This document shows, in pieces, positions 1 through 64,000 of a DNA stretch of 64,000 bases (positions are counted from its first letter, which is position 1; every line of letters begins with the position of its first letter). The notes beneath the pieces are model-generated. The model searched no databases and was not told the DNA's origin. It saw only the letters and a program-made list of their open reading frames with translations. Made by a program: the position numbers and the translations under genes. Source of the DNA: a virus (taxonomy: Duplodnaviria; Heunggongvirae; Uroviricota; Caudoviricetes); the IMG/VR virus record IMGVR_UViG_3300045988_150439. The stretch is one strand, 5' to 3'.

Positions 1-216
1 TGTGCATTATCAAATTGTGTACGGCATATCACCGTACTTGTAATATAGAGGTCATTGTTACTTTTTTCAACAGGCAAATACAAGCAATGATTGCCAATTG
101 TTAACCACAACCTACCATTTTACCTTTACACCGCAGCCGTAGGCATTTAGGCTATATCACATATAAGAAAACAAGTTGTTTCAGACGATAATTATATACG
201 CAAAGGGAACTCTCCA

Positions 217-885
217 ATGACCAAGATCTTTGTGGTTGGCGGCACAAAGGGCGGGCCTGGCAAATCCACCGTTGCCCAGCAAATTGCCGTTTGCCTGAAA
301 GTCAAAAAGAAGAAGAAGGTTTATATCACTGATATAGATATTCAGCGCACGACAACAAGCTGGTGTGAAGACCGTCGACAGAACGAAGATCTTGAGCTGA
401 TTCCTTTTGCATACGTTCAGGATGACATCATTAAGCACCTAAAATCGCTTCAGGGTAGAGCTGAGTTTGTAGTGGTAGATGCTGGTGGCTTCGACTCCGA
501 AATTCAGCGACAAGCGATGCTGATGGCTGACGTTATCATTATCCCGCTGCGTCCTAAGCGTCGTGATTTGAAATCTTTACGTGACATCGATCCTATTATC
601 GACAATGTTCGCAATGTAAACGATAAAGTGAAGGTCCGCGCGGTCATGAACCAGTGCCCGGCTTTGCCATCACAAGTGTCTCGCATTCTGGCGGCTAAAG
701 AGATTGTTGAGACGTTTGGAATCGAGTCTGCGCCAGTCAATCTATATAACCGCAACGTCTATGATGATGCGGAAGAGTCTGGTCGTTCTATCTTTGAAAT
801 GACCGGTAGCGAGCGCGACAAAAAGGCGGAAGCCGAGTTTGAAGAATTTGTAGATTATCTGTTGAGTCTGGAGGAAGAAGAATAA
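217..885 (+). CDS. parA: ParA/MinD-family partition ATPase
   Basis: Deviant Walker A near the N-terminus (VGGTKGGPGKST); 222 aa, typical of small type Ib ParA; followed immediately by a small partner gene. Confidence 0.65.
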   Translation: MTKIFVVGGTKGGPGKSTVAQQIAVCLKVKKKKKVYITDIDIQRTTTSWCEDRRQNEDLELIPFAYVQDDIIKHLKSLQGRAEFVVVDAGGFDSEIQRQAMLMADVIIIPLRPKRRDLKSLRDIDPIIDNVRNVNDKVKVRAVMNQCPALPSQVSRILAAKEIVETFGIESAPVNLYNRNVYDDAEESGRSIFEMTGSERDKKAEAEFEEFVDYLLSLEEEE

Positions 886-1244
886 TGTCCATGAAAATGG
901 GTGACCTAGCAAAGCGCAAAGAGCCTGATGCACCGGCTAAGAACACAACTCCTTTGCGCCAACCAGTCAGACCACAGGGACGCCCGACTCGTGGCAAAGA
1001 GAAAATTAAAAGCCGCACAATGTCACTGGAAGACGAATACTTCGAACTGCTGGAGATGATGAAGTTCATCCCTCGCTTCGAGAAGTTCACTCGTTCTGAC
1101 GTGATTCGAGCAGCCATTTTCCATCTGGCAGAGAAGTCACCGCAGGAAATCGAGGACATCGTGAAGCTTAACGAGGCGATCACAGCTGCCGACGTTACGA
1201 TGCGTACCGATGAAATTAAACGAGAGTTGATGAAGAAAGGTTGA
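885..1244 (+). CDS. small partition partner protein (ParG/RHH-like), putative
   Basis: 119 aa ORF whose start overlaps the parA stop (ATGA); basic N-terminus and helical C-terminus consistent with a centromere-binding partner. No motif-level proof. Confidence 0.35.
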   Translation: MSMKMGDLAKRKEPDAPAKNTTPLRQPVRPQGRPTRGKEKIKSRTMSLEDEYFELLEMMKFIPRFEKFTRSDVIRAAIFHLAEKSPQEIEDIVKLNEAITAADVTMRTDEIKRELMKKG

Positions 1245-1286
1245 TTATATTGGGCGTTTGTTACGCCCAATATATGAATTAAAGGA

Positions 1287-2990
1287 TTGATACTAATGGA
1301 ATCGATAGAATCATTTCTAAAAAATTTTCTAGTTTCAGATCATCGGGTTGCCGTCATAAAAGGAGATTGGGGCGTTGGTAAAACTCATTATTGGAATAGT
1401 TTTTATACTAAGCATTCTGAAGGATTAGATTTTAATGCATATTCGTATGTTTCTTTGTTTGGGGTTAACTCTATTGGTGATATTAAAAAAACTCTTTATC
1501 ATTGTGCCACACCAATTAATGAAAAGAAATATAAAGAACTAATTTTATCTGAAACGGATCGAACTATGATTCGTTATAGAAATGGGTTTTGGGGATGGTT
1601 GAAATACAACTCCTTGTCAAAATTTTTAATACATTTCGGAAAGAACGATTTTTTTGGGTTCAAAACAGATAACCTGCTGTCATCTCTTGAGTATAAATTT
1701 GTTAATAATTATTTGGTTTGTATTGATGATGTTGAAAGAAAAGGTAATTCGCTAGAAGTTAAAGAAATTATGGGGGTAATTGATGAATTAGCAAGAAGAA
1801 AAGGTTGCAAAGTTGTTCTAATTTTAAATGAAGATAATTTACATGATGAAACTGCAAAAAAACAGTTTTTAGAGTACAGAGAAAAAGTAATTGATGTCGA
1901 AATAAAATACGATCCTACGCCTGAGAAGAACTTACGTAAAGTTTTTTATGAAACTGATTCTGATTTTCTTTTGTTAAAAGTCTTAGCAAATGACTTAGGC
2001 ATTAAAAATATCCGTATATTAAATAAAATAAAAACATCTCTGGTTAATCTTAGGAATGAGCTAAGCTTGGCAGAGGATAAGGTTAGAGAAAGTTTTATCA
2101 ATAGATTGGTTCTGTTTTCAGTGGTTTACTATTCTGGTGTTCCAGGTGTTGATTATGCCTTGTTTAAAGAATCAATTAAAAACATACATGTATTTGATTA
2201 CATGTTAGATGATAAAAAGGATGATTCTGTATATTCATTTATTAATAGTCTTGATATTATTTATGAACGAGCGGAAATTGCTTTCGATGATGACATAGAT
2301 TTTTATCTCAAGAATGGTTATCTTTCTACTGAAAGCAATATTCGAGGTATAATAGAAGAAAAAAATAAACAATATAAAGAACACAAGGCTTTATGTGAGG
2401 TTAACAATGTTTGGGATATTTTTAGTGACTCATTCAAGGACAATGAATCTGAGTTTATTTCTAAGATAAAATGTGTAATTAACGACAATCTTTCACACAT
2501 ACCTGTTGCTCACTTCATAGGCTTGATTGATATCTTAAATAGATTGTTGATTGATTGTGATAGTTATATAGAGGCATATGCAGATGCCTTTGTTAGCCAA
2601 GATGATGCTTATACTGCTTTTCGGAATTTGTATGTAGAGATATTTGGTAACGAAAAGTTAGGTCTGCTAATTCAAAAAAAATTGATGGATAAGAAGCCTG
2701 AAGAGACTAATTTAGAGAATGTTTTATACAAAATAATTGAAGGCAAATTTAATCATAGTGACATAGCATATCTTAACAGTTTCTCTGAAGATGATTATTT
2801 AAAGTGGATATTATCCCGCAATCAGGATGCTTTGGATTTAGTGAGAAAGGGGTTGCTCAGATTCAAAAGTATGCAAGAACTAACAGAAGAACAGCAAAAA
2901 ATCACGAATAAAGCAATAGGTGCATTAACGAAACTGGCCTCTAGATCAAGTCTTAACAAACTACGTGTGAGCAGATTGCTTAATAATTAA
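1287..2990 (+). CDS. KAP-family P-loop NTPase
   Basis: Walker A GDWGVGKTHYW near the N-terminus, 567 aa, strongly AT-rich relative to neighbours; domain order matches the KAP NTPase family (PifA-like). Confidence 0.55.
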   Translation: MILMESIESFLKNFLVSDHRVAVIKGDWGVGKTHYWNSFYTKHSEGLDFNAYSYVSLFGVNSIGDIKKTLYHCATPINEKKYKELILSETDRTMIRYRNGFWGWLKYNSLSKFLIHFGKNDFFGFKTDNLLSSLEYKFVNNYLVCIDDVERKGNSLEVKEIMGVIDELARRKGCKVVLILNEDNLHDETAKKQFLEYREKVIDVEIKYDPTPEKNLRKVFYETDSDFLLLKVLANDLGIKNIRILNKIKTSLVNLRNELSLAEDKVRESFINRLVLFSVVYYSGVPGVDYALFKESIKNIHVFDYMLDDKKDDSVYSFINSLDIIYERAEIAFDDDIDFYLKNGYLSTESNIRGIIEEKNKQYKEHKALCEVNNVWDIFSDSFKDNESEFISKIKCVINDNLSHIPVAHFIGLIDILNRLLIDCDSYIEAYADAFVSQDDAYTAFRNLYVEIFGNEKLGLLIQKKLMDKKPEETNLENVLYKIIEGKFNHSDIAYLNSFSEDDYLKWILSRNQDALDLVRKGLLRFKSMQELTEEQQKITNKAIGALTKLASRSSLNKLRVSRLLNN

Positions 2991-2998
2991 GTATTCAT

Positions 2999-3053
2999 GA
3001 CCTGTTTCTGTATATAAATAATAAGTAACTTATTAAATATACGGAAGCAGGTC
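2999..3053. repeat. 55-bp nested palindrome / hairpin directly after the KAP NTPase stop
   Basis: Arms gacctgtttctgtatat / atatacggaagcaggtc flank an AT-rich loop that itself contains the perfect palindrome aataagtAacttatt; a second copy lies at 53263-53324. Confidence 0.55.
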
Positions 3054-3159
3054 TTTCAAAAGATACCCACCAGAACAACTCCCTTCCGTTTCCACTTCCA
3101 AAAACTGCCACCAATCGCTATCATCAGCTCATTGTGATAAGTAAGTAACTACCTACCAG

Positions 3160-3909
3160 GTGAGCCACATGAGCCAAATCTTTTTCGACACCATCGACAA
3201 CGACCAGTACGACTTCATGACAGAGTGGAATACCGCTGTTATGGATAAGTGGGTTGCTGAAAACATTGGTTTGTCGCGCTGCAAAGACGAGGCTGAACTC
3301 TTCGATACGAAGTGGTTTGATTACCGCGACATGCATCCTCTTATGGCCACCTGTCTGTTTACGGAGGCATACAAACGTCAGTACTCAAATATCATGCTGA
3401 CGCACGGTCGCGAACACTTTGAAACAGCTCCGTTCACCACCGGGTTAAAACGCCTGCCTTATCAGGAGTTGTCGACTGCCAATAAAACGTCGCTATGGAA
3501 AGCACGCCAGTTTGCTGACCGCTATTGCTGCTCATACGACTACTTTATCTCCACCGTTCTTTCCGCAGCTGCACGACGTCTGTGGGACAAGCTGCCTCGC
3601 CCACAGCATTTGTGGCAGCCAGAACTGATTGAGATATTTGAAGAGAAATTAGCCAGACGCGCAACAACCCGTCTGGATGACTCTCTGGTTAGCTTTAAGC
3701 ATATAGGAGACATGCAGTTCAACCCGATCCAGGAAAGCTATTTTGAGTGGATTCTGGAGCGTTTACGCACCATCCCCCGCAGCAAGCGCATACGCGCAAT
3801 TTTCTCCGCTATCTGGCTAATGGAAATCGTTCCAGAGCGCCTTATTTCCGCCCACTTTCCAGAAGAACTGGAAGAAGCACGGCGGTTTATTGATCCCCTA
3901 TCCAATTAA
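3160..3909 (+). CDS. hypothetical protein
   Basis: 249 aa ORF in the coding strand of the block; GTG at 3160 or ATG at 3169; preceded by a taagta-type palindromic motif at 3135-3158. Confidence 0.45.
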   Translation: MSHMSQIFFDTIDNDQYDFMTEWNTAVMDKWVAENIGLSRCKDEAELFDTKWFDYRDMHPLMATCLFTEAYKRQYSNIMLTHGREHFETAPFTTGLKRLPYQELSTANKTSLWKARQFADRYCCSYDYFISTVLSAAARRLWDKLPRPQHLWQPELIEIFEEKLARRATTRLDDSLVSFKHIGDMQFNPIQESYFEWILERLRTIPRSKRIRAIFSAIWLMEIVPERLISAHFPEELEEARRFIDPLSN

Positions 3910-3952
3910 CTAATACTAGAAAACAATTTGTTTAAAAAACAAAGGAAAGCAC

Positions 3953-5293
3953 ATGACCGAACTTTGCCATACAGGACGCGGGCTGTCCGAAGAGTTTGAT
4001 GAAGATTTCCAGAACAGACTGACGGCATATTTTTGTCGTGATCACGAGTTTCTTACTCGTGCGGGAGATCTGGTTGTGCCTAGCCAATTTGCCAATGCGG
4101 CCAATGCCATATTGGTTAATATGGTTTCGGGCTATTACCGTATGTACAAGAGCGCGCCCTCTTCATCTGCAATTCTGGATATGCTTAAGCGTGCGAAACG
4201 CGATAAGACTATCCGTGAGGAACTATTCGCCGATGTTGTTGCTGCGTTTAAGCGCATCCTTGCAGAAAAATTGTCCGATACCTCGTACATGGTTGACCAG
4301 GTATCAACCTTCGCAAAAAGCGTAGCGTTTGATGATGCTCTGATTAAGGCTGCTGAACTGAAAGAGAAGGGCGACTTTCAGGGGGCGATGGCAATCATGG
4401 CCAAGGTTCAGCAGATTGGATCGAACGAAGCGACCGGAATCTATGACTACTACACCTCAGCAAGTGAGCGACTGAAAGCGCGTGAATATGAGGCCTCAGA
4501 GGAGTATGTGCCAAACAGTATTACAACTGGACTCCCTCTTCTCGATAGGTTGCTGTACCAAAAAGGCTGGGCAAAGCGCGAAATGGTGCTCTTCATGGGG
4601 TTCGCTAAATCCGGTAAATCGACCGCAATGGGTGAGTTTTCCATAAACGCAACGCTTGCTGGCTACAATGTTCTGTATCTCTCGCTGGAGGTTCACACCA
4701 CCATTTTATCCGACCGTTTTGACGCAAGATTGTCGGAGACAGAAATGTCCAAGCTGGTGGAACGGCGCGATGAGGTTCATCGTAAGTTGGCAGAGTTGGG
4801 AGCCACGAAGGGGATTGGTAGTTTGTGGGTGGTTGAGCGTCCGTCAGGAAGTATATCACCGGCAGATCTGGATCGTATGCTCAACAGCATGAAAGCCAAT
4901 GGCATGGTGCCTGACATGGTTGTTGTCGACTACGCAGATTTGATGCGTGCCAGTTATGACCTTCGTGATGATCGCGCCAACATTCGTAGTATCTACACCG
5001 ATTTGCGTGCTCTTTATGACAAGCATAACGTTGCTGGGATCACGGCATCGCAGACAAACCGTGAAGGTGGCGCGTCAGAAGTTGCCACAATGATGCACGC
5101 TGCCGACAACATCGAAAAAGTACGTATTGCTGACCTGGTAATAACGATCAACAAAACCGAAGAAGAAGAAGCGAAAGGAGAGGCTCGTCTCTACTTTGCT
5201 GGTTCACGTAACCAGCAGGGAGGGATCAGCATTCGCGTTAAACAAAACCTCGAACAAATGCGCTTCATTGAGCGAATCTTAGACGTTACCTAA
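3953..5293 (+). CDS. DnaB/gp41-like replicative DNA helicase
   Basis: C-terminal RecA-fold with Walker A GFAKSGKST and Walker B-like MVVVDYADLM; sits directly upstream of a primase-like gene. Confidence 0.6.
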   Translation: MTELCHTGRGLSEEFDEDFQNRLTAYFCRDHEFLTRAGDLVVPSQFANAANAILVNMVSGYYRMYKSAPSSSAILDMLKRAKRDKTIREELFADVVAAFKRILAEKLSDTSYMVDQVSTFAKSVAFDDALIKAAELKEKGDFQGAMAIMAKVQQIGSNEATGIYDYYTSASERLKAREYEASEEYVPNSITTGLPLLDRLLYQKGWAKREMVLFMGFAKSGKSTAMGEFSINATLAGYNVLYLSLEVHTTILSDRFDARLSETEMSKLVERRDEVHRKLAELGATKGIGSLWVVERPSGSISPADLDRMLNSMKANGMVPDMVVVDYADLMRASYDLRDDRANIRSIYTDLRALYDKHNVAGITASQTNREGGASEVATMMHAADNIEKVRIADLVITINKTEEEEAKGEARLYFAGSRNQQGGISIRVKQNLEQMRFIERILDVT

Positions 5294-5302
5294 AAAATAA
5301 GC

Positions 5303-6553
5303 GTGGAGAACACCTCCACGCTTGATTCATTTGTGAAACAACTTTTCTTTTGCCAAACCACAAAAGAAAAACACATGAGCCTTTATGTTATATCAACATT
5401 TAGGTTGGTCACAATATTGCCTATTAAAAGTGGAATTATCGTGAGCGAGCTGAAAGAGCTAATTACCGAATTAGATTTTGAACAATGGTTGGACACTGAA
5501 GGTATCGTTTATCGACGTGGAGGCGTGAGTGCTCGCGGTCGTGAAGTGAATATCAAGGAGTGTCCGGTATGCGGCAGCTCCAACTGGAAGGTATATTTCA
5601 ATCTGACCAGTGGTGTGGGTAAATGTTTCGCTGGCGACCATCCTGAAGAAATACAATTTAATAAGCTGGTGTTCCTCAAGCACTACAGCGGTAAATCACG
5701 GCGACAGTTCGAAGAATATGTGCAGAACGCCCTTCTTTCTCAGGGTTGGGCACCAAAGAAAGAAGAGATAGTGCTTGCAAGCACAGTCGAGTTAGAGGGG
5801 CCACTTGCACTCCCTCGTCATTACGAACTTCCTATAGATGGCCGTCTTCCAGACTATCTGGTTGAACGAAACATATCGCCTGAAATGGCAAAGTATTTTG
5901 ACCTACGATACTGCGTCGAAGGTAAGCACGCCTATGTAGATCCGTATACAGATCAGGTTAAAGGACAGATATTCGATATGCGAATACTGATACCGGTTTA
6001 CGATCTGGATGGGGTAATGAAGACATTTCAGGGACGAGACATTACCGGTACAGCAGAACGCCGCTACCTCTTTCCTATGCAGCTTCCAGCTTCAGGTAAA
6101 TTTCTCTACAACGGCCATAATGCAGTCGGCAAACAGACTGTAGTTGTCTGTGAGGGTGCGTTCGATGTTATGGGGGTCAAACGAGCTATTTTCGACGAAG
6201 AAACATTACGTGATTACGTGGAGCCAATAGGAACGTTCGGGATGCATCTATCTGGCAACACCACTCAGGATGCAGAAGATCAGTTGGGCGCGTTCCTGAC
6301 GCTCAAAGCGCGTGGATTACGTAATGTGATCATGATGTGGGATAGTGAAAAGCAAGCTATACGTAATACGATGGCCGCAGCCAGGCGACTGACCAGTATT
6401 GGTCTTAATGTCAAAGTGGCGTGTTTGGGCGAGGAAGGACTCGACCCGGGCGATGCAACGCCAGAGCAAATCATCAAAGCCTATTATCGGGCAAAACCGT
6501 ATACCAAGCAGTTGGAGTTACAAAGCAAGGTTTTGGGCATTAAGGCTCTATGA
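5303..6553 (+). CDS. DNA primase (zinc-binding plus TOPRIM), putative
   Basis: CPVCGSSNW...GKCFAG cysteine cluster followed by a TOPRIM-like VVVCEGAFDVMG acidic motif; adjacent to the helicase. Confidence 0.5.
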   Translation: MENTSTLDSFVKQLFFCQTTKEKHMSLYVISTFRLVTILPIKSGIIVSELKELITELDFEQWLDTEGIVYRRGGVSARGREVNIKECPVCGSSNWKVYFNLTSGVGKCFAGDHPEEIQFNKLVFLKHYSGKSRRQFEEYVQNALLSQGWAPKKEEIVLASTVELEGPLALPRHYELPIDGRLPDYLVERNISPEMAKYFDLRYCVEGKHAYVDPYTDQVKGQIFDMRILIPVYDLDGVMKTFQGRDITGTAERRYLFPMQLPASGKFLYNGHNAVGKQTVVVCEGAFDVMGVKRAIFDEETLRDYVEPIGTFGMHLSGNTTQDAEDQLGAFLTLKARGLRNVIMMWDSEKQAIRNTMAAARRLTSIGLNVKVACLGEEGLDPGDATPEQIIKAYYRAKPYTKQLELQSKVLGIKAL

Positions 6554-6631
6554 TAACAATCACCTTTAAAATAAGTAGATGATTACTTATCTTTCTGTGA
6601 GAATACTTTCATCTGTTAGCTAGGAGTTGGT

Positions 6632-7408
6632 ATGAAAGACGAAATTCAGAAATTAGCCTGCGACATCATTGATAAAACTGGTTTAGAAATCAGCGAGAGC
6701 AATCGGCTAGACATCATTGAAAAAGCCGTAAAAACAGCAATGGATCATATCGCCACTCGTTTGGTCGAGATCCCGCTACCAGGGCTACCTTATCTGAAAG
6801 TTGAGTTACACGTATGGGGTGAACCTTCTTGTTCACGGCGTTCTGCATTAGTTGTTTTTATTAGCAAAGAAAACCCGCTCAGTCTTAAAGTGCAGGTTGG
6901 TGCATGGATGGATGGAAAAGTGATCTACACAAATACCGTTTTTTGTCTTTCAAACGACGAAACTATTGAAGCGGCCATTCAAGAAGCAGTTCTAGCAATG
7001 CGCAGCAGCGGTTTGATGAAGAATAACTACGAAGAGTACTTGCGTTCGATAAGTGGTGAAAAGACATTATCTCTGAAAGCAGATTTCGTTACCCCGAAAA
7101 ATCTGTTGGAAGTCTTGCTTAATAAAGGGGCTAATGATGCCGTAAATGTAATCAGAGAGAGTGAGTATGCGTCTCTTTGCGACATGTGCAAAAGCCAGTT
7201 GGATCTGGTGCATATCGTTATTGATGCTGGGAAGGCATGTGATGGCGTAATGGCGGAATTTGCTTGGAAGGTGGTCAGGATTGCTAACGAATTACCGATG
7301 ATAGAGCAAGAGGCCAAATCATACGCCACCAATCATGTCACAGAGCTTCTTGTCCCCTATCGCTTAGAAAGCAATCAGCGCAAGATGGTTAGCTGGGGAA
7401 GTTGGTAA
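6632..7408 (+). CDS. hypothetical protein
   Basis: 258 aa ORF with RBS-like aggag upstream; no recognised motif. Confidence 0.45.
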   Translation: MKDEIQKLACDIIDKTGLEISESNRLDIIEKAVKTAMDHIATRLVEIPLPGLPYLKVELHVWGEPSCSRRSALVVFISKENPLSLKVQVGAWMDGKVIYTNTVFCLSNDETIEAAIQEAVLAMRSSGLMKNNYEEYLRSISGEKTLSLKADFVTPKNLLEVLLNKGANDAVNVIRESEYASLCDMCKSQLDLVHIVIDAGKACDGVMAEFAWKVVRIANELPMIEQEAKSYATNHVTELLVPYRLESNQRKMVSWGSW

Positions 7409-7463
7409 TCTCTCCGCGCGTCGTTTTTTACGCAAATAACGATAGGTAAGTACAAGATTATTT

Positions 7464-7946
7464 ATGGCGGTAGTTGTGAAAGCTGATTTGTCAAAAATCC
7501 CTTCTATTTCAGGAAATAACGGTTATTCACTTCGTTGTGAGGAAGTAAAGATAAACGGTGAGTCGGCATATTGCAGCTATTCCGTTTGCCAGCACACCAT
7601 TCTTGCCTTCAAAGAAAACCGTCTTCCTCGAACTTCTTTCCAGTCGTGCGCAACCGCTATTAAAGCAGGCAAATGCAAGGCGTTAAAAATGATGGTTGAA
7701 GAGATTCGTAAAGGAGAATCTCTGTATTTCGAAGATATGACCGCGCTCATTAAGGAGGTTGAAGAACGGAATAAACAAGCCAGAACTATAAAACGAAAAC
7801 GTGACAGTGTAACGATTAATAGCATGGTTAAGAAGAGCACCACATCACAAACAGCGATCACTGACGTGTATGCGGCGTTGCTTGAAGAAACAACAAAAGA
7901 AACACATGAGCAAATCGATCAACATATGGAGGCAAAACAACAATGA
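7464..7946 (+). CDS. hypothetical protein (Cys-rich)
   Basis: 160 aa ORF; start preceded by the gataggtaagtac motif; stop overlaps the ligase start. Confidence 0.4.
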   Translation: MAVVVKADLSKIPSISGNNGYSLRCEEVKINGESAYCSYSVCQHTILAFKENRLPRTSFQSCATAIKAGKCKALKMMVEEIRKGESLYFEDMTALIKEVEERNKQARTIKRKRDSVTINSMVKKSTTSQTAITDVYAALLEETTKETHEQIDQHMEAKQQ

Positions 7947-9265
7947 AAAAGTTGATCGCACTTAAGCATAAGCTGGACGAAATGAAAGCTATGGGAACCA
8001 ATGCAAAAAAAGAGGCATTGGCCAACATGGATGACTTCGAGCAAAGCATGGTTTCATTGATGCTCAACCCTTTCATCCGTTTTGGGGTAAAGAAATACAA
8101 AGTGGCAGAGCCGCTTAGTGAGTCCATCCCAAGTGACGAAAAAGCCATTGATGTACTGAATAAGCTGGCCTCTCGCGAGCTAACGGGGAACGCAGCAATA
8201 GCTGCTGTTGAGTCTATCGTGGCGTCAATGTGCGCCGATGGGCAGGACGTGTTCCGTCGTTTCCTCTTAAAAGACCCGAAAGCAGGTGTTGGGATTAGCC
8301 TATGCAACAAGGTTTTTGAAAATCCCATTCCGAAATTCGAGGTGCAGCTGGCGTCACCGTATAAAGAAAAAGGCGACAAATACCCCTTCAAGCCAAATCC
8401 TAAAGCAAAATGGCCGATGATTGGCAGTCTTAAGCTCGATGGTTTGCGAGTAATTTGTGAGGTTATTGTTGACGAGGAAGAGGTGAACTTCCTTTCTCGT
8501 ACTGGTAATCCAATCACGTCTCTCGATCACCTAAAGCCAGCCATGCTCGAATTAGGCAAACTTTCAGGCCACAAACACATCTTCTTCGATGGTGAAGGAA
8601 CAGCCGGTTCATTTAACCAGTCCGTATCTGCATTGCGCAAAAAGAACGTGCAGGCAATTGGCGCTATTTATCATGTTTTCGACTTCTTCCTACCGGAATG
8701 GCGGGCACAGGCTAAATCCAAAGAGTATGCAAAGACAGGTATGAAGCTGAAAGAGCGCCTGGCTATTCTCGTGGCGTTGTTCAAAAACGATCGCAGTGAA
8801 GGCTACGCACAAGACATTCACCTGCATCCGTTCTATATCATCCATAGCCACGAAGATTTCATCGAACGCTTCATGAAACGCCTGGACGATAACGAAGAAG
8901 GGGAGATGGGCAAAGATCCGAACTCTGTTTACGAGTTTAAACGTACCCGCAGCTGGTGGAAGTTAAAAGACGAAGATTCAGAAGATGGTGAAATTATCGA
9001 CTTTGAGCCGGGCGACCCGGACTCTGGTTTTGCCAACACGCTTGGAAAAATTGTTATTCGCCTTGAAAACGGTGTGATTGTTCGTGCGAGCGGCATTAAG
9101 CATAAATATCTGGACGAGATCTGGAACAACAAAGAGAAGTACCGTGGTCGTATTGTCGAGGTTCATTGTCACGAGAAAACGCCGGATGGCAGCTTACGCC
9201 ACCCACGACTGAAATGGCCGCGTTGCTTACGCGATACAGAAGATCGAATCGGAGATAAAGAATGA
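7943..9265 (+). CDS. ATP-dependent DNA ligase
   Basis: Nucleotidyltransferase motif I KxDGxR present as LKLDGLRVI; size (440 aa) and context fit a phage DNA ligase. Confidence 0.65.
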   Translation: MKKLIALKHKLDEMKAMGTNAKKEALANMDDFEQSMVSLMLNPFIRFGVKKYKVAEPLSESIPSDEKAIDVLNKLASRELTGNAAIAAVESIVASMCADGQDVFRRFLLKDPKAGVGISLCNKVFENPIPKFEVQLASPYKEKGDKYPFKPNPKAKWPMIGSLKLDGLRVICEVIVDEEEVNFLSRTGNPITSLDHLKPAMLELGKLSGHKHIFFDGEGTAGSFNQSVSALRKKNVQAIGAIYHVFDFFLPEWRAQAKSKEYAKTGMKLKERLAILVALFKNDRSEGYAQDIHLHPFYIIHSHEDFIERFMKRLDDNEEGEMGKDPNSVYEFKRTRSWWKLKDEDSEDGEIIDFEPGDPDSGFANTLGKIVIRLENGVIVRASGIKHKYLDEIWNNKEKYRGRIVEVHCHEKTPDGSLRHPRLKWPRCLRDTEDRIGDKE

Positions 9266-9441
9266 TGCTCGGCTGGATGATTGCATTTTTAGCAGTTGGT
9301 TTTTTCATCGGTATTGTGGTGATGTCCAGTTGCATTAATGACTACATTAAAAACGGTGTTATAGAAAGACGCGGTCGCATTTATCGCATTGTAGAAATAA
9401 CCAACACCGTGAAGGAGATTAAGGATGATCGTATTAAGTAA
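9262..9441 (+). CDS. small membrane protein (59 aa)
   Basis: Below the ORF-track cutoff; ATG at 9262 overlaps the ligase stop; one hydrophobic helix then ERRGRIYRIVE, paralogous to the product of 9637-9789. Confidence 0.3.
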   Translation: MMLGWMIAFLAVGFFIGIVVMSSCINDYIKNGVIERRGRIYRIVEITNTVKEIKDDRIK

Positions 9442-9640
9442 ACGGGAGAAGGAAACGCTTCATGAAATCAGTAAGTGGCCGGAGTTCCCTGAGTACTGGA
9501 AGCCTAAAACGCGAGCTAAGTTAGAGCGTTTAGGGTTGGTTGCAAACGTTTCTGAAACGTGGTGTTCGGCCAACTACCAGTTAACTGATAAAGGGAAAGT
9601 ATTGCTACAGCAATTAGTAGAATCAGGAGCGTTAAAATGA
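9425..9640 (+). CDS. hypothetical small protein
   Basis: 71 aa ORF overlapping neighbours by a few bases (operon-like packing). Confidence 0.3.
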   Translation: MIVLSKREKETLHEISKWPEFPEYWKPKTRAKLERLGLVANVSETWCSANYQLTDKGKVLLQQLVESGALK

Positions 9641-9789
9641 TTCCATACATCTCATTAGCTTTTATGGGTGGCTTCCTTATCGGCTTCGGCATCTGTCGTG
9701 ATTTAATTAAGCAGGAACTTAAAACCAAAACACTGTGCATCGGAAAGCGTGTGTATCGGGTAGTTCATGAAACAAAGGTGAAAAAATGA
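9637..9789 (+). CDS. small membrane protein (50 aa), paralog of 9262-9441
   Basis: MIPYISLAFMGGFLIGFGIC...GKRVYRVVHE; its first 15 nt (atgattccatacatc) recur at 10650 and at the lox-like site at 15356. Confidence 0.3.
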   Translation: MIPYISLAFMGGFLIGFGICRDLIKQELKTKTLCIGKRVYRVVHETKVKK

Positions 9790-10076
9790 GCAATTTAACT
9801 TCTTGGGAATGGTGGTTGGCCACCTATTTCTTAGCGACCGGAGTCGCATTCGCCTTTTACGTAGGTCAGTTAGTCGTAAAACTGTTGCTTATTAAATTTG
9901 CTAGTCATAAACGTATCGATGATGGTCTGTGGCGTCTTGGTACCCTGGTGGAAACTCGCTACGGGCAACTTAAGGAGAACGAAACCATTACTATCCAAGC
10001 GAAACGATTCACTGCCACCATCACAAGAACACCTGATCGTAGAGTGGCCTTGATCAAAAAAGTCACAACCGAATAA
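9786..10076 (+). CDS. small membrane protein
   Basis: 96 aa, N-terminal hydrophobic segment (WWLATYFLATGVAFAFYVGQLVV). Confidence 0.35.
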   Translation: MSNLTSWEWWLATYFLATGVAFAFYVGQLVVKLLLIKFASHKRIDDGLWRLGTLVETRYGQLKENETITIQAKRFTATITRTPDRRVALIKKVTTE

Positions 10077-10466
10077 AAACATGGTGATAAGTATTTACTT
10101 ACTTATCTTTTATGTATAAGATGACTTTGTTTTCGTTGAGACGCGACTGTTTGAACTTAAATACAAGTGCAAACGAAGAAGTCTATCTGGCAGTAGCCTA
10201 ATAAGCCAAACACCAGCGAGGTCAGTTTCCAGCCTCGTTACCGAAATGGGACACACTGAGCGAGTGTGATTGCAGAACGCAGGAGGGAACATTCATGTTC
10301 CCTCCGATGAAGTAACAGAATGGGCGGTTGGTATATTTTCAACTCCATATGACTCCCGGATTCTTAGCCACTGACCGCCCATCCTGTTACGTCATTTTGT
10401 TCAATTATGTCGTTTATACTGGGTTAAAAAGCGGCGACGTAGCCCGGCTGGTATGGTTAGCCAGCA

Positions 10467-10588
10467 CACAACGTTGAGGCCATTACATTTTTATCAATTC
10501 TAAGGTTCTATTCACAGAGATACCGGCGAGCGTTGATATGTAACATGTTGGGCAAACATTCAATCGGAGTAGTGGCCTCAACGTTGTG
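10467..10588 (+). repeat. long-range hairpin element (16-bp perfect inverted repeat enclosing about 90 nt)
   Basis: cacaacgttgaggcca at 10467-10482 is the exact reverse complement of 10573-10588. Confidence 0.5.
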
Positions 10589-10854
10589 AAGACGGGATTG
10601 TTGTGTAGGTTTAACCACTGTTGCCATTGGTGCCTGTTTTCACAACAAATGATTCCATACATCACATTGTATAAATTACAAAGTAGGTGCTGTCCTCAGA
10701 AACATCATCTACTTAAAGATTTTGCCTTCTACTATTGAGCGAAGTCGAAAGCGTCTGGCACTAACGAAAAGTGCAAGTAGCGGTGCGTTTCCTGGCAGAA
10801 ACTAAACCGTCGCGATTGGCACTGTTGAGTAATAAATACTGGCAGTGCTGAATT

Positions 10855-10929
10855 GATGGTGTAGCTCAGCGGTAGAGCAGTTGGCTGTTAACCAACTGGT
10901 CGGTGGTTCGAATCCACCCACCATCGCCA
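10855..10929 (+). tRNA. tRNA-Asn (anticodon GTT)
   Basis: Hand-folded cloverleaf: acceptor gatggtg/caccatc, D-arm gctcagcggtagagc, anticodon loop ctGTTaa, T-arm ggtggttcgaatccacc, encoded CCA. Confidence 0.8.
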
Positions 10930-10932
10930 ATG

Positions 10933-11007
10933 CCGGTTTAGCTCAGTTGGTAGAGCACCTGCCTTGTAAGCAGGATGTCAGCGGTTCGATCCCGTTAACC
11001 GGCACCA
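10933..11007 (+). tRNA. tRNA-Thr (anticodon TGT)
   Basis: Acceptor gccggtt/aaccggc, D-arm gctcagttggtagagc, anticodon stem cctgc/gcagg with loop ctTGTaa, T-loop ttcgatc, encoded CCA. Confidence 0.75.
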
Positions 11008-11026
11008 ACACAACAGGTAAGAGCAT

Positions 11027-11100
11027 TGGGCGAATCGGCGATACTGACCCACAAGCCCGTAAATCGATAGAGTCAGACCAGTGCTCTTACCGTTGTGAGG
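11027..11100 (+). repeat. long-range hairpin element ending in cttaccgttgtga
   Basis: gtaagagcattgg pairs with ccagtgctcttac (one G-U) enclosing about 48 nt; not foldable as a tRNA. Confidence 0.4.
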
Positions 11101-11156
11101 AAGTGCAGCTCTTTGAAGCAACCAGAAGATAAGCATCTGGCTTCACAACACAACGA

Positions 11157-11219
11157 TAAGATCATTACGGTTAATCGTCGTTCATGTGCACAATGACTGG
11201 TCGAAAGGTAGTGATCTTA
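11157..11219 (+). repeat. long-range hairpin element ending in cttaccgttgtga
   Basis: taagatcattac pairs with gtagtgatctta (one G-U); same 3' tail as the element at 11027-11100. Confidence 0.4.
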
Positions 11220-11327
11220 CCGTTGTGATGAATGCACAGGCTGATGTGCCGCAACTACAGTAGTGCGCGCTTTGCGGGGCTTGCTACAACCCTGTGTCGG
11301 AGTTCAGCACCGACCATCACAATAGCT

Positions 11328-11414
11328 GGAGAGTAGGGAGCATGGTGCTCAAGCGGTCTTGAAAACCGTCCCATTGCGCAAGCGATGATGGTTCGATTCC
11401 ATTACTCTCCGCCA
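11328..11414 (+). tRNA. tRNA-Ser (anticodon TGA), long variable arm
   Basis: 87 nt; acceptor ggagagt/actctcc, anticodon loop ctTGAaa, long extra arm, T-loop ttcgatt, encoded CCA. Confidence 0.7.
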
Positions 11415-11417
11415 GAC

Positions 11418-11493
11418 ACAGCGTTGAGCGGTTTGGCCTTTTAATCACCCAGATTAAGACTCCGCTAACATAAACCAGACCGCTCAACGCTGT
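11418..11493 (+). repeat. long-range hairpin element immediately 3' of tRNA-Ser
   Basis: acagcgttgagcggt (11418-11432) is the exact reverse complement of 11479-11493. Confidence 0.45.
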
Positions 11494-11567
11494 GATAGAC
11501 AATTACGGCAGACGTTCTTAACCATAGCTTGCTAACATCCTAGCAACACTTTTTTTCAGCGCAAAAT

Positions 11568-11592
11568 TCAAAGGGGCTTCGGCCCCTTTTCT
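11568..11592. terminator. bidirectional Rho-independent terminator
   Basis: GC hairpin aaaggggcttcggcccctttt with A-run before and T-run after; lies between the tRNA block and the 3' end of the minus-strand gene 11593-12804. Confidence 0.6.
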
Positions 11593-12804
11593 TCAAAAAA
11601 GTTTTATAAATTCATAATTCTGGTCAATTAAGGATTCAATACACACCATGCAAAAATCTACATCGTTAAAATCAGGTGTGTAATATTCATCCTCATAACA
11701 TTCATTTAGACCTTCAATCAATTTTTCTTTAAAAACTCCCCACGTTTCAATATGAACCATTTCCATATAAGGCGCATGTGTATGTACTTGCAATACATCC
11801 CAGGTGTCTATAACCTCGATCCGCGGCTTGCAATTAATTTTTTCTAAATATGCCCTCCCAGAATTGTAAATTTTCGACATTGATGCCCCAAAACCTGATG
11901 GTTGGTAATGAGTGTAAATGTCATAAATTTTTTGTCCTATTCTAGGGAGTTGAGAAGCATTGGATATTTGTGGCGAATGAAAGTATCGCTCTATGGAAGA
12001 AAACGCAGAAACATTAACTAGAGTAATCGTATATGGTGCTAAAGTTCTCTCGTTCAAATTTCTACATAAAATAGCAAACCCATGGCTATTAGTCTTTTCA
12101 CCGTCTGAGGACATTTTTGCCATGCTGGCTTTAATAACATTCAATTTCGAATGTAAACGAGAAGTGGAAGTCGGTTGATTATACATTTCATCATCATACA
12201 AACATATATGAAACCCGCCAAGATGACGAAATGAGAACTTGAGTGCTTCTTCCGCAATAACTAATTTATTAATATCTAAAGGAGTAAGTGATACGTTACC
12301 TTGTAAATCATAGCAAGGTTCTAAACATAGAAAGTTTTTCTTCTGCCACACAATCATATTAAAAATAAAGTGTCTAACCAAAGGTGGCCAGTCAGGTGAT
12401 ATAAGTACATTGGTAATATCTCCATCAGACAAGTATGACAAGTAACTTTTTAGTTCCGCAGCATATGCCACTAGCTCAGTTCCAGCTTCCCTTGTTGGTG
12501 TTGAAAAATTTTTTAACTCAATAAGAACTAAGGATTCATTCTCTGTTGAATAAGCAACGACATCAGGTCTTAATATCTCAGATTTTGTTGCTGAGATATT
12601 TTCATCATCTGTCATTAAATGTAACAATGTTATATTCTTTAAACAAAACTGATAACTCTCCTTAATTTTTTTCTCTTCGGGTCTTTTCGGATTAAATTCA
12701 TTTAATTTATCAATATTGATGATTGAATTATATAATCCATCTTGATCAGATAATTTGTCAATTATCCAATTTTGCATTTCCTTTTCGCTTAAAAATATTG
12801 ACAC
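11593..12804 (-). CDS. PD-(D/E)xK nuclease-like protein, putative (second gene of an AT-rich two-gene module)
   Basis: 403 aa; N-terminal region carries a PD-x14-ExK arrangement (RPDVVAYSTENESLVLIELK); GTG start with GGAG RBS; strongly AT-rich; 26 bp downstream of its partner. Confidence 0.4.
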   Translation of the reverse strand: MSIFLSEKEMQNWIIDKLSDQDGLYNSIINIDKLNEFNPKRPEEKKIKESYQFCLKNITLLHLMTDDENISATKSEILRPDVVAYSTENESLVLIELKNFSTPTREAGTELVAYAAELKSYLSYLSDGDITNVLISPDWPPLVRHFIFNMIVWQKKNFLCLEPCYDLQGNVSLTPLDINKLVIAEEALKFSFRHLGGFHICLYDDEMYNQPTSTSRLHSKLNVIKASMAKMSSDGEKTNSHGFAILCRNLNERTLAPYTITLVNVSAFSSIERYFHSPQISNASQLPRIGQKIYDIYTHYQPSGFGASMSKIYNSGRAYLEKINCKPRIEVIDTWDVLQVHTHAPYMEMVHIETWGVFKEKLIEGLNECYEDEYYTPDFNDVDFCMVCIESLIDQNYEFIKLF

Positions 12805-12830
12805 TAATTAGGCTCCCGTTAAACCAAAAA

Positions 12831-13652
12831 TTAAAAATCTTGCTTTACTTTATCCATAGTCAGAATTTTGCTAATAATTGAAGATTCAAATCCATCTAAA
12901 CCTGAGAGAAAGTTAATTAGCTTTTGGATATGTTGTTCTTTAGGTATAAGTATATATTTTATATCATTGAACTCAAAATCAATGCCAAACTTTGAAAATT
13001 TTGAGCTAATTTTTGCTTTGTCATCAGAAGTGATAACACGCTCCAAACTCAGACTAGGCCATAAATCACCAATAAAAGGAGCTGGCACATAACGCCACTC
13101 TTTCTCGTCTGCATATATATAATTCTCTATTGTTTTATTATCTTTTCGCTCTAGCTTGCCTCTGTAATTTTTCATATAACGCAGTAAATTATATAGATCA
13201 GAATATTCTGCTTTCAATTTCTCAAACTCTATTCTGTTTTTGGTATCTAAATTTCCTCTAGCCTTCCAAAGCGGCACCAACTTTTTTTTAATAAGTCGAA
13301 TTCTGGCATTGTATTTAGAAAATATTTCACTGCTCTTATTCATATATAGAACTGGGTGTAGACCTTTCTTTTCCGCCCAAGACTTAGTTAGCCCAAGACC
13401 GAATTCCCCATATTTTCCGCTATGATCTCTGATTTGTGATAGTTTTATGTCACAAAACGATACCATTGGTACTGCAAACCTCCTGCGTCCCCCGACTCCT
13501 CTTATTTCCTCGCGAGCAAGAAATGGTTTAAAATATTTCTCAGCCAATATGCTATAGAAAGCATCTTCGTTTTTTGTAAAATGAAACAACGTGGTTGGAT
13601 GAAGACTATAAACAGATTCAACATTCGCATCAGGATTTTCAAGGATAGTCAT
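12831..13652 (-). CDS. Abi-like hypothetical protein (first gene of the AT-rich two-gene module)
   Basis: 273 aa from the ATG at 13652 (RBS aaggtg); AT-rich, Lys-rich; gene sizes and order resemble two-gene abortive-infection modules such as AbiGi/AbiGii, but this is an unverified recollection. Confidence 0.35.
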   Translation of the reverse strand: MTILENPDANVESVYSLHPTTLFHFTKNEDAFYSILAEKYFKPFLAREEIRGVGGRRRFAVPMVSFCDIKLSQIRDHSGKYGEFGLGLTKSWAEKKGLHPVLYMNKSSEIFSKYNARIRLIKKKLVPLWKARGNLDTKNRIEFEKLKAEYSDLYNLLRYMKNYRGKLERKDNKTIENYIYADEKEWRYVPAPFIGDLWPSLSLERVITSDDKAKISSKFSKFGIDFEFNDIKYILIPKEQHIQKLINFLSGLDGFESSIISKILTMDKVKQDF

Positions 13653-13801
13653 TTTACACCTTGTGGAAAGCCAGTTTAGTTCTGTAAATAGTATCACACG
13701 ACAGGCGGCTATTCTTCTATCAATAAAGGATAGGTAAGCACTTACTTTTTACGCGCGTTAATTGTATAGTTCTTTCGGATACTCACTTGAAAGGACTCAA
13801 T

Positions 13802-13945
13802 ATGGGAAATAAATGTAAACATGCGCGTCGCGCATCTCGTCAGGTGCAGAAGTCAAATCCATACATTCACGAGCACTACCACCTCAGCTCTTTCACTAAC
13901 CGCTACACGTTCCCCAGCGAAGCGCATAACGAGGCAAGGCAATGA
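13802..13945 (+). CDS. small basic protein (47 aa), putative
   Basis: ATG with aagga RBS; stop overlaps the start of the glutaredoxin gene (ATGA), suggesting translational coupling. Confidence 0.25.
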   Translation: MGNKCKHARRASRQVQKSNPYIHEHYHLSSFTNRYTFPSEAHNEARQ

Positions 13946-14187
13946 CGATCACTATCTACGGACGAGATAACTGCTCATACTGCAAACGTGCGGTCGAGCT
14001 GGCGAAGCAACTAAAGGGACATGGCTACGGTGATTATGAGTACATCGACATCACCACTGCCGGTATCGACAAGAAAAAACTAAGTGAAATTGTTGGTAAA
14101 CCGGTAGAGACTATCCCCCAGGTACTGATCGATGGCCAACCGATTGGCGGATACACAGAATTTGCTGCTTTTGCGAGCACTCTGTAA
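13942..14187 (+). CDS. glutaredoxin (NrdH/NrdC-like redoxin)
   Basis: 81 aa with CSYC active-site motif in the thioredoxin-fold position (YGRDNCSYCKRA). Confidence 0.65.
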   Translation: MTITIYGRDNCSYCKRAVELAKQLKGHGYGDYEYIDITTAGIDKKKLSEIVGKPVETIPQVLIDGQPIGGYTEFAAFASTL

Positions 14188-14282
14188 TACAATACGGCTC
14201 CTTTTGGGGCCATTTATTATTTGTAGCTTTCATCAGCACAGCGTACACTTAGTTACGAGCCATTGAGTAGTTAAGAGGTTTT

Positions 14283-14891
14283 ATGCGTTTAGAAAATTGC
14301 CTAGAAGATATGAGTGTCATTAGCAATGCCCTTGCTACTGTGACCTCTAACGCTTCACGCTTTTCAAACGCAAAGCCTACAGCTAAATCTGGGCGTGATT
14401 TTATTGAACCGCGTGGATATCGACGCTTCCGTGGCACGATGAAGCCCTCTGCGAAATTCACAGGATTCAAAACACAAACCTATGTGAGCACTGCGGCTAT
14501 TCCTGTTCAAGAGAACCGCGATGCGGCACAGCTGGCAAAGATTGAAAGCAAGCTCGCAAAATTGACGGCGAAACACGTTCGCTTAGCCCATGCCATCTCT
14601 GGATGGAAAGCGGAAAAGATTCGCAGCAACTTCGGTGAAAGTCGTTACGAAGAACTGAAGAACGTTGACCTGACCATTCGTGGTTTGGAGGGATTCGTTA
14701 ACAAGTTGATTCGCGACTCTGAGCAACCTCATCCATATTTGAAACGCTTGAGCGATTCTGTAACTGAGTATCGTTTAGCTATCTCTGATCTGCTATTGAT
14801 TTTAAATCAGTGTTTTAACGACGTAAACGTCATCGAATCGCAGACTGGCCTCATTGATGAGGACGTCTTCGCCAACTTCTCATTCCATTGA
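14283..14891 (+). CDS. hypothetical protein (possible antitoxin-position partner of the YafO-like gene)
   Basis: 202 aa ORF with aagagg RBS, ending 10 bp before the YafO-like gene; no recognised fold. Confidence 0.4.
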   Translation: MRLENCLEDMSVISNALATVTSNASRFSNAKPTAKSGRDFIEPRGYRRFRGTMKPSAKFTGFKTQTYVSTAAIPVQENRDAAQLAKIESKLAKLTAKHVRLAHAISGWKAEKIRSNFGESRYEELKNVDLTIRGLEGFVNKLIRDSEQPHPYLKRLSDSVTEYRLAISDLLLILNQCFNDVNVIESQTGLIDEDVFANFSFH

Positions 14892-14900
14892 GGTTGAACG

Positions 14901-15311
14901 ATGAAGATCACATGGAACAGTGATAGTTACGCCCAATTTTTAAAGCCGACCTTCGATATAAAGCCTGACTTAGAGATTACGTTACTCAACGATTTCAAGT
15001 CGTTTAAACAAGGCATGTACCCAGCCCTATTCGGCAAAGATGGCCCGTATACGGCTCCTGGTGCTATCGTGTCCTCCCGCGTTTATCACGTTCATCTCTT
15101 GTTCACGAAGCAAGAACGAACCAGCAGCCGCAGCAGATTCAATTGCACAAGCGACCGTGCACTCGTTTACAGTCAACATGCACATTTCCAAGATGTGTAT
15201 AGCCTATTGGCAATCTTCCCTAACAACGCACATCAGTACGCGAAAGATCCAAAAATTATGGTCGATATCGCTGCCTACGCGGCCGCATTTCAAGCTCTCA
15301 CTAACCCTTAA
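14901..15311 (+). CDS. YafO-family toxin-like protein
   Basis: 136 aa; segments FGKDGPY...VYHVHLLF, RALVYSQHAHF and LLAIFPNNAHQYAKD...AAYAAAF parallel E. coli YafO as recalled from memory (not searched). Confidence 0.45.
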   Translation: MKITWNSDSYAQFLKPTFDIKPDLEITLLNDFKSFKQGMYPALFGKDGPYTAPGAIVSSRVYHVHLLFTKQERTSSRSRFNCTSDRALVYSQHAHFQDVYSLLAIFPNNAHQYAKDPKIMVDIAAYAAAFQALTNP

Positions 15312-15353
15312 CAATCATATTAATAACGCCTCAGAATTTAAATTCCTCCCTTA

Positions 15354-15386
15354 AATGATTCCATACCTACTATGTATGGAATCATT
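15354..15386. repeat. lox/FRT-like recombination site candidate (13-bp perfect inverted repeats, 7-bp spacer)
   Basis: aatgattccatac-ctactat-gtatggaatcatt, about 100 bp upstream of the tyrosine recombinase gene. Confidence 0.5.
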
Positions 15387-15484
15387 ACTAAAAATGAGTT
15401 ACTTTGACTCTTGATCCTATAAGAATCTATGCCTAATATACTGTTTACTTATACAGTGTATCGGCGTAACTCGGTGATTGTCAT

Positions 15485-16588
15485 ATGAAAAATAGCTTTG
15501 ACAGAGCACGCGCAGCGGAGAACACCTCAAAAGAGGCGATTGAGTATCTCGAAAGAGCATCTCAAATGCAGGCCGTTATGATCTCGCAGGTTAGCAATGA
15601 CATGAGATTCTCAGACGCATTCATGTTATTCACTCGCTTATCTCTGCTAATAACAAGACGTCGGCCAGAGATCGCTGTTCACTGTATTTTGATACATGTT
15701 TTGCCGCACATTGCTGATGTAAAAGTAAGTGACATTAATAGGTTCATGGTGAACCAACTGGTCAACCCACTAATACTGGATGGCAAAATTGTTATGGGCC
15801 GCCGCGTTTTCTCTCTGATGAAGCAGTTCCTTAGCTGGTGCGCCTTCCAGGGGATGATAGACGTGTCACCGTTAAACGATATGTCACTTAACAAAGTTGC
15901 CGGTGGCGCAAAGCCCACACCTCGCGAGCGGAAGCTGACCGACGCAGAGGTATGGGTGTTCTGGAATATATGGGACTACTTCAATGTGTGTGCTGGTACA
16001 AAATGGGCGGCAAGGCTATGTCTTGTATCCGCAAGACGACCTGATGAAGTACTGCGGGCTAAAAAAAGTGAGTTCAATCTTAAGCGTGGGGTTTGGAATC
16101 AAGGCAAAAGAAACAAGTCAGCACGTGAGCATTCGCTGCCTTTAAGCACATTAATGCGCACATGCATTGAAGAGTTGTTCGAATACGGTAAAGATAGCCA
16201 GTGGCTCGTTCCTTCGAATAAAAAAATCGGGAAAGACCTTCCTATGTCTAAAGTGGCAATAGCCCAGGCATTACGTCGTATTCTGGAACGACCAGAACTG
16301 ATGGAGCTTGAGCCATTTACACCCCGAGATTTGCGCCGTACTGCGCGTAGTTACTTCCCAGCATTAGGCATAAGCCAGGAGGTATCACGTAAAATCATGA
16401 ACCACAGTCTTGAGGGGATAGATCGGGTCTACGACCGGCACGATTATATGGACGAGATGCGAGACGCCTTAGAAAGTTTCTCGACGTACATCGCATCAAT
16501 CGTAGAGCAACCGGATTTAGACGAAATTGACCACAAATTTAAGGGAGATCGTCTATCAACAGAGCTTATTCGTGTAAATTTTTCATAG
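15485..16588 (+). CDS. int: tyrosine recombinase / phage-type integrase
   Basis: C-terminal catalytic region with ARLCLVSARRPDEV (Arg box), TPRDLRRTARSY and NHSLEGIDRVYDRHDY (His/Tyr box); true start may be internal to the listed ORF. Confidence 0.65.
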   Translation: MKNSFDRARAAENTSKEAIEYLERASQMQAVMISQVSNDMRFSDAFMLFTRLSLLITRRRPEIAVHCILIHVLPHIADVKVSDINRFMVNQLVNPLILDGKIVMGRRVFSLMKQFLSWCAFQGMIDVSPLNDMSLNKVAGGAKPTPRERKLTDAEVWVFWNIWDYFNVCAGTKWAARLCLVSARRPDEVLRAKKSEFNLKRGVWNQGKRNKSAREHSLPLSTLMRTCIEELFEYGKDSQWLVPSNKKIGKDLPMSKVAIAQALRRILERPELMELEPFTPRDLRRTARSYFPALGISQEVSRKIMNHSLEGIDRVYDRHDYMDEMRDALESFSTYIASIVEQPDLDEIDHKFKGDRLSTELIRVNFS

Positions 16589-16969
16589 AGACTTTATGGC
16601 CTCAACAACCTTTTGTGATGCGCCTTTCTCTTTACCGAATCGCTCGTTATATGCAGCAAGAACCTGTTTTTCGTCCTCGTTAAGAGGAGCAGTGCCTTCT
16701 TTGTATAAAAATGCTGCGAGTTCGGGTTGACGTTCTTCCAGCACCATCATCATAAGACGACTTGGCTCAATACCCAGTGCCAGCGCCAGCGGACGAACCT
16801 TATCGATAGGCAAAGGAATTTTGCCGCTTTTAATTAAAGAAAGGTTGTTGGCGTTTTTATACCCAATTGTTTTGGCTATCTGGGCCTGGCTCATAGGTGA
16901 GGATTCAATCAACCCTGCGATAAAAGCAGCGTAGCGACTTTCTATAAATTCAATCTTGTTATCAGACAT
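16583..16969 (-). CDS. XRE-family helix-turn-helix transcriptional regulator (repressor-like)
   Basis: HTH segment MSQAQIAKTIGYKNANNLSLIKSGK; same orientation as the recombinase gene's opposite strand, with a 250-bp AT-rich control region upstream of it. Confidence 0.6.
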   Translation of the reverse strand: MSDNKIEFIESRYAAFIAGLIESSPMSQAQIAKTIGYKNANNLSLIKSGKIPLPIDKVRPLALALGIEPSRLMMMVLEERQPELAAFLYKEGTAPLNEDEKQVLAAYNERFGKEKGASQKVVEAIKSL

Positions 16970-17220
16970 GGTTACAACCTTTGCGCGTTCAATTCTCTCT
17001 GGTAAGTGCTTACCGATATTACATCAAAGGTTAGGGTTGTAAAGCTATTATCATTTTTTTCGATAGGCACTTAAAATACCGGTTAAAGGCCATTGCACGG
17101 AGAAAAATTAGCCCAAAATAGGTAAGAAAATCAACTTTCATATGATATGAATGTATTCAGTATTGATACAAATTTTAGTAGTATTCCTTACCATAGTATA
17201 AGTTAGAATGGATTGATTGA

Positions 17221-17433
17221 ATGAAAACCACTATTTCCAGCCTAATCGCTCTTGAGATGGGACACGTACAGAAATTAGCTGATGAGTGTGTAGCTGACAT
17301 CCTCACCGATCTGCCGAATGAGCAGATTCAGGTTGGTGTGAATGACACAACTGGCTTTATATTCGAACTTAACAACAAACGCTTCACGCTTCTCAATACC
17401 GGCTCCTGGTCTTTAGCCGTCAGAATCTGTTAA
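17221..17433 (+). CDS. hypothetical small protein
   Basis: 70 aa ORF followed by hairpin ctgcgcgaa...ttcgcgcag at 17446-17478. Confidence 0.3.
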   Translation: MKTTISSLIALEMGHVQKLADECVADILTDLPNEQIQVGVNDTTGFIFELNNKRFTLLNTGSWSLAVRIC

Positions 17434-17531
17434 CCCCTCTTCTCCCTGCGCGAATGGCTTAGTTCCCTGTTCGCGCAGTGCTACATTAAACAAACTAGTA
17501 AATAATTTGTTTTCATAACAAAGGATTAGCC

Positions 17532-19640
17532 ATGTCTAAAAAACGTTCCATCAAAGAGGTTCAGGACTTCCGTGACAGTGTAAAACGAGTAGTCGCTCTC
17601 CTTTCAGGCAAAAACATCCCTGTTGCAGAACGAGGGGACGACGCTTATGTACGCTATAACGATGATGGAGAGCCAATTCTCGTAAACATCCCATCAATCC
17701 CGGATAACGCAACACCGGCATTGATGAATGCTGTGCGCGGATTTCTCGATCATGAGGTTGCTCACATTTTGTTTACCGATATTCGTGTGTCCAACAAAAT
17801 GAGAGAAAAAGGACGCGTTCCTTCCTGGTCGCTATGGAATGCCTTAGAAGACGTGTTCATCGAGCGAAAAATGGGTCAGGTCTTTAACGGAACAAGACGT
17901 AATCTGATGGCAACTCAGCGCCTTATAATCGAAAAAGTCTTTAAACCAAAGGCTTCAGAGGCTATTGCTTATTGTGGCAAAGATCAGCGCGCGCTTTTTC
18001 TAAACTTCTTTCTCTGTCCGGTTGTAAGAGCCTGGGATGGCCAAGCACCGTTCGTAGATTTCATGGATGAATATTGGCCTGTCATTGAGAAACCAATTTC
18101 ATTATTAAAAGAACATGGTATCGATGTGGCCATGCGTAACATGTCTTGCACCGAGGATTGTGTAAAGGTGGCTGCGACCATAGCTAAGATCCTCAAAGAC
18201 ACTGAAAGTGAAAGCAAAGGTAAGGAGTCAGCTCCGGGAAAAACTTCCGATCCTTCAGACGCTGACCAGACGGATGCCTCTGGAGAAAATAATGAAGATA
18301 ACGAAGATCATGAGACACCCTCAGCGTTAGATAATCACAAATCTATCAAATCAGAATCACACAGTAAGCACAAACATGATAATAACGACAGTGATGATTC
18401 AGATAATTCTGAATCATCAGAAACAATATTCAATGATACAGAAAATGATAAAGAGGTATCAGATTCTGATGCTTCTGATAACGCGGCGTCAGAATCATTA
18501 ACCGCTGACCACGAAAAAAGAAAAACGACAGAAGACGGCTCTTCAGATATTCCAACTCCGTCAAAAATGAGTCTGGAAGAGGCTTTAGAGGTGCTGGATA
18601 GCATAGAAGATGAAGTCGGAGGCATGACAGAAGATGCTCTATCCGAAACGATTAAAAGCGAGTTAACAGAAAGCTCGAAAAGCGAATACAGGCCATACAA
18701 TCGCTCATACGACTTCATCGGCTCGATTGATCAGGCAGAAGCCCATATCAAACGGCTTATTAAAACATTCTCCGATATTGATTTAGGTGGATATCCAATC
18801 AGCCGTTATCGCATCGTTCCTGAAGGCAACCAACTCTTCGACAAATATATTGAAAAGCACCTTTCGTCAGGTGTTTCGTCGACGCTGGCAAAAGACCTGG
18901 AACGTGCAATAGCAAGCAGAAACAGAGTTCAGTTTATACCTGGCCAGCGTCGGGGGCGCATTCATGGTTCAAGTATCTACAGATTAACAATGAATGATGA
19001 TCGCGTGTTTCGTAAAAAAGAAGAATCTAAAGCCGTTAACGCCTGTGTTCAACAAGTGATTGATTTATCGGGTTCAATGAGTGGCGAAACGATAAAACTA
19101 GCTCTTGCAAGTGCATATACCATCGCCGATGCACTTGATCGAATAAATGTTCCCAACATTATCACCGGCTTCACTACATTTGGCAATCATATGGCAGCAG
19201 GAGAACTTAAGGCTATCAAATATGAGTTCTCTCGCTTTGAATCTTTAATGCTACCTATCATCAAAAATTGGAATGAAAAAGCAAATTCTCGCGAAGTTCG
19301 CTCACGTATGGGGTGCGTAGGCTACACATTCCCACTTCTTAATAACGTGGATGGTGAAAGCATAGCCAGCCTTGCATCGTTATTTTCCGGTCGCTTGGAG
19401 GACAGGAAGATCATGCTTGTTCTGAGCGATGGCGAGCCGTGGGCTGTTGGGAGAGGTTTTGACGCTCATTTGCGTTCGGTTGCGAAGCAAATTGAAACGC
19501 AGACTGACATTGATTTGATGGCAATTGGCATCATGACTGACGCACCGGAGAGATTTTACTCAAATCATGCCCTGGTAACGAGCGTTGATAGTCTTGGTTC
19601 ATCTGTAGTTACTGAACTATCTCGTATCATTTTGAAGTAA
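17532..19640 (+). CDS. von Willebrand factor A domain protein (CobT-like), with acidic low-complexity linker
   Basis: 702 aa; MIDAS motif DLSGSMSG in the C-terminal vWA domain; long D/E/S-rich middle region; paired with the downstream AAA ATPase. Confidence 0.55.
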   Translation: MSKKRSIKEVQDFRDSVKRVVALLSGKNIPVAERGDDAYVRYNDDGEPILVNIPSIPDNATPALMNAVRGFLDHEVAHILFTDIRVSNKMREKGRVPSWSLWNALEDVFIERKMGQVFNGTRRNLMATQRLIIEKVFKPKASEAIAYCGKDQRALFLNFFLCPVVRAWDGQAPFVDFMDEYWPVIEKPISLLKEHGIDVAMRNMSCTEDCVKVAATIAKILKDTESESKGKESAPGKTSDPSDADQTDASGENNEDNEDHETPSALDNHKSIKSESHSKHKHDNNDSDDSDNSESSETIFNDTENDKEVSDSDASDNAASESLTADHEKRKTTEDGSSDIPTPSKMSLEEALEVLDSIEDEVGGMTEDALSETIKSELTESSKSEYRPYNRSYDFIGSIDQAEAHIKRLIKTFSDIDLGGYPISRYRIVPEGNQLFDKYIEKHLSSGVSSTLAKDLERAIASRNRVQFIPGQRRGRIHGSSIYRLTMNDDRVFRKKEESKAVNACVQQVIDLSGSMSGETIKLALASAYTIADALDRINVPNIITGFTTFGNHMAAGELKAIKYEFSRFESLMLPIIKNWNEKANSREVRSRMGCVGYTFPLLNNVDGESIASLASLFSGRLEDRKIMLVLSDGEPWAVGRGFDAHLRSVAKQIETQTDIDLMAIGIMTDAPERFYSNHALVTSVDSLGSSVVTELSRIILK

Positions 19641-19735
19641 TTAAAACAGCCTTAAAGATAAGTAACTACTTACCATAGTTAATGGTATATTTATATAAGA
19701 ACTTGAACGCTCATTAGAGAACAAAGGAAAAGCGC

Positions 19736-20971
19736 ATGACTACTACTGCACTGCAAAATGAAAAAAATCATTCTGATTACCTTGTTTGCAAGTGGTGCGG
19801 CAAATCATTTCACTATTTTAAGTCCCATGTAGCCAATGGTAATTGCGAGGGCATTCCTGAGTCAGTAAAAGATGCCGATCCTGACACCGTACTGAAAATG
19901 TACACAACGCAGTTTCCAGATGAACCAACGCTATCGAAAAAGGCACTTGATGCAATTCAAGCTAAACGTGCCGAGCAAAAAAGCGAAATGGCGAAATCTT
20001 CTGGCTTGACCAGTAGCCCAGGCTACACAGGCACAGTTGAGTACAAGACAGATCTGGTCGCAGCTCACGAACTGCTAAACGTAACGGTGGAAGAACTCGG
20101 AACAAAACGTGGGACGCCGCTCATGGTTAGCGTCAACGTCAATACGCCGTATCCAGAGTTCGTTCCAGAAGTGAAGAAGGGCTACGTATATGGCGACTTC
20201 GAACTGATCAAAGATATTTTCATGATGCTTGAACTTGGCATACCTGGCTATTTGTGGGGTCATGCAGGAACAGGCAAATCGTCATTGCCTACACAGCTAT
20301 GTGCTTTGCTCAATCGTCCGTTGATCCGTGCCCAACATACAGCATCAATGGAAGAGGCACATGTTACGGGGCAAATTCTGGCGCGTGATGGCTCTACGTA
20401 TTTCGAACCTGGCTTGCTTGCGCTCGCAATGAAGCATGGCTGGGTTTACCTCGCGGATGAATACGACTTTGCGTTTCCACAAATTCTTGGCGTGTATCAG
20501 CCAGTGCTGGAAGGTGAGGCGTTGGTCATCAAAGAGGCAACTCCAGAATGGCGTCGCATTACTCCGCATGAACGGTTTGCTTTCATTGGCACTGGCAACA
20601 CAAACGGTTCTGGTGATGAAACCGGCTTGTACCAGGGTACAAACATCCAGAACGCCGCGAACTTTTCGCGTTTTGGCATCGTTTCGAATGTGAAATACAT
20701 GAGCAAAGACGCAGAGATCAACATGTTGATAAATGCCGGTATCGTGGATGAATACGCTGAAAAGATGGTTAAGTTTGCCGGTATCGTTCGCGATGGATAC
20801 GAAGAACACCTTATCAGTCAGCCAATTGGCCCTCGTGAACTTTTGTTGTCGGCCAAGATTGGAATGATGCGAGGCGACTTTGTGACAGGTATTGAGCGTT
20901 CTTTCATTAACAAACTCCCTTCAGCTTCTGCACAAGCGGCTCGTGAAGTTGTTCAAAAAATATTTGGTTAA
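19736..20971 (+). CDS. AAA-type ATPase (CobS/MoxR-like)
   Basis: Walker A GHAGTGKSSL and Walker B-like VYLADEYD; 411 aa; immediately follows the vWA protein. Confidence 0.6.
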   Translation: MTTTALQNEKNHSDYLVCKWCGKSFHYFKSHVANGNCEGIPESVKDADPDTVLKMYTTQFPDEPTLSKKALDAIQAKRAEQKSEMAKSSGLTSSPGYTGTVEYKTDLVAAHELLNVTVEELGTKRGTPLMVSVNVNTPYPEFVPEVKKGYVYGDFELIKDIFMMLELGIPGYLWGHAGTGKSSLPTQLCALLNRPLIRAQHTASMEEAHVTGQILARDGSTYFEPGLLALAMKHGWVYLADEYDFAFPQILGVYQPVLEGEALVIKEATPEWRRITPHERFAFIGTGNTNGSGDETGLYQGTNIQNAANFSRFGIVSNVKYMSKDAEINMLINAGIVDEYAEKMVKFAGIVRDGYEEHLISQPIGPRELLLSAKIGMMRGDFVTGIERSFINKLPSASAQAAREVVQKIFG

Positions 20972-21151
20972 TCGTGCGTAAAGGATGTTTCGGCTCTCTT
21001 ATCGCTGCTTCTGAAACTGGCAAGGCTTGTCTGGGGTGTCCAGACAAGCCCGATTGTCACCAATCAGCAAAAGAAGTTGCGATTTCGATGTATGGGAAGT
21101 TCGTAGGCTTCCCCAATGACAAAATCAAAAAAACCAGAAAGGTAAAAACAC

Positions 21152-24100
21152 ATGAAGGCACTGATGGTTCGAACTGACTTCTCACTTGGGGAGTCGGCTC
21201 TAAAAGCAGAAAACGCGGTGAAGATTGCCAGAGAAGCTGGCTACACCGCTGTAATTTCAGCAGATAGCATGAATATTGCAAGTGTTATTCCACTACAACG
21301 TGCCGCTGGTGACGACATGGCGGTTATTTGTGGTGTGAAACTAAACATTGTTGATGATCCCACATACGAGCACCGGGCTAAACTTGCTAAAGAATCTATG
21401 AGATGTATGGAATCATTAGAGCGGGGACGCAACTACTCGTTTACCGCTCTAATTAAAAATGAGCAAGGATATCGCGACATCTGCGAACTAATGACGGCGG
21501 CCAACACACGAGAACAGTTCTACTTTGTACCGCGTCTCTCGCTCGAACAGTTGGTTTCTACATATGCCAAAGGCAACATCATCCTGCTTACTTCCGACAT
21601 CGGTAGCGTGTTCCAACGCAACGATTTTGCAAAAATCATAAGCACACTGATTACAGCGGGTGGAAAAGACAACTTCTATAGTGTGGTTTATCCGCACCCT
21701 ACCCCATTCTACGACCAGATTAACGTCCGGGCGATGAAAGTCGCCAGCGCACTGAAAATAGAGCCAGTAGCGTTTTATCCCGCTTATTACGAATCGATCG
21801 ACGATGCAGACATTAAAGACATTGCGCACATGGTTACGAACAACATCAAAATCGACCAGCCGCATCGTCTGCGTATCCCCCACCAGCGAGATAACGCCAT
21901 CAATGGTCGTCGCCATCTCCTTGAGGCGCTTAAAGCCTTCTCCGTTCGCATGGATGTGCCGGTAACAGCTGCAATGGCCTCAACAACGCAGGACTCCATT
22001 ATCGATGCCTGCACATGGCGCTGGCATGAATTGCCACCAGCACTGCCCAAGATGGCAGACGACGAACCTGCAACGCTGATGAAACTGGCTGTTGAAGGGC
22101 TGCGTAAACGTCTTACCACAAAAGAGTTTGGATACACACCACCTGCTTCTGAGAACAGGGTTTATGTTGAGCGGCTAAAGTACGAAATGGACACGCTGAC
22201 TCGCCTGGGATTCTGTGGTTACTTCCTGATGGTACGCGATCTGATGAATCATAGTCGTGAAACTGGCATTCCCGTTGGGCCTGGTCGTGGTTCCTCTGCC
22301 GGTTCTCTGGTGGCGTGGTGCATAGGCATAACCAACGTCGACCCAATCCGTCACGGTCTTCTGTTTGAGCGTTTCATCAACCCTGAGCGTCTCGACTTGC
22401 CGGATGCGGACTTGGACTTCAGCCAGGCACGTCGCCATGAGGTGATCGAGTATCTGAATGAACGCTACGGCGAAGATTACGTTGCAGGCATTCCGAACTT
22501 CACCTATCTGGGCGCGGCATCTGCGCTGCGTGACACTGCACGTATTTACGGTGTCGATGCTGCGGATATGGCGGTATCCAAAGAGTTCAAGAATATGGAG
22601 GACGACAGCCTGTCTCTGGAAGAGCTGCGCGAGCAACTGGCCAGCCTGGACAAATACGCCACGAAAAACCCGGAAGCGTTCAAAGCGGCGTGTAAGCTGC
22701 AAAGCCTGATGCGTGGTTTTGGTCGTCACGCTGCGGGGATGATCGTCGCTGGCGTTCCATTAGTAGAGCGCACGCCCGTCGAGCTGCGTGGCAATGCTCG
22801 ATGTATTGCGTTCGATAAACGTTACTGCGAGGCGATGGGGCTGATTAAGTTGGACGTTCTCGGTCTGGCAACACTCGATCTTCTGGATAGCGCGAAACGC
22901 TACATCAAAGAGAGCACCGGTGAAGACATCAATCTCGACGCTATCCCACTGGACGATCGCAAGGTTCTGGATGGGTTCGCTGCAGGGTACACGCAGGGCG
23001 TATTCCAGCTGGAGTCCGGCCCCATGCGTAAGCTGCTTAAAGATCTGGGCGGTGGCATCGAGCCAATGAGTTTCAAAACCGTTGTCGCAACTACCGCCCT
23101 CTTCCGACCGGGACCGATTCAATCCGGCATGTTGGATGACTATGTTTCCGTTGCGAAAGGATTTATGACGCCTACATCACTACATCCTGTCTTGGATGAA
23201 CTGACCTCTGAAACAAATGGAGTGATTCTCTATCAGGAACAAACGATGAACGCAACAAGGCTTCTTGCTGGTTTCACAATGGCTGAGGCGGATGGTGTGC
23301 GTTCAGCAATCGGTAAGAAGAACATGGAAAAGATGAGGAGCATGGGTGAGAAATTTGTCATTCAGGCTCAAGCTGGGTGGATCGACGTAGAGCTTGAAAA
23401 TGGCGCAATACAACGGATTCATCGCGCAGAACATTTTAAATGCGAGGACGGTACTCTGAGGACAGTTGAAGAGGCGTTGGAGCATGGAGTGAAGCTGCCA
23501 ATGCCAGTTGTGCGCGTTACAACGTCACATCCGGGTCTGTCTGAGACGAAGGCAAAAGAGATATGGACTGCATTTGAGAAAAACGGAGCCTATCAGTTCA
23601 ATAAATCACACTCCGTTGCTTATTCTTTAATCAGTTATCAGTCTATGTGGCTAAAGACGCACTACCCTGCTGAGTTCTTCGCAGCTGCGCTCACCATTCT
23701 GGGCGAGGATAAGCATCAGGGGCTGGTGAAGGATGCGCTGACCTATGGCATTCGCGTATTGCCACCAGACGTTAATGTGTCATCTAACCGAATTGAGATC
23801 CGCACACTCGAAGACGGCAGTCAGGCACTGTATGCGCCATTCTCTGCTGTGAAAGGCTGTTCTGAAAATGGTTGTCAGGCAATTATGCGTGCGCGTGAGA
23901 AAGTTGGTGGCAAATTCGAGTCAGTGGCACAATTCGATGAAGCGGTCGAGAAGCGTGCATGTAACAGTCGTGTACGCGAGTCGCTTCATAAAGTAGGGGC
24001 TTTTGCGTCAATTGAGCCAGGCAGTCTGCCAGCAACTGATCCTGAACGACTGCGCGACCAGGCTGAGCTGATGGGCAATCTCATCATTGACGCTGTTAAA

Positions 24101-24670
24101 GCATCACGTCCGTTCGAAATGAATCCTAAGCGTTCTGCCGAAATCAACGTACTCATGACACGTATGGCGGTTGAAATGGGCTTGGGTGAGGAGTTGATAC
24201 GCCCGACTATTGGTATTAAACCCAAAATCATGATCATTCTGGACAATGCGAACGGCAATGACGCTCGTACCGGCTACTTCATGGAGAACGGATACGACGA
24301 CTTTAAGGCAAAACTACTGACAGTTGGAGATCTGCGCATGGGCGATCTTTATGTCACGGGTGTTTGTAAGAAGGTTAAGGACAAAGAGAAAGACTATACC
24401 AAAGACGAGATAGGCCAGTTCACAGACTTTATGCGGGAAGAAATTAATCTTGTACGACCAACCTACATTTTGACGTGTGGTAGTCGTTCAACCGCACTAT
24501 TTAACAATAAGAGTAAACCATCAGATCTGATTGGTCGTAAGGAGTACTTCCCAGAGCTTGATGCAACCGTCTTCTACGGATTTAACCCGAATATCCTGTA
24601 CTTCCGACCGGAAGAAGGAGAGCGACTGGAGGCCATTCTGGCTGATATCGCGGAGACAATAAATAAGTAA
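21152..24670 (+). CDS. dnaE: DNA polymerase III alpha subunit (DnaE-like replicative polymerase)
   Basis: 1172 aa; conserved Pol III alpha core segments (GCSENGCQAI..., FNKSHSVAYSLISYQSMWLKTHYPAEFFAA); the N-terminal PHP-like region lacks the usual His cluster. Confidence 0.7.
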   Translation: MKALMVRTDFSLGESALKAENAVKIAREAGYTAVISADSMNIASVIPLQRAAGDDMAVICGVKLNIVDDPTYEHRAKLAKESMRCMESLERGRNYSFTALIKNEQGYRDICELMTAANTREQFYFVPRLSLEQLVSTYAKGNIILLTSDIGSVFQRNDFAKIISTLITAGGKDNFYSVVYPHPTPFYDQINVRAMKVASALKIEPVAFYPAYYESIDDADIKDIAHMVTNNIKIDQPHRLRIPHQRDNAINGRRHLLEALKAFSVRMDVPVTAAMASTTQDSIIDACTWRWHELPPALPKMADDEPATLMKLAVEGLRKRLTTKEFGYTPPASENRVYVERLKYEMDTLTRLGFCGYFLMVRDLMNHSRETGIPVGPGRGSSAGSLVAWCIGITNVDPIRHGLLFERFINPERLDLPDADLDFSQARRHEVIEYLNERYGEDYVAGIPNFTYLGAASALRDTARIYGVDAADMAVSKEFKNMEDDSLSLEELREQLASLDKYATKNPEAFKAACKLQSLMRGFGRHAAGMIVAGVPLVERTPVELRGNARCIAFDKRYCEAMGLIKLDVLGLATLDLLDSAKRYIKESTGEDINLDAIPLDDRKVLDGFAAGYTQGVFQLESGPMRKLLKDLGGGIEPMSFKTVVATTALFRPGPIQSGMLDDYVSVAKGFMTPTSLHPVLDELTSETNGVILYQEQTMNATRLLAGFTMAEADGVRSAIGKKNMEKMRSMGEKFVIQAQAGWIDVELENGAIQRIHRAEHFKCEDGTLRTVEEALEHGVKLPMPVVRVTTSHPGLSETKAKEIWTAFEKNGAYQFNKSHSVAYSLISYQSMWLKTHYPAEFFAAALTILGEDKHQGLVKDALTYGIRVLPPDVNVSSNRIEIRTLEDGSQALYAPFSAVKGCSENGCQAIMRAREKVGGKFESVAQFDEAVEKRACNSRVRESLHKVGAFASIEPGSLPATDPERLRDQAELMGNLIIDAVKASRPFEMNPKRSAEINVLMTRMAVEMGLGEELIRPTIGIKPKIMIILDNANGNDARTGYFMENGYDDFKAKLLTVGDLRMGDLYVTGVCKKVKDKEKDYTKDEIGQFTDFMREEINLVRPTYILTCGSRSTALFNNKSKPSDLIGRKEYFPELDATVFYGFNPNILYFRPEEGERLEAILADIAETINK

Positions 24671-24675
24671 TAAAG

Positions 24676-24700
24676 AAAACCCGCCTGTTGGCGGGTTTAT
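24676..24700 (+). terminator. Rho-independent terminator after the polymerase gene
   Basis: acccgcc-tgtt-ggcgggt hairpin followed by a T-rich tract. Confidence 0.7.
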
Positions 24701-24973
24701 AAAGAATTATGGCGCTTGTTGAGGAAGTCACTCCTCTTACGCACTTTGTTTTGCCATGCCGGCAGTTAGCTTCTGCCTTTGACTATTCATGCGGCAACCC
24801 CGCATTTCGCCACAATGGGCAATTCACTTTTATGGAATAAACTGGCCGTTGTGTCGATTTAATTAGCATGGCCTTACCATGCTAATTTATTCAACTTGTA
24901 AAATCCTACAAATCTATCCACTCAGGCTTACACCGTCTTCGTTATTGTAGAAATGAGGATCATCAGCGTTGAA

Positions 24974-25189
24974 TCAGCTTAGAGCAACGACATTTGCTGC
25001 TGCTGGGCCTTTAGCCCCATTCTCGATAGAGAATTCGACCTGCTGGCCTTCTTCCAAAGTGCGGAAATTATTACTCTGAATTGCCGAAAAATGTACAAAA
25101 ACATCTTTACTGCCATCAGCAGGAGAAATAAAGCCAAAGCCTTTATCAGAGTTAAACCATTTTACTAAACCAGTCATTTTATTAGACAT
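24974..25189 (-). CDS. CspA-family cold-shock protein (CspB/CspG/CspI-like)
   Basis: [38 protein letters not shown]... matches E. coli cold-shock proteins almost residue for residue; start taken at the internal ATG (25189) with RBS; long 5' leader upstream. Confidence 0.85.
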
Positions 25190-25518
25190 AGATACTACCT
25201 TCTTAATTTTGTGAGCCACATAGTGCGGCGAGAATTTGATCTGTATAGATTGGGACTTACTTAGGCACTTAAGGAGGAGACTCACGAAGAAGGGAAATCA
25301 GAAGATAACACTGAACTGAGACTGCTTTACTAAAACTGCTTACATAAGGTCTGTCTTGCAAACCAACGATGCTATTAACGCATACCCCTTCTTTTCATGC
25401 AACCTTTATTTTTCAAAGATAACTAATTTTTGTCACCATTGGTTTAGTAAACGTTAACGAACCAGACGATGCCAGACACCTTTACAGAGAACAGATGCCC
25501 GCCAATTGGCGGGCATCA

Positions 25519-26082
25519 TTATGCGCATTTCGCAATATCTTTGCGGCGTTTAATCAGTTTCTCCGCAATTTGCTCTATTTCGTTGAAATCTTTCGAGACG
25601 CTGTTTCGAAGCGCCAGATTCCATTTACTCAAAGTTCGGGCATTTTGGACAATTTGATCGCCCTCTTTAAGTCGTCCGTTATTCATGAGCCATTCAGCCA
25701 CATCAGCCCAATCCCAGAGAGGAGACTGGCCTTTTATGCGTTGTACAGGGCAAGGGAAGTCGCCGCTTCCGCGCTTACCGTCTTTGAGCAACGCCACTGC
25801 CTGGCGAGACAGGTCTGTCAGTTCCGCGATATCGCTTAAGCCCACAAGAGCCGAGTCGACGGATTCAACAATTGCACCGATACCGGCTGATTCAATATTG
25901 TCGACCGCAGATGCGATAGCTGCATCAAGTGATTGTGCTTCGCGGTCAAATTCTACATAGACGGAGTTTCCATATGCGCAAATTAGCGCATCGTCACAGC
26001 CGTTTTGGTACAGCGCGTCTTCCAGTCCTTCCGTCTCATACGATACGCCTGAGAGCGTCAGAGTGAAGTTATAAAGCGCCAT
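25519..26082 (-). CDS. hypothetical protein with probable C-terminal HTH
   Basis: 187 aa from the ATG at 26082 (aaggaaa RBS); LSDIAELTDLSRQAVALL resembles an HTH; downstream partner of the small Cys/His gene. Confidence 0.4.
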   Translation of the reverse strand: MALYNFTLTLSGVSYETEGLEDALYQNGCDDALICAYGNSVYVEFDREAQSLDAAIASAVDNIESAGIGAIVESVDSALVGLSDIAELTDLSRQAVALLKDGKRGSGDFPCPVQRIKGQSPLWDWADVAEWLMNNGRLKEGDQIVQNARTLSKWNLALRNSVSKDFNEIEQIAEKLIKRRKDIAKCA

Positions 26083-26142
26083 AGTTTTCCTTTGAAGATA
26101 GTTGGACAGTTTCTGCAAAAGGCGGCTAATGCCGCCTTGAAA

Positions 26143-26367
26143 TCATTTACAACGATCAACCATTCGTTTGATCTGTTTGGCATGGTTTTCGGGATTACCC
26201 GGAGTCGACCATACGCTCATTTGGTGAGTTTTGTGTTCACCTTCTGGATTACCGCATCGCAGTCTGCAAAAACAATGTGCAGCACCACCAGCTGCTACCC
26301 AGATCCAGCCTTTACTTAATGCATAGTCAATGGCTGCTTGAATATGCTTATTCGGATGTTGCTTCAT
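26143..26367 (-). CDS. small Cys/His-containing protein (74 aa), possible toxin-like or zinc-binding
   Basis: ggagg RBS; AHCFCRLRCGNPEGEH cluster; first gene of a two-gene minus-strand unit. Confidence 0.4.
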   Translation of the reverse strand: MKQHPNKHIQAAIDYALSKGWIWVAAGGAAHCFCRLRCGNPEGEHKTHQMSVWSTPGNPENHAKQIKRMVDRCK

Positions 26368-26621
26368 TCGCCTCCGATAATAGTATTCTATTCACAGTGT
26401 TGACATCTGTCAACGGCGACTGAATTTCATCCGTTCATGCCACACCCCCATCCATCTCATGTATGTGACCTAAAGATGGTCAGCACAGCTTACCAAAATA
26501 AGACAACTAATTATCTTCGGTGATCTCAATATTTTCCCCTGAACAAAGTTGACATGACGCCATAAACCCGTTCTCTGTTTGATATAATTGATACAGATTT
26601 TATAAGTAGGAACCTATTAGA

Positions 26622-27053
26622 GTGAACACTGATATTTTTTCTAAAATCATGGCCGATCTGGAGTTCGACCGCGACAACCTTGAGGAAGTATGGCGTAAAC
26701 AGCCACGGCTTTTAATGGAGTATGGGTCAAAACTAGCGCAGGCAGATCGAGATGTCGCAGAGGCAAAACTTAACCTTGAAGCTGTTGAAGCAAAGCTATA
26801 CGACACAGAGCGTAAGAACTTGAGTATGAACGGCATTAAGTTCAACGAGTCTGTACTGGACGCTAAGGTTAAAACAAACCCACAGTATCTGTCTAAACGG
26901 CAGAAGTTGGATGAAGCACGGCACATAGCAGACATATACAAACATGCTGTCGCCGCCTTTTCGCATCGCCGAGACATGATCGTTCAGGCGTCAAAGATGG
27001 CCATCGTTGAATTAGAGCGATTAGGCTCTGAACGCTTTATTACTCCCCGTTGA
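26622..27053 (+). CDS. hypothetical protein
   Basis: 143 aa, GTG start (alternative ATG at 26649); helical and charged. Confidence 0.4.
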   Translation: MNTDIFSKIMADLEFDRDNLEEVWRKQPRLLMEYGSKLAQADRDVAEAKLNLEAVEAKLYDTERKNLSMNGIKFNESVLDAKVKTNPQYLSKRQKLDEARHIADIYKHAVAAFSHRRDMIVQASKMAIVELERLGSERFITPR

Positions 27054-27170
27054 TTTTTGATAGATAATAAGTAAGTACTGATCTATCATTTAACAGCTCG
27101 AAAGAGCCACGAATGAACGAAAGCCCAACGCGCATAGCGCCATCGGCCAAATCACAACAAGGAGAAACAC

Positions 27171-28199
27171 ATGTCTAAGACATTACTTGATTTGCTTAAC
27201 AAAACTCGTGAAGACATTGCCGCCAAACGTGGCAACAACGTTGATCTGACTCGCTTAAAAGACGGCGTCAACTATATCCGCATCTTCCCGAATAAAGACG
27301 ACCCAAACGGTAAGTTCTTCCAGACTTTCGGTATGCACTACGTTAAGTATCAGAACGAGGAAGGTAAAGAAGCAACCAACGCTTATATTTGTGAGCAACA
27401 TACTCACGGTCGCGCTTGTCAGCTATGCGAAATGGTTATGGAAGGTCGCGCTCGTCACAAGGGTAACAAAGCAATGGAAGAACGCATCGGTCAAATGCGT
27501 GCCACTCCTCGCTACCTGGTCAACGGCATTCTTTCTGCTCGTGAGGATTTCGCAGATGCTGAGAAATGCCAGTTAATCGAGCTGCCGTCTACTGTATTCG
27601 ATGATATCTGCAAAGCAATCACCGAAGACATCGCTGATGATATCGGCAATCCACTGAGCAAAGAGGAAGGCTACGCATTCCTGATTAAACGTACTGGCTC
27701 TGGTCGCGATACCAAATATGACGTCTCGCCTAAGCGTAAAGTCTACAAAGGCGATATCGAAGATAAATTCTGGAACACCCAGCATGATCTGATCGCATAC
27801 GCAAATCAGGCTGATGAAACTCGTCTTCTGTCGACAGTTCGCACTATGGGTCGTCTGATTGGTATCGCTGCACCAACTGCCGCAGCATCTGCACCAGCAA
27901 TTTCCTCAACCGCGAAAACATCGGCTGCGGCACTACCTGGATTTGGCTCTGTCACTGGTCATACAGAAGGAGCGACGGCTGTAGCAACCGCGCACACACC
28001 GGCTTCTGAACCAACCAGTCTGGTTGATGAAGAAATCCTCCGTGCCGTTGAAACTGAATTTAAACCAGAAGCAAGTTCCGCTGCCGTTGCCGTATCAGTC
28101 AAAGAGTCTGAAGCAGTCGCAGCGACATCTGTAGCAACCGCATCTGCGACGGAAGATGAAGGTCTGGATGACCTACTGAGAGAGCTGGACTCTCTGTAA
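27171..28199 (+). CDS. single-stranded DNA-binding protein, T4 gp32-like
   Basis: YIRIFPNKDD...ICEQHTHGRACQLCE parallels the gp32 zinc-binding core; Ala/Ser/Thr-rich linker; acidic C-terminal tail EDEGLDDLLRELDSL. Confidence 0.6.
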   Translation: MSKTLLDLLNKTREDIAAKRGNNVDLTRLKDGVNYIRIFPNKDDPNGKFFQTFGMHYVKYQNEEGKEATNAYICEQHTHGRACQLCEMVMEGRARHKGNKAMEERIGQMRATPRYLVNGILSAREDFADAEKCQLIELPSTVFDDICKAITEDIADDIGNPLSKEEGYAFLIKRTGSGRDTKYDVSPKRKVYKGDIEDKFWNTQHDLIAYANQADETRLLSTVRTMGRLIGIAAPTAAASAPAISSTAKTSAAALPGFGSVTGHTEGATAVATAHTPASEPTSLVDEEILRAVETEFKPEASSAAVAVSVKESEAVAATSVATASATEDEGLDDLLRELDSL

Positions 28200-28216
28200 T
28201 CCCATTACGTGACCAG

Positions 28217-28246
28217 TAAGGCGTCTACGGACGCCTTACTTTTTGG
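28217..28246 (+). terminator. Rho-independent terminator after the SSB gene
   Basis: taaggcgtc-tacg-gacgcctta hairpin followed by cttttt. Confidence 0.65.
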
Positions 28247-28259
28247 AAGGAATGTACCG

Positions 28260-29204
28260 GTGAATTATCTCTTCGTAGATGGCAATAGCCTGGGTTATTA
28301 CCACCAACAATCTGACAAATTGCACAACGGCGAAATGGAAGTTCAGGCTGCTTTCGGCTTTGTTAAGAACGTCCGTCGTTATGCCTCCATCCTCCATGCC
28401 CGACCTATGATTCTTTGGGATGGATTTAGTGACAAGCGTCGCGACTTTTACCCGGACTACAAAGCAAATCGCGACGACGATCCTGATATGAAAAAGATGA
28501 AGGAAGGCTTTGCTGTCCAGAAGCCATACATCCTCAAAATGATGACCGCGCTTGGTGTTAACCAAATCATTGCAAAAGATGCAGAAGCGGATGATCTGGC
28601 CGGACTGCTGGTATCCCGCATGGCACCGCAGCCAACCGTTGAACACATCTATCTATTAACAGGCGATAGCGACTGGCTTCAGTTAGTTCGCGAAAACGTA
28701 AGCTGGGTAAGCCTGCGTGAAGACGCCAAAAACAAGCAGGTTAATTTTGAGCAATTTGCGGAGCTGACAGGATTCGCCACGCCTCGCGCATTTTTGGAAG
28801 CAAAAGCATTACAAGGCGATAACTCGGACAACATTAGCGGTGTTGGTGGCATTGGTGCTGGCGGTGCGAAAGAGCTGCTGCATGAATGGGGAAGTGTCGC
28901 AACGATGGTACGCGGCATCAACGACGGCTCAATCGTGGTTAATAAAGGGCGTCATAAGACCGCCTTCAACAAACTAGCGAAGAATGCCTTCAACGAGAAA
29001 ACAGGCTGTCGAATGCTCGAAGCGTTCAAGAGAAACATCACGCTAATGAACCTGATTGAGACGAAGTTTCCGCCTACCGAAATCGAAACAATCAAAGGCA
29101 ATCGTGACGTGAAAGCATTCGAGCAACTGTGCTACGAGCTGAATTTCCGTTCGTTCCTTGAAGACCTTGAAGTGTTTGTTCTTCCATTCGAAAGGTATTG
29201 CTAA
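28260..29204 (+). CDS. 5'-3' exonuclease / flap endonuclease (FEN family)
   Basis: N-terminal VNYLFVDGNSLGYY and later acidic clusters typical of the family; start placed at the in-frame GTG after the terminator rather than at the track start (28209). Confidence 0.6.
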   Translation: MNYLFVDGNSLGYYHQQSDKLHNGEMEVQAAFGFVKNVRRYASILHARPMILWDGFSDKRRDFYPDYKANRDDDPDMKKMKEGFAVQKPYILKMMTALGVNQIIAKDAEADDLAGLLVSRMAPQPTVEHIYLLTGDSDWLQLVRENVSWVSLREDAKNKQVNFEQFAELTGFATPRAFLEAKALQGDNSDNISGVGGIGAGGAKELLHEWGSVATMVRGINDGSIVVNKGRHKTAFNKLAKNAFNEKTGCRMLEAFKRNITLMNLIETKFPPTEIETIKGNRDVKAFEQLCYELNFRSFLEDLEVFVLPFERYC

Positions 29205-29470
29205 TGCTTAAATCGATTATTAATGGCGCTACAACCACCCCTACCCAACTGGCAAAAGAGATTGTCTTTTATCACGGTGAATACGCTGTCATCGCACTGC
29301 CGTCAATTCTGGGCGCTGCCGGAATGAAAGCGACAGATCGCGAGTTTGGATTAGTCAGCGAGCAGGTCGTAAAAATCCTCGCTCGTGTATCCAGACTCCT
29401 TAATCACGATGCGATTGTATTCGACGAATCCGCCGCTTTAAAACGAATCAACGAAACAAAAGGAGCCTGA
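29198..29470 (+). CDS. hypothetical protein
   Basis: 90 aa ORF between the FEN and RecA genes. Confidence 0.35.
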   Translation: MLMLKSIINGATTTPTQLAKEIVFYHGEYAVIALPSILGAAGMKATDREFGLVSEQVVKILARVSRLLNHDAIVFDESAALKRINETKGA

Positions 29471-29472
29471 TC

Positions 29473-31812
29473 ATGGCAAAAGGAAAATCCGCACTGGCAC
29501 TTGCTCTGAAAAAGAAAATCGGTAGCAACGACGAAATTCAGAAAGTAACTCATTGGATTGACACAGGCTTTCCTCCGTTAAACAAAGCTATTTCCGGTCG
29601 TTACGATGGCGGTTTCCCATGTGGTCGTATCGTAGAAGTATTCGGGCCACCAAGCGCGGGGAAATGTGTTACCGCAGACACCATGCTGCTGACGGAGCGT
29701 GGAATGGTAACAGTGAAAGAGTTGTTTGAGATTGAAGGGTACAAAGCGACATGCACTACTCGCGATGTAGAGCATAACGTTGGACTCATCAATGAAAATG
29801 GCGTGATAGAGAAGACCTCACACCTGACATGGAACAACCGTCGCAAATTCAAGCGTATTAAGCTGGCATCAGGCGGTTATATCGAGGCTACGTTCCGTCA
29901 CCCAATCCGTGTGGTTGACGACTTAGGTAATGTCGTCTGGCGACATGCTGAAAAAATCAGTGTAGGCGACACGATTCCTTCAATGGTTGGCACACATCAA
30001 TTCGGCGATCAGCACCTGGATGCCAATATCGCAAAACTGATGGGCTATTTAATTGCTGACGGATACGTGGCCTCTGAAAATTCAGTGAATTTTTCTAACA
30101 CAGATCCTTTCATCAAGGATGAGTACTACCGCCTCATTTCGCTGGTATCAGACAAGATGCCAGTTACGAGAAAACATAACGGCTCGGAAGACCATGTGCT
30201 GTTTAGCAAAGAGGTGCGTTCGCTGCTTTTTAAAGAATATGGTCTGGAGTATGAGAAAGCTGCTGGCAAGCAGGTTCCGTTGAGTGTGCGTCGCGCCAAT
30301 AGCGAGGCTCAAATTGCATTCCTTCGCGGCTACTTTGAGCTGGAATGCCACGTCAATGATGGTCGCTGCATTGAGGTTGTGAGCGCGAGTGGGCTGCTGC
30401 TACAGCAAATTCGCCTCATGCTCCTGAATCTGGGGATTACGTCAACTATCTCTGAAAAACACGTCGCGGGTTATGAAAATACATATTACCGGCTGTCATT
30501 CAGTGGCTCTAATTACGACCTTTTTCTGTCAACGATTGGTTTCGAATCTCCGGCACGTTTATCAGTGGCAACCAAACGGGACATTGGTTTTGACCGCACT
30601 TACTCAGGCTATGTTCCGCACATCAGCGGCTTAGTGAAATCACTCTACGAGTCGCTCACCAAGACCACCCGTGAAGACTACGCTCTGGTAGACCACGTTA
30701 TTGGCCGCGGCGATCGTGTCGGAATAGACAAACTGCGAGAAATCTATGTCTCCTTCATTGGCAGAAAGAATCGTTTTAACGAGCATCTGTTTGCACAACT
30801 GGCAGCGGTAATTGGCTCTAACTTGTTCTACGACGAAGTCGTGGCTATTGAGGAAGGTGAAGCACCAACGTTCGACGTAGCGATGCCGGAAACACACTCT
30901 TTCTGGTCTAACGGGATTATCAGCCACAACACATTCCTTGCAACAGCAGCGATGATCTCCGCACAGAAACAAGATGGTCTGGCGGTATTCCTCGATCATG
31001 AGAACAGTTTTGACGTTGGCCTGGCTGTAGCCAATGGCCTGAACGCAGATGAGGATGACGGTCAGTGGGTATACAAGCAGCCAGATACCTTCGAAGACTC
31101 TGTAGAGTTGATCGGCACAATACTTAAATTGGTTCGTGATGAAGAGCTTATCCCCGAATCAGCACCTATCTGTATCGTGGCTGACTCTCTTGCGTCTATG
31201 GTTCCGAACTCCAAAGCCGAGAAGTTCGAAAAGATGGCTGAAGGCACTGCCAAAGACAAAGATCAGCTAAACATGAACGACAATACGGCACTGGCTCGTG
31301 CGACGAGTGCGAACTTCCCTACTCTGGCTTTGTGGGCACGCAAATACAACGCCTGCATCATCTTCTTGAATCAGGTTCGCACAAAAATCGGTGTAATGTT
31401 TGGCGACCCTACTACGTCGCCAGGTGGAGATTCACCGAAGTTCTACGCTTCTGTACGTATCCGTCTTGGTGCATCGGTGATGAAGGATGGTAAAGAGAAG
31501 ATCGGCCAGGACGTAGGCGCAGAATGCATCAAAAACAAAGTTGCACCACCGTATGGCAAATGCACCTGGAAATTCTACTTCGATCCTACTCGTGGCCTCG
31601 ACGTTATCGAATCGCTCGTCGAGTACATGCTGGAAGAAGGATACCTGCCAAAGAACGCCAGCGGGCGAGTTGAAATTGGTGACAAGAAATACACCAAATC
31701 GCAGATCGTCGAGATGTATCGGGAGAAGCCATTAGCAGAAATCATTGCTGCGTTACAGACGATAGATGACCGACGAGAGAAGACATCACCAACAGAAGAA
31801 CTAGAAGATTAA
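29473..31812 (+). CDS. recA: RecA-family recombinase interrupted by an intein
   Basis: N-extein ends GRIVEVFGPPSAGK; C-extein begins TFLATAAMISAQKQ and carries ICIVADSLASM, IIFLNQVRTKIGVMFGDPTTSPGG and KFYASVRIRL, all RecA signatures. Confidence 0.8.
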   Translation: MAKGKSALALALKKKIGSNDEIQKVTHWIDTGFPPLNKAISGRYDGGFPCGRIVEVFGPPSAGKCVTADTMLLTERGMVTVKELFEIEGYKATCTTRDVEHNVGLINENGVIEKTSHLTWNNRRKFKRIKLASGGYIEATFRHPIRVVDDLGNVVWRHAEKISVGDTIPSMVGTHQFGDQHLDANIAKLMGYLIADGYVASENSVNFSNTDPFIKDEYYRLISLVSDKMPVTRKHNGSEDHVLFSKEVRSLLFKEYGLEYEKAAGKQVPLSVRRANSEAQIAFLRGYFELECHVNDGRCIEVVSASGLLLQQIRLMLLNLGITSTISEKHVAGYENTYYRLSFSGSNYDLFLSTIGFESPARLSVATKRDIGFDRTYSGYVPHISGLVKSLYESLTKTTREDYALVDHVIGRGDRVGIDKLREIYVSFIGRKNRFNEHLFAQLAAVIGSNLFYDEVVAIEEGEAPTFDVAMPETHSFWSNGIISHNTFLATAAMISAQKQDGLAVFLDHENSFDVGLAVANGLNADEDDGQWVYKQPDTFEDSVELIGTILKLVRDEELIPESAPICIVADSLASMVPNSKAEKFEKMAEGTAKDKDQLNMNDNTALARATSANFPTLALWARKYNACIIFLNQVRTKIGVMFGDPTTSPGGDSPKFYASVRIRLGASVMKDGKEKIGQDVGAECIKNKVAPPYGKCTWKFYFDPTRGLDVIESLVEYMLEEGYLPKNASGRVEIGDKKYTKSQIVEMYREKPLAEIIAALQTIDDRREKTSPTEELED
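29665..30930 (+). mobile_element. intein with LAGLIDADG homing-endonuclease domain, inserted in the RecA P-loop
   Basis: Begins with Cys (CVTADTMLL), ends SHN followed by Thr; two LAGLIDADG-type motifs (LMGYLIADGYV and FLRGYFELECHV); removing the 422 codons restores GPPSAGKT. Confidence 0.75.
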
Positions 31813-31816
31813 TTAT

Positions 31817-31843
31817 CAGGCGTCCAAACGGACGCCTTTTTTG
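31817..31843 (+). terminator. Rho-independent terminator after recA
   Basis: ggcgtcc-aaac-ggacgcc followed by six T. Confidence 0.75.
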
Positions 31844-31905
31844 TATGTTGAAAATGTATAAGCACTTACTTATCATTAGCACACAATAACCACATAGGAA
31901 AACAC

Positions 31906-32106
31906 ATGATCAAACTCTATCTTATGGCAGTAGTTACAGGTCTATCTGTAGTTTTCATCTACTGTTTGCTGGTTCCGTCGCTGATCTCTACTAAAAGCGA
32001 CATTGCCGTAATGCTTGGAATCATCGTTGCTTTTGGCGCTCCTGTGATCGGGTTTATTGCAGGTCGTAAGTTTCTAAAGTCACTCATCAATTCGAAGGAG
32101 AAGTAA
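31906..32106 (+). CDS. small membrane protein (possible NfeD-like partner of the SPFH protein)
   Basis: 66 aa with two hydrophobic segments; ends 4 bp before the SPFH gene. Confidence 0.4.
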   Translation: MIKLYLMAVVTGLSVVFIYCLLVPSLISTKSDIAVMLGIIVAFGAPVIGFIAGRKFLKSLINSKEK

Positions 32107-32109
32107 GTA

Positions 32110-32940
32110 ATGAAGAAAGGTTTACTGGCAGTGATCGTGGCCGCTGTTTGCACAATGGGTCTTACTGGCTGTGATCGCGTGGAGCCTGGATACGTTGGCA
32201 TCAAAGTAAACAAATTAGGTGAAGACAAAGGGATTGGTGAAGTGGTTGGCGTTGGTCGCCAATGGACAGGTCTTAACACCGAACTTTACGTATTCCCGAC
32301 CTTCAAACAAATGAAGACCTACGACGAGCCGTTCACATTCCAGATGAGTGACGGTACTGCTATTGGTCACAAAATTGGCGTTGCGTATCTGGTTAATCGT
32401 GACAAGGTAACGACGGTGTTCCAGACCTATCGCAAAGGCGTAGACGATATCACCGAATCAGATCTGCGTCAGAAAATTGCCGACTCTCTAAACCGTTTGG
32501 CAAGCCGTATGACCACTGACTCATTTATCGACGGTGGTAAGGCACAATTGCTGGACAACGCACTGAAAGATATTCAGAAAGAGATGTCTCCGGTTGGTAT
32601 TGAGGTACTGAGCTTGTCATGGGTTGGAAAGCCTGATTACCCAAAAACCGTCATTGAGTCTATTAACGCCAAAGTAACGGCTAACCAGCGTACTCTGCAA
32701 CGTCAGCAGGAAGTTGAACAACGTAAAGCTGAGGCGAATATGCTACGTGAACAGGCTAATGGTGAAGCTGATGCTATCCGTGCTCGTGCGCAAGCAGAAG
32801 CAGACGCCATTCGTCTGCGCGGTGAAGCTCTGCGTCAAAACCCGAACGTTATGGAGCTGGAAGCCATCAATAAATGGAATGGCCAGTTACCGCAGTACAT
32901 GACTCAAGGGGCTAACACTCCTTTCATTACAGTGAAATAA
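32110..32940 (+). CDS. SPFH/band-7 (prohibitin/stomatin-like) lipoprotein
   Basis: Lipobox LTGC in the signal peptide (MKKGLLAVIVAAVCTMGLTGCD); SPFH-like core and charged coiled-coil C-terminus. Confidence 0.6.
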   Translation: MKKGLLAVIVAAVCTMGLTGCDRVEPGYVGIKVNKLGEDKGIGEVVGVGRQWTGLNTELYVFPTFKQMKTYDEPFTFQMSDGTAIGHKIGVAYLVNRDKVTTVFQTYRKGVDDITESDLRQKIADSLNRLASRMTTDSFIDGGKAQLLDNALKDIQKEMSPVGIEVLSLSWVGKPDYPKTVIESINAKVTANQRTLQRQQEVEQRKAEANMLREQANGEADAIRARAQAEADAIRLRGEALRQNPNVMELEAINKWNGQLPQYMTQGANTPFITVK

Positions 32941-32956
32941 CTCCCCTTAAAAGTTC

Positions 32957-32983
32957 AGGCGTCCAGTTGGACGCCTTTTTTAT
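32957..32983 (+). terminator. Rho-independent terminator, near-identical to the one after recA
   Basis: ggcgtcc-agtt-ggacgcc followed by six T. Confidence 0.75.
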
Positions 32984-33031
32984 CGCAATTATCTTATTAA
33001 GAAAATAATTTGTTTAAAAGGATAAGAAAAC

Positions 33032-33457
33032 ATGACTGCTATTAAGAAACTCTACGATGCCGCAAACGTGGCTCTGGATGTTATTGATGATGAAGTAGCA
33101 AAAGGCTTTCCTGAACCTGATTGGGCGCATCAGCTACGAAACGCTATCGCAGAAATGACCCCACCAGATCCAACCCCCGACGAGACAGACTGGCAGCGAT
33201 TCATCCGTATGTACGCTCAGGAAATAGGCCCAACGCCAACGGCAGAGCAGGCAATGCTGCTGAAATACTTCAAAGAGGCGGGAGAGGATTTACCAATTGA
33301 TGACTCAGCATATTGGTTCCACTGCGCATGGCGTAAGTATGACGTGATATTCACGCAAGGTATGGGAAGCAAAGATATGGTTGTGTGGCATCTACTCCAT
33401 ATAGACACAGCCGTTGACAGAGTTATTGAACAGTTTTTCCCTAAACAAGAAGATTGA
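33032..33457 (+). CDS. hypothetical protein
   Basis: 141 aa; preceded by the gaaaataatttgttt motif and the conserved start context. Confidence 0.45.
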   Translation: MTAIKKLYDAANVALDVIDDEVAKGFPEPDWAHQLRNAIAEMTPPDPTPDETDWQRFIRMYAQEIGPTPTAEQAMLLKYFKEAGEDLPIDDSAYWFHCAWRKYDVIFTQGMGSKDMVVWHLLHIDTAVDRVIEQFFPKQED

Positions 33458-33512
33458 TCGCCTATTCGTAACTAACAAAATAAGTAAACACTAACCACAA
33501 AAGGAAAAACAC

Positions 33513-33788
33513 ATGAGAGTTTTAGTTCGAATCGTTACCAGCACTGTCTATGACGTGTTTCCGCTTTTTATGGTCAAAGCCGATGGCCTTAACGACGAAG
33601 AAACTGACGCGCTTATCCAGCGTATTCTCGTTGAATATACAGGTCATGACGCTGATTCAGTGATGGTTGATGATGATGGTGTTTGTTGGCATAACGGCAA
33701 CTGTTGGTACGTAGAAGAGACTCAACAAATCAGTGATGAAGATGCCGCACATCTTGAGCGTATTTTAAGCATCAGCACTTTTGAGTGA
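33513..33788 (+). CDS. hypothetical protein
   Basis: 91 aa; start context aaaaggaaaaacacATG. Confidence 0.4.
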   Translation: MRVLVRIVTSTVYDVFPLFMVKADGLNDEETDALIQRILVEYTGHDADSVMVDDDGVCWHNGNCWYVEETQQISDEDAAHLERILSISTFE

Positions 33789-34003
33789 GTTTACAGTAAA
33801 ATTTATATAAGTTAGTATCTACCTATCATGAAGATTTTTATTGAATACTTGTTACTCATCGTGTCAATAGCTTTTGTCATCGACTGCATTTTCACTGGTG
33901 TCATTCGTAAAGTCTTTTCCCCGGTGAACGACGTAGTCATAAACGCTTTGGCTATCGTGCTCGTATTTAATTCAGCATTTGATGTAATCAAAGAGGTGGC
34001 AGC

Positions 34004-34339
34004 ATGAAGGCCATCCCATTCGCGCTGTTGTTCCTTTCTTCGATCGTTGTGGCCGACACCACTGTTTATCAGTGTGAAATGTCTGTAGCCGACGTTAAGA
34101 ATGGCTCTCTTACCGACGTCATAAAAGCACCATATGGAGCGATGGTCGTAGACAGCGGCGACCAGTTCTATGTTGTGCGTGACGATCGAGTATTGTCATC
34201 CCCATATCTCACAAACCGTAATGGCAAATTAACCGGCGTCGGAGAAGACCACTTCGTATACAACAAATACAAGGGCTTCTATGGCGTTCACGCTTCTCAG
34301 CAAAGCTACCTTTTCGATGACTGCAAGGAGGTTGGATAA
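34004..34339 (+). CDS. secreted hypothetical protein
   Basis: N-terminal signal peptide MKAIPFALLFLSSIVVA. Confidence 0.45.
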   Translation: MKAIPFALLFLSSIVVADTTVYQCEMSVADVKNGSLTDVIKAPYGAMVVDSGDQFYVVRDDRVLSSPYLTNRNGKLTGVGEDHFVYNKYKGFYGVHASQQSYLFDDCKEVG

Positions 34340-34551
34340 TGGCATTAACACTGGCAGGTCTGGAAATCGAGAAAACAAGCGGATACTGGCGTGCTAAGGG
34401 TTTCAAGCAGCCTGGCGTTCTTGAGCGTCTGGAACGTGAAGATGGGTATATCGTCCACCAGCGGCGTGAATGGCGTATGTACGATCCAGAAACAGGAAAA
34501 CTGACTACAAAAGCCGGAACACTTTGGGGCCTGTTGAAGAAAATACACTAA
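34339..34551 (+). CDS. hypothetical small protein
   Basis: 70 aa ORF overlapping the previous stop. Confidence 0.35.
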   Translation: MALTLAGLEIEKTSGYWRAKGFKQPGVLERLEREDGYIVHQRREWRMYDPETGKLTTKAGTLWGLLKKIH

Positions 34552-34558
34552 TAGCACC

Positions 34559-35036
34559 AACCACTGCGGTGAGTAGCCAGCTCACCGCATTCGTATCAGC
34601 TCATTATCCACTGTGGTCTGCAGTCCTCTCTTCCTACATATCTGCTAACCACTGTAGCGAGTAGACAACCTTTCATTCGTATCAAACAACCACTATGGTG
34701 AGTATTGGAGTGAGATGTCCAGCGAGTATCCACTATGGTGAGTAAGCCTTTGCTGTTTTCAGTGGATATCCACTCGCCACAGTGGATACGCTCAAAGATG
34801 AGGGCGACAACAACCACTATAGACAGTAAATTTTCCAAGATACCCAGTGACCACTAACCTCGCAGCCCTTGTTTCATCAGTGTTAGTGATCACTAACATT
34901 TAATTCAGTATTTGCATTCTACTGCCTACAGTGGTTATCAACAGATAACGATACTCACTATAGTGGATAGCGAATTACAGATATAAGTAAGGCTCACTAC
35001 AGTGGATAGTGAGCCTTACTACTAACTACAGTGGTT
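34559..35036. repeat. iteron array downstream of the rep gene (incA-like control locus)
   Basis: About a dozen copies of CCACTRYRG / CYRYAGTGG in both orientations (e.g. aaccactatggtgagta, ctcactacagtggatag). Confidence 0.6.
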
Positions 35037-35039
35037 GGG

Positions 35040-36095
35040 CTATTTGCGAGTCTTTGCCTTGCGCAACTCTTCGAGAAGCGCCAGTTCTTCTTTACTCAAC
35101 ATGACCATTTTGCCTTCTTTTTCGTCAGGCACAACGTCGATAATGTCATCTTGATTCTCATCTGGGAGGCTATATTCCGTCTCATCATTATCGATTTTTG
35201 TTGATATTTGTGCCTGGCGTAACTTTGGCCGCCTATAGTGGATGACGAAGTAGACCGAGTTTCCGCGCTTAACTTCCGTGTAATCGAGATATCCTATCTC
35301 TCGCAGCTGTTCCATAGCCTTTCTTACCGTCGCATTCTGAGTAATAGTGCGACTTGTCAGATTAAGTCTGGCGCGTAAACGGGCTAGTGATATTGGTGCC
35401 GGATCAGGCGGCAAACTTTCAATAAAAGTATAAAGCGCCTGAGCGGATTCTTTTCTTGAGAGTTCGTTTATAGCCCGGAGTTGCAGAAGAACCTTTTTGT
35501 CGAACTGGTAGAGTTCGAAAATCTTGGGATCTGCTTTCAGTTCGACCGTATCGTGCTTGACACTATATTTTGCCGTTTGCACAAGATGCGTTACGTAAAA
35601 CTCATCAGAGCCTTTGCTACGGAACGAGATGGTATTTGTGGCAATACGGCTTAGCGAACTGTCCAGGCGTTTGCGTAACTTCGCTGATGACCTGGCGGTC
35701 GGAATGCCACACAGCCTTACAAACTCAACGAACGGCAGCGTGACAGTATCGCCAACGACCTTGTGTTTGGCAAACGCGTGGATTATTCCCACCCACGTTT
35801 TAAAGTCGTTATCCATATCAAGCCGAAGGCCAGAGATCCTTATGTCTTCGTACCCTTCGGCTTTTGCCAGAGACAGCTGTTTGAGTTCAGCAGAGGCATC
35901 CATAGAGACCATTTGCCCCTTTCTTCCTCTGGATGTCGATTTCAGCGTCGGAACGAAGAGGCCCAGACGCATCAAAGCAACAGGCTGAACAGTGTTATTA
36001 GTGTTAGGAACCAACGTAACAACTTCGCCTGTCTTTTTATCTGTTTCTGAAAATGCTTCAACGATCGCTATGTTTTTATTGCCGTTTTCGCTCAT
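35040..36095 (-). CDS. repA: RepA-like iteron-binding replication initiator
   Basis: 351 aa minus-strand gene bracketed on both sides by iteron arrays with matching core sequence; assignment is by context, not by a recognised protein motif. Confidence 0.55.
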
Positions 36096-36139
36096 TCCAA
36101 ATGTCTCTTGTTATTCGACGGCTTTGGTGGCCTTTGCTG

Positions 36140-36257
36140 ATTACAGTGGATAGTAGCACTCATCACAGCGGTTATCCTACCGTCTATAGTGGTTTTTCTC
36201 CTCTCTATAGTGGTTGCTTTGCTCCCTATAGTGGATTATTCGCTCTCTATAGTGGAT
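36140..36257. repeat. origin iterons, set A (about 21-bp phasing)
   Basis: gattacagtggatag, cgtctatagtggtt, ctctctatagtggtt, ctccctatagtggatt, ctctctatagtggatat at roughly two-turn spacing. Confidence 0.6.
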
Positions 36258-36367
36258 ATCGATCATGTCTGAAGGCAGATGGCACAACGGTTTGAGGTGG
36301 GCGGGGATCTTATTGGGTCTTTATGGGTCTCTTTGGTTCTCTTTGTGATCTGAATTACTGGATCGGG

Positions 36368-36376
36368 CCTGTGGAT
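36368..36376. promoter_or_regulatory. DnaA box (tgtggataa) within the origin region
   Basis: Exact match to the reverse complement of TTATCCACA; further 8/9 matches at about 36416, 36512 and 36743; flanked by GATC clusters and an AT-rich stretch. Confidence 0.45.
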
Positions 36377-36538
36377 AAAAATCAGAGGATTTCAAGAACA
36401 GGTAACTCTACTCTTCTGTGGATATTTAAGGACATAAGAATCATGACTAAGAGTAGAGTTTAAAATATATCTATGTATATCAGTATGTTAATGAAGAATT
36501 AAGTCATTAAGTTATCCATAAAAGACAATGTGCTCTAC

Positions 36539-36640
36539 TCTCTACAGTGGATATATACAGCTCTCCAGAGTGGTTGTTTTACTCTTCATAGCGGTTATTC
36601 AGCTCTCTACAGAGGTTTCTTTGCTCTCCATAGTGGATGG
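36539..36640. repeat. origin iterons, set B (about 21-bp phasing)
   Basis: ctctctacagtggatat, ctctccagagtggttg, ctcttcatagcggtta, ctctctacagaggttt, ctctccatagtggatgg; followed by a GATC-rich stretch at 36665-36745. Confidence 0.6.
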
Positions 36641-36838
36641 CAACACCCTTTCAGACCAGTAACCGCAACGGCTAGAGGCGATCGGGGATCTCTTTGGATC
36701 TTCTATTTGATCTTACTTGGGATCTCTTATTTGGATCTATCCAGTGGATAACTGGGATAAGTAAAACAGGCAAATGCAGATTAAGGTATGCCTAATGAGT
36801 TATCGTAGCATCGGCCAATAACTACTGAAAAAACGATT

Positions 36839-37483
36839 ATGGATCTAAAACGCACGCGCTGGGTTCGTCGTCTTGAGGACGGCTCCTACACTATCGAATC
36901 AAATTCCAACCTGAATAAGCAGAAGTTACTTTGTGATATCTGCGGTATAGCGGCGAAGTGCCCGATCTACGAAACCAGAATTAAACTTGATAAGGCTGGT
37001 GTGAACTTTCATTTGAATAGTTGTATCAGGTACGTTCCATTGCTCGCATTTCGTAAACCGATCATCGGATTGGATGCGCCCTACTTCAACACACTCCGTT
37101 CAGGAGTAACGTGGCGAGATCGTTTATCACCAGACAAGCTGATTTGCCTCGTATCCGCAGACACAGGGAAAATCATCCGTTTTGGGAAAGTAGACAAGGT
37201 TTACTCAGGCCCAGTTGACGAGATGTTGCGGAAACACAGCCGGTTTAATCACCTCTGCATGGGTGGTGAGAAAATCGAGAAGGTTGAAGAAGTGATCCGC
37301 AAATCCTACGGACACTTCCTGACCAAAGATAGCCTGCTCACTGCAATCTACATCAGACATGTAAAACGTGAGTTCGACCTTGAATACCATAGCGAAGAAG
37401 AACTGAACCTTGTCGATCCACGTCCTAAAGCTGGCGTCATAAGCATAAATGCAGCGCGTAAAAAGCCCACTGACGCGCTGTAA
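36839..37483 (+). CDS. hypothetical protein
   Basis: 214 aa ORF after the origin region. Confidence 0.45.
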   Translation: MDLKRTRWVRRLEDGSYTIESNSNLNKQKLLCDICGIAAKCPIYETRIKLDKAGVNFHLNSCIRYVPLLAFRKPIIGLDAPYFNTLRSGVTWRDRLSPDKLICLVSADTGKIIRFGKVDKVYSGPVDEMLRKHSRFNHLCMGGEKIEKVEEVIRKSYGHFLTKDSLLTAIYIRHVKREFDLEYHSEEELNLVDPRPKAGVISINAARKKPTDAL

Positions 37484-37737
37484 CCCTCCAGATCGTATAT
37501 TGGCGTAGATAGAATCTACGCCCCCTCAAAATAGCTCTCATAGCGTTCTACAGTGATCCTGTCTTATTTTTAGTCATACAGACAAGCAAAGTTGCGCCAC
37601 GATAAATAGGTATATACTTACTTATAAATTTTGTATATTAAGGCGCTCGTTTCATTCCTAACATACCGTTATGCATAGTTGTTTACCTTCTCATTGCTCT
37701 TAAAATTTGTATCAAAATAACCACAAAGGAAAAACAC

Positions 37738-38823
37738 ATGACTTTGCCATACGGCGTCATTTCTGACTGCCACTACCACAAATGGGATGCGTTCTCCACG
37801 ACGAACGCTGAGGGGCTTAACTCCAGACTTGAAATACAGTTGGAAGCAACGAAAGAAGCAGCCATCGCCATGAAGAAGGCCGGTTGTAAGTACATGTTGG
37901 TTGCCGGTGATACATTTCACGTCCGAGGAACTGTGTCCCCTTCTGTTTTGCATTACGTAACTGAAACGTACAAGTGGATTATCAACGAGCTTGATCTGAC
38001 AGTAGTAATGCTGGCCGGTAATCACGATCTTGAAACCAACGATTCAGTATATAGCGCCAACGCAGCAGCATCGCTGAGTTCTATCGGCGTGGTAATCGTA
38101 TGTGGCAAGCGCCCACACTCAATAAAAATTGGTGATGTGACTGTCCACCTGATTAGCTGGCGTAACAATCATGCGGAGCTTATCAGCGATCTGAAAGCAT
38201 TACGTAAGAGCGTAGAAGGTGATAATCATGACGTTGTTATCCATACATCCATTAACAAAGCCATTCCAACAATGCCTGACGTCGGTATCGATGCGCAGGA
38301 GTTAAAGGATATCGGCTTTCGTCTCGTGCTTAGTGGGCATTACCACAACCACAAAGAGGTCATTCCTGGAGTTATCAGTGTCGGTGCACTGACTCATCAA
38401 AATTGGGGAGATGTTGGATCTCTGGCTGGCTACATGATCGTAAACCCGGACGGCAGTTTCAGTCACTACGAAACCAGTGCGCCTAAATTCATTAACCTGG
38501 AAGATGATGTTGCTGATGACCAAATTCGCGGCAACTACGTGCGTTTCCGCGCCGTAATTGAGAACGATGAAGAAGGCATTAAGTACCAGAACATCCTCAA
38601 AACAATGGGTGCAAAAGGTGTCGTGTGCAACTTCATCCGTAAGTCATCAATGATGGAAGGGACAGCCAGCACAACAGAAACCAGCAAAATCGATAGCCTG
38701 GGAGAGTCGGTATCTGCTTATTGCAAGATTGTCCACGATACTGACGGCGGATTTGATCTGAGCAAGTTGGATATTTTGTGTCAGGAAATCCTCACCGAAG
38801 CGGAGAGTTCGGAGGCTGTGTGA
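37738..38823 (+). CDS. sbcD: SbcD/Mre11-family nuclease
   Basis: Calcineurin-like phosphoesterase motifs (VAGDTFH, LAGNHD, GHYH); immediately upstream of the SbcC/Rad50-like gene. Confidence 0.7.
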   Translation: MTLPYGVISDCHYHKWDAFSTTNAEGLNSRLEIQLEATKEAAIAMKKAGCKYMLVAGDTFHVRGTVSPSVLHYVTETYKWIINELDLTVVMLAGNHDLETNDSVYSANAAASLSSIGVVIVCGKRPHSIKIGDVTVHLISWRNNHAELISDLKALRKSVEGDNHDVVIHTSINKAIPTMPDVGIDAQELKDIGFRLVLSGHYHNHKEVIPGVISVGALTHQNWGDVGSLAGYMIVNPDGSFSHYETSAPKFINLEDDVADDQIRGNYVRFRAVIENDEEGIKYQNILKTMGAKGVVCNFIRKSSMMEGTASTTETSKIDSLGESVSAYCKIVHDTDGGFDLSKLDILCQEILTEAESSEAV

Positions 38824-38864
38824 AGCAAAGTCGTTATGGGAGCTTTCGAGACTTTGCCATCACG

Positions 38865-39056
38865 ATGAAAAGACTTGAACGAGGCCAGACGGTGATGTTT
38901 CACAAGCCCTACCCGCCACAAGGAAATCCCGTAGCGTTTTATCTTGGAAGGTTAACAAGAAAAGGCGTATTGAGGCGCAGATCCTTCCCGGCGCATACGG
39001 AGTTCAGATTGAAAGAAGGTCAAAAGCTAACACACGGTATCAAAGGTGTTATATGA
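38865..39056 (+). CDS. hypothetical small protein (63 aa) between sbcD and sbcC
   Basis: In-frame ATG at 38865 within track ORF 38778-39056; stop overlaps the sbcC start (ATGA). Confidence 0.25.
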   Translation: MKRLERGQTVMFHKPYPPQGNPVAFYLGRLTRKGVLRRRSFPAHTEFRLKEGQKLTHGIKGVI

Positions 39057-40969
39057 AGTTTTTAAAGCTCCAGGTTGAGAATTTTATGGCTATCGCCAGC
39101 GCGGAGGTCGAGTTAGATCAGCGTGGTTTAGTGCTCATTCAGGGTGTGAATAGTGATGATAGTTCCGCATCAAGTAATGGCTCTGGAAAGTCAACTCTAA
39201 TGAATAGCCTGATGTGGTGTCTTTATGGCGAAACAGCTCATGGTGTGAAGGGGGACGATGTGTTGTCTACCGACCATGAAAAGAACTGTCGTGTTGCAGT
39301 AACCATCGAGGATGAAGGCAAGAGATACGCAATCATTCGTCACCGTAAACACAAAGAGTTCAAAAATCGTCTTATCGTTCGTGGTGAAGATGGCGATATG
39401 ACGAAAGGCAAAGATGCGCTGACGCAGGAGTTCGTCGAGCGTCTGATCGGTGCATCTAAAGAGGTTTTCATGGCTTCCATCTATGCGAGCCAAGAAGCTA
39501 TGCCAGATCTACCTGGAATGTCCGACAAAAACCTCAAAACCATCGTAGAAGAAGCCGCTGGCGTTGACAGACTGACACGTGCCTACGCTATTGCTCGTGA
39601 ACGAGCTAACGCAGCTGCCGCACGCATGGACGTGGTTAAAACCAAATTGGAGTCGACAATCTCGACCATTGAGGCAACACAGTCAGAAATTGAGTCCGCG
39701 AAAGCTTCCTCTGAATCATGGGAACAAGAGCGTTCTAAACGTTATGACGATGCCCTGGCTGGGCTGGCAAGTGCCGAAGTTGAGTTAACGGAAGTTGAAC
39801 TTGAGATCCGCACTCTTCCCGAACAGATCCGTGATACCGAGAAGGCAATCGAAAGTGAGCGCAAAAAGTTAGCCTCAAAAGAAGAACATGATGCCAAATT
39901 GCTCAAAGTGCGTGGTGCGATAACTGATATTCGGGCAAGCATCAAAGCTACAGAAAATAGTCAGGCTGATGCAATGAGCCGCGCGCGCAATTTTAAGACC
40001 AAAGCAGAAGAGGTTGGTACTAAAGTAGGATCACCATGCCCTACTTGTGGCAAAGCCTACTGCGAAGAAGATCTATCAACGGTGAAGGAGAATTTCATTG
40101 AACAAGCACGTCAGGAAATTGGTCAGGCGAAGACACTTGCAGAGGCAATGGCTAAACACAAAACGAATCTTGAGAAGGCGTTAAGCATTGAGTCTGCCCT
40201 TGTTAAAACGACACCTGATGTAACGGCTATCATTGCCCGGATTGAAGAGCTTACTAAACAACTTTCATCTTTGCGTCATCGTGAGAAGGAGGTTGTTGCT
40301 ATTGAGTCTCTTGTGACTCGTGCTCGTACTGAGGTCGATCGTATATCAAAAGAGATTAATCCGTTTACTGCTCTTATCGCCAGACACGAAGATAACCTGG
40401 TATCCAGTAAGTCTACCTTCAAGTCCTTAAAAGATGAGTTGAAGGCTATTCAGGAACAAACGTTGCTATTGGAAAAAGCTCGTCAGGTCTACTCTCCTGC
40501 CGGGGTGCGTTCTCATATTTTGACGTCTGTTACGCCTTTCCTGAATACACGCACAGCCGAATATCTCAATACGTTGTCTGACGGGAACATTACTGCTGAG
40601 TGGTCGACGATGGATGTCACTAAAAAAGGTGAGTATCGCGACAAATTCAACATTAGTGTGCAGAAGAAAGGTTCAAGTAAGTCGTTCCAAACCCTCTCTG
40701 GTGGTGAGAAGCGGAAGGTTCGCATTGCGTGTTCTTTGGCATTGCAGGATCTGGTTAGTAACCGGGCGAGTAAAAACATCGATTTGTTTATCGGCGACGA
40801 AATTGACGATGCACTCGATACAGCCGGTCTTGAACGCCTCATGGGTATTCTGGAGTCCAAAGCTCGCGAGCGAGGTACTGTGCTGATTATCTCCCATAAA
40901 GAGATGAAGTCATGGTTCAGGGAAACTATTACGCTGGAAGTTAAAGAGGGGCGCAGCTATGTCGTTTAA
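39053..40969 (+). CDS. sbcC: SbcC/Rad50-family ATPase
   Basis: N-terminal Walker A NGSGKST, long coiled coil with central CPTCG zinc hook, C-terminal signature LSGGEKRK and Walker B LFIGDEID. Confidence 0.7.
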   Translation: MKFLKLQVENFMAIASAEVELDQRGLVLIQGVNSDDSSASSNGSGKSTLMNSLMWCLYGETAHGVKGDDVLSTDHEKNCRVAVTIEDEGKRYAIIRHRKHKEFKNRLIVRGEDGDMTKGKDALTQEFVERLIGASKEVFMASIYASQEAMPDLPGMSDKNLKTIVEEAAGVDRLTRAYAIARERANAAAARMDVVKTKLESTISTIEATQSEIESAKASSESWEQERSKRYDDALAGLASAEVELTEVELEIRTLPEQIRDTEKAIESERKKLASKEEHDAKLLKVRGAITDIRASIKATENSQADAMSRARNFKTKAEEVGTKVGSPCPTCGKAYCEEDLSTVKENFIEQARQEIGQAKTLAEAMAKHKTNLEKALSIESALVKTTPDVTAIIARIEELTKQLSSLRHREKEVVAIESLVTRARTEVDRISKEINPFTALIARHEDNLVSSKSTFKSLKDELKAIQEQTLLLEKARQVYSPAGVRSHILTSVTPFLNTRTAEYLNTLSDGNITAEWSTMDVTKKGEYRDKFNISVQKKGSSKSFQTLSGGEKRKVRIACSLALQDLVSNRASKNIDLFIGDEIDDALDTAGLERLMGILESKARERGTVLIISHKEMKSWFRETITLEVKEGRSYVV

Positions 40970-41702
40970 ATTAAGCCGCTCGCAGTTTTTGCAGGTATTT
41001 GCAGTGATGCAGTCGATAAAACTGATCAATGGGCATACTTCCAATGGTGCGGCTCCACGTATTCTGTGGGGCAGCAACAATATTGACGGAGTACAATTCG
41101 CCGCGTTGCTTGGTCTAATATCCGAGACGCCATTGATGCAAAGTTTGAAATCACTACCACCTGGATGTATTGCGCCGATCCTGATTAATCCTTTTGTTGA
41201 GGGGGGATATCTTCCCAACGTCGGGCCTGGGTTTATTGCATCCCATGAAACTGAAGATCTTAACATTAATAGCGAAGGGTTCTTTGGGGGAATGGGTGCG
41301 CATCACTGTATGGCTTTCACGAACCTTATTCGACTTGCCAATAAGCGGGTTGATAGTTTGGCATCGCCAGGTGATGCTTTTACTGGTTTCCTTATCCAAA
41401 GGAGGGATAAAAAGTACAGTGCGGACAAACTACAGTTTGTTGGTAAGTATGGGGAAATGGTGGAAATCGAACTTCAGCTCCCTCATGTTTTAGCAAACGA
41501 TAGTGCAGACAGTCGGAGGCTGTTGGGCATCATGCGTCATTTCATAGCAAGTGGCGTTAAACATGCCGTAGATAAACGTGTCACGCAGGAAAATGAGTAT
41601 TCAGACTTTGCAAACTATCCCCAACCAACGTTGCAAACGGCAGTAGTAACCAATTCGTTGGAGGCGAGATTATTGGAAAACCCTATATGGGGAACATGGT
41701 AA
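40959..41702 (+). CDS. hypothetical protein
   Basis: 247 aa ORF overlapping the sbcC stop. Confidence 0.45.
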   Translation: MSFKLSRSQFLQVFAVMQSIKLINGHTSNGAAPRILWGSNNIDGVQFAALLGLISETPLMQSLKSLPPGCIAPILINPFVEGGYLPNVGPGFIASHETEDLNINSEGFFGGMGAHHCMAFTNLIRLANKRVDSLASPGDAFTGFLIQRRDKKYSADKLQFVGKYGEMVEIELQLPHVLANDSADSRRLLGIMRHFIASGVKHAVDKRVTQENEYSDFANYPQPTLQTAVVTNSLEARLLENPIWGTW

Positions 41703-41711
41703 GGAGACTAT

Positions 41712-42281
41712 ATGAGTAAAAAAATCAGCGTAGTTGGTGTTGATCCCTCAATGAGCAACTTTGGGCTTGCTGTGGGCACTTTAGACCTTGAAACGGACGA
41801 ACTTGAGATTCACGGCCTTACTCTTGTTGAGACTAAAGCGGGGAGTAACAAAAAGACCGTTCGTGTGAACAGTGACGATCTGCGCCGTGCCAGTGAAATA
41901 TGGCGTGTTGCGAAGCCAATCATTGATAAGGCAAATATGGTTTTTTGTGAGCTACCGGTTGGGAGCCAAAACTCTCGTTCGCAGACGTCTTACGGTATTT
42001 GCATCGGTGTACTTGCGTGCGTAGATAAGCCATTGATCCAGGTTACTCCAAACGAAATTAAACATTTTATCGGCAATAAACTTACAACATCGAAAGAAGA
42101 GATTATCCAGTGGGCTACGAAAAAACACCCTAAAGCACCGTGGCTGCGTCGTAAGCAATCTGGACAGGATGTTCTCGTGAACAAAAACGAACATTTGGCT
42201 GATGCGGTGGCTGCCATCCATACCGGTATGCAAACAGATCAGTTTCGCCAGGTGCGCGATGTTCTCAAGTCTCTCATTTGA
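41712..42281 (+). CDS. RuvC-like Holliday-junction resolvase, putative
   Basis: N-terminal VVGVDPSMSNFGLAV (RuvC-type first acidic motif), CELPVGSQ, and C-terminal HLADAVAAIHTG. Confidence 0.5.
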   Translation: MSKKISVVGVDPSMSNFGLAVGTLDLETDELEIHGLTLVETKAGSNKKTVRVNSDDLRRASEIWRVAKPIIDKANMVFCELPVGSQNSRSQTSYGICIGVLACVDKPLIQVTPNEIKHFIGNKLTTSKEEIIQWATKKHPKAPWLRRKQSGQDVLVNKNEHLADAVAAIHTGMQTDQFRQVRDVLKSLI

Positions 42282-42315
42282 TCTCATTGATAGGTAAGTG
42301 CTTATCTATTAATAT

Positions 42316-42346
42316 GGGCCACTAAATATAGTGGCCCTCTTTATTT
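42316..42346 (+). terminator. terminator-like hairpin between the resolvase and nrdA
   Basis: gggccact-aaatat-agtggccc followed by a T-rich tract. Confidence 0.55.
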
Positions 42347-42354
42347 GGTGATAC

Positions 42355-44670
42355 ATGATAAGCATCGTAAAACGTAACGGCCAAACAGAGCCGTTATCCG
42401 AAGATAAATACAACCGCGTCGTAATGTATGGCGTAGAAGACATTCGTGGCGTAAGCGCATCCGCTGTAGCAATGGGAGCTGCGGCCAGCATTTTTGATGG
42501 GATTACCACCAGCCAGTTGCATGAGGCTTTGGTTAAATCTGCCGCTGATTTGATCTCACCAGAAGCACCAAATTACTCACAGGTGGCTGCCCGCCTGAAC
42601 ATTTTTAAAATCCGCAAAGATGCCTTCGGTCGTTACGACTATCCGAACTTCTACCAACACATTGTCAAGAACGTTAACAAGGGCGTTTATGACAAGGATT
42701 TGCTGACACATTATTCATTTGAAGAGATCGAAGAACTCGGCAATTACATTAAGCCTAAACGTGACGATCTTTTTGGCTATGCAGCTACGGTGCAATTGCA
42801 AAGCAAATACCTCGTTCAAAACCGCGTTACTGGTGAGATTCATGAGGGGCCGCAACATATCTATATGCTGGTAGGCATGTGTCTGTTCCAGAATTGGGAA
42901 GACGACTGCGCTGGCAAAACACGTATGGAGATGGTCAAAGGTTTCTATGACGTTACAAGTACGTTCAAACTGTCTCTGCCCACACCAATCATGGCCGGCG
43001 TCCGTACTCCAACCCGTCAGTTCTCCAGTTGTGTGCTGATTGAGTCTGGCGATAGTCTGAAAGGGATTAGTGCAGCTTCAGCCGCAATTATCGACTACGT
43101 TTCACGTCGTGCTGGAATTGGTATTGGTTTTGGCCGTATCCGTGCGCTGGGCAGCGAGATCCGCAATGGTGAAGCCACCCATACCGGAGTTATTCCATTC
43201 CTGAAGCATTTCCAGACGGCTGTTAAATCTTGTTCGCAAGGTGGTGTTCGTGGTGGCGCAGCAACAGCGTTTTACCCGATCTGGCATCTTGAAGTTGAAA
43301 GTCTGCTGGTGGTGAAAAATAACCGTGGTATTGATGAAAACCGCGTTCGCCATCTTGATTACGGCGTCATGAGTAACCGTCTAATGTACCGTCGACTCGT
43401 CAGAAGCGAGAACATCACTCTGTTCAGCCCGCATGATGTGCCTGATATGTACGAAGCCTTCTTCACAGACCAGGATCTGTTTGAAAAGCTGTACCATAAA
43501 TACGAAGCCGATGATTCAATTCGCAAGAAGTCAGTACCTGCCATTGAGCTGTTCTCATCTCTGATGCAGGAACGAGCGTCCACGGGCCGAATTTATATTG
43601 CGAACGTCGATCATATTAACGAGCATGGCGCTTTCATTCCTGCTCTTGCACCTGTTCGCCAGTCAAACCTGTGCATGGAGATCACTCTACCCACTCGTCC
43701 ACTGGCATTTACCGACGACCCGAACGGTGAGATCGCGCTTTGCACTTTATCCGCTTTTAACCTCGGAGCCATCCGTTCACTGGAGTCTCTTAAAGAGGTG
43801 GCGTTCTATGCCGTTGCTGCACTGGATTCGTTACTGGATTATCAAGACTATCCGATGGAGGCAGCCGAAGTGCCAGCCAAAGCTCGCCGTAGCCTGGGAA
43901 TCGGTGTAACCAACTTTGCTTATTACCTGGCAAAGAATGGCGTTCGTTATTCTGATACCGCTGGCAATAAACTGGTGCATGAAACGTTCGAAGCTATCCA
44001 GTATTACCTTCTTGATGCCAGCTGCCGACTTGCTGAAGCAAAAGGTGAGTGTGACTGGTTTGAGCAGACCAAGTACGCAATTGGTCAGTTGCCGATCGAC
44101 CATTATCGTTCTTCATTAGACGAAAGTGGCGAAACCAACTTTGAGTTAAAGATGCCGTGGGAAGAACTGCGTGAACGTATTGCAAAATACGGTCTTCGCA
44201 ACTCCACACTGACGGCACAAATGCCATGCGAGACTTCCAGCCAGATCACTAATTCCACCAACGGCATCGAACCGCCTCGTGGCCCTGTGTCGGTGAAATC
44301 TTCTAAGGACGGCATCGTTAAGATGGTCGTGCCTGAGTTTGAAAAACTGAAGGAACAGTATGAATACCTGTGGGATATGCCGGACAACCGCGGCTATCTG
44401 ACAAAGGTGGCGATCATCCAGAAGTTCTTTGACCAGGCTATTTCAGCCAATACCAACTATGACCCTTCTCGCTTTGAAGGCGATAAAGTCCCAATGATGA
44501 CGCTACTGTCAGATTTGCTTCTCGCCTACAAGATGGGAGTTAAAACGCTTTACTACCACAACACCAGAGATGGTGCAGGAAAGCGTGATGACGACGAAGC
44601 GCAGAATCCACTTACGCAAGCTGTAGCCGTCGAGCCAGAAGATGAGTGCGACGGAGCCTGCAAAATCTGA
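42355..44670 (+). CDS. nrdA: ribonucleoside-diphosphate reductase alpha subunit (class Ia)
   Basis: 771 aa with N-terminal ATP-cone, catalytic-core segments (NLCMEI, PCETSS) and C-terminal CDGACKI redox tail. Confidence 0.85.
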   Translation: MISIVKRNGQTEPLSEDKYNRVVMYGVEDIRGVSASAVAMGAAASIFDGITTSQLHEALVKSAADLISPEAPNYSQVAARLNIFKIRKDAFGRYDYPNFYQHIVKNVNKGVYDKDLLTHYSFEEIEELGNYIKPKRDDLFGYAATVQLQSKYLVQNRVTGEIHEGPQHIYMLVGMCLFQNWEDDCAGKTRMEMVKGFYDVTSTFKLSLPTPIMAGVRTPTRQFSSCVLIESGDSLKGISAASAAIIDYVSRRAGIGIGFGRIRALGSEIRNGEATHTGVIPFLKHFQTAVKSCSQGGVRGGAATAFYPIWHLEVESLLVVKNNRGIDENRVRHLDYGVMSNRLMYRRLVRSENITLFSPHDVPDMYEAFFTDQDLFEKLYHKYEADDSIRKKSVPAIELFSSLMQERASTGRIYIANVDHINEHGAFIPALAPVRQSNLCMEITLPTRPLAFTDDPNGEIALCTLSAFNLGAIRSLESLKEVAFYAVAALDSLLDYQDYPMEAAEVPAKARRSLGIGVTNFAYYLAKNGVRYSDTAGNKLVHETFEAIQYYLLDASCRLAEAKGECDWFEQTKYAIGQLPIDHYRSSLDESGETNFELKMPWEELRERIAKYGLRNSTLTAQMPCETSSQITNSTNGIEPPRGPVSVKSSKDGIVKMVVPEFEKLKEQYEYLWDMPDNRGYLTKVAIIQKFFDQAISANTNYDPSRFEGDKVPMMTLLSDLLLAYKMGVKTLYYHNTRDGAGKRDDDEAQNPLTQAVAVEPEDECDGACKI

Positions 44671-44675
44671 CATAT

Positions 44676-44703
44676 GGTGGGGTATATCCCCACCTTATCT
44701 TTG
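44676..44703 (+). terminator. terminator-like hairpin after nrdA
   Basis: ggtgggg-tatat-ccccacc followed by ttatcttt. Confidence 0.55.
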
Positions 44704-44770
44704 ATTTGTAAGCCTTGTTTAAACACATAAGATAACAACTTGTTTAAACACATCAAAAAAGGAAAAACAC

Positions 44771-45913
44771 ATGTCATATTCAACGTTCCGTTTGGGTGCT
44801 AATGATGCAACCAAAGAGCCTATGTTCCTCGGACAATCTGTCAACGTGGCACGTTACGATCAGCAAAAATACCGTGATTTTGAAAAGTTGATTGAACGTC
44901 AATTGTCTTTCTTCTGGCGGCCGGAAGAAGTTGATATTTCGAGCGATCGTATCGACTTCAACACGAAGCTGCGAGACCACGAACGTCACATTTTTCTGAG
45001 CAATCTCCGTTATCAAACGTTACTCGATTCAGTTCAGGGACGTAGCCCAAATGCAACGCTGCTGCCGCTTATCTCTATTCCTGAACTGGAAACGTGGGTT
45101 GAAACATGGTCTTTCTCTGAGACTATCCATAGCCGCAGCTACACCCACATTATTCGTGGCATGGTGGACGATCCGAGTATTGTTTTTGACGGTATTGTTA
45201 CGGATGAAGAAATCATCAACCGAGCGATCAGTATCTCTGCTGAATATGACAGGCTTTATGGGATGACCTGCGAGCGCCAGTCGTTAGGTGAGAAAGAGTT
45301 TGAACGTCTGTACGTAAATGAATATGGCTGGGAGCCATACCCTTTGCACCGTCAGCTTTTCCGCACGTTGGTGTCCATTAATGCGCTTGAGGCGATCCGT
45401 TTCTATGTAAGTTTTGCATGTACGTTTGCCTTTGGCGAACGGAAGTTGCTTGAGGGTAACACCAAAATTATGCGCTTTATTGCCCGTGATGAAGCTCTGC
45501 ATTGCGAAGGAACTGAACGCATGATCCGCTTCATGCGTACCGGTCGCGAAGGTTTATTGTGGAAAGAGATTGCTGCTGATGAAGAAAACGTCATTTACGA
45601 CACCATGAAATCAGTAGCCGAACAAGAAATGAACTGGGCAGACTATCTCTTCAAAGACGGTTCGATGATTGGTTTAAACGCGGATATTCTGAAGACCTAT
45701 GTAAAATACCGCACCAATCTGGCTATGAATCGTCTTGGCCTGAAGGCTTTATTTCCAGAAGTTACCACAGATCCGCTGGTCTGGATGAACAAGTGGTTGT
45801 TAACCGACACACTGCAAATTGCACCACAAGAGGCAGAGCAAAGCACATATCTGGTAGGTCAGATCGATTCTACCGTGGACAAGGCTTCTCTAAGCCAGTT
45901 TGCAGACCTGTAA
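44771..45913 (+). CDS. nrdB: ribonucleoside-diphosphate reductase beta subunit
   Basis: 380 aa; ferritin-like di-iron fold with EALHCEG-type ligand segments; directly downstream of nrdA. Confidence 0.8.
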
Positions 45914-45990
45914 ACCGATACAAAGCATTATGTGGCCTGGCAACGCTGGGCCACAATGGATCACAAGAATTAAGAAGGAACAAAACTAGC

Positions 45991-46860
45991 ATGAACTTTA
46001 CCAAACTGACTGACCACCTGAAACTTGCCACCGATCGACTCATTGGATTTAAGCCAGAACCATATGAGTTGCATGAAGGCCATGGTGTAGCCACTGAAAG
46101 TATTTACAAGATGGTCGATCAGTTTCATGAACTCTTCCAGCATCCGAGACGCGTTATGCCGACACCAGAGCTGCTTCGTCTCCGTGCAAGCCTGATTCAT
46201 GAAGAAGCTGTAGTGGAAGGTATTCCAGCCGCAATGAATGGGGATATTGAGCAACTGCTGGATGCAATGGCCGACTTTTTATACGTTGGTGTTGGTACGA
46301 TGGTCTCCATCAAAGGTGGTATTTCTACCGGCATGACCTATTACACGCAGGAACAGAGCATTGATCGCTTTATGCAGACAATTTTTGTGCCCGGTAACAC
46401 TGTTTTCGATGATATGGCAATGCCATTTCAGGAAGCTCGTGAGGCGTCATGTATGCTCGAAGAGCTGGCAGATAAACTTGAGAAGAAGACTGTTAAGGAT
46501 TCTGAGCTGATTCAGGAACTGCGCCGTGTAATGAACAAAATCTATGTGGCGTGCATGATGACTTATCGACTGGCTGATTTCCTCGGTATCAATGTCGTCG
46601 AGCTGGTTGGCGAAATTCATCGGTCTAACATGACAAAATTATGGCCTGCTGATGTTGAGGAACGTCGCCAGGCTGTGGCCAACTGCAAATACGACTCTTC
46701 AGATCTGGGATTCCGCCATGCTGATGGCACCGATAAGATGATCGGTTTTCGAATTTCCGATGGAAAGATTCTGAAGTCTCCAACCTATAGTGATGTCGAT
46801 TTATCCTCCTTTGTTGAGCAAGCTAAAGCCTCAGCAATGTATGGAATGATCAAAAAATAA
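45991..46860 (+). CDS. MazG-like NTP pyrophosphohydrolase, putative (tandem all-alpha domains)
   Basis: Start moved to the ATG at 45991 (aaggaa RBS) because the track ORF start lies inside nrdB; two helical segments resemble EExxD-type NTP-PPase motifs (IEQLLDAMADFLYVGVG; ELVGEIHRSN). Confidence 0.4.
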   Translation: MNFTKLTDHLKLATDRLIGFKPEPYELHEGHGVATESIYKMVDQFHELFQHPRRVMPTPELLRLRASLIHEEAVVEGIPAAMNGDIEQLLDAMADFLYVGVGTMVSIKGGISTGMTYYTQEQSIDRFMQTIFVPGNTVFDDMAMPFQEAREASCMLEELADKLEKKTVKDSELIQELRRVMNKIYVACMMTYRLADFLGINVVELVGEIHRSNMTKLWPADVEERRQAVANCKYDSSDLGFRHADGTDKMIGFRISDGKILKSPTYSDVDLSSFVEQAKASAMYGMIKK

Positions 46861-46925
46861 TTGTAGGTAGTTATCTATCTGTGTATATTTAACATGCGTA
46901 ATAAAACTCTGGAATGACTATTCGT

Positions 46926-46954
46926 TTTGGTGGCCTATGGCCACCATTTTTTTA
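46926..46954 (+). terminator. Rho-independent terminator
   Basis: ggtggcc-tat-ggccacc followed by eight T. Confidence 0.75.
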
Positions 46955-47030
46955 TCTGTCTGGTCTTGTTCTCTCAATGAATGTAAACTCACATGATGAA
47001 TAAGTAATTACTTATCTTTGTGAGGTTTTT

Positions 47031-48134
47031 GTGTCACTCCTTTTGAATCGTGAGCATACGAACGGTCAGGTAACAAACGCATCGTATGCAAAAGTTATTG
47101 AGACGGTGCTTAAAAGCGGCGTGCAGGCTGATGATCGCACAGGCACTGGTACTTTAAGCACCTGCTACGTTCCCTCTTATTACATGCTTACTGGTGGGAC
47201 TGTGCCGCTTATTTCTGGAAAGGCGGTAAATCTTAAGCCACTGCTTGTCGAACTTGAGTGGTATCTGAAAGGCACGGGCAACATCCAATTTCTCAAGGAT
47301 AACGGCGTTAAGATTTGGGATGCATGGGCCGATGAGAATGGCGATTTGGGGCCGGTTTACGGTAAGCAGTGGCGTCGATGGGAAGATACCCGCATCGTGA
47401 GCCATAGTGAATATCTGAGCAAGATCGATACTTTCCGTGAACGCGGGTACAAAGTCGAGGGATACCTGGGTATCAGTGAAGATCGCGTAGTGCTATCCCG
47501 TGAAATCGATCAGCTACAGCGTATTGTCGATACACTGCGCACGAACCCTACCGATCGTCGCATCATGCTTAACGCATGGAACGTAGGCGAGCTTGAGGAT
47601 ATGAAACTGCCACCTTGCCACTTTGTCTTCTCTTTGTGGAGTCGTGAGCTGGATTTTGAAACCCGTTTAACGATGGCAACTGACATTGGTCTTCAACACA
47701 GTCGCCTCGGTTACGAGTCTATCTACACCAAGATGCTATACGATCTGGAGATGGACGGCAGTGTTACTGAAGCTGAACTGGATGAACTTGGAATCCCCAA
47801 ACGCATCCTCAACTCCTGCCTCGTACAGCGTAGCGTAGACACTTTTGTTGGTATGCCATTCAATATTGCTGGCTATGGCATTCTCACTCATTTTCTCGCG
47901 AAGATTACGGGTCACATGGCCGGTGCATTTGTGCATTTTGGCTTTGACGTGCATTTGTACAACAACCACATGGAAGGTGTGTGTGAGCTAATGAAACGAC
48001 AAGCTCCAGAGCATTCAGATCCGGTCGTTATTTTCCCTCATGAATGGTCAGAGTTGGATGATTTCAAATGGGACGAGGTTTTAATTCTTGGCTATGACCC
48101 TCTACCGTGGATCAAGGTTCCAGTGGCGGTGTGA
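47031..48134 (+). CDS. thyA: thymidylate synthase, with an internal insertion of roughly 50 aa
   Basis: DRTGTGTLS, IWDAWADENGDLGPVYGKQWRRW, DRRIMLNAWNVGELEDMKLPPCH, FNIAGYG and C-terminal GYDPLPWIKVPVAV closely match E. coli ThyA; GTG start. Confidence 0.85.
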   Translation: MSLLLNREHTNGQVTNASYAKVIETVLKSGVQADDRTGTGTLSTCYVPSYYMLTGGTVPLISGKAVNLKPLLVELEWYLKGTGNIQFLKDNGVKIWDAWADENGDLGPVYGKQWRRWEDTRIVSHSEYLSKIDTFRERGYKVEGYLGISEDRVVLSREIDQLQRIVDTLRTNPTDRRIMLNAWNVGELEDMKLPPCHFVFSLWSRELDFETRLTMATDIGLQHSRLGYESIYTKMLYDLEMDGSVTEAELDELGIPKRILNSCLVQRSVDTFVGMPFNIAGYGILTHFLAKITGHMAGAFVHFGFDVHLYNNHMEGVCELMKRQAPEHSDPVVIFPHEWSELDDFKWDEVLILGYDPLPWIKVPVAV

Positions 48135-48135
48135 T

Positions 48136-48549
48136 ATGGCAAGAGGTATGTATGTCTTATGCGAAATTGAAGGTGTGCTGGCAAATACCAGCCATCGTAA
48201 ATCTGTATCTGACTCGGATGCAGGCCAATTCATTGCCGGTGATGAACTCATTTTCCCCACCAGCCGTATGTTGCGTGGTTTTGCTCGCTCAGGGGCTGAA
48301 GTGGTGCTTATCAGTAGCCGCTCTGAAACTCTTGAAGCGCCCACTAAACGATGGCTGAAAGATTTTGGTGTTGATTACGACTGGCTTCATCTCGTACCGA
48401 ATAGCACCAGTTATGAGAAGCATATTAAGCGCACATTAGCGGAGCATAAAGGCGATCTGCTTATCGCTGCGCTGGTGCACGATCCTCGACTCCGTGCCGC
48501 TTTAGCTGACTCTCATCATAGACCGGTCATCTATGAGGTGAGCAAATGA
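48136..48549 (+). CDS. hypothetical protein
   Basis: 137 aa from the ATG just after the thyA stop; stop overlaps the DHFR start. Confidence 0.4.
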   Translation: MARGMYVLCEIEGVLANTSHRKSVSDSDAGQFIAGDELIFPTSRMLRGFARSGAEVVLISSRSETLEAPTKRWLKDFGVDYDWLHLVPNSTSYEKHIKRTLAEHKGDLLIAALVHDPRLRAALADSHHRPVIYEVSK

Positions 48550-49022
48550 AGATGATAGCTGCTGTTGGCCGTAACTATGAGATCGGCATAGCGAACGAAC
48601 TGCCCTGGCGTTGTTCTACCGATCTGAAGCTATTTAAGAGACTCACCAAAAACGCCACTGTCGTTATGGGGCGTAAAACGATGGAAAGTCTCAAACGCCC
48701 TCTTCCAGAGCGTCATAACCTCGTTTTGACGCGCTCTCATGGCTTTGTACCAAATGGATTCTACCCTGCTGGTGTGGATGATGTGTTGCGATTACCAGAG
48801 CCTGTGTGGGTGATTGGCGGGGAACAAATTTACTCGCTATTCATGCCGCATGTTGAAGAGATTTGGCTCTCCCACATCGGCGTTGATGTGCCAAACGCCG
48901 ATGCATTCTTCCCGGCAAGCATGATGCGTAATTTAGGCTTTGTGCCTGTTGAAACAGTTTTTACCCAACGAGCCAGCGAGGAAGAGCCTGGCTTTTCGCA
49001 GATCGTATACAGAAGGTCGTAA
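48546..49022 (+). CDS. folA: dihydrofolate reductase
   Basis: MIAAVGRNYEIGIANELPWR, VVMGRKTMESL and VWVIGGEQIY are canonical DHFR segments. Confidence 0.8.
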   Translation: MKMIAAVGRNYEIGIANELPWRCSTDLKLFKRLTKNATVVMGRKTMESLKRPLPERHNLVLTRSHGFVPNGFYPAGVDDVLRLPEPVWVIGGEQIYSLFMPHVEEIWLSHIGVDVPNADAFFPASMMRNLGFVPVETVFTQRASEEEPGFSQIVYRRS

Positions 49023-49666
49023 TGGATTACCGGATTGGGATCACTGGTGCTCAGGGCAGTGGGAAAACAACCCTGGCTAAATATATCGACAAACATTACG
49101 GAATCCCTTACGTGGATGCTGGTGTCGGAAGTTTGATGAGCCGCCTCGGTGTTCGAGTAGGTGATTCTATGCCTCTATATGAGCGGCTTCAGATTCAAAT
49201 GGAAATAGCAAAGCATATAGAGCTACTTACGCGTGGTGTTGAAGGCTTTGTTATCGATCGCACACCTGCTGATGTTATGGCCTACACGTTGGATTTGGTC
49301 GGCCATACAAATGAAGATCGGTGTATTGAGTTAGCCCTCGATATCGAAAAGTTTTGCCACAAAACTGCTATTTCAAACTTTAACGCCATTGCTGGCCTAC
49401 GCCCGGGGGTCGCTCTCTCAGAGCGAGATTACTTGCGGTCACAACGAGCATCATTAGACCGTCTGTATGTCGCTCGTATTGATGCGTTGATGTGCGGGGA
49501 ACTGACAAAAATTCACCTGCATCCGCAAAGGGGAGATCTGCAAACCTTCGTCGTTTCCAACCGGTATCGCACAGTTGAAGCAAGAGCCAGATCAGTGATG
49601 AGAATGCTAGATAACGCTGTAGAAAAGATAGAAAACCGGTTCTGTGGCCGAGTGACCGTTCATTAG
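49022..49666 (+). CDS. P-loop NTPase, putative nucleotide kinase
   Basis: Walker A GITGAQGSGKTT at the N-terminus; 214 aa; located in the nucleotide-metabolism cluster. Confidence 0.4.
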   Translation: MDYRIGITGAQGSGKTTLAKYIDKHYGIPYVDAGVGSLMSRLGVRVGDSMPLYERLQIQMEIAKHIELLTRGVEGFVIDRTPADVMAYTLDLVGHTNEDRCIELALDIEKFCHKTAISNFNAIAGLRPGVALSERDYLRSQRASLDRLYVARIDALMCGELTKIHLHPQRGDLQTFVVSNRYRTVEARARSVMRMLDNAVEKIENRFCGRVTVH

Positions 49667-49727
49667 AAATTGTTCGCCTCTTCGACATTGCGACAATAAA
49701 ACTCTCAAAATGGGTTAAGGATAAAAA

Positions 49728-50147
49728 ATGTTTAGTGAAATGTTGCTTGAAGATGAACTGGATCGGAAAACAACAGAGGCTTTGATTCGTGTAGCGGACG
49801 AACATTCCCGGTCGCTTATGAGCGATCGAGAGGCTCGTCTGGCTATTCGTGCCATATTCGAAACTGCGCAGGGGCTTGTTGGTACACAAGTGGGTGAAGC
49901 CATTAACATCGCCATGTCTCAGTTCAGTGAAGGCAGTAAAAAGCCTCTGTTTCCTATGCATTTGATGCTGGCTGGTGGCACGGTGCTTTATATCTCTGTT
50001 TGTCTGGATAGCAACCAAATCAATATTCTCAACACTGTGTCAGGTAAGTGGAAAGATCCGATTGTCTGTGAAACCAGTGAAGAAACTTTGAAAAAAGCGG
50101 CTCAATTTGTACGTAGCGCACTACTTAAGGGCGCTAAGAAGTTGTAA
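49728..50147 (+). CDS. hypothetical protein
   Basis: 139 aa ORF. Confidence 0.4.
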   Translation: MFSEMLLEDELDRKTTEALIRVADEHSRSLMSDREARLAIRAIFETAQGLVGTQVGEAINIAMSQFSEGSKKPLFPMHLMLAGGTVLYISVCLDSNQINILNTVSGKWKDPIVCETSEETLKKAAQFVRSALLKGAKKL

Positions 50148-50156
50148 GGAGTAGTA

Positions 50157-50951
50157 ATGGGACAACCGGTAGACATAACAGGTAAACGTTTTGGAAAGTT
50201 GGTTGCACTTAAATATTCCGGTATTTCAAACAAACAAGGGCGACTTTGGGATTGCATCTGCGATTGCGGCAACACCTGCCTGGTTAGTTACGGGAAGCTA
50301 AATCACGGGGCGACAATATCGTGTGGCTGTGTCTACAACGCACATCGCCGTAGCGTAAAGCCTCATGGTATGAGTAAAACGCCAATTTATCGTATATGGC
50401 TGGGTATGCGGGAACGATGTGAAAAACCAACCCATCACGCCTATAAGTGGTATGGCGGCCGAGGTATCAAAGTCTGCGAGCGGTGGCAAATATTTGAAAA
50501 CTTTTATGCTGACATGGGAGAGCGACCAGAGGGGATGTCTCTTGATCGCAAAGATGTGAATGGTGACTACGAACCTGAAAATTGCAGATGGGCGACTTTT
50601 GAAGAACAGGCCAATAACACGCGTTCAAACTTAATTTTGGAGCATAAGGGGGAAAAGCTGACTCTCTCACAATGGGCTAAAAGAGCCGGGATTCAGACAT
50701 CAACTCTTCACTATCGAATCAAGAAAGGGTGGCCATTAGATCGCGCGCTTAACGCCAGCGTCGACACGTATGCCAACCGAGATAGTAAGCGTCTGATCGA
50801 GTGTCGCGGCAGAACTCAGCGAATTACCGAATGGGCTAGAGAGGTTGGCTTGACTGCGACCATTATATCGCAGCGAATCTTGAGGGGGTGGGATGTTGAA
50901 GCTGCCATCTTCACACCGTCCAAACGACCAGTAAAAGGAGATAAAAAGTGA
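50157..50951 (+). CDS. free-standing homing-endonuclease-like DNA-binding protein (HNH/AP2-like), putative
   Basis: Cys/His cluster CICDCGNTCLVSYGKLNHGATISCGC, AP2-like segment YRIWLGMRERC...YKWYGGRGIKVCERW, and two repeated HTH-like modules (LSQWAKRAGI..., ITEWAREVGL...). Confidence 0.4.
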   Translation: MGQPVDITGKRFGKLVALKYSGISNKQGRLWDCICDCGNTCLVSYGKLNHGATISCGCVYNAHRRSVKPHGMSKTPIYRIWLGMRERCEKPTHHAYKWYGGRGIKVCERWQIFENFYADMGERPEGMSLDRKDVNGDYEPENCRWATFEEQANNTRSNLILEHKGEKLTLSQWAKRAGIQTSTLHYRIKKGWPLDRALNASVDTYANRDSKRLIECRGRTQRITEWAREVGLTATIISQRILRGWDVEAAIFTPSKRPVKGDKK

Positions 50952-51496
50952 TTGCTACAGGGGTGGACATCGAATCAACAGGTCTTGATTTCCTCTCAGG
51001 CCATAAAATCATTGAAATCGCAATGGTGAAGTACGAAATTGAGACACAGACAATGGTTGATAGTTTTGTAATGCGGTTCAACCCGCGTCGCAGTATCGAT
51101 CCGAAAGCGCAAGCGGTACACGGCATCAGTCTTGAAGATTTAGCCGCCGAGCCGTTACTAGCCGATCACGCTTCATCTGTCGCTTCGTATCTCTCTTCTT
51201 CCGATATTTGGATAGCCCACAACGGCGAAGCGTTCGATATTCCGTTTATTAGGCATGAGCTGAAAAGTTACGGTTTTTCGCTTCCAGACATCCCATTGAT
51301 TGACACTCTATTTTCCCTGTGGGCCACAGAAGACGGTAAACGTCCACGCCTTGAAGAGTTGGCCTTCTCTCTTGGCTTTATATACGATCATGCCAAAGCA
51401 CATAGTGCCTTATATGACACAAACTTAATGATGCAATGCTTCTTTAAGGCACGTAATAAGTACGGATTTTTTAAATTACCCTCTGAAATTGTGTAA
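50948..51496 (+). CDS. DnaQ-like 3'-5' exonuclease (DEDDh family)
   Basis: Exo I GVDIESTG, Exo II IAHNGEAFDIPF, Exo III HSALYDT; GTG start with aaggag RBS. Confidence 0.65.
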   Translation: MIATGVDIESTGLDFLSGHKIIEIAMVKYEIETQTMVDSFVMRFNPRRSIDPKAQAVHGISLEDLAAEPLLADHASSVASYLSSSDIWIAHNGEAFDIPFIRHELKSYGFSLPDIPLIDTLFSLWATEDGKRPRLEELAFSLGFIYDHAKAHSALYDTNLMMQCFFKARNKYGFFKLPSEIV

Positions 51497-51499
51497 AAC

Positions 51500-51538
51500 A
51501 AAAGCCTACTTTAAAAAGTTTAAAGTAGGCTTTCTTTT
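51500..51538 (+). terminator. Rho-independent terminator
   Basis: aaagcctacttta...taaagtaggcttt long hairpin followed by cttttaa. Confidence 0.65.
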
Positions 51539-51654
51539 AAAGAACAGTCGCCTTTCAATCATTTCCTGCCTGTATTTAATACTTTTCCGCCTGATAGGTT
51601 TAGTCAAAATGTAGCCATCGAAACGCAAATGTAACCAAACAGAAGGAGACTTAC

Positions 51655-52464
51655 ATGAGTTCGGTTGAAAATGTAATGACAAATTATGATCTGGACGAAC
51701 TGACAGCCATGTTGCAATCACTTGATGAACCGGTAAAAAAAGCTGCACAGGTTGAAAATACTGATGATATTGACGATCTGCTGCTCGGCCTAGATGCTGG
51801 CGTAGCCATGAGTTCTGATGATGTTGCCGAAGAACTGTTCAATGAAGAAAAAGCAGGTGATTTCAGCTCTGCTTTAAATGAGTTGGAGTTAGCGCATGAG
51901 CCTATAAACGTAATTAACGCTGAAAGTGTTGAAGCTGCCGAAAACGAGCCAGAACAATTGGGATTTATTGAGGTTGAAGAGTGTGTTGAGGTTAATGATG
52001 AATTAAAAGTTCAACAGTCAAATGATAGCAACACAAATAAAAAAGCGCGTACTGCAAGAGGTCCTCGTTTTACTCTAAGTGATAAAGATGATGCGTTTTT
52101 CAATAAAGCGGGTTTAGAGAAAGATATTTTTTTAGATGCTTATGAGAACGCGCCTGTCAAAGCAAAGGATAAGATATTAAACCTTCTTAATTGGTTTAGC
52201 GGAGGTCCAGATATTAGTGTTTACACGGTAATTTCCATGAGACACCTTCTCACAGAAAAGAAGGCTACAAGTAATAGTATTAAGATTGCTTTAATGAGCA
52301 ATCCAGAAAAACCGTATCCGCTTAACACTGCGTCAACTCAGGCTGGGCAAATGATGGCTGTATTTCCAGCTACAGGAATTGCTGTTAGAGACGGTGGAAA
52401 TCTAACATTGAACGAAGAATCACCGATCGTTAATAAGTTTGTCGCGGAGTACACTATTGGATGA
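51655..52464 (+). CDS. acidic hypothetical protein
   Basis: 269 aa, strongly D/E-rich N-terminal half. Confidence 0.45.
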   Translation: MSSVENVMTNYDLDELTAMLQSLDEPVKKAAQVENTDDIDDLLLGLDAGVAMSSDDVAEELFNEEKAGDFSSALNELELAHEPINVINAESVEAAENEPEQLGFIEVEECVEVNDELKVQQSNDSNTNKKARTARGPRFTLSDKDDAFFNKAGLEKDIFLDAYENAPVKAKDKILNLLNWFSGGPDISVYTVISMRHLLTEKKATSNSIKIALMSNPEKPYPLNTASTQAGQMMAVFPATGIAVRDGGNLTLNEESPIVNKFVAEYTIG

Positions 52465-52647
52465 CGTTCCCCTACTGAAAATAAAGCCCATAGAGAGCTT
52501 TATAGTGCTGGGTAAGCCAATCACATACCCAGCACCACAAAAACGCGCCAGAGAGCTTCTCGTTTGCATTTCTGGCGCGTTTTATTTGATTGCCAGACAT
52601 AAAATCAAATGCAAAAATAGGTAATCACTTACCTATCGAGAAAGAAG

Positions 52648-53241
52648 ATGATTGCAGCCGAAAAAATCAAACAGCGAAAGCGCGACAACTCTCTTCGTGA
52701 CCTCTGGAGAACACCTGATTGGCTGTTTTCTGCCATTCAACGTTATCTTGGAGTGACATTTGATGTTGACGTTGCCTGCAACAAGGACAACGCAAAGCTG
52801 CCTAATTTCATAGGCATTGAGCGTGATGCTTTGAAATCTGAATGGGGACAGCCAGGTACAATTGCCTTCCTCAATCCACCCTACTCCAAAATCTCCCCCT
52901 GGATTGATGCTGCTATACGTGAGCAGGCTCGCGGAGTTACAACAGTGATGCTAATTCCTCAATCCCTCGATACAAAGTGGTATGAGCGTGCAACAGAGTA
53001 TGCGAATGAGACGATTATTCTGTCTGGTGGCCGCGTAGCGTTTGTCGAGCCTGACGTCAATTTGGGTCAGGTAGAAGTAAACATCAACCCCGGTGGCAGT
53101 ATGCTCGTTGTTTTTCGAGGATTCTGTCAGGACGCTGGGCACTCTATAAGCAAGATCCCTTTGGACGTCATGAAAAGTCTGGGAGGGTATAATCCTGCGA
53201 ATGTGATCAGGAAAAAAAGACCATCAAAGAAGGCTGCTTAG
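52648..53241 (+). CDS. DNA N6-adenine methyltransferase (phage Dam-like)
   Basis: NPPY catalytic motif (FLNPPYSKISPW) and size (197 aa) fit small phage N6A methyltransferases. Confidence 0.6.
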   Translation: MIAAEKIKQRKRDNSLRDLWRTPDWLFSAIQRYLGVTFDVDVACNKDNAKLPNFIGIERDALKSEWGQPGTIAFLNPPYSKISPWIDAAIREQARGVTTVMLIPQSLDTKWYERATEYANETIILSGGRVAFVEPDVNLGQVEVNINPGGSMLVVFRGFCQDAGHSISKIPLDVMKSLGGYNPANVIRKKRPSKKAA

Positions 53242-53262
53242 TTTGCTCTGGCGTCTGTAATT

Positions 53263-53324
53263 AGCCTGCTTCTGTATATATATAAATAACTACATATTAA
53301 TTATTAATATACGGAAGCAGGCTG
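53263..53324. repeat. second copy of the nested palindrome / hairpin seen at 2999-3053
   Basis: Arms agcctgcttctgtatatat / atatacggaagcaggct around an AT-rich loop containing tataaata; followed by gttttgt. Confidence 0.55.
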
Positions 53325-53404
53325 TTTTGTATCAGAGACTCCAGACCTGAACATCACTACAGAATCCACTAGAACCCCTTCCCAGACGCTTTAAAATCGA
53401 TTTT

Positions 53405-53659
53405 ATGAACCACTTTAAGGAAACCAACATGTCATACCCGACTAATGTCGTTGCGCTCGTAGAGAGCGATTTTCTGGCTAAGGCTCGTGAAATGATGAAA
53501 GATCGCGAGCAGGCTTTCAACTTGTACGAATGGGCAATTAAGTGCTTGCATCTTGGGGAGCATCGCGAACTTGTTGAACAGCTTTTAGGTGAGTTGATCA
53601 ACGAGGTGTTTGCCTTGAATGTTCAACTACATGGTCGAGAAAATAATCAATCGAAATGA
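53405..53659 (+). CDS. hypothetical small protein
   Basis: 84 aa ORF (alternative ATG at 53429). Confidence 0.35.
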   Translation: MNHFKETNMSYPTNVVALVESDFLAKAREMMKDREQAFNLYEWAIKCLHLGEHRELVEQLLGELINEVFALNVQLHGRENNQSK

Positions 53660-54241
53660 TAGATAAGTACAAACTATTCATAAAATGAATTGTAAGTGCT
53701 AAGATCTGATAGTTTCCAGTCGTAGACTGGAGACTCGACCTGATGGGTGGGGGTAAGCGTCACTGGCGTCAGGTTTAAAAAAGCTCACTACCAGCGTAGA
53801 ACCGGTGCCGTTTAGGTGTCGGGGAAGGGGGAACCAAAGTGAGCGGAGACAAGGGTCACTTTATGATTGTCGAGTCTGGGGTGTTTCGAGAGGTTGAATC
53901 CAGTACTCCCCTTCATAAAGTGTGGGAAGATCTCGGTTCTGGGGTGCTGTCATCCATAACTTCCCAAGTCTAAGCTGGCAGTAGACTTAGACCATAGCTT
54001 TTCAGGTTATGAAACGACCAGGTTGGTGAGGAATTTTATACTCACCTCCCTGGGAGAGTATTACCTGAAAAGACAACCTCTCACTTCGTTCGAGGTGAAC
54101 TTCACTCACTTCGTTCGTTCAGTTCAGGTTTATAAAAACCTGTTCTGGGAAGTAATTTGTTTATTTTAATAATTATTAACACGCACGCGTGTGCGCACGC
54201 GCGAGGAAAAAATCGGCGCGGCGCTTGATTCAGGAGTTTAT

Positions 54242-54835
54242 ATGACGACGAAGACACCAGCCCGATCGCAAGAAAAAACTCGCAAAAAAGCCAAAAACAA
54301 AAATTCTCCCCGCGCCAATTCCACAACGCCTGTCGTAGAGTTCAATCCCCAGCTTAAAACCGTGAAAATCTTCAGTGATGGCTCTTGCCTTAAAAATCCG
54401 GGTGGCCCGGGCGGTTACGGTATAGTTCTCCAGTATCGTGGTGAGGAACGCGAGTTCTCAGATGGTTTTCATAGCACCACCAATAACCGCATGGAGATGA
54501 TGGGGGCACTTATTGGGCTGGAGCGTTTGAAATATCCATGCAACGTTATTTTGCACTCTGATAGCCAGTATCTGAAAAACGGCATGACACAGTGGATGAA
54601 ATGGTGGAAACGCAATGGATGGGTGACTTCTGACAAAAAACCGGTAAAGAATGTTGATCTGTGGAAGCGTCTGGATGAGGCCGCAAGTCGACATAATGTT
54701 CGCTGGAAGTGGGTTAAAGGTCACGCCGGGCATCGTGAAAATGAAATATGTGATCGACTCGCGAAGATCGCAGCTTTTTCCGCAGCAGATATGCCTCACA
54801 AGAAAGATATTGGTTTTGTTTACAACAAGCAGTAA
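54242..54835 (+). CDS. rnhA: ribonuclease HI
   Basis: [55 protein letters not shown] and [13 protein letters not shown] closely match E. coli RNase HI; start set at the ATG with aggag RBS (track ORF begins at 54191). Confidence 0.85.
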
Positions 54836-54980
54836 GTAAGTGTTTACCTATCATTTTAAATCATGTATCTTATCAGCGTCAGGATGACAATGTGTCGGTA
54901 AGACACAGTTCCAGGATGGAACGAGAAAGGCGGCTGGCAATCGCCAGCCGCAACTCTTTCTGACACTGGATGGAGTCCAC

Positions 54981-55475
54981 ATGGCACGTCAAACCTATTT
55001 CACTTCTGCAACTAAACGTCCTCGTTCACTACGTCAAATTTTGGCCGAATTATTTAGCGGTCGTGTTCTGTCACGTCTTGATGAACTAGAGACTGCCGTT
55101 CGGTTGCTGAATGAACGTTTAGATAAGCAAGCGTCAGTTGTTGCGAACGTGGGGGCGATTGTTACCTCTGGTTCTTCACGCGAAGCGAAAAGTACACGGC
55201 CTTTAGTGAAGGAGAAAAACAACAAGGACAGTTCGAATGGAAAATTTTCAAAGAAAGAGGCTGAAACCAATGGCCTACGTTCTCATTATAGTTTCACTGG
55301 CGACGATAGCCGTTCCAGCCGGCCAGAGCCTTTTGATGCCGGGTTCATCCATCACCACACCTCCGTCGACGACAATTACCACCACTCCAGTAGAGCGTCC
55401 TGTCACTCTGGATGGGATGACGGTGGATGCGATACCTCAAGTTCATCCAGTTACTCAGGATCATGCTGTGACTAA
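54981..55475 (+). CDS. hypothetical protein (C-terminal part doubtful)
   Basis: N-terminal 90 aa look like a real helical protein; the C-terminal third is low-complexity and overlaps a better-supported gene in another frame. Confidence 0.3.
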   Translation: MARQTYFTSATKRPRSLRQILAELFSGRVLSRLDELETAVRLLNERLDKQASVVANVGAIVTSGSSREAKSTRPLVKEKNNKDSSNGKFSKKEAETNGLRSHYSFTGDDSRSSRPEPFDAGFIHHHTSVDDNYHHSSRASCHSGWDDGGCDTSSSSSYSGSCCD

Positions 55476-55488
55476 GGCGGTTGTATGA
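55270..55488 (+). CDS. small membrane-anchored protein
   Basis: ATG with agagg RBS; hydrophobic N-terminus MAYVLIIVSLATIAV then Thr/Pro-rich segment. Confidence 0.3.
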   Translation: MAYVLIIVSLATIAVPAGQSLLMPGSSITTPPSTTITTTPVERPVTLDGMTVDAIPQVHPVTQDHAVTKAVV

Positions 55489-55682
55489 ACTGGTTTTCAA
55501 ATCACTTTGGAAAAACTTGGCTGGCGATTCTGGCTTTCATAGCTCTCATGGCCGCCGGTTGGGTATCGAACATTGTAAAACTCGTTTGCTCTGGTGATCT
55601 CCAGTTTCAGGCTGGTATGACCTTGGCTCGTGTTGTTGGGATTTTTGTTTTTCCAGTCGGTTCGGTACTTGGTTATTTCTGA
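55485..55682 (+). CDS. small membrane protein
   Basis: 65 aa with two hydrophobic segments. Confidence 0.35.
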   Translation: MNWFSNHFGKTWLAILAFIALMAAGWVSNIVKLVCSGDLQFQAGMTLARVVGIFVFPVGSVLGYF

Positions 55683-55775
55683 CGGTTGTTAGTGCATATG
55701 CATTGACCGTCTTTTCGTAAGCAATTCATGTAACTAGAAAACAACTTGTTTTAACAAATAATAAAAGGAAAGCAC

Positions 55776-56201
55776 ATGTTAGGTTTATTCAAAAAGAAAA
55801 CTCGTAAAGCTGTTATCGAGGTCAAAAAAATGGAGAACCGAGATGCGGTTGAAGCCACCGTGTGGGGCGCGTACATGATCTCCTATGCCGATGGCACATG
55901 CGACGCAAAGGAAATTTCCATTCTTGAGAAAACAATTGCAGCTCTGCCTGCGTTTTCTCCGTTTGCTGGTGAGATTGCCCAAATGAGCGCCAATATCCGT
56001 GCTCAATACGAAGCCTCACCGCGCCGCGCTAATGCCCAGGCTTTACGTGAGCTGGCTGATGTGGCCGGGACTAATGATGCAGTAGATGTACTGTGTCTGT
56101 GCCTTGATATTGCCGACCAAGACGGTATTGGCGAACAAGAAGAGCTGGCCCTGAAAAAGATCGCACAGGCGCTTCAGTTGTCACTGGATGCTTATCTCTA
56201 A
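55776..56201 (+). CDS. TerB-like domain protein, putative
   Basis: 141 aa all-helical; segments AYMISYADGTCDAKEISILE and LCLCLDIADQDGIGEQEELALKKIA resemble the TerB/DjlA N-terminal domain pattern. Confidence 0.4.
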   Translation: MLGLFKKKTRKAVIEVKKMENRDAVEATVWGAYMISYADGTCDAKEISILEKTIAALPAFSPFAGEIAQMSANIRAQYEASPRRANAQALRELADVAGTNDAVDVLCLCLDIADQDGIGEQEELALKKIAQALQLSLDAYL

Positions 56202-56359
56202 TGCTTGAGAGATTCCGGCTTGTGACCGTCATTGCTCTTCTGGTGATGGCGGTGTTGGTGGATTTTACGGGAAAGATGATGTCTGTCATTTCTGATGGCG
56301 TCCTCATTGGTCTGGCGATCTACTTCGCTTATCCGCTAGTCCGTAAAGCAACGTGTTAA
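56201..56359 (+). CDS. small membrane protein (52 aa)
   Basis: Below the track cutoff; ATG overlaps the previous stop (TAATG); hydrophobic throughout. Confidence 0.3.
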   Translation: MLERFRLVTVIALLVMAVLVDFTGKMMSVISDGVLIGLAIYFAYPLVRKATC

Positions 56360-56360
56360 T

Positions 56361-56389
56361 GACAAGGGCCAAATGGCCCTTGTGTTTCG
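56361..56389 (+). terminator. Rho-independent terminator
   Basis: acaagggcc-aaat-ggcccttgt followed by gtttcg. Confidence 0.6.
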
Positions 56390-56498
56390 TTGACCGAAAT
56401 AGAGAGTTTGCACCTTTACGTTTAGCTTGCTCCCCTTTTATGCCACATCACAATAAAGCCAATAAGAAAACAACTTGTTTAAGCATTAGGAAAAACAC

Positions 56499-57068
56499 AT
56501 GTGCAAGAAATGCAAAGCGATAGCTGATGAACAAAACGCCTTATTCGAAGAAATGGATGCTAATGAACTGGTCAAAATGTTAGCCATTCTTCGAGGAATA
56601 GAAGACGTTTCCATATTTGAGAGAGTGGTTACAGCACTTAATTTTGAGTCCACCTTTGAAGAGCCAACTCAGGTTGTAGCTTTAGCACATCATTTCGGTG
56701 TTCATTATCTTGCTGAAAAAGAGCGCGCTGATAAGTTGCAGGCGGCTTTGGATATGGTGAGCGAGACTCAACGAACTGATGACACTAACAAGAGTGAGGC
56801 GATTATTGCCAGCAAAGATCGTGAAATTGCTGGGCTTAAATCCTCTCTAACGATGTTGATGTCTGCGTTCAATCTTATGTCTTCTCAGGCGGGTTATAAA
56901 ATGCCATCACTAAACAGTGATGATCCGATGGCCGTTCGTCAGCTTTTGGGAGCAATGGCCGACCAACTCGACGACACAAAGAGTCGGCTTGAAGACATGA
57001 TGCGTGAGTTAAGCCATCGACATAACCTCGCAACACAGCCACACAAAGCCTTTCAAAGCTCTAATTGA
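56499..57068 (+). CDS. hypothetical protein
   Basis: 189 aa; preceded by the gaaaacaacttgttt motif. Confidence 0.45.
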   Translation: MCKKCKAIADEQNALFEEMDANELVKMLAILRGIEDVSIFERVVTALNFESTFEEPTQVVALAHHFGVHYLAEKERADKLQAALDMVSETQRTDDTNKSEAIIASKDREIAGLKSSLTMLMSAFNLMSSQAGYKMPSLNSDDPMAVRQLLGAMADQLDDTKSRLEDMMRELSHRHNLATQPHKAFQSSN

Positions 57069-57123
57069 TCTGATATGGCCGCATGATCGGCCATATTGTG
57101 TTGATAAAAAACAAGGATGAAAA

Positions 57124-57405
57124 ATGGCATACGGTACAGGGATTTACAACAATAAAGGAATTAACGTTACTGGCTTCCTTACTCCTATTTTTTTTCTTGA
57201 TCGATTTACTGCGTCATCAGGCTCTAAGACGTACTCCAATCCGCCACCGGGTAAATCGCTACATGCCGTGTGGTCATTGATGCCTCTTAACAACGACAAC
57301 TACATTAATTTACCTGTTCCAACAGTTACTATTAATGGAAATACGGTTAGTTGGTCAAATTTATATACGGGGCTTGGTTCTTACATATACACATACTGGG
57401 GATAA
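57124..57405 (+). CDS. hypothetical protein (AT-rich, beta-rich)
   Basis: 93 aa with aagga RBS; Asn/Tyr/Thr/Ser-rich. Confidence 0.4.
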   Translation: MAYGTGIYNNKGINVTGFLTPIFFLDRFTASSGSKTYSNPPPGKSLHAVWSLMPLNNDNYINLPVPTVTINGNTVSWSNLYTGLGSYIYTYWG

Positions 57406-57407
57406 TT

Positions 57408-58022
57408 ATGTTCGGGATGTCAATTACACAATCAGATGGAAGTTTGTGGATGAGTCCAGAATTTACTCCGCAAAATCTGATTAATAAAGGGACAATGTCT
57501 ACATCTAAAGGTTCTGTTTTTCAAACATCAATCCCATCAAACAAATCATGCTTTTTCTTCATAAAAAGCAGTAATAAGGCGAACATGATGTTTATTCATG
57601 AGCATAGTAACGGATACAATGCTCTCAGATTGCATCAGGTAAATGGTAGCCCCGGAACAATAACAGTTTATGCTTTTTCTGATATGGTGTTACCACATTC
57701 TGGCTATGGCATTGCCATGTATAACAGCGCAGGCGCAATGGTGTATCACGGTGAGATGATGCCCCTTGATGCGAAACTTATCACTATTTCTGACCCTCAA
57801 TTTACAATAGATATGGGGTATCCATGTGCGGTAATGCCTGCTATGGTTGGGGTATATAACTATAGACGAACCGATTACGACAGACCTGTCTATGTAACAA
57901 TGACAGGTGCAACTGGAAACCAAGTATATAACGGTCAATGGTATTCCGGTAATGTCACATGGGATATTAAGAAGATTTATACAAACAAAATTCTGGTGAT
58001 AAATACCTCCAAGTATGATTAG
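57408..58022 (+). CDS. hypothetical protein (AT-rich, beta-rich)
   Basis: 204 aa from the ATG 2 bp after the previous stop; same composition as its neighbour. Confidence 0.4.
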   Translation: MFGMSITQSDGSLWMSPEFTPQNLINKGTMSTSKGSVFQTSIPSNKSCFFFIKSSNKANMMFIHEHSNGYNALRLHQVNGSPGTITVYAFSDMVLPHSGYGIAMYNSAGAMVYHGEMMPLDAKLITISDPQFTIDMGYPCAVMPAMVGVYNYRRTDYDRPVYVTMTGATGNQVYNGQWYSGNVTWDIKKIYTNKILVINTSKYD

Positions 58023-58125
58023 CCAATGCCTTTATTTGAAGGATTGCCTGTTTATTTCTATTTAGTACCTTTTCATTTTTGAAATAATTGCACCATTAAA
58101 CAAATCACTTCTTAATGGTGCAATT

Positions 58126-59811
58126 ATGAATACAGCCCTTTCCATCATCGACGATGCCAACTCAAACACTGCTATCGACTATCGGCAGGAAATGAACGTC
58201 ATCCACGAAATTGTGGCCGAGTGCGAGAAAGAGATCGCCTTCATGTATCAGGTACACGACTTCGTTTATGGCGACGAACGCCACAACATGATTAATCGCC
58301 TGCTGAGACTAAACCATCGACCAGATGAAGATCGCTCGCGTTTAAATCGAGGTTGGTTGGATAAAGTCGATCTGGAATGGGTGAAACAGAATATTTGGGC
58401 CGAGTACTGGAGGAAGGTCACGGACATGACTAACGTTTTGCTGATCATGCCAGCTTCCCGTCGAGATGAGTGGCGCGAGCAGTTTATAGAGGGCAAACAG
58501 GAAGTCATCAAAACTGACAGAACCGGCTACCAGATGAAGGTTAAAGAGTTCGTTGGTGTACCGGAGTTCAAAGCAGAAACGGTCATACCCACGATGCTTA
58601 ATTTGCTGAATGACAGGCACAAATATCTCTCTGAGCGCGTGTATGGCTTGTTTAAGGCGCTGAGTCCTGCGCACAAGACAAATAAGACAAACGGTTTCAG
58701 CGAGCGTCTGATAATCGCTGACTGCATTTCTGATTTCTGGCGGGACAGCGTTAGCGTGAACTATCGCAAAGAGGACTACATCGACGATCTGCGTGTCTTG
58801 CTTCATTTCTTCGCGCACAAAGAATTTATTACCATCAACCGCACTGCTGAGGTGCTATCAGCTGCGTATCGAGCAAACGACTGCCAGACCGGTGACTGGA
58901 TTAACGTCGATGGAAATCTGATGCGCGTGAAGATGTTCAAGAACGGCAACGTTCACTTTGAAATACATCCTGACGTGGCCTGGAAGTTGAATGAGGTGCT
59001 GGCTTACAGTATGCCTGCTGCAATCCCCGCGCCATGCCGAACTGCGCCAAAAACACGGGCACCAAAGCAGTTCGGTTTAATCCAGAAGACGATCTCCGTG
59101 CAGGTTCGCACTGCGCTTCGTGACGGGCGATTGAGCAAAGACAAAGGCGTATGGTACTTCTCTGATTCAGCTCTCCAGAAGTCGCAGGTGGAAGAGCTTG
59201 AGCGCACACTGAGCTTCATTGGCGGCGTGCAGGAGAAAAAGCACTGGCAGTTCCCGTATGACATCGGCCATACGCTAAATACGATTGTGGCTACCGGTTT
59301 AATACCGGATACAAAATCACACCAGTTCTACCCTACCCCACGCTTGATTGCTGAGTACGTTGCCAGAGCCACTGAATTGAAGCCTGGTGAGAAGCTGTTG
59401 GAGCCTCAAGCCGGACGTGGGGATCTTCTGGCCTATATTAACGCCGATCTGGAAGATGTTACCTGCATAGAAATCGCACCTCTCTTCGCTGATATCCTGC
59501 GTGGAAAAGGGTATACGAACACGATTTGCTGCGACTTCATAAAGTGGTCTGAGGACAACGCAGGTTATCAGTTCGACAAAATCGTTATGAACCCGCCGTA
59601 CTCGCTTGGTCGTCATAGAGAGCACACGCTGGCTGCGCTGGGGCATCTGAAAGTCGGCGGGCGTCTTGTAGCAGTATTGCCGGGCACTGCGCCAATACTG
59701 GACTGGATGACGATGGATAATTACGTTTATGCCAGAGGGAAGTCGTTTACCAACGAGTTTGAAGACACAGGGATCACAGTCAGCGTATACGTTTTCAAAC
59801 GCGTTAAATGA
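58126..59811 (+). CDS. N6-adenine DNA methyltransferase with a large N-terminal domain of unknown function
   Basis: C-terminal class I SAM-MTase with motif I LEPQAGRGDL and motif IV NPPYS; about 380 aa N-terminal extension unassigned. Confidence 0.55.
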   Translation: MNTALSIIDDANSNTAIDYRQEMNVIHEIVAECEKEIAFMYQVHDFVYGDERHNMINRLLRLNHRPDEDRSRLNRGWLDKVDLEWVKQNIWAEYWRKVTDMTNVLLIMPASRRDEWREQFIEGKQEVIKTDRTGYQMKVKEFVGVPEFKAETVIPTMLNLLNDRHKYLSERVYGLFKALSPAHKTNKTNGFSERLIIADCISDFWRDSVSVNYRKEDYIDDLRVLLHFFAHKEFITINRTAEVLSAAYRANDCQTGDWINVDGNLMRVKMFKNGNVHFEIHPDVAWKLNEVLAYSMPAAIPAPCRTAPKTRAPKQFGLIQKTISVQVRTALRDGRLSKDKGVWYFSDSALQKSQVEELERTLSFIGGVQEKKHWQFPYDIGHTLNTIVATGLIPDTKSHQFYPTPRLIAEYVARATELKPGEKLLEPQAGRGDLLAYINADLEDVTCIEIAPLFADILRGKGYTNTICCDFIKWSEDNAGYQFDKIVMNPPYSLGRHREHTLAALGHLKVGGRLVAVLPGTAPILDWMTMDNYVYARGKSFTNEFEDTGITVSVYVFKRVK

Positions 59812-59872
59812 TAGGTAAATACTTACTTAATTTGTGTAAGAATGTAGTTACTAAACGATAAGAGAAAAACAC

Positions 59873-60577
59873 ATGAACAACCTCCAGTTAGAGCATTTTA
59901 ACGTCACAGGCCATTCTGATTTTCCTTTCAAGTTTACATTGAAAGGTTATGCAGAGGATGCGGTAGGCCAGATCATTATTGATAAAGGCATCGTTAAGTT
60001 TGAGGGGAATTTTGATGAATCCGCGAAAACATTCATAGACTTCGTTGCCAAACGTTGGAGCGAGCAATGGAAAGACCTGGAAAAGCGCGCTAGTGAGTTT
60101 GATCGGTTCATGGATGCAATGGATACAGCAAAAGAGGCTCTGGCTGCCGGGACTCCGTTAGATCTGGAGTCACTTTTCAACGGCGAAGTGGCATCTGCGA
60201 TGTTCGCTACCATGTTCGCGGGTGAGTTCGTCCGCAGCGGTGCCAAAAATTACCTTGAGCTGGATTACAACGTCCCTGCAATTGGCGATTTCGTCGTTAC
60301 CATCCAACGCAAAGAAGGTAAGACGCCAGGTGAACGCGTCGCAGAACTTGAGGCTGTTGTGGATCAGCGTAACGGAGAGTGTGACCGTTTGATCAACGAG
60401 CTTCATGCACTTCGGGAAGAAAGAATATGCGCGGGTAGCAATACACGTAATGCAGCGGACATCTACTTCCAGTTAGTTGAGGAATGCCAGATTCCACCAG
60501 GTGGCTCTCTTGTCGATTACGTAAGACATTTAATGGCGGAAGTTAGCTCCAGCCATAAAGATGGTGAGGTGCGCTGA
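59873..60577 (+). CDS. hypothetical protein
   Basis: 234 aa; start context aaaaacacATG. Confidence 0.45.
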   Translation: MNNLQLEHFNVTGHSDFPFKFTLKGYAEDAVGQIIIDKGIVKFEGNFDESAKTFIDFVAKRWSEQWKDLEKRASEFDRFMDAMDTAKEALAAGTPLDLESLFNGEVASAMFATMFAGEFVRSGAKNYLELDYNVPAIGDFVVTIQRKEGKTPGERVAELEAVVDQRNGECDRLINELHALREERICAGSNTRNAADIYFQLVEECQIPPGGSLVDYVRHLMAEVSSSHKDGEVR

Positions 60578-60957
60578 TGTTTGGCATTGATGCACAGCGT
60601 ATAGCAGCTTTTGCAAAAAGCCCTCTTGATAATCCCTTGTCTCGTAGTGAGCAAATGGAGCTGGCAAGGCTTTTTCTTCACATTCAAAAACAGGCAGACG
60701 TTTTCAATAACATGCCTGATCAACCTATTCTGGATGGTCACATCCAGATGGTCATTAACAGTCATGAGAAAGGCTGGGCTGCAATCGTCCCCTGCACAAT
60801 TACATACAAGTTGGCGAAAGAGGTTCAAGAGTTTCGAAAAGTCAGCGTCGAATCAGAGTCTACCAAAGCCGCAATAAACACTCTTATTCGCATGGGGTTC
60901 ACATGGGACGGTGGAGCTTACTGGCAAGCACCTCAACCCATTTTATACGGAAATTAG
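60577..60957 (+). CDS. hypothetical protein
   Basis: 126 aa ORF overlapping the previous stop; hairpin ggccat-aagcc-atggcc follows at 60990-61006. Confidence 0.4.
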   Translation: MFGIDAQRIAAFAKSPLDNPLSRSEQMELARLFLHIQKQADVFNNMPDQPILDGHIQMVINSHEKGWAAIVPCTITYKLAKEVQEFRKVSVESESTKAAINTLIRMGFTWDGGAYWQAPQPILYGN

Positions 60958-61774
60958 GCTCTACAAATCCTTCTGCATGAATAAATAAAGGCCATAAGCC
61001 ATGGCCTTAAATAAATTGTTTTCTGCCTTTACTTGTTTGTGAAAATAACCACAATTAGAAAACAACGGAGTTAAGAATGTCTCGCATTTCCGAAGCACAT
61101 ATGTTCGCCGCTGGCGTTCAATAGCGGAAACCGCCATGTACAGGGTCAAACAGTTGTTCGGAGGTTCACTGACGCAGCGTGATTATGACGGTCAGGTTGC
61201 AGAGGCACTGGCTATGGCGCGCCCTGAACAAAATGACAAAGGCAGGTATGCCAGAAAGCGTTCGAGTTGCCTGAAAACCCAACCGGATACAGAGAGGTTC
61301 ACCCGAAATCTGATTTATACAATAAAGCCTCAGAGTGGTCTGGGATGCTTCTTTCGCCACGCCATCCACATTCTGTATTCTGTCCTTATGTTTCCTTCAG
61401 AAGTTACTTTATTGTACTTTGTGGTCGGTGGAGAGGCTAAAACGCTTTCGAGCGTTTCACCTGCATCGAATCGCGCGTACAGCTTGTAATCGGCGGCATT
61501 CGGGTTTGTCGGCTCACTTTTACCATGACTCATTTTTATCATCCTTTGCGATAAGAGCTTAACTCTGCCAGACGCCGGCTGTTGACGCCATAAACGAATT
61601 TTACGTCTAGTGGTAAAGCACCTTAGGGAATCGACACCTCAGGGTTTCAAATCCTAATACATAGTGAAGGTCTTACTCAATACTCGCCTAAACGGAATTA
61701 TTCTTCATCACCGGCAGGGGCTGCTGTGCAGTCGAAGATATTGAGCTTGTACTGTATGCATAAGGTAAAACGCT

Positions 61775-62086
61775 ATGGGCTTCCCTTCTTCTGTGGCGGA
61801 TAGCCATCACCGTGAGGGAATATTGCAGGGTGCATTGCTAGTGGTCGATTCCTCACTTACCCCGGTTGATGGTTCTCTGCTTGTGTGCGCTATGGAGGGG
61901 GAATATCGCGTAAAAAGATACCGGAAGTATCCACGTCAGCATCTGGAGGATTTAAGAACCGGTAAGAAGGAAGCATTGCCAAAGGATGACGATGGATGCA
62001 CGGGCAGCAATGCCGTGTTTGGTGTGATCACTCACATTATCAACGACGCAAGAAGTGGCGAGTTTGATGATTGTCCCGTGATGTAG
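61775..62086 (+). pseudogene. UmuD/LexA-like S24 peptidase remnant (catalytic segment missing)
   Basis: GFPSSVAD, LLVVDSSLTPVDGSLLVCAMEGEYRVKRY and VFGVITHIIN align to UmuD as recalled, but the region containing the active-site Ser motif is absent. Confidence 0.4.
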
Positions 62087-62123
62087 GAGAACTGATTAGG
62101 CGGTGCAATGCACCGCCTTTTTA

Positions 62124-63224
62124 TCACACTGCGCGGAATGCGATCTCTCCAGGTATTACTTCGCCTTGCCAATACATTTGGGCAGCAACGCGATCTGCGA
62201 GGTCACGATAAATAGCCGTAAATTCGCTATCTGGACGACTAATAACGGTTGGTGTTCCGTTATCCAGATCTTCACGAAGTGAGATATGAAGTGGCATTTG
62301 GCCTAACAACAGCGTGTTGTATTTCTCGGCCAGTTTCTGTGCGCCACCGGTGCCAAAAATTGGCTCGTGATGACCGCAGTTACTGCAAATATGCACACTC
62401 ATGTTTTCGACGATACCCAGTACCGGCACTTCGACTTTTTCGAACATCACAATGCCTTTCTTCGCATCGATCAGCGCGATGTCTTGCGGCGTAGTTACCA
62501 CAACCGCACCAGTTACAGGAATGTTCTGCGCCAGCGTCAACTGAATATCACCAGTGCCCGGCGGCATATCGAGAACGAGATAGTCCAGATCAGGCCACAG
62601 TGTTTCTTGCAACATTTGCATCAACGCCTTGCTCGCCATAGGGCCACGCCACACCATCGCGTTGTCGTCAGTGACCAGATAACCAATTGAATTGGTTGCC
62701 AGGCCATGAGACATAATAGGTGCCATGTGAGTACCGTCTGGTGAGGTTGGACGTTGGTTTTCCGCGCCCAGCATGGTTGGAATTGATGGCCCGTAGATAT
62801 CGGCATCAAGAATGCCAACTTTCGCACCTTCAGCGGCTAACGCCAGCGCCAGGTTTACCGCCGTGGAAGATTTACCTACCCCACCCTTGCCTGAGCTGAC
62901 GGCGATAATGTTCTTAACGCCATTAATGCCTGGTTGGTTTTTAACGCGCTTCAGCGTGGCAATGTTGTGAGACAGCTTCCAGTCGATAGCCTTTGCACCA
63001 GTGATACGGAGCAGATCACCACTACATTGCTCTTTCAGGTCTTCAAAAGGCTTATTCCACACGAAAGGCATGATTAGTTCGACATGCAGTGTGTCATCCA
63101 TCAACGCAACATGGTGTAACGCTTTAAGCGTAGTCAGGTTGTGTTTCAGGGTTGGGTGCTGAAAAGTAGCCAGCGTACCGGCTACCATTGCTCTCAGGGC
63201 ATCCGGCGATTTGGACTCGCTCAT
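62124..63224 (-). CDS. apbC: iron-sulfur cluster carrier ATPase ApbC/Mrp (chromosomal)
   Basis: 366 aa; Walker A SGKGGVGKS and CxxC (CSNCGH) motifs; divergent from metG, as in enterobacterial chromosomes. Confidence 0.9.
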   Translation of the reverse strand: MSESKSPDALRAMVAGTLATFQHPTLKHNLTTLKALHHVALMDDTLHVELIMPFVWNKPFEDLKEQCSGDLLRITGAKAIDWKLSHNIATLKRVKNQPGINGVKNIIAVSSGKGGVGKSSTAVNLALALAAEGAKVGILDADIYGPSIPTMLGAENQRPTSPDGTHMAPIMSHGLATNSIGYLVTDDNAMVWRGPMASKALMQMLQETLWPDLDYLVLDMPPGTGDIQLTLAQNIPVTGAVVVTTPQDIALIDAKKGIVMFEKVEVPVLGIVENMSVHICSNCGHHEPIFGTGGAQKLAEKYNTLLLGQMPLHISLREDLDNGTPTVISRPDSEFTAIYRDLADRVAAQMYWQGEVIPGEIAFRAV

Positions 63225-63381
63225 CCCGTCTCCTTTATTTTAATTTGCGCAATTGTCGCCTTGTAGTGTACTCCAGCTACGACATTTAATCATTTATGAG
63301 AAATGCTGTTATCACATGGCAGACATAAGGCCATTTTGTTACTATCAAGCCCCTTTTCACTACAAAGAAGTAATGCCTACT

Positions 63382-64000
63382 ATGACCCAAGTCGCGAAGA
63401 AAATTCTGGTGACGTGCGCGCTGCCGTACGCTAACGGCTCTATCCACCTCGGCCATATGCTGGAGCACATCCAGGCTGATGTCTGGGTTCGTTACCAGCG
63501 AATGCGCGGCCACGAGGTCAACTTCATCTGCGCCGACGATGCCCACGGTACACCGATCATGCTGAAAGCTCAGCAGCTTGGTATCACCCCGGAGCAGATG
63601 ATTGGCGAAATGAGTCAGGAGCATCAGACTGATTTCGCAGGCTTTAATATCAGCTACGACAACTATCACTCGACGCACAGCGAAGAGAACCGTCAGTTGT
63701 CTGAGCTTATCTATACTCGCCTGAAAGAGAACGGTTTTATTAAAAACCGCACCATCTCTCAGTTGTACGACCCGGAAAAAGGTATGTTCCTGCCGGATCG
63801 TTTTGTGAAAGGCACCTGCCCGAAATGTAAAGCGCCAGATCAATACGGCGATAACTGTGAAGTCTGCGGCGCGACCTACAGCCCGACTGAACTGATCGAG
63901 CCGAAATCTGTGGTTTCTGGCGCTACGCCGGTAATGCGTGATTCCGAACACTTCTTCTTTGATCTGCCCTCTTTCAGCGAAATGTTGCAGGCATGGACCC
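63382..64000 (+). CDS. metG: methionyl-tRNA synthetase, 5' portion (runs off the window end)
   Basis: [46 protein letters not shown] (HIGH motif) and zinc knuckle CPKCK...CEVCG. Confidence 0.9.

Follow-up and report, generated by a model that had tools for sequence, protein, structure and literature searches.

A DnaE polymerase with a ligand-free PHP domain and a separately encoded epsilon-like exonuclease in an SSU5-like phage-plasmid

Introduction

The locus described here raises the question of how a polymerase of the DnaE type is proofread when the nuclease site in its own N-terminal domain appears to have been lost. The window, that is, the whole 64,000-nucleotide stretch of viral DNA that was analyzed, encodes such a polymerase and, 26.3 kb from it, a DEDDh exonuclease. 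An initial annotation had read the two genes as a split replicase belonging to an autonomous replisome, with proofreading supplied in trans. Both genes were confirmed here, and that interpretation is partly supported.

Results and Discussion

Replication genes of the element

The window covers the half of an SSU5-like phage-plasmid of enterobacteria that is devoted to replication and nucleotide metabolism, and its dnaE DNA is 94.6% identical to the "DNA polymerase III alpha subunit" gene of Escherichia phage Cyrano. The following replication genes accompany dnaE:

3953..5293, + strand: DnaB-like replicative helicase (Pfam DnaB_C, 3e-13; SSU5 homologue annotated "putative DNA helicase")
5303..6553, + strand: DnaG/Toprim-type primase (weak Pfam DNAG_N and Toprim_2 matches; SSU5 "putative DNA primase")
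7943..9265, + strand: ATP-dependent DNA ligase (Pfam DNA_ligase_A_M, 5e-13)
27171..28199, + strand: gp32-type protein that binds single-stranded DNA, SSB (Pfam gp32, 1.7e-66)
28209..29204, + strand: 5'-3' exonuclease/flap endonuclease, FEN, for primer removal (Pfam 5_3_exonuc_N, 5_3_exonuc)
35040..36095, - strand: Rep3-family RepA plasmid replication initiator (Pfam Rep3_N, Rep3_C; SSU5 "putative replication protein RepA")
54191..54835, + strand: RNase H (Pfam RNase_H, 1.8e-44)

The helicase, primase, SSB, and ligase attributed to the element are thus all present, but calling the replisome autonomous overstates the case. The window was found to encode neither a sliding clamp nor a clamp loader nor a tau-binding domain, and the annotation of phage Cyrano shows none in the portions of that phage beyond the window. 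Because none is encoded, the replisome is not fully autonomous, and the element would borrow these functions from its host or go without them.

These gaps, together with the RepA initiator and a clamp-motif-like peptide conserved in DnaE, favor an alternative that we regard as distinctly unlikely. Under it, DnaE would work with no dedicated proofreader, or with host epsilon, beta, and clamp loader, in lytic or recombination-dependent synthesis; plasmid upkeep would fall to RepA and host Pol III, and the phage exonuclease would be accessory. However, the phage brings a full set of its own (helicase, primase, SSB, ligase, FEN, and RNase H), which points to a largely self-sufficient fork, and nothing suggests that host epsilon binds so divergent a phage PHP domain (~20% identity). 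Furthermore, the epsilon-binding patch is described in passages of Timinskas 2014 (PMC3919608) as conserved in DnaE1 and not in the divergent DnaE groups.

The polymerase and its PHP domain

The polymerase gene and its domains are arranged as follows:

21152..24670, + strand: dnaE-like C-family DNA polymerase, 1172 aa, ATG start (open reading frame and Pfam domains)
21152..22021, + strand: PHP domain, aa 1-290, with its fold retained and no canonical residue at any of the nine metal-ligand positions
22076..23371, + strand: polymerase core, aa 309-740, comprising palm, thumb, and fingers (Pfam DNA_pol3_alpha, DNA_pol3_finger)
23372..23536, + strand: lineage-specific insert, aa 741-795, not found in RHEph10, nickie, ANB28, or E. 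coli by alignment
23537..24016, + strand: (HhH)2/beta-binding domain, aa 796-955 (Pfam HHH_6 866-955; aligns to Taq 791-946)
24197..24667, + strand: family-4 uracil-DNA-glycosylase (UDG)-like domain, aa ~1016-1172, replacing the OB and tau-binding domains

The Pfam matches run in the order PHP (6-176, 50 bits), DNA_pol3_alpha (309-571), finger domain (574-740), and HHH_6. The protein scores 1203 bits against PHROG 405 "DNA polymerase" and 675 bits against NCBIfam PRK05673, under the equivalog cut-off of 1002, and its closest PDB matches are the Taq, Mycobacterium tuberculosis, and E. coli alpha subunits (1e-121 to 1e-109). The catalytic Asp triad is intact, with D418, D420, and D568 aligning to E. 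coli D401, D403, and D555. DnaE is annotated here as a predicted active C-family polymerase, whose PHP domain may be left as a structural scaffold only.

The insert at aa 741-795 is the site where, in close relatives, an HNH endonuclease gene splits dnaE into two open reading frames. In two of them, L056 and L069, the tblastn match to dnaE is interrupted at aa 776-794, and the frames across the broken gene in L056 encode 787, 244 (HNH), and 389 aa.

The state of the PHP site was scored at the nine ligand positions of Barros 2013 (Table 1), with two MAFFT alignments used to carry them over from E. coli DnaE. None of the nine carries a canonical ligand in the window DnaE (M5 or a gap, R7, E14, S39, K63, S96/F97, G141/D149, P210, and a gap/Y212), which bears out the initial claim that the usual His cluster is missing. 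In the identical alignment, E. coli alpha reads RHDFDHGDR, or 4/9 ligands, matching the published table, and about 70 ordinary DnaE cluster representatives, the positive control, read HHDHEHCDH (9/9). A conserved non-ligand pattern, xRETR-DPL, is common to some 60 cluster representatives of the window's DnaE family. The fold itself is kept: the AlphaFold2 (AF2) model of the domain has a pLDDT of 92.9, and its top Foldseek matches are the PHP domains of alpha subunits (Taq, E. coli, M. tuberculosis; TMq 0.73-0.77), at only ~20% identity to the solved ones.

Since every metal ligand is replaced, often by Arg or Lys, the polymerase would be unable to proofread by the PHP route, and judging from the alignments its built-in nuclease site is completely dead. 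The well-preserved fold and the acidic E14, and possibly D149, at ligand positions could be taken to mean that proofreading persists in the domain at a non-canonical active site, making the separate exonuclease redundant. This we hold to be very improbable: all six or seven His/Cys ligands have gone, Arg and Lys occupy positions 2 and 5, substitutions that place a positive side chain in the metal site (Barros 2013), and E. coli alpha already binds no metal with 4/9 ligands (Barros 2013).

The stand-alone exonuclease

The second gene lies directly behind a homing-endonuclease frame:

50157..50951, + strand: HNH homing-endonuclease open reading frame (PHROG 374 "HNH endonuclease", 2e-79)
50948..51496, + strand: DEDDh 3'-5' exonuclease, 182 aa, GTG start, epsilon (DnaQ) N-terminal-domain type

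The HNH frame, inserted just upstream and overlapping the exonuclease start by 4 nt, has no counterpart at the corresponding place in Cyrano. An AAGGAG Shine-Dalgarno sequence stands 8 nt upstream of the exonuclease GTG. The product matches Pfam RNase_T (PF00929, 1.3e-22) and PHROG 192 "DNA polymerase exonuclease subunit" (6e-51), and shares 32% identity with residues 11-176 of E. coli DnaQ. The catalytic residues D7, E9, D97, H152, and D157 are invariant across the family and align to epsilon D12, E14, D103, H162, and D167, so that the open reading frame predicted initially is present with its active site intact.

As for its class, the top NCBIfam matches, dnaQ_proteo and PRK05711, reach 77 bits, far short of the 196 and 223 bits that serve as their cut-offs. 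With the family profile, E. coli epsilon scores 99.5 bits and RNase T 59, with no match to oligoribonuclease; epsilon leads every other DEDDh family by ~30 bits, PolC exonuclease domains being among the lesser matches. The enzyme therefore sits closest to DnaQ/epsilon and not with RNase T or oligoribonuclease, and public annotation already names the gene "Exonuclease, PolIII subunit epsilon". No other candidate proofreader was seen in the window, whose remaining nucleases are FEN, SbcCD, a RuvC-like resolvase, and RNase H.

The protein stops at residue 182 and so ends without the ~57-residue C-terminal segment of epsilon. In E. coli, this segment binds the PHP domain of alpha (PMC2528190).

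The gene is located in a nucleotide-metabolism block with genes for RNR alpha/beta, ThyA, DHFR, MazG-like and phosphatase-like proteins, and a P-loop NTPase, possibly a kinase. T4 DexA-type enzymes are DEDDh exonucleases that offer a free-standing comparison for a different role. The exonuclease could, like them, be a free 3'-5' DNase of salvage, host-DNA breakdown, recombination, or repair that travels with dnaE as part of a conserved phage backbone. We judge this unlikely. It accords with the surrounding gene cluster 26 kb from dnaE and with the absent epsilon tether. On the other hand, the closest relatives are replicase proofreaders, no DexA-like family appears among the Pfam or PHROG matches, and a partner polymerase with no proofreading site would leave a ~100-kb replicon error-prone.

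Distribution of the two genes

Among 1194 phage records with any DnaE, a tblastn search (E<=1e-8) recovered the exonuclease family in 31. The set coincides exactly with that of the complete phage genomes (also 31) whose DnaE carries the UDG-like C-terminal domain; that the search returned only these phages speaks against a free DNase. They span SSU5-like, Rhizobium RHEph10-like, Pseudomonas nickie-like, Stenotrophomonas, and Xanthomonas groups, with identities of ~36% for DnaE and ~41% for the exonuclease. Proofreading in trans is strengthened as a reading because the exonuclease and this DnaE subtype co-occur in 31/31 phages. However, all 31 genomes (~105-120 kb) are organized alike, the exonuclease gene lying 25-30 kb downstream from dnaE. 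With synteny conserved throughout, common descent is a confounder and the co-occurrence does not count as independent evidence, which suits the free-DNase alternative.

Plasmids give closely agreeing genus counts for exonuclease and DnaE-UDG: Klebsiella 344/346, Acinetobacter 136/137, Salmonella 49/49, and Citrobacter 25/25. The 49 Salmonella enterica records with the DnaE-UDG C-terminal domain (~90% aa identity) are presumably pHCM2-type plasmids. In Yersinia pestis pMT1, represented by 63 PLSDB records, dnaE is still full-length (93.5% aa identity), but the exonuclease, helicase, primase, and ligase are gone. A plasmid that has dnaE but no exonuclease, and that replicates as an IncFIB replicon, is in line both with a free DNase and with a DnaE relying on host factors. 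Among 150 cluster representatives, none had the exonuclease fused to DnaE.

The UDG-like domain and candidate tethers

The C-terminus of DnaE was overlooked as UDG-like in the initial annotation. It matches TIGR00758 UDG_fam4 (5e-7), and its AF2 model (pLDDT 90.9) has family-4 UDGs (4zbx, 1l9g, 1ui0) and UdgX as top Foldseek matches (E 7e-12 to 1e-9, TMt 0.72-0.78), with motifs A and B altered to LDNANG and NPN. A phrog_17 match underlies a comparison with SPO1-type family-A polymerases that have UDG-like domains. The family-4 module takes the position that OB and tau-binding domains otherwise have in DnaE. The PHP-Pol3-HhH-UDG architecture has already been published as "DnaEX" in the relevant part of Timinskas 2014 (NAR 42:1393, PMC3919608).

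Two peptides are candidates for holding polymerase and exonuclease together:

24059..24073, + strand: Q970-A-E-L-M974, candidate internal beta-clamp-binding motif, directly after the HhH domain
51461..51478, + strand: Y172-G-F-F-K-L177, conserved exonuclease tail peptide and putative tether, in register with the epsilon clamp motif

The first has the family consensus R-L-K-D-Q-[IL]-E-L-[ML]-P-G-[LVI], with R966 invariant and Q970 in 25/27 sequences, and lies where DnaE has its clamp motif, after HhH. It ends in M or L, not F, and MAFFT pairs it with E. coli 896-HRAALMNSL and not with QADMF 920-924. The tail follows the consensus [RK]GF[FY]x[LV]P, without Gln; epsilon QTSMAF 182-187 is at an equal offset past its catalytic domain. 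Both assignments are weak and come from motif comparison.

Proofreading in trans

A PHP site that is not intact and an exonuclease closest to DnaQ/epsilon make proofreading in trans the most sensible interpretation. We consider it probable that the separate epsilon-like enzyme proofreads for the PHP-dead phage DnaE and is tethered otherwise than in the E. coli core. The 182-aa exonuclease would supply the 3'-5' activity much as epsilon does for E. coli alpha; because it lacks the C-terminal alpha-binding peptide, the complex would have to be held in another way. We infer that the two proteins pair physically. Our preferred guess is that the polymerase binds through its Q-x-E-L-M motif and the exonuclease through its conserved tail, each filling one pocket of a host beta clamp and/or touching the other directly. 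Counted against this reading were the missing tether, a score (77 bits) far below the epsilon cut-offs, and the 26-kb distance from dnaE. Shared-ancestry co-occurrence, pMT1, the absence of a fusion, and the weak clamp motifs were also counted against it.

Compared with the E. coli Pol III core (alpha DnaE plus epsilon DnaQ), the element likewise has a C-family polymerase, a metal-free "variant" PHP domain, and a separate DEDDh proofreader. It differs in that PHP degeneration is complete (0/9 versus 4/9), the exonuclease lacks both the 57-residue alpha-binding segment and a canonical QTSMAF clamp motif, and DnaE has the UDG-like domain where alpha has OB and tau-binding domains, with no clamp or clamp loader encoded. 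No theta subunit was seen in the phage element. The polymerase belongs to the DnaEX family of Timinskas 2014 (PMC3919608), in which OB and CTD are swapped for an archaeal-type (family 4) UDG; the sections of that paper dealing with DnaEX mention neither the PHP ligand state nor a tail-less epsilon-like partner, both documented here. M. tuberculosis DnaE1 and Thermus/Taq DnaE share the PHP-Pol3-HhH core but, unlike the phage enzyme, keep all nine ligands and proofread by PHP. PolC and Bacteroidetes DnaE1 also combine a C-family polymerase with a DnaQ-like exonuclease, there covalently fused and here encoded apart. As an analogy only, vaccinia D4 (UDG)/A20 processivity factor and the SPO1-type family-A polymerases also join a UDG-fold module to a viral replicative polymerase, whereas the phage module is fused to a C-family enzyme and has altered motifs.

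The genes that gave rise to the term "split replicase" are indeed separate, but this is not unusual. A variant PHP domain with a separately encoded epsilon is the standard alpha-, beta-, and gammaproteobacterial arrangement, and PHP ligand loss and the occurrence of an epsilon homologue co-vary (Barros 2013). The probable division of labor between polymerase and exonuclease is the same as in the E. coli host and is already in public records; it is real and largely ordinary.

Identity and gene content of the element

In the dnaE region, the window shares 94.6% DNA identity with Escherichia phage Cyrano, which is the phage-plasmid pLF82, 88% with PhiR41_1, and 86.7% with Salmonella phage SSU5, and its gene order matches the SSU5 annotation. 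Because both the DNA similarity and the gene order are those of SSU5-like phage-plasmids, the window can be placed, from its sequence, as the replication and nucleotide-metabolism half of such an element. The gene content was established by Pfam and PHROG scans of the ORFs, and the two genes on which the initial annotation was built, a polymerase and a separate exonuclease, both lie at the coordinates given for them.

Genes identified in the window by Pfam and PHROG scans (coordinates, strand where assigned, product)
3953-5293, DnaB-like helicase
5303-6553, Toprim primase
7943-9265, ATP-dependent ligase
17532-20971, + strand, CobT/CobS-like pair
21152-24670, + strand, DnaE
27171-28199, gp32-type SSB
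28209-29204, FEN-type 5'-3' exonuclease
29473-31812, + strand, RecA containing an intein
35040-36095, - strand, Rep3-type RepA
37738-40969, SbcCD
41712-42281, RuvC-like resolvase (phrog_159)
42355-45913, RNR alpha/beta
~45970-46860, MazG-like protein
47031-48134, + strand, ThyA (Pfam Thymidylat_synt)
48546-49022, DHFR
50157-50951, + strand, HNH endonuclease (phrog_374, 2e-79)
50948-51496, + strand, DEDDh exonuclease
52648-53241, Dam
54191-54835, RNase H

The proposal that these genes form an autonomous replisome was only partly upheld. The element does encode its own helicase, primase, SSB, polymerase, exonuclease, FEN, RNase H, and ligase, but Pfam and PHROG scans covering nearly every window ORF of at least about 120 aa detected neither a clamp nor a clamp loader nor a tau-binding domain, and none is annotated in Cyrano outside the parts equivalent to the window; "autonomous" is therefore an overstatement. 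The sequences of unassigned ORFs of ~250 aa in the window, inspected by eye, do not look clamp-like. The processivity factors would thus be either borrowed or not needed. DnaE could also be seen as a specialised polymerase dependent on host factors, a reading that we consider quite unlikely.

Several features of the surrounding genes were observed along the way. Directly upstream of dnaE lies a pair of CobT-like (VWA) and CobS-like (AAA_5/MoxR) genes; next comes a 67-aa ORF (20974-21177) overlapping the start of dnaE. CobS is also found upstream of dnaE in Pseudomonas phage nickie and in the Yersinia pestis plasmid pMT1. The 779-aa RecA is interrupted by an intein that includes a LAGLIDADG endonuclease domain (Pfam Intein_splicing and LAGLIDADG_3), and the RecA-like gene of SSU5 measures only 1077 nt (~358 aa). 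The Thymidylat_synt match of ThyA falls in two stretches, which suggests that the thymidylate synthase gene carries an insertion; its Cyrano homologue is labelled "ThyX". Additionally, an AbiGi-like protein (Pfam AbiGi, 5e-25) adjoining a 403-aa partner ORF, together with a YafO-type toxin ORF (11593-13697, - strand, and 14901-15311, + strand), is probably defence or addiction cargo of the phage-plasmid.

DnaE and its PHP domain

The 1172-aa DnaE has the Pfam domain order of a C-family, DnaE-type polymerase (PHP, DNA_pol3_alpha, DNA_pol3_finger, and HHH_6) and matches solved alpha subunits in the PDB at 1e-121 to 1e-109. Its catalytic Asp triad (D418, D420, and D568) aligns to D401, D403, and D555 of E. 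coli and is the same in four phage relatives. The NCBIfam DnaE equivalog score is 675, below the cut-off of 1002.

The metal site of the PHP domain was evaluated at the nine ligand positions of Barros et al. 2013 (Table 1; consensus H H D/H H E H C/H D/N H), transferred through E. coli DnaE (NC_000913) in two alignments. The window protein has M5, R7, E14, S39, K63, S96, G141, P210, and a gap in the six-sequence L-INS-i alignment, and reads -RESKFDPY in a 155-sequence alignment that includes 150 representatives of clusters formed at 50% identity. None of the nine canonical ligands that a metal-dependent PHP exonuclease would require is kept in either alignment. In the larger alignment, the E. 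coli control gave RHDFDHGDR, with four of nine ligands, which is the published string (R10 H12 D19 F44 D69 H83 G134 D201 R203; Barros et al. 2013), and about 70 ordinary DnaE representatives gave HHDHEHCDH, with all nine. In the phage family, about 60 representatives have in common a conserved nonligand pattern, xRETR-DPL, and keep zero or one ligand. Positions 2 and 5 of the window DnaE are Arg and Lys; a positive side chain that replaces a ligand fills the metal site according to Barros et al. 2013.

The PHP fold itself is kept: the AF2 model of residues 1 to 300 has a pLDDT of 92.9 and superposes on the PHP domains of the Taq, E. coli, and M. tuberculosis alpha subunits with a TMq of 0.73 to 0.77. 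A PHP domain that keeps some noncanonical activity is very improbable. The degenerate PHP region described in the initial annotation is borne out by the loss of ligands, and this DnaE is unable to use the PHP route of proofreading.

A UDG-like domain at the C terminus

Residues 956 to 1172 of DnaE form a linker and a family-4 uracil-DNA glycosylase (UDG) fold, in place of the OB fold and tau-binding C-terminal domain that characterize DnaE1. This UDG-like domain (residues ~1016 to 1172), which the initial annotation had overlooked, scores 29.5 bits with TIGR00758 (5e-7; cut-off, 125), and its AF2 model has a pLDDT of 90.9. The best Foldseek matches are family-4 UDGs and UdgX (E values of 7e-12 to 1e-9; TMt, 0.72 to 0.78), among them the family-4 UDGs 4zbx, 1l9g, and 1ui0 (E values of ~1e-11; TMt, 0.74 to 0.78), which identifies the UDG alpha/beta fold.

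Family-4 UDGs carry motif A (GE[AG]PG), motif B (HPS), and Fe-S cysteines. The window domain has LDNANG (residues 1030 to 1035) at the place of motif A and F-NPN (1144 to 1147) at that of HPS, and the CxxC is absent; xD[GAC]P and a CxxC...H stretch are retained in many relatives. With its motifs altered and the CxxC stretch missing, UDG activity seems doubtful in the SSU5 clade. The architecture as such is not new: the DnaE-UDG arrangement was published as DnaEX by Timinskas et al. 2014 (PMC3919608), and the GenBank note for Rhizobium phage RHEph10 reads "uracil-DNA glycosylase-like".

Some members of the DnaE-UDG lineage have an intact PHP site. Nine cluster representatives (P0182, P0185, P0187, P0189, P0194, P0197, P0198, P0202, and P0203) combine HHDHEHCDH with a weaker UDG-like C terminus, which suggests that the ligands were lost within this lineage; these proteins may represent its ancestral state before that loss. 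No close members of P0182, P0185, P0187, P0189, P0194, P0198, and others were found in the phage collection, and IMG/VR yielded only two short contigs for them.

The gene is also found in pieces. In two IMG/VR loci of ~85 to 92% protein identity, L056 (10001-14313) and L069 (10001-14250), dnaE is broken by a free-standing gene for a 244-aa HNH endonuclease into two ORFs, one of 787 aa that runs from PHP to fingers and one of 389 aa with the HhH and UDG-like domains. The break, at residues ~776 to 784, lies within a lineage-specific insert (residues 741 to 795; window 23372-23536) that distant relatives lack. Many cluster representatives of ~780 aa suggest that a two-piece DnaE is common, and in Acinetobacter plasmids the C-terminal piece is annotated separately as "uracil-DNA glycosylase family protein".

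An epsilon-type exonuclease without the epsilon tail

The 182-aa exonuclease belongs to PF00929 and, among NCBIfam models, matches the proteobacterial dnaQ equivalogs best (77 bits), followed by DinG-exo (74), PolC (63), and, far behind, RNase T (21.6). These scores are below the equivalog cut-offs (196 and 223 for dnaQ; 246 for RNaseT) because the catalytic domain alone is present. PHROG 192, "DNA polymerase exonuclease subunit", matches at 6e-51; the best solved structure is the catalytic domain of E. coli epsilon (7e-12), and BLASTP gives 32% identity with epsilon residues 11 to 176. Furthermore, a family profile built from 19 diverse members scores 99.5 bits with epsilon, 69.6 with DinG-exo, 59 with RNase T, 58.8 with PolC-exo, and 41.7 with ExoX, and does not match oligoribonuclease (Orn). 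Residues D7, E9, D97, H152, and D157, invariant in the 19 members, align to D12, E14, D103, H162, and D167 of epsilon, so that motifs Exo I (D-x-E), Exo II (D), and Exo III-epsilon (H-x4-D) are present. The protein is thus a DnaQ-like DEDDh exonuclease, as initially annotated, closer to epsilon than to the RNase T and oligoribonuclease families. Since this is so and the PHP site has lost all its ligands, neither an unrelated exonuclease nor an intact PHP active site speaks against the split between polymerase and proofreader.

The exonuclease stops at residue 182, without the C-terminal segment by which epsilon binds the alpha PHP domain (~187 to 243 in E. coli), and its relatives, of 160 to 204 aa, all end just past the catalytic domain. 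A second candidate in the window for a DEDD exonuclease, the ORF at 41712-42281 (labelled "RNase H-like" in SSU5), was rejected, as phrog_159 identifies it as a RuvC-like resolvase. The HNH homing-endonuclease ORF shares 4 nt with the beginning of the exonuclease gene, start codon included, and is absent at that place in Cyrano. The window exonuclease is 93% identical to Klebsiella versions and only 79% to that of Cyrano, which indicates that this region is mosaic.

Co-occurrence of the exonuclease with DnaE

Among 50,697 phage records searched by tblastn, some DnaE was present in 1,194 and the exonuclease family (E ≤ 1e-8) in only 31. The C-terminal domain of DnaE was found in 32 records, namely, the same 31 accessions and one 13-kb fragment. 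The 31 comprise 12 SSU5-like, 10 Rhizobium RHEph10-like, 6 Pseudomonas nickie-like, 2 Stenotrophomonas, and 1 Xanthomonas record, and identity across them goes down to ~36% for DnaE and ~41% for the exonuclease. The PLSDB plasmids follow the same pattern: 884 records contain the exonuclease and 976 the DnaE C-terminal domain (Klebsiella, 344 and 346; Escherichia, 195 and 220; Acinetobacter, 136 and 137; Enterobacter, 89 and 91; Salmonella, 49 and 49; Citrobacter, 25 and 25; Aeromonas, 11 and 11). The phyletic support for a link is good but not independent, since all the elements with both genes share one genome layout, with the exonuclease 25 to 30 kb downstream of dnaE. No fusion of the two proteins occurs among the 150 DnaE cluster representatives; the 183-aa N-terminal extension of one of them, P0170, was considered and is not an exonuclease.

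Yersinia is the single clear exception, with 63 plasmids carrying the DnaE domain and no place among the genera listed for the exonuclease. By local tblastn, pMT1 of Y. pestis Antiqua (NC_008120.1; loci L089 and L090) has a full-length DnaE (93.5% amino acid identity), CobS/T, gp32, FEN, RepA, SbcCD, and RuvC, and the exonuclease, helicase (DnaB), primase, ligase, RNR, ThyA, DHFR, Dam, and RNase H were not found. The record also contains IS100 copies, one of which interrupts cobT, as well as the caf1 locus and a phospholipase D locus, which we take to be the murine-toxin gene ymt. Y. pestis is evolutionarily young, and pMT1 is a degraded derivative; consequently, this plasmid weakens an obligate pairing only mildly.

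In functional phages, then, an intact epsilon-type exonuclease always accompanies this DnaE. The position of the exonuclease gene inside the nucleotide-metabolism block and the lack of the epsilon tether would also suit a salvage or repair DNase, a function that we regard as unlikely. We infer instead, from the indirect evidence of the shared distribution in 31 of 31 phages and of the dead PHP site, that the exonuclease proofreads for DnaE. The observation behind the initial annotation is accordingly confirmed, and its interpretation, proofreading supplied in trans, is supported in part.

Possible coupling of the two proteins

In E. coli, epsilon binds alpha through its 57 C-terminal residues (PMC2528190). 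Coupling of this type is impossible here, because the phage exonuclease and all its relatives end just past the catalytic domain. Two short segments stand out as candidate tethers from their conservation and position. The first is a DnaE peptide directly after the HhH domain, R-L-K-D-Q-[IL]-E-L-[ML]-P-G-[LVI], in which R966 is invariant and Q970 is found in 25 of 27 sequences; this is the place at which DnaE has its internal clamp motif (Timinskas et al. 2014; Toste Rego et al.). The window version is Q970-AELM974. The motif resembles the beta-clamp consensus Qxx[L/M]x0-1F (as quoted by Toste Rego et al.), but its last residue is M or L instead of F, and it is not matched to QADMF by MAFFT. 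The second is the exonuclease tail, [RK]GF[FY]x[LV]P (Y172-GFFKL177), which is as far from the catalytic domain as QTSMAF (182 to 187) is in epsilon and is hydrophobic at positions 4 and 6, with no Gln.

E. coli alpha and epsilon occupy one pocket each of the beta dimer (Toste Rego et al.). Our preferred but tentative guess is that DnaE and the exonuclease would similarly assemble on the host clamp. A bolder reading, which we think rather improbable, is that the tail-less epsilon-like exonuclease and DnaE-UDG make up a minimal, tau-independent replicase joined by a new interface, in which the UDG-like domain would stand in for the OB fold as a module for processivity or for sensing DNA or uracil. 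In such a replicase, each partner might sit in one pocket of the host beta clamp, or the exonuclease might dock elsewhere, either at the UDG-like domain or at the remodelled PHP domain. If true, a DnaQ exonuclease would here be coupled to Pol III alpha in a second, independent manner, and the pair would constitute a compact, transplantable high-fidelity C-family replicase.

Precedent and significance

Loss of the PHP ligands has been shown to covary with a separate epsilon homologue, and the alpha subunits of alpha-, beta-, and gammaproteobacteria, including that of the host, E. coli, have variant PHP domains (Barros et al. 2013). Little or no ligand conservation was found in the DnaE2 and DnaE3 groups by Timinskas et al. 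2014. Given these results, a split between polymerase and proofreader is the norm for the host range of these elements. A variant-PHP alpha subunit with an epsilon-type proofreader acting in trans is a known arrangement, here in a well-known mobile element, and both the gene annotations ("DNA polymerase III alpha subunit" and "Exonuclease, PolIII subunit epsilon") and the unusual DnaE architecture are already public. We found no experimental studies of the SSU5, pHCM2, or Cyrano polymerase or exonuclease in the literature.

Current understanding is therefore not overturned, and the findings are mostly a tidy confirmation. They extend the rule that the PHP ligands degenerate where a proofreader of the DnaQ type is at hand to a widespread family of mobile-element polymerases, in which the decay is complete (zero of nine ligands). 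For enzymology, they point to a natural minimal alpha/epsilon system that has no tau, theta, or OB domain and lacks the usual tether. Clinical Enterobacteriaceae and Acinetobacter very commonly harbor SSU5-type phage-plasmids, and these genes are present in about 900 PLSDB plasmids. How accurately their replicase copies DNA, and how far it depends on the host, has a bearing on the speed at which these elements evolve.

Follow-up and report, generated by a model that had tools for sequence, protein, structure and literature searches.

Background

HicAB toxin-antitoxin systems, for which structures are available from E. coli K-12 (PDB ID: 6hpb), B. pseudomallei (PDB ID: 6g26), S. pneumoniae (PDB ID: 5yrz), and Y. 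pestis (HicA3B3, PDB ID: 4p78), serve as comparators for the gene pair described here, which encodes a 74-aa protein (A) and a 187-aa protein (B). HicB occurs in classes with and without a DNA-binding domain, plus a fused class, and these parallel the architectures of B, while a ferredoxin-like partner such as B is absent from all 14 published HicA contexts (PMC10865869). The pair is already catalogued as the candidate phage-defence system PDC-M06, and one phage record gives it the loose label HicA/HicB. Both PADLOC HMMs of PDC-M06 are matched by the adjacent genes (A, PDLC04383, M06A, 1.2e-19; B, PDLC04388, M06B, 1.3e-32). PDC-M06 is one of 145 candidates that were picked because they sit within BREX, DISARM, or type I RM loci (10.1101/2024.01.29.577857). 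Literature searches on PDC-M06, on SSU5 with HicA, and on SSU5 toxin-antitoxin retrieved no functional study of any family member, nor a published function, fold, or mechanism for PDC-M06.

Clinical Enterobacteriaceae frequently carry SSU5-type phage-plasmids, and both their upkeep in the cell and their effect on the host are poorly known. The A-B pair is expressed in the lysogen and keeps the same backbone position from SSU5 to Escherichia phage Cyrano, yet it has no Pfam family.

Replicon and gene neighbourhood

Cyrano is the SSU5-like phage-plasmid of E. coli LF82. Positions 24700-26700 of the window (the whole 64-kb stretch of DNA that was analysed) are 99.7% identical to Cyrano (OV696614), and 63 plasmids of approximately 100-120 kb match the same interval at an identity of at least 99%; the window represents an SSU5-like phage-plasmid. 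Three genes, csp, B, and A, lie here on the minus strand between a dnaE-like and a uvsY-like gene, both on the plus strand (Table 1). Past A, the plus-strand order is the uvsY-like gene (143 aa), a gp32-like SSB, an exonuclease, and an intein-containing RecA, so that the neighbours of the minus-strand genes constitute a replication/recombination block. Apart from the trio, all large ORFs from 14283 to 33457 are located on the plus strand, and the GC content of the island (0.445) is the same as that of the backbone.

A first-pass annotation of the sequence had described this layout as three minus-strand genes breaking a plus-strand run: a near-canonical CspA-family gene with a long leader, and an operon of a 74-aa Cys/His-containing protein followed by a 187-aa protein with an HTH-like segment. 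Coordinates and strands are confirmed, and the csp assignment is borne out by the CSD, CspG, and RF01766 scores given below. The operon, with the small protein first, has a shared promoter and terminator, while the HTH-like segment corresponds to a winged helix-turn-helix in the structural model of B. Since csp is preceded by a cspA-like promoter and a leader of its own, the island comprises two transcription units rather than one; these are two unrelated cargo units, csp and the A-B pair. The possibility that the three genes are chance ORFs was discarded, as the family is kept across phyla.

Table 1. Coordinates of genes and putative regulatory elements in the csp-A-B region of the window (protein domains are given in residues)
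Feature	Position	Strand	Remarks
dnaE-like polymerase gene	21152..24670	+	
Second terminator-like hairpin	24698..24677		
Perfect 13-bp hairpin, candidate bidirectional terminator	24859..24892	none	dnaE-csp gap; from sequence
cspA mRNA thermoregulator	24949..25367	-	Rfam RF01766; ~178-nt 5' UTR plus coding region
csp, CspA/CspG-type cold-shock protein	24974..25189	-	71 aa; Pfam CSD, NCBIfam CspG and CspA
Putative cspA-like promoter	25373..25402	-	Inferred, read off the sequence
Intrinsic-terminator-like hairpin closing the A-B operon	25494..25517	-	Right after B
B, putative antitoxin and autorepressor	25519..26082	-	187 aa
B, acidic ferredoxin-like domain	residues 1-77		
B, AlpA/excisionase-type winged HTH	residues ~80-142		
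B, two C-terminal helices	residues 143-187		
GC-rich hairpin in the 60-nt A-B spacer	26119..26138	-	AAGGCGGC-ATTA-GCCGCCTT, then UUUU
A, putative toxin	26143..26367	-	74 aa, Cys/His-rich
A-B promoter, sigma-70-like, strong	26385..26413	-	TTGACA, 17-nt spacer, TAGAAT; 11/12 consensus matches
Operator-like palindrome	26399..26414	none	GTTGACA-GA-TGTCAAC; overlaps the -35 hexamer

Distribution and synteny of the A-B pair

A search of 1.84 billion proteins for homologs of A returned 699 cluster representatives (E ≤ 1e-3), and confirmed relatives occur in 303 stretches of the species-genome collection, corresponding to at least 303 species genomes; for B, 273 homologs were found. Long N-terminal extensions of some A representatives were considered as fusions and rejected, since they look like mis-called starts in high-GC genomes. 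Neither protein has a match in Pfam or NCBIfam beyond noise (RuBisCO_small, CagE). Matches among the PHROG families are phrog_5923 (function unassigned) and phrog_2620 ("excisionase and transcriptional regulator").

Synteny was examined in 80 loci from Enterobacterales, Pasteurellaceae, Acinetobacter, Alteromonadales, Neisseriaceae, Planctomycetota, Balneolales, Verrucomicrobiota, Chitinophagales, and others. A B homolog directly follows A on the same strand in 78 of them, frequently with a 4-nt overlap; of the other two loci, one is cut short where its contig ends and the other encodes A and B as an in-frame fusion. Like type II toxin-antitoxin systems in general, the pair consists of two small, adjacent, co-oriented genes that are inherited together across unrelated genomes and elements. 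A conserved third gene was sought beside the loci with a short B, and none was found.

The genomic settings of the pair are diverse. SSU5, Cyrano, and the Enterobacter/Klebsiella phage-plasmids carry it in the same backbone slot, with identities of 57% (A) and 68% (B) for the SSU5 proteins. Elsewhere, the pair resides in an HP1/P2-like prophage of Histophilus, where it adjoins Phd-YoeB, within an ICE transfer region in Yersiniaceae, next to an integrase and IS110 in Pseudoalteromonas, and as a two-gene islet in the Providencia chromosome. Among 5,426 complete E. coli genomes, it is present in 110, on plasmids only; a survey of 50,697 phage records recovered it from Cyrano and SSU5 alone.

Protein A

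The AlphaFold2 model of A (pLDDT 86.9) has the topology α1-β1-β2-β3-α2, with a short helix in the β2-β3 loop, and its fold is probably HicA-like. A Foldseek search of the model against the PDB yielded nothing significant, and HicA was absent from its results. The first-pass annotation had noted a resemblance to HicA/HicB-type modules with a weak sequence match, and the latter remark is fully corroborated: at E ≤ 1, the Pfam HicA_toxin model (PF07927) matches none of 86 diverse A relatives, nor A itself, and no HicA was recovered for A by the NCBIfam scan or by PDB sequence-profile searches. The matches that the A and B alignments did produce in the PDB (lectins, vaginolysin) were dismissed as chance. 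By sequence profile, A would not be assigned to HicA.

With a narrow E. coli-type HicA alignment, hhalign of the A family returned a probability of 64% over 19 columns; this match is out of register, placing the A N-terminus on the HicA β3-α2 junction, and was not counted as homology. As the narrow profile missed other HicA proteins in the PDB, a broader one was rebuilt from PDB sequences; against the resulting alignment (PDB plus E. coli-type), the match is weak and in register (E 1.6e-3, probability 16%), and sets His31 of A on the histidine of the HicA GSH motif, which is the catalytic residue at the β1-β2 turn of HicA. His31 itself lies just before β2, and many members have G-x-S-x directly in front of it.

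Conservation among the 86 relatives is concentrated in a few residues: His4 (86), Pro56 (86), Cys38 (84), Cys73 (84), His31 (82), and His62 (69), with Cys or His at position 48 in 83; Lys7, Trp21, and Thr55 are also conserved family-wide. His4, Lys7, His31, Thr55-Pro56, and His62 may constitute the active site at one end of the sheet, whereas Cys38, Cys/His48, and Cys73 at the other end probably form a metal site or a disulfide that staples the fold; both clusters were placed by reasoning from the topology, not by measured distances. The protein is basic, with a pI of 9.5 (family median 9.4).

Protein B

The start of B is assigned to the ATG of MALYNF, at which its homologs begin; the automatically called frame runs on upstream to a TTG at 26118. 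In the model (pLDDT 86.5), an N-terminal β-α-β-β-α-β domain is followed by a winged helix-turn-helix and two long helices. The N-terminal domain is strongly acidic, with a pI of 4.05 (median 4.1). The middle domain matches the winged helices of AlpA, Xis, and TerS, while the Pfam AlpA model has no match in B at E ≤ 1. An excisionase role for B was considered and dropped, given that the replicon does not integrate and that some forms of B have no HTH.

Only residues 1-77 are constant across loci; both the HTH and the tail are optional. The B proteins of Planctomycetota, Verrucomicrobiota, Latescibacterota, and Cardiobacteriaceae do not contain the HTH, and the C-terminal helices are mostly restricted to Enterobacterales plus a few lineages. 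The GCDD and FDRE motifs of the N-terminal domain are kept across phyla, a conservation unusually high for an antitoxin, and the domain could have a function of its own.

Operator, promoter, and expression of the A-B unit

Scored as present at no fewer than 10 of 12 matches to GTTGAC-N4-GTCAAC, the operator-like palindrome in front of A is the only such site in the 64-kb window. Its occurrence follows the domain architecture of B: of the 63 loci whose B contains the HTH, 57 have it at a distance of 39-77 nt upstream of A, against 0 of the 17 loci without the HTH (Fisher's exact test, p = 1e-12 with each locus taken as independent; the expectation by chance is ~0.5% per window). The remaining six HTH loci carry GTTTAC-type variants. 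The sequence evidence strongly favours binding of the palindrome by the winged helix of B, which would then compete with RNA polymerase for the -35 box.

The terminator-like hairpin after B has a 10-bp stem with 8 GC pairs and is followed by a T-rich tail. The hairpin within the A-B spacer (MFE -16.1 kcal/mol, z -2.3), a possible attenuator or stabiliser, has an equivalent in most Enterobacterales loci, where the stem is kept and the sequence varies; outside the hairpin-bearing Enterobacterales, in other clades, A and B overlap by ATGA (4 nt). In the LF82 lysogen, transcription of A and B exceeds the prophage background 30-fold and 14-fold, respectively, and the two genes, named HicA and HicB, were classed as morons (PMC9928086). 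The spacer hairpin and an A:B transcript ratio of 2:1 in LF82 are the opposite of the antitoxin excess expected for a toxin-antitoxin pair. Toxin-first systems secure the supply of antitoxin by other means.

Toxin-antidote and regulatory interpretations

On balance, and with slightly better than even confidence, the pair is interpreted as an autoregulated toxin-antitoxin-like or abortive-infection module. According to this proposal, A-B would be a self-contained, mobile unit of the toxin-antidote type that controls its own expression. A, which is small and basic and has a predicted fold like that of HicA, would act as an RNA-cleaving or RNA-binding toxin, in which His31 would take the position of the HicA catalytic histidine. 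The acidic ferredoxin-like N-terminal domain of B, which is the sole part always accompanying A, would neutralise it, presumably by direct binding. Where the winged helix is present, a B dimer would repress the operon at the GTTGAC-N4-GTCAAC site over the -35 box. Expressed in lysogeny, the module would most likely contribute to retention of the plasmid by post-segregational killing, to abortive-infection defence, or to both.

Decay of the operon is one-sided: A is frameshifted or truncated next to an intact B in five loci, and the opposite case was never seen. Three of these are different lesions in three Providencia isolates (one with H31Y), while the other two are located in metagenome bins and might be assembly errors. 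Together with the pairing of charges between basic A and the acidic N-terminal domain of B, and with a set of architectures that mirrors the HicAB classes, the loss of A alone is circumstantial evidence for a toxin-antidote relation. Also in favour of the proposed module are the synteny and mobility of the pair, the co-occurrence of palindrome and HTH, the weak in-register alignment of His31, the matches to both PDC-M06 HMMs, and the expression in the lysogen.

The main rival, which is considered unlikely, holds that the pair is purely regulatory and non-toxic: B would be an AlpA-type self-repressor, perhaps with other targets, and A a metal-binding co-factor or anti-repressor that tunes it. 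The likeness of the B middle domain to AlpA, Xis, and TerS, the phrog_2620 label, and the PGAP calls of B as an HTH or AlpA-family regulator are in line with such a role, as is the conserved operator. The internal hairpin and the excess of the A transcript over that of B would suit a modulator made in surplus, and the HicA signal of A is weak. However, A and the N-terminal domain of B stay paired in clades that have neither the DNA-binding domain nor the operator, which suggests that the core function is a protein-protein one rather than DNA control. Moreover, the window contains a single operator-like site, and the A-specific pseudogenisation, the basic-acidic pairing, and the hopping of the pair among unrelated mobile elements, beside other toxin-antitoxin pairs, are traits of addiction modules.

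The Cyrano record annotates the pair as HicA/HicB; that A-B truly belongs to this type II family and has only diverged from it is much less probable still. Of the resemblance to HicA/HicB-type modules proposed in the first-pass annotation, the toxin-antitoxin-like layout holds, whereas B departs from HicB in both fold and DNA-binding domain. Owing to its ferredoxin-like N-terminal domain and AlpA/excisionase-type DNA-binding domain, both assigned from the model, B is not considered a HicB; none of the DNA-binding domains of the HicB type (a C-terminal Xre-HTH or RHH, or an N-terminal Phd/YefM) is present in it.

The toxin-antidote interpretation also has a wider form, advanced tentatively and with confidence somewhat short of even: A-B would be the founding member of a previously unrecognised, phylum-spanning toxin-antitoxin/abortive-infection family, combining an RNase of HicA fold, stapled by a metal or a disulfide, with an acidic ferredoxin-like neutraliser in place of HicB, and a conserved backbone element in SSU5-type phage-plasmids. 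If this is correct, the family would add a fifteenth genetic context to those of HicA-type toxins. Should A prove to be a toxin, the pair would represent a new antitoxin architecture for the HicA theme and give PDC-M06 a concrete function, while GTTGAC-N4-GTCAAC and the AlpA-type winged helix would constitute a simple, directly testable operator-repressor pair. The module might then enforce plasmid retention or exclude competing phages, including in the phage-plasmids of Salmonella Typhi, Shigella, and Yersinia pestis relatives.

The csp unit

csp encodes a full-length cold-shock domain (Pfam CSD, 1.4e-33, 115 bits; cut-off 27), and its product scores above the cut-off in two NCBIfam models, the CspG equivalog with 146.6 bits (144 needed) and CspA with 140.2 bits (130 needed). 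In RefSeq plasmids the gene is annotated as cspG, while the Cyrano GenBank record leaves it unannotated. The thermoregulator match covers model positions 1-428 (183.9 bits, gathering score 78; E 4.1e-50), which identifies the leader as a long structured 5' UTR of the cspA-type mRNA thermosensor. The putative promoter (-35 TTGCAT, 25402..25397; -10 GTTAAT/TTAATA, 25379..25373; spacing 17-18 nt) is separated by 6-7 nt from the 5' end of the Rfam model, on its upstream side, and was not picked up by the consensus promoter scan. As a side observation, the perfect hairpin in the dnaE-csp gap also came up as a spurious microRNA-like stem.

All this agrees with a standard cold-shock RNA chaperone gene, whose expression would depend on a promoter of the cspA type and on a leader that serves as mRNA thermosensor; csp is ordinary, already-known biology. 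Moreover, the gene is variable cargo, not carried by SSU5 or by the Enterobacter/Klebsiella phage-plasmids, in which other genes occupy its position. The treatment of the three genes as one island in the first-pass annotation was thus overstated, csp being a separate unit that is missing where A-B is kept.

It is scarcely credible that csp and A-B form one functional unit (e.g., a cold-responsive toxin-antitoxin switch gained as a single island): the three genes are adjacent, co-oriented, and jointly break the plus-strand backbone, and RNA is the target of both CspA and HicA-type toxins, but a terminator follows B, csp is expressed from a separate cspA-type promoter and leader, the relatives just mentioned retain A-B in the slot with csp replaced, a csp neighbour is not a conserved feature in any of the 80 loci, and related csp cassettes stand alone in lambdoid prophages. 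The three-gene functional island was dropped on account of the variability of csp, which is regarded as ordinary cargo of little importance.

Comparison with known systems

With the E. coli CspA/CspG genes, csp shares the CSD protein, the CspG score, the thermoregulator, and the cspA-like promoter; its prophage-borne comparators are cspB and cspI of the lambdoid prophage Tritos. It differs from known csp genes in nothing of note except its location on an SSU5-type phage-plasmid.

In its proposed roles, the A-B pair resembles MqsRA and HigBA in the toxin-first order and in an antitoxin with a separate neutralising domain and an HTH, which represses via a promoter palindrome. No fold or sequence relation of A-B to MqsR/MqsA or HigB/HigA was detected, and while the antitoxin MqsA uses a structural zinc, the Cys/His cluster of A-B is located in the putative toxin. 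Compared with AlpA/Xis winged helices (e.g., PDB ID: 8c3t_A, the GIsul2 excisionase), B carries an additional conserved domain at its N-terminus and A always accompanies it, and B resides here on a phage-plasmid that does not integrate. PDC-M06 in PADLOC is the same gene pair; in the window, however, it is found in the replication/recombination block of a phage-plasmid rather than in a defence system.

HicAB shares with A-B the bicistronic operon with the (putative) toxin first, an operator-like palindrome within the promoter, and a partner built of a (presumed) neutralising N-terminal domain and an optional C-terminal DNA-binding domain, with fused variants and variants that do not bind DNA. 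A differs from HicA by the extra β2-β3 loop, the Cys38-Cys/His48-Cys73 cluster, the N-terminal H4-P-N-K, and the lack of a sequence-model match. In B, the presumed neutralising domain is ferredoxin-like (β-α-β-β-α-β), whereas that of HicB has a partial RNase H fold, and the DNA-binding domain is a winged helix of the AlpA/MerR type instead of an Xre-HTH, RHH, or Phd domain.

Probable defence-type cargo and plasmid-maintenance genes

Beyond the putative toxin A and its partner B, the window also encodes genes of low GC content (see the table). The minus-strand pair that includes AbiGi is probably an abortive-infection system gained by acquisition; the 403-aa product, for which no match was found, may be an AbiGii-like partner of AbiGi. 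Besides this pair, the KAP-family ORF, which also matches the PADLOC single-gene candidate PDC-S49 (6.9e-22), looks like further defence-type cargo. The Rep3-type initiator and the ParA/Mrp-like ATPase are the plasmid-maintenance genes of the phage-plasmid, and they share the minus strand with the csp/A-B island. In a Rhodothermales MAG (L076), a 6-residue linker connects A to the beginning of B within a single 184-aa frame, which may represent either a natural fusion or an assembly error.

Features of the window and of related loci
Feature	Location	Strand	Details
KAP-family ORF, 567 aa	1287-2990	+	GC 0.31-0.34; KAP-family P-loop NTPase domain (Pfam, 1.6e-5)
Low-GC gene pair	11593-13697	-	GC 0.31-0.39
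403-aa neighbour of AbiGi	11593..12804	-	
AbiGi, 288 aa	12831..13697	-	Pfam PF10899, 5e-25; PADLOC AbiGi, 6.5e-47
Hairpins between dnaE and csp	24677-24698; 24859-24892		perfect, GC-containing
Cold-shock gene (csp)	24974-25189	-	
RecA gene	29473-31812	+	split by intein with LAGLIDADG homing-endonuclease domain
Rep3-type replication initiator	35040-36095	-	
ParA/Mrp-like ATPase	62124-63224	-	
A-B frame, 184 aa	L076 4936-5490		
dnaE locus with HNH/NUMOD4 homing-endonuclease gene	L083 13244-13939 and 12053-13222		endonuclease gene splits dnaE

Cold-shock gene and its surroundings

The cold-shock gene is annotated as cspG in RefSeq plasmids but has no CDS in the Cyrano record (OV696614), and for this reason the LF82 moron expression table holds no value for it. 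dnaE and csp converge, and the two hairpins that separate them are probably bidirectional terminators; an Rfam match of the csp-proximal one to mir-2187 was rejected as spurious.

Homing-endonuclease insertions

The LAGLIDADG domain of the RecA intein was assigned from the homologous gene in an Enterobacter/Klebsiella relative (L083). In SSU5, a related phage-plasmid, the RecA slot is occupied by an uninterrupted 358-aa recombinase, whereas the RecA of the window contains the intein. The dnaE gene forms one 1172-aa ORF in the window and is split in the Enterobacter/Klebsiella relatives.

Follow-up and report, generated by a model that had tools for sequence, protein, structure and literature searches.

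A probable bifunctional intein at the Walker A K/T site of a RecA-like recombinase gene in SSU5-type phage-plasmids

Introduction

The P-loop is the best-known hot spot for intein insertion. The RadA intein of Pyrococcus horikoshii has been shown experimentally to splice under the control of its extein and in a temperature-dependent manner. This intein (c1) interrupts a RecA-superfamily ATPase at the homologous point, where the P-loop ends, and is followed by a +1 Thr, as is the insert described here; unlike the latter, it is an archaeal mini-intein that lacks an endonuclease.

The inteins of RadA and RecA were mined by Topilina, Novikova, Stanger, Banavali and Belfort (2015, NAR 43:6631; PMC4513877). 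Their Table 1 lists an intein designated c2 (65-486) in the RecA of eight E. coli strains, two Enterobacter strains and one Salmonella enterica strain (PMC4513877). The c1 and c2 inteins have little sequence similarity, and independent invasions were inferred (Topilina et al. 2015, PMC4513877). In that study, c2 was obtained by database mining only and was treated as a 'bacterial RecA' intein of E. coli; no mention of SSU5-like phage-plasmids was found there, and the paper holds neither a population or homing analysis of c2 nor an experiment on it.

The mycobacterial RecA inteins occupy sites other than the P-loop (PMC4513877). PI-MtuI of Mycobacterium tuberculosis is likewise an intein with a LAGLIDADG-type endonuclease inside RecA. 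However, it lies at insertion point a (aa 252-691), at the monomer-monomer interface of the product of the chromosomal recA, whereas the intein described here lies in the P-loop. SSU5, to whose relatives the present locus belongs, has been cited as a model phage-plasmid (PMC7969092).

Results

Structure of the interrupted recombinase gene

In the window, the whole stretch of 64,000 nucleotides that was analyzed, the ORF 29473..31812 on the + strand encodes a protein of 779 aa and constitutes a RecA-like recombinase gene with an insert. The Walker A residues GPPSAGK are aa 58-64 of the ORF and are followed directly by the insert, aa 65-486 (nt 29665..30930, 422 codons, 1266 nt), which splits the motif as GPPSAGK/T, the slash marking the insertion point here and below. 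The bounds are exact because Cys65 (CVTADT...) follows GPPSAGK and ...IISHN ends at aa 486, after which comes Thr. The first-pass annotation had placed the insert at these positions, with a Cys at its start and SHN before a Thr at its end, and translation confirmed the placement to the base. The features of the gene are as follows.

29473..29664, + strand: N-extein, aa 1-64, ending in GPPSAGK, aligning to E. coli RecA up to K72
29665..30930, + strand: probable intein of 422 aa, HINT splicing domain with a nested LAGLIDADG homing endonuclease, assigned from profiles and natural empty alleles
29665..29667, + strand: Cys1 codon TGT, N-terminal splicing nucleophile, block A
29890..29901, + strand: block B, T76-F-R-H79 (TxxH), aligned to TGNH and TYNH of Herelleviridae phage inteins
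30037..30063, + strand: first LAGLIDADG motif, LMGYLIADG, intein aa 125-133, with candidate catalytic Asp132
30319..30348, + strand: second LAGLIDADG motif, FLRGYFELEC, intein aa 219-228, with candidate catalytic Glu227
30871..30930, + strand: blocks F and G, FDVAMPETHSFWSNGIISHN, with Asp404, His411, penultimate His421 and terminal Asn422
30931..31812, + strand: C-extein, aa 487-779 and stop codon, first residue Thr (ACA)

The first Thr of the C-extein (ACA) is the +1 nucleophile for splicing and at the same time the Thr of the Walker A motif. The GC content of the insert (0.46-0.50) does not differ visibly from the composition of its flanks.

The complete set of class-1 splicing residues is present: Cys1, T76-x-x-H79, Asp404 and His411 of block F, His421-Asn422 of block G and the +1 Thr. 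The insert scored above the curated cut-offs of the splicing-region profiles, with 46.6 bits for Intein_splicing (Pfam PF14890, cut-off 35.8) over aa 9-422, 35.3 bits for the NCBIfam model TIGR01445 intein_Nterm (cut-off 24.5) and 16.9 bits for TIGR01443 intein_Cterm (NCBIfam, cut-off 15.6). The Pfam profile LAGLIDADG_3 (PF14528) gave 65.8 bits (cut-off 22.5) over intein aa 215-292. Matches of this strength are not expected by chance. The intein reading of the first-pass annotation, including its call of two LAGLIDADG-type motifs, was thereby borne out. With its N-terminal nucleophile, the TxxH motif, His-Asn followed by Thr, the profile matches and a host protein restored on excision, the insert has the properties of a class-1 intein. 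In NCBIfam it also matches the intein parts of many archaeal intein-containing proteins.

The endonuclease region has the sequence characters of a two-motif, monomeric LAGLIDADG homing endonuclease, an acidic residue being kept in each motif (Asp132, Glu227) and conserved in distant phage relatives. In alignment, the first motif, LMGYLIADG, falls on LGYLIADG in an archaeal V-ATPase intein (PDB 7qsu), and Glu227 of the second is conserved in the inteins of phages Twort and fHSPT3. The second motif ends in Cys at a position where Gly is usual.

When the insert was removed in silico, GPPSAGKT was restored and a protein of 357 aa with a contiguous RecA core was obtained, as had been predicted in the first-pass annotation. 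No gap is needed to align the spliced extein with E. coli RecA through K72/T73 (GRIVEVFGPPSAGK/TFLAT vs. GRIVEIYGPESSGK/TTLTL; the corresponding motif in RecA is GPESSGK/T). The catalytic Glu (FLDHEN vs. FIDAEH in E. coli RecA), Walker B and the L2 loop, all contained in the C-extein, are conserved. The Pfam RecA profile gave one unbroken match of 145.7 bits (cut-off 27) and PHROG 97, 'UvsX-like recombinase', matched at 1e-91, while the score against the bacterial RecA equivalog TIGR02012 was 153.7 bits and thus below the cut-off of 325.3. Taken together, these profiles indicate that the host gene is a RecA-family recombinase of the phage type, a paralogue and not the housekeeping RecA. PHROG 9666 is a full-length model of the intein-bearing 779-aa protein.

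Relation to described inteins

The first-pass annotation had implied that an intein at the K/T site of the P-loop was new. This did not hold, as the same element is present in Table 1 of Topilina et al. (2015, PMC4513877) and in RefSeq names. The c2 RecA intein and the window intein share the P-loop K/T site, the coordinates 65-486, the host family and the host genera. The window intein lies at the end of the P-loop, spans aa 65-486 and occurs in Enterobacterales hosts (E. coli, Enterobacter, Klebsiella, Salmonella-type plasmids and others), and is almost certainly the c2 intein itself.

The nearest relatives outside the Enterobacterales are P-loop inteins of the Herelleviridae, which are 31-34% identical to the window intein over the full 422 aa, have its architecture and are likewise inserted at GK/(T/S) in the P-loop. 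They are found in phages of Gram-positive bacteria, mostly in a helicase and, in Bacillus phage fHSPT3, in RecA; further examples are the ORF006 helicase of Staphylococcus phage Twort and many Listeria, Enterococcus and Bacillus phages. With an identity of about 33%, they form a distinct allele family.

The best PDB sequence matches were the archaeal inteins 7qsu and 7qss (V-ATPase), PI-PkoII (2cw7) and PI-PfuI (1dq3). The matches cover the endonuclease core with both LAGLIDADG motifs (E = 8e-8 to 7e-3), but they are distant and hold at the level of domains only, the host proteins and insertion sites being different. Kinship to the P. horikoshii RadA intein was considered and rejected, since this intein was absent from the PDB sequence matches at E <= 0.01, in agreement with the published independent invasion. 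The NCBIfam model of the mycobacterial intein-containing RecA (NF007072) gave 100.8 bits vs. a cut-off of 1024.

Distribution on phage-plasmids

The gene in the window is 99.3% identical to its homologue in Escherichia phage Cyrano. Relatives of the gene were found in phage SSU5 and on plasmids of E. coli, Klebsiella, Enterobacter, Salmonella, Yersinia pestis, Citrobacter and Cronobacter, and almost all of the plasmids that carry them were typed as non-mobilizable IncFIB. The gene had 252 matches in complete E. coli genomes, every one of them on a plasmid and none chromosomal. The neighbouring genes encode a 5'-3' exonuclease, a DnaE-type polymerase, a ligase, tRNAs, an integrase, RepA and an SPFH protein; this neighbourhood is the backbone of the SSU5/pHCM2/pLF82 phage-plasmids. 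The RecA of an enterobacterial mobile element proposed in the first-pass annotation is thus the product of a gene belonging to an SSU5-like phage-plasmid.

The occupied allele was present in 114 of the 250 complete E. coli genomes that have the gene (~46%), in 237 of 721 PLSDB plasmids with the gene, and in the isolated phages Cyrano, PhiR41_1 and vB_KpnS_p4727. The exact 779-aa sequence occurs on 425 contigs and its 90%-identity cluster has 1496 members. In RefSeq and NCBI records, some copies are named "intein-containing recombinase RecA", and the labels "hint domain-containing protein" and "LAGLIDADG family homing endonuclease" are also in use. Two partial matches, H69 and H111, were considered as a different intein variant, which was rejected because they are remnants of the gene truncated by IS elements.

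Empty alleles and divergence of the hosts

Natural alleles that lack exactly the 1266 nt were found in three extein lineages, those of E. coli, SSU5/Enterobacter and Klebsiella, and encode proteins of 357-359 aa. An example of the empty site is GGTCCTCCAAGTGCAGGGAAA/ACGTTCCTTGCAACAGCAGCG; the E. coli version reads …GCAGGGAAA/ACGTTCCTT… and the SSU5 version …GCCGGTAAA/ACCTTTTTG….

Between lineages the extein DNA is 81-86% identical, whereas the intein DNA across the same lineages is 96.8-99.8% identical. Inside one lineage, occupied and empty partners are 96-99% identical. The extein pS between lineages is ~0.6 vs. an intein dS of 0.09. The near identity of inteins that reside in diverged exteins indicates that the intein is far younger than the divergence of its hosts and was transferred among them. 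The synonymous sites of the exteins are close to saturated between lineages.

All nine occupied alleles examined have an intact intein of 1266 nt without a stop or frameshift. For the whole intein dN/dS is 0.14-0.16, and for its endonuclease part 0.18, which is evidence of purifying selection. The extein pN/pS is 0.02-0.04, a value that reflects divergence mostly older than the invasion.

Flanking bases

The bases next to the insertion site were compared in 19 alleles, 9 of them occupied and 10 empty. At position +3, the synonymous third position of the +1 Thr codon, every occupied allele has A (ACA, 9/9) and every empty one has G or C (ACG/ACC, 10/10) (Fisher p = 1.1e-5, in a small sample of 19 alleles and uncorrected for their relatedness). 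Among the flank positions of these 19 alleles, only the +3 base remains linked to occupancy.

The window allele has the SSU5/Enterobacter states at positions -19 to -7 and from +3 to ~+36, and there differs from its nearest empty E. coli relatives. Two other occupied E. coli alleles retain the native E. coli-type left flank, and the empty allele p500465_152 has an N-extein identical to that of the window, with the window-type left flank. The synonymous variants of the left flank (GCG GGG AAA) were examined as intein-linked markers and rejected in the larger sample, in which there were two occupied exceptions and one empty exception. Tracts longer than +3 are lineage-specific. In ET350, a clean recombinant allele, the only crossover lies within the intein, between nt 444 and 804. 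The pattern of alleles fits recent homing with short and variable co-conversion tracts together with ordinary recombination, a fit that does not in itself prove endonuclease activity.

Discussion

The anatomy of the insert, its catalytic residues and the precise presence/absence polymorphism of natural alleles are direct observations. The element is very probably a canonical bifunctional intein, in which a HINT domain with a nested two-motif LAGLIDADG endonuclease is inserted at the Walker A K/T site of a recA-like gene of an SSU5/pHCM2/pLF82-type phage-plasmid.

The expected course of splicing can be drawn from established intein chemistry. The 779-aa precursor would be unable to bind ATP properly because its P-loop is split, and would be ATPase-dead. 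An N-S acyl shift at Cys1 would be followed by transesterification, in which the +1 Thr accepts the N-extein; cyclization of Asn422 would then free the intein, and an O-N shift would give a 357-aa RecA-like protein with GPPSAGKT in addition to the free 422-aa intein, with expected masses of about 39 and 48 kDa, respectively. The predicted junction peptide of the spliced product is ...GPPSAGK-TFLATAAMISAQK. As for mobility, the population data suggest that the free intein or the precursor may cut the empty recA alleles of related phage-plasmids that are co-resident in the cell. Repair templated by the occupied allele would carry over the intein together with, at a minimum, the last base of the +1 Thr codon, which amounts to homing. 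About half of the alleles are still empty, and homing would therefore be slow, or blocked at many sites. Spread between lineages may in part represent ordinary homologous recombination between co-resident phage-plasmids, of the kind seen in the ET350 crossover.

It is quite unlikely that the intein is competent in splicing but has an inactive endonuclease, its distribution being the outcome of vertical descent and ordinary recombination between co-resident phage-plasmids instead of homing. The ET350 allele, a simple recombinant with one crossover inside the intein (nt 444-804), would be accounted for in this way, as would the inconsistent co-conversion of the left flank, the persistence of empty alleles at roughly one half, and the Cys that replaces the usual Gly in the second LAGLIDADG motif. 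However, the endonuclease region has been kept under purifying selection (dN/dS 0.18) without a stop or frameshift in 9 alleles, and both candidate catalytic acidic residues are retained in it and in distant phage relatives. Moreover, near-identical inteins reside in exteins near synonymous saturation with a converted flank of as little as 3-30 nt, and plain recombination at 81-86% flank identity is a poor explanation for inteins this similar combined with tracts this short. Far less probable still is the reading in which the insert stays in the protein as a fixed in-frame domain without splicing; occupied alleles would then have lost RecA function, and the 779-aa product would work solely as an endonuclease or in the manner of a maturase. 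The naming of the whole protein as 'LAGLIDADG family homing endonuclease' in RefSeq would suit such a role, but the residues for all four splicing steps are present and conserved, and the occupied exteins are full length with Walker A and B, the catalytic Glu and the L2 loop intact. The low extein pN/pS also argues against loss of function, although most of that divergence predates the invasion, and viable isolated phages carry the occupied allele.

It is unlikely, but worth considering, that the nearly 50:50 mixture of occupied and empty alleles is not a transient stage of invasion but a maintained state resulting from cleavage-resistant empty sites, a conditional splicing switch, or both. 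Resistance may be conferred by synonymous bases at +3 (ACG/ACC in place of ACA), -4 and -7 that block cleavage; if so, there would be an arms race over the target site within a clinically widespread family of phage-plasmids. For the RadA intein at the same site, action as a conditional post-translational switch has been shown. By analogy, splicing here may be gated by redox state, temperature or the SOS response, such that the recombinase is ATPase-dead in the plasmid state and is released on induction.

The feature itself is already known, both from the literature of 2015 and from RefSeq names, and for this reason the present analysis adds little as a discovery. The additions are modest: the placement of the gene in SSU5-type phage-plasmids, and population data in favour of homing. 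Splicing or DNA-cleavage experiments on the P-loop c2 intein were not found in the literature searched, and since experimental work on it was not found, the endonuclease may still represent a new enzyme for characterization. Among the papers found, only Topilina et al. (2015) treats the intein; none ties it to SSU5, pHCM2, pMT1, pLF82 or phage-plasmids, and an earlier population or homing analysis of the c2 intein was not found in the searchable literature.

The context is corrected in that the "E. coli RecA intein" resides in the recombinase of an SSU5/pHCM2/pLF82-type phage-plasmid and not in the chromosomal recA. Natural occupied and empty alleles are available in one tractable host, and the locus is therefore a convenient system for the study of homing, co-conversion and possible conditional splicing in the P-loop. 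Furthermore, the frequent RefSeq label "LAGLIDADG family homing endonuclease" for the 779-aa protein conceals the recombinase gene.

Alleles and remnants of the intein-containing recA gene

Two related plasmid loci carry recA alleles that differ from the intein-containing allele of the window.

L014 (CP025897.1), about 1049..2125: intein-less recA allele of p500465_152
L022 (NZ_CP100967.1), 51..2390: recA allele of E. coli ET350, on a 324-kb plasmid

The ET350 allele is cleanly mosaic: it matches the window type in the N-extein and in intein nt 1-444, and the SSU5/Enterobacter type in intein nt 804-1266 and at the beginning of the C-extein, indicating that a single crossover occurred within the intein. 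The ET350 plasmid has three times the normal length, suggesting a cointegrate. In the empty allele of p500465_152, the 192-nt N-extein is identical to that of the occupied allele in the window, but the bases of the right flank (ACG, T225, A228) match the empty type. This allele may represent the ancestor of the window allele before invasion, or it may have arisen through intein loss or recombination.

Truncated copies of the gene were found on unrelated plasmids, IncF and IncFIB/IncHI1B.

L002 (NZ_CP075717.1), 2572..3966: 5'-truncated, intein-containing recA remnant
L003 (NZ_CP029688.1), 2518..3765: 5'-truncated, intein-containing recA remnant

Both remnants start within the intein. Neighbouring them are fragments of IS elements or transposases, along with a type III restriction-modification/DEAD-box helicase gene. 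They are annotated as 'hypothetical protein' or 'recombinase'. The entire 779-aa precursor (window 29473..31812 and its RefSeq homologues) is usually named 'LAGLIDADG family homing endonuclease' in RefSeq (PGAP); therefore, in surveys that rely on annotation, the occupied phage-plasmids look as if they had no recombinase gene.

Other features of the element

The gene for the DnaE-type polymerase was compared with its counterpart in NZ_CP134368.1, a 99%-related plasmid.

Window 21152..24670, + strand: DnaE-type polymerase gene, a single intact ORF of 1172 aa
L011 (NZ_CP134368.1), 10887..15199: split dnaE locus

Whereas dnaE is unbroken in the window, in NZ_CP134368.1 it is interrupted, with part of dnaE followed by an HNH endonuclease ORF and then by a C-terminal piece that carries a pseudogene annotation. 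There, 1154 nt containing the HNH gene stand in place of window nt 23178..23540 (363 nt). This difference is a second homing-endonuclease-type polymorphism within this phage-plasmid family.

The element also has a cluster of tRNA genes, which is annotated in a related plasmid as well.

Window 10855..11414, + strand: three-tRNA cluster, Asn(GTT), Thr(TGT) and Ser(TGA)

Follow-up and report, generated by a model that had tools for sequence, protein, structure and literature searches.

Does the iteron-bearing locus of this 64-kb stretch of phage DNA (the whole stretch analysed, hereafter the window) serve to maintain a plasmid, and if so, which of the two repeat sets ahead of its rep gene acts as the origin? 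The earlier note read the locus as a plasmid replicon and contrasted this with a chromosomal location. We consider that positions 34555-36760 very probably represent the P1-type plasmid-maintenance replicon of an SSU5/pHCM2/Cyrano-like phage-plasmid and, as part of the same assessment, that the replicon is of the iteron-controlled theta class, MOB-suite type IncFIB. It is already known and annotated, and there is no chromosome-versus-plasmid paradox. The duplication of its origin, in which two tandem modules resembling P1 oriR lie upstream of the rep gene, each with DnaA box(es), a GATC cluster and five iterons, is one unusual feature of an otherwise ordinary replicon, and a modest lead.

The initiator gene and the iteron arrays

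The repA gene lies on the minus strand (35040..36095), so that "upstream" of it means higher coordinates. Its 351-aa product is predicted, from Pfam, homology and fold, to be an iteron-binding initiator of the Rep_3 family (WH1-WH2). Both Pfam domains, Rep3_N (1.3e-10) and Rep3_C (1.3e-4), exceed their curated cut-offs, with 42.2 bits for PF01051 (cut-off 22.4) and 22.6 bits for PF21205 (cut-off 21.1), and the protein is 47.5% identical to P1/P7 RepA (tblastn, E 1e-71). All 571 homologues contain PF01051; the names found among them are RepA, RepB-family initiator and RepFIB RepA, and the locus itself is already annotated repA in H8 and Cyrano. The top PDB fold matches of an AF2 model, built with database homologues and used for fold class only (pLDDT 64, core 70-88), were RctB, RepE and pi. 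Since a PDB sequence search with the single RepA and with a 12-member family profile matched nothing meaningful, the link to these three proteins needed the fold search; an NCBIfam search gave no match for RepA or the neighbouring genes. Pfam Rep_3 domains, P1/P7 homology and fold matches together identify RepA as a predicted replication initiator, where the earlier note would have given up its reading had the protein fallen into a non-initiator family.

Iterons were mapped with a position weight matrix (PWM) trained on the 10 strong upstream copies alone, with the downstream region (34550-35045) left out; the resulting consensus, CTCTCTATAGTGGWT, agrees with the repeat core proposed previously. 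Both upstream sets of five repeats, phased at about 21 bp, were recovered on the plus strand. The proximal array (36137..36261) has five strong 19-mers, at 36159, 36180, 36201, 36222 and 36243, and a weaker sixth at 36137 (spacing from the latter 22, 21, 21, 21 and 21 bp), and it ends 42 bp ahead of the repA ATG. It is kept at -57 to -163 in relatives, where it is also visible in a 12-sequence footprint, and five phased iterons persist in all of them. By position it corresponds to P1 incC, and it would presumably be the repA operator/promoter region; in the P1 annotation the equivalent iteron array carries PrepA. The distal array (36538..36642) has five copies, at 36538, 36561, 36582, 36603 and 36624 (spacing 23, 21, 21 and 21 bp). 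Three to five copies are present in 48 of the 49 relatives with two arrays, Y. pestis pMT1 included, and two copies in the remaining one (L052).

Downstream of repA lies an incA-like control array (34555..35040) of 12 iterons spaced 20-47 bp apart, six in each orientation, matching the dozen direct and inverted copies noticed earlier. Those oriented as the upstream arrays start at 35022, 34993, 34954 and 34922 (the four nearest repA), 34773 and 34753; the inverted ones start at 34808, 34724, 34684, 34643, 34602 and 34555. These 12 matches of at least 11.5 bits within 34550-35045 compare with 0.024 expected (Poisson P ~8e-29), shuffled sequences gave a mean of 0.03 and a maximum of one match, and the other 61.4 kb of the window hold three. 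The downstream array is conserved among relatives. A thirteenth iteron (35229..35247, plus strand, score 14.2) falls within the 3' part of repA, at codons ~283-289, near the point where P1 RepA ends. Many relatives have one at the matching place (+824 to +851), a conservation that coding constraint may explain. Matches at 2112-2795 are weak, lie within a 567-aa ORF and were judged to be due to chance, and a de novo iteron search in the Photorhabdus locus L055 gave AT-rich noise.

Two tandem origin modules

The proximal module spans 36137-36378 and the distal module 36538-36760. This layout is kept in 49 Enterobacterales loci, pMT1 of Y. pestis among them; its carriers include pMT1, pHCM2, SSU5 and Cyrano, together with plasmids of Rahnella, Erwinia and Pantoea. 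A single module is found in P1, RepFIB/SJ46, PhiR41_1 and Pantoea megaplasmids. One origin module per replicon would be expected of the P1-type family, whereas here there are two in tandem, and the two-module origin is thus a variant architecture within that family. We found no description of it in the searchable literature on the pMT1, pHCM2 and SSU5 replicons, a body of text that does not extend to the early pMT1 work.

The outer end of the distal module is formed by two tandem DnaA boxes on the minus strand, TTATCCACT (36743-36751, one mismatch) and a degenerate TTATCCCAG (36752-36760), and these align with the tandem boxes TTATCCACA TTATCCACT of P1 oriR. In 16 of 17 diverse relatives a DnaA box with at most one mismatch precedes the distal GATC cluster by 12-22 bp. 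The distal spacer and GATC cluster (36643..36737) contain GATC at 36680, 36687, 36697, 36709, 36721 and 36734. The segment holding all six sites (36680-36737) is the sole place in the 64 kb with at least four GATC per 100 bp, a density with P ~3e-7 per 58-bp window. Among the relatives, 48 of 49 loci have 5-7 sites in this cluster, where the background is 0.8, and the 12-sequence footprint shows five GATC columns without variation. The distal block is 79% identical (91/115) to the P1 oriR core (z=23.8) and 77% identical to the single module of PhiR41_1. In sequence, 36643-36737 is the counterpart of the Dam-site/heptamer core of P1 oriR. Next to the distal iterons, on the side facing repA, there is a further DnaA-type box with one mismatch, TTATCCATA (TATGGATAA in rep orientation; 36512..36520, plus strand), and in 12 diverse relatives the corresponding column holds a TGTGNATAA-type box, which fits the consensus TTATNCACA for DnaA.

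The proximal module is headed by the only exact DnaA box in the 64 kb (TTATCCACA, 36370..36378, minus strand), and most relatives have a box with at most one mismatch at this position. Its GATC/heptamer block (36262..36364) is partly decayed: GATC occurs at 36261, 36306, 36347 and 36361, and through mutation three repeats of the GGATCT type now read GGGTCT, GGGTCT and GGTTCT. Identity to the P1 oriR core is 75% over 106 aligned bases (z=9.9). Relatives have a mean of 3.3 proximal GATC sites, with 0-2 in 11 of 49 loci and none in six. The earlier placement of an exact DnaA box, an AT-rich stretch and dense GATC segments between the two arrays stands for the box, the stretch and the four sites at 36261-36364, but the densest GATC cluster lies beyond the distal array.

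The inter-module spacer (36417..36525) contains a DnaA-like box with one mismatch (ATATCCACA, 36417..36425, minus strand), the AT-rich stretch (~36425-36525, 76-80% AT) and a sigma-70-like match, and it varies in length and composition among relatives. We did not retain the stretch as an unwinding element, since neither its position nor its composition is conserved. The best match of a promoter scan, TTAACA-16-TATATT (36491 to 36464, directed at repA), was likewise set aside as the repA promoter, because it sits in this non-conserved spacer, and a match within the proximal array relies on an iteron that most relatives lack. For the proximal array, the scan turned up no sigma-70 promoter that was both convincing and conserved.

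How, then, might the two modules share the work? We lean towards a split in which the distal module is the firing origin and the proximal one is mainly the repA operator and an extra array for RepA binding and handcuffing. It is as the best-preserved look-alike of P1 oriR that the distal module is proposed to fire. The split is favoured by the more P1-like distal block (z=23.8 vs 9.9), by a GATC cluster that is kept distally in 48 of 49 loci but lost or reduced proximally in 11, and by the invariable placement of the proximal iterons directly ahead of repA. One may also consider that the proximal module fires and the distal one is accessory (a negative-control/handcuffing array, or a back-up or conditional origin), or that both fire redundantly, a possibility that we take seriously without expecting it to hold. 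By position it is the proximal module that corresponds to the sole origin found in P1, RepFIB/SJ46, PhiR41_1 and the Pantoea megaplasmids, which argues against the split; moreover, it owns the exact DnaA box, keeps its five phased iterons everywhere and has an AT-rich stretch just outside it in this window. As most lineages still have 3-5 GATCs and a DnaA box there, it may itself fire. Yet decay has affected its GATC heptamers here and in most lineages, and 6 of 49 loci lack them; the P1-oriR-core sequence has been kept by the distal block instead, and the AT-rich stretch is not conserved among relatives. Which module fires concerns the internal mechanism alone, and a proximal origin is compatible with the P1-type identification.

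Likeness to P1 and plasmid maintenance

The order of elements matches the annotated oriR/incC/repA/incA of P1: DnaA boxes in tandem come first, then some five GATC heptamers, five iterons spaced 21 bp apart, repA and a downstream array of mixed orientation; the mixed orientation also emerged when P1 incA was mapped by the same method. Directly upstream of rep there are five direct iterons (36159-36261, 21-bp spacing), beyond them one or more DnaA boxes and some five clustered GATC heptamers, and downstream of rep a second, irregular array with copies in both orientations; the initiator is a Rep_3 (WH1+WH2) protein homologous to P1 RepA. The core of DnaA box, GATC and spacer is 79% identical at the nucleotide level, both replicons have a DnaA box on the repA side of the iterons as well, and each is the plasmid replicon of a phage-plasmid. 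This shared architecture, the homology of RepA to that of P1/P7 and the homology of the core to P1 oriR bear out the reading of the locus as a plasmid replicon. There are also differences. The iterons are unrelated (GATGTGTGCTGGAGGG in P1, ATCCACTATAGAGAG here), so that specificity and incompatibility differ; the origin module is double here and single in P1; and there are 12 downstream iterons here against nine in P1. The RepA of this element has ~39 extra N-terminal and ~58 extra C-terminal residues, the latter forming an acidic low-confidence linker and a terminal helix in the AF2 model, and no par operon abuts the control array.

From the anatomy and by analogy with P1 we infer RepA-iteron binding, Dam/SeqA dependence, the initiation site and the repA promoter. 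RepA monomers would bind the 21-bp-phased iterons and host DnaA the boxes flanking them, while the GATC-rich heptamer block would be the Dam-methylated region of opening and sequestration. The element also has a gene for a Dam-family methyltransferase of its own (52648-53241). RepA bound to the iterons adjoining repA would repress the gene, and the downstream array of 12 iterons may limit copy number by RepA titration and by handcuffing with the origin iterons, as P1 incA does. P1 copy number is classically quoted as lower than the 5.5 of Cyrano, hence copy control may differ between the two.

Given that the element is a phage and that its replicon lies among genes for RecA, an SbcCD-like protein, DnaE, a DnaB-like helicase and NrdAB, one could ask whether the locus is the origin of the lytic cycle rather than of plasmid maintenance. 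We regard this as very unlikely. Replicons of the iteron/Rep_3 kind that include a copy-control array serve low-copy maintenance, the homologous oriR/repA of P1 is annotated as a plasmid origin, and P1 has a separate lytic replicon. Non-phage plasmids and megaplasmids (Pantoea, Rahnella, pMT1) replicate by means of this replicon too, and the element's own polymerase and helicase genes would suit lytic replication.

The surroundings of the locus agree with plasmid maintenance. The replicon region is 99.2% identical to that of phage Cyrano (pLF82), 83% to that of SSU5 and 99.7% to ~110-kb non-mobilizable IncFIB plasmids; one of these, pAMPD01, is typed as IncFIB and non-mobilizable by PLSDB/MOB-suite, which places the present replicon in that type. 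All 64 kb are colinear with circular plasmids of ~105-125 kb and with Escherichia phage Cyrano, and both 25-kb flanks with plasmid records of ~105-113 kb. Such colinearity with SSU5, Cyrano or pHCM2-type elements of ~100-125 kb makes the element SSU5-like; the SSU5_pHCM2 group of the SSU5 supergroup is defined in PMC7969092. Among 5,426 complete E. coli genomes, all 406 places where the replicon matched were on plasmids and none was chromosomal, which, as far as the records of relatives tell, is the extrachromosomal state. Replication as a plasmid, which had been suggested for this element, is documented for near-identical ones: Cyrano/pLF82 is a plasmid at ~5.5 copies per chromosome in overnight cultures (PMC9928086), and the pMT1 replicon has served as an incompatibility curing vector against pMT1 (PMC6199537). 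With this plasmid context, no contrast between plasmid and chromosome is left to explain. That the replicon sits inside a chromosome, as an integrated plasmid or prophage remnant that may be silent or defective, has next to no chance of being right, since beside the earlier note's own statement, the sole support for it, and 14 chromosomal places that the first 25 kb of the window match in part, there stand the colinearity and the lack of chromosomal places just described, a window in which no flanking chromosomal DNA is visible, an intact repA and the preservation of all origin elements.

Related replicons and significance

The same IncFIB-typed replicon occurs against another host background in pMT1/pFra of Y. 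pestis and in pHCM2/SSU5 of Salmonella, with RepA 91% identical. In pMT1 and SSU5 the two upstream modules and the downstream array are found at near-identical coordinates, although pMT1 has 15 downstream copies against 12-13 here and the boxes differ by a few substitutions. RepFIB (P307/F/pO157, with phage SJ46 as representative) is more distant, its RepA being ~44% identical. Its rep, too, is flanked by iterons, BCDD'D'' upstream as the origin and E-K downstream for control, and its incompatibility is exerted by the downstream block (PMC11983097). In SJ46 a DnaA box is followed by five GATC and six iterons, but RepFIB differs in its single upstream module, its iteron sequence and its shorter Rep. 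Since the iterons differ, incompatibility with classical RepFIB is unlikely.

The sibling SSU5-like phage-plasmids PhiR41_1, CMS-2020a and the Klebsiella pKPHS1-like elements have their replicon in the same slot, between Cra-like and ASCH-like genes. Their DnaA/GATC block is homologous (77% identical) and their Rep 49-51% identical, whereas the module is single and the iteron is another one (GTATGCTGTCAGCGG). Sequence comparison thus points to an exchange of the rep-plus-iteron specificity cassette, with the host-factor half of the origin retained. Finally, V. cholerae chromosome II ori2/RctB and mini-F ori2/RepE, whose initiators gave the RepA model its best structural matches, share iteron origins that include a DnaA box, together with Dam/SeqA control (ori2) and the logic of titration and handcuffing (PMC6090056). 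With no detectable sequence homology, another type of site (39-mers) and another architecture, they resemble the present replicon in working mode and are not members of its family.

SSU5-like phage-plasmids are, according to one report, common in clinical Enterobacteriaceae and able to carry resistance genes (PMC9600943), and one relative of this element carries dfrA51. A map of the origin, operator and control iterons aids replicon typing, incompatibility-based curing and the design of mini-replicons, although its practical value is modest. One tentative and, to our minds, rather doubtful generalisation is that of an ancient duplicated origin with divided functions, conserved across a large Enterobacterales family of plasmids and phage-plasmids. 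The distal module would have kept the Dam/DnaA opening core and would fire, and the proximal one would have kept only its iterons and a DnaA box, as repA operator and additional handcuffing partner; alongside, the host-factor half would have been conserved from P1 onward while rep-plus-iteron cassettes were swapped, giving new incompatibility specificities. The locus offers a natural example of origin modularity, in which a conserved DnaA/Dam core is joined to an exchangeable Rep-iteron specificity, and a conserved duplicated origin with a possible division of labour.

RepA and the plasmid state of the element

The replicon region (34555-36760) consists of one long ORF with dense repeats on both sides. 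This ORF, repA (35040-36095, minus strand), encodes a protein of 351 aa in which Pfam Rep3_N (WH1) and Rep3_C (WH2) both score over the curated thresholds. The protein is 47.5% identical to RepA of phages P1 and P7 (residues 40-293, E 1e-71), 49-51% to Rep of other SSU5-like phage-plasmids and about 44% to RepFIB-type RepA; PF01051 was present in 571 of 571 database homologues, and those that are named are called RepA, RepB-family initiator or RepFIB RepA. PDB sequence searches with RepA returned nothing. The top eight PDB fold matches (E <= 1e-3) of its AlphaFold model (mean pLDDT 64, core 70-88) were exclusively iteron-binding initiators, i.e. RctB domains 2-3, RepE and pi, followed by TrfA and a Rep WH1 domain. 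Pfam, homology to P1/P7 and fold all identify an initiator, and not the non-initiator family that the earlier note had named as a refutation of its reading.

That note also assumed a chromosomal location, with which plasmid replication would contrast. Escherichia phage Cyrano matches the replicon region at 99.2% identity, Salmonella phage SSU5 at 83% and many plasmids of ~105-125 kb (from E. coli, Shigella, E. albertii and E. marmotae) at 99.7%, one of these plasmids being typed as IncFIB; 437 of the 461 plasmid records matching the region are non-mobilizable. Since the two terminal 25-kb segments of the window are also colinear with these plasmids, and since all 406 places of the replicon among 5,426 complete E. 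coli genomes fall on plasmid records and none on a chromosome, the chromosomal location is unsupported and the claimed contrast is an error. That the element replicates as a plasmid was known already: Cyrano, the pLF82 plasmid of E. coli LF82, is a virion-producing SSU5-like phage-plasmid with 5.5 copies per chromosome as determined with repA primers (PMC9928086), the SSU5 supergroup is an established phage-plasmid family that takes in pHCM2 and Y. pestis pMT1 (PMC7969092), and pMT1 is tabulated as cured by incompatibility with its cloned replicon (Ni et al. 2008, as listed in PMC6199537). The replicon is thus not new: it is IncFIB-typed, its repA is annotated in hundreds of records, and the phage-plasmid family to which it belongs is recognised, with a documented plasmid state.

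According to the Cyrano annotation, the replicon is adjoined by an ASCH-like gene (36839-37483) and a 'P1 Cra'-like gene (34339-34551). Just past the origin (37738-40969, plus strand) are SbcD-like (Metallophos) and SbcC-like (AAA_23/SMC_N) nuclease genes. Elsewhere, a RecA-like gene (29473-31812, plus strand; Pfam RecA 3.4e-36) is split by an intein that contains a LAGLIDADG homing-endonuclease domain (LAGLIDADG_3 2.4e-17, Intein_splicing 2e-11); because recA at the same place in the 99.8%-similar plasmid NZ_OZ369471 is uninterrupted (1,074 nt), presence of the intein is polymorphic within this lineage of phage-plasmids. The same near-identical relative (NZ_OZ369471.1, 34147-34623) carries an annotated trimethoprim-resistant dihydrofolate reductase, DfrA51, inside a nucleotide-metabolism block (nrdAB, thyA).

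Iteron arrays and origin sites

An iteron PWM, trained on the ten strong upstream copies alone, was run over the whole window. The proximal array has five strong iterons at 36159, 36180, 36201, 36222 and 36243 and a sixth, weaker one at 36137 (spacing 22, 21, 21, 21 and 21 bp), and the distal array at 36538, 36561, 36582, 36603 and 36624 (spacing 23, 21, 21 and 21 bp). Downstream of repA (34550-35045) the PWM found 12 copies independent of the training set, six per orientation, against 0.024 expected from the rate in the rest of the window (Poisson P about 8e-29); that rest (61.4 kb) gave three matches at equal threshold and the shuffled downstream region at most one. The exact DnaA box TTATCCACA (36370-36378) is the sole exact copy in the 64 kb, with one-mismatch boxes at 36417, 36512 and 36743; a stretch at 36425-36525 is 76-80% AT, and six GATC sites at 36680-36737 form the sole window segment with at least four GATCs per 100 bp. 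A promoter scan gave no assignable repA promoter. PWM scan and site mapping thus recover the iterons, DnaA box, AT-rich stretch and GATC-dense segments of the earlier description, which erred only in placing the densest GATC cluster between the upstream arrays; it actually lies past the distal one.

A further PWM match lies in the 3' end of repA (35229-35247, plus strand, codons about 283-289), at a position kept in many relatives. RepA has a C-terminal tail (residues about 294-351; window 35040-35215) that is absent from P1 RepA. The tail consists of an acidic low-confidence linker (pLDDT <50, residues 290-332) and then a predicted helix (335-350), and its weak Pfam match to T4_y05I_C is sub-threshold (E 0.005). 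Since the intragenic iteron lies close to the P1 boundary between the end of RepA and the start of incA, it suggests that this extension of roughly 58 aa originated by read-through into a former control region.

Duplicated origin module and exchanged specificity cassette

The GenBank annotation of P1 gives, in the direction of repA, a DnaA binding site, five Dam sites, five incC iterons (RepA-binding, spaced by 21 bp and carrying PrepA), repA and nine incA iterons, a layout that our mapping method recovered exactly when run on P1. Both upstream modules match P1 oriR in order and size, bearing out the proposed P1-type architecture: the DnaA box is about 112-120 bp from the first iteron, compared with 118 bp in P1, and incA iterons occur in both orientations, as in the window's downstream array. 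The P1 oriR core is 79% identical to the distal block (36643-36765; 91/115 bases, z=23.8 against shuffles), and the equivalent block of phage-plasmid PhiR41_1 77%, whereas identity of the P1 core to the proximal block (36262-36390), in which three GGATCT repeats are mutated to GGGTCT or GGTTCT, is lower (75% over 106 bases, z=9.9). In contrast, the iterons of P1 (GATGTGTGCTGGAGGG), PhiR41_1 (GTATGCTGTCAGCGG) and the window element (ATCCACTATAGAGAG) are mutually unrelated. By these alignments, the host-factor half of the origin is conserved while the cassette for Rep-plus-iteron specificity has been exchanged. In PhiR41_1 and CMS-2020a the DnaA/GATC block and adjacent ASCH-like gene are about 84% identical to the window (for PhiR41_1, 36650-37000 against 3240-3572 of its locus), whereas the rep gene is at 49% aa identity, with other iterons and a single module. 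Homology with these sibling SSU5-like phage-plasmids breaks off at the margin of the distal iteron array, a pattern that likewise points to cassette exchange.

Scanning relatives with one genome per species gave 80 loci (Rep identity 62-91%), of which 49, the window included, have two upstream arrays, with the proximal at about -57 to -163 and the start of the distal between about -340 and -755 (in most cases near -420 to -550). Among the 49 are Y. pestis pMT1 and loci from Kluyvera, Buttiauxella, Rahnella, Erwinia, Pantoea, Tolumonas, Cedecea and Xenorhabdus, whereas only one module is present in P1, RepFIB (phage SJ46), PhiR41_1 and the subgroup formed by Pantoea megaplasmids. By its distribution among sequenced relatives, the duplicated module is conserved and appears to be old. 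The Pantoea megaplasmids (contigs to about 970 kb), driven by a Rep 65-68% identical, carry iterons with a variant core, TTCACTGTAA, and their downstream iteron fields are very long, reaching about 700-1000 bp or more past rep.

The 130 bp before the distal array hold 5-7 GATCs in 48 of the 49 loci (background 0.8); they average 3.3 before the proximal array, with 0-2 in 11 of 49. In a 12-sequence alignment, the DnaA box, five GATCs and a AGATCCCCG motif are invariant columns of the distal module, and an inverted DnaA-type box, TGTGNATAA, is conserved at the repA side of its iterons. Most lineages have GAACC or GACCC in place of the two middle GATCs of the proximal module, whose five iterons are strictly retained. 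On balance, we lean towards the distal module as the firing origin, with the proximal one serving mainly as operator and as an additional array for RepA binding. A tentative alternative is firing from the proximal module or from both; in its favour, the proximal module is orthologous by position to the single origin in other replicons and still has the sole exact DnaA box. Both the tandem modules and the conserved-core/swapped-iteron pattern are worth a note. We found no description of them in the searchable literature, the original pMT1/pHCM2 papers lying outside it, so we claim no novelty for them.

Proposed mode of replication

Direct observations comprise RepA's identity and family, the sites with their conservation and the plasmid context of all relatives; onto these a mechanism can be mapped from the P1 annotation and from iteron-plasmid biology, including that of RepFIB (PMC11983097) and the logic of titration and handcuffing (PMC6090056). 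RepA would bind the phased iterons and DnaA the flanking boxes, with Dam-methylated GATC heptamers as the probable region of opening and sequestration. Bound to the iterons adjoining its own gene, RepA may repress repA, and the downstream array would limit copy number by titration and handcuffing. The window also encodes a phage-type N6-adenine methyltransferase (52648-53241, plus strand; Pfam Dam PF05869, 5.3e-38). If this enzyme is GATC-specific, it could methylate the GATC clusters of the origin independently of host Dam.
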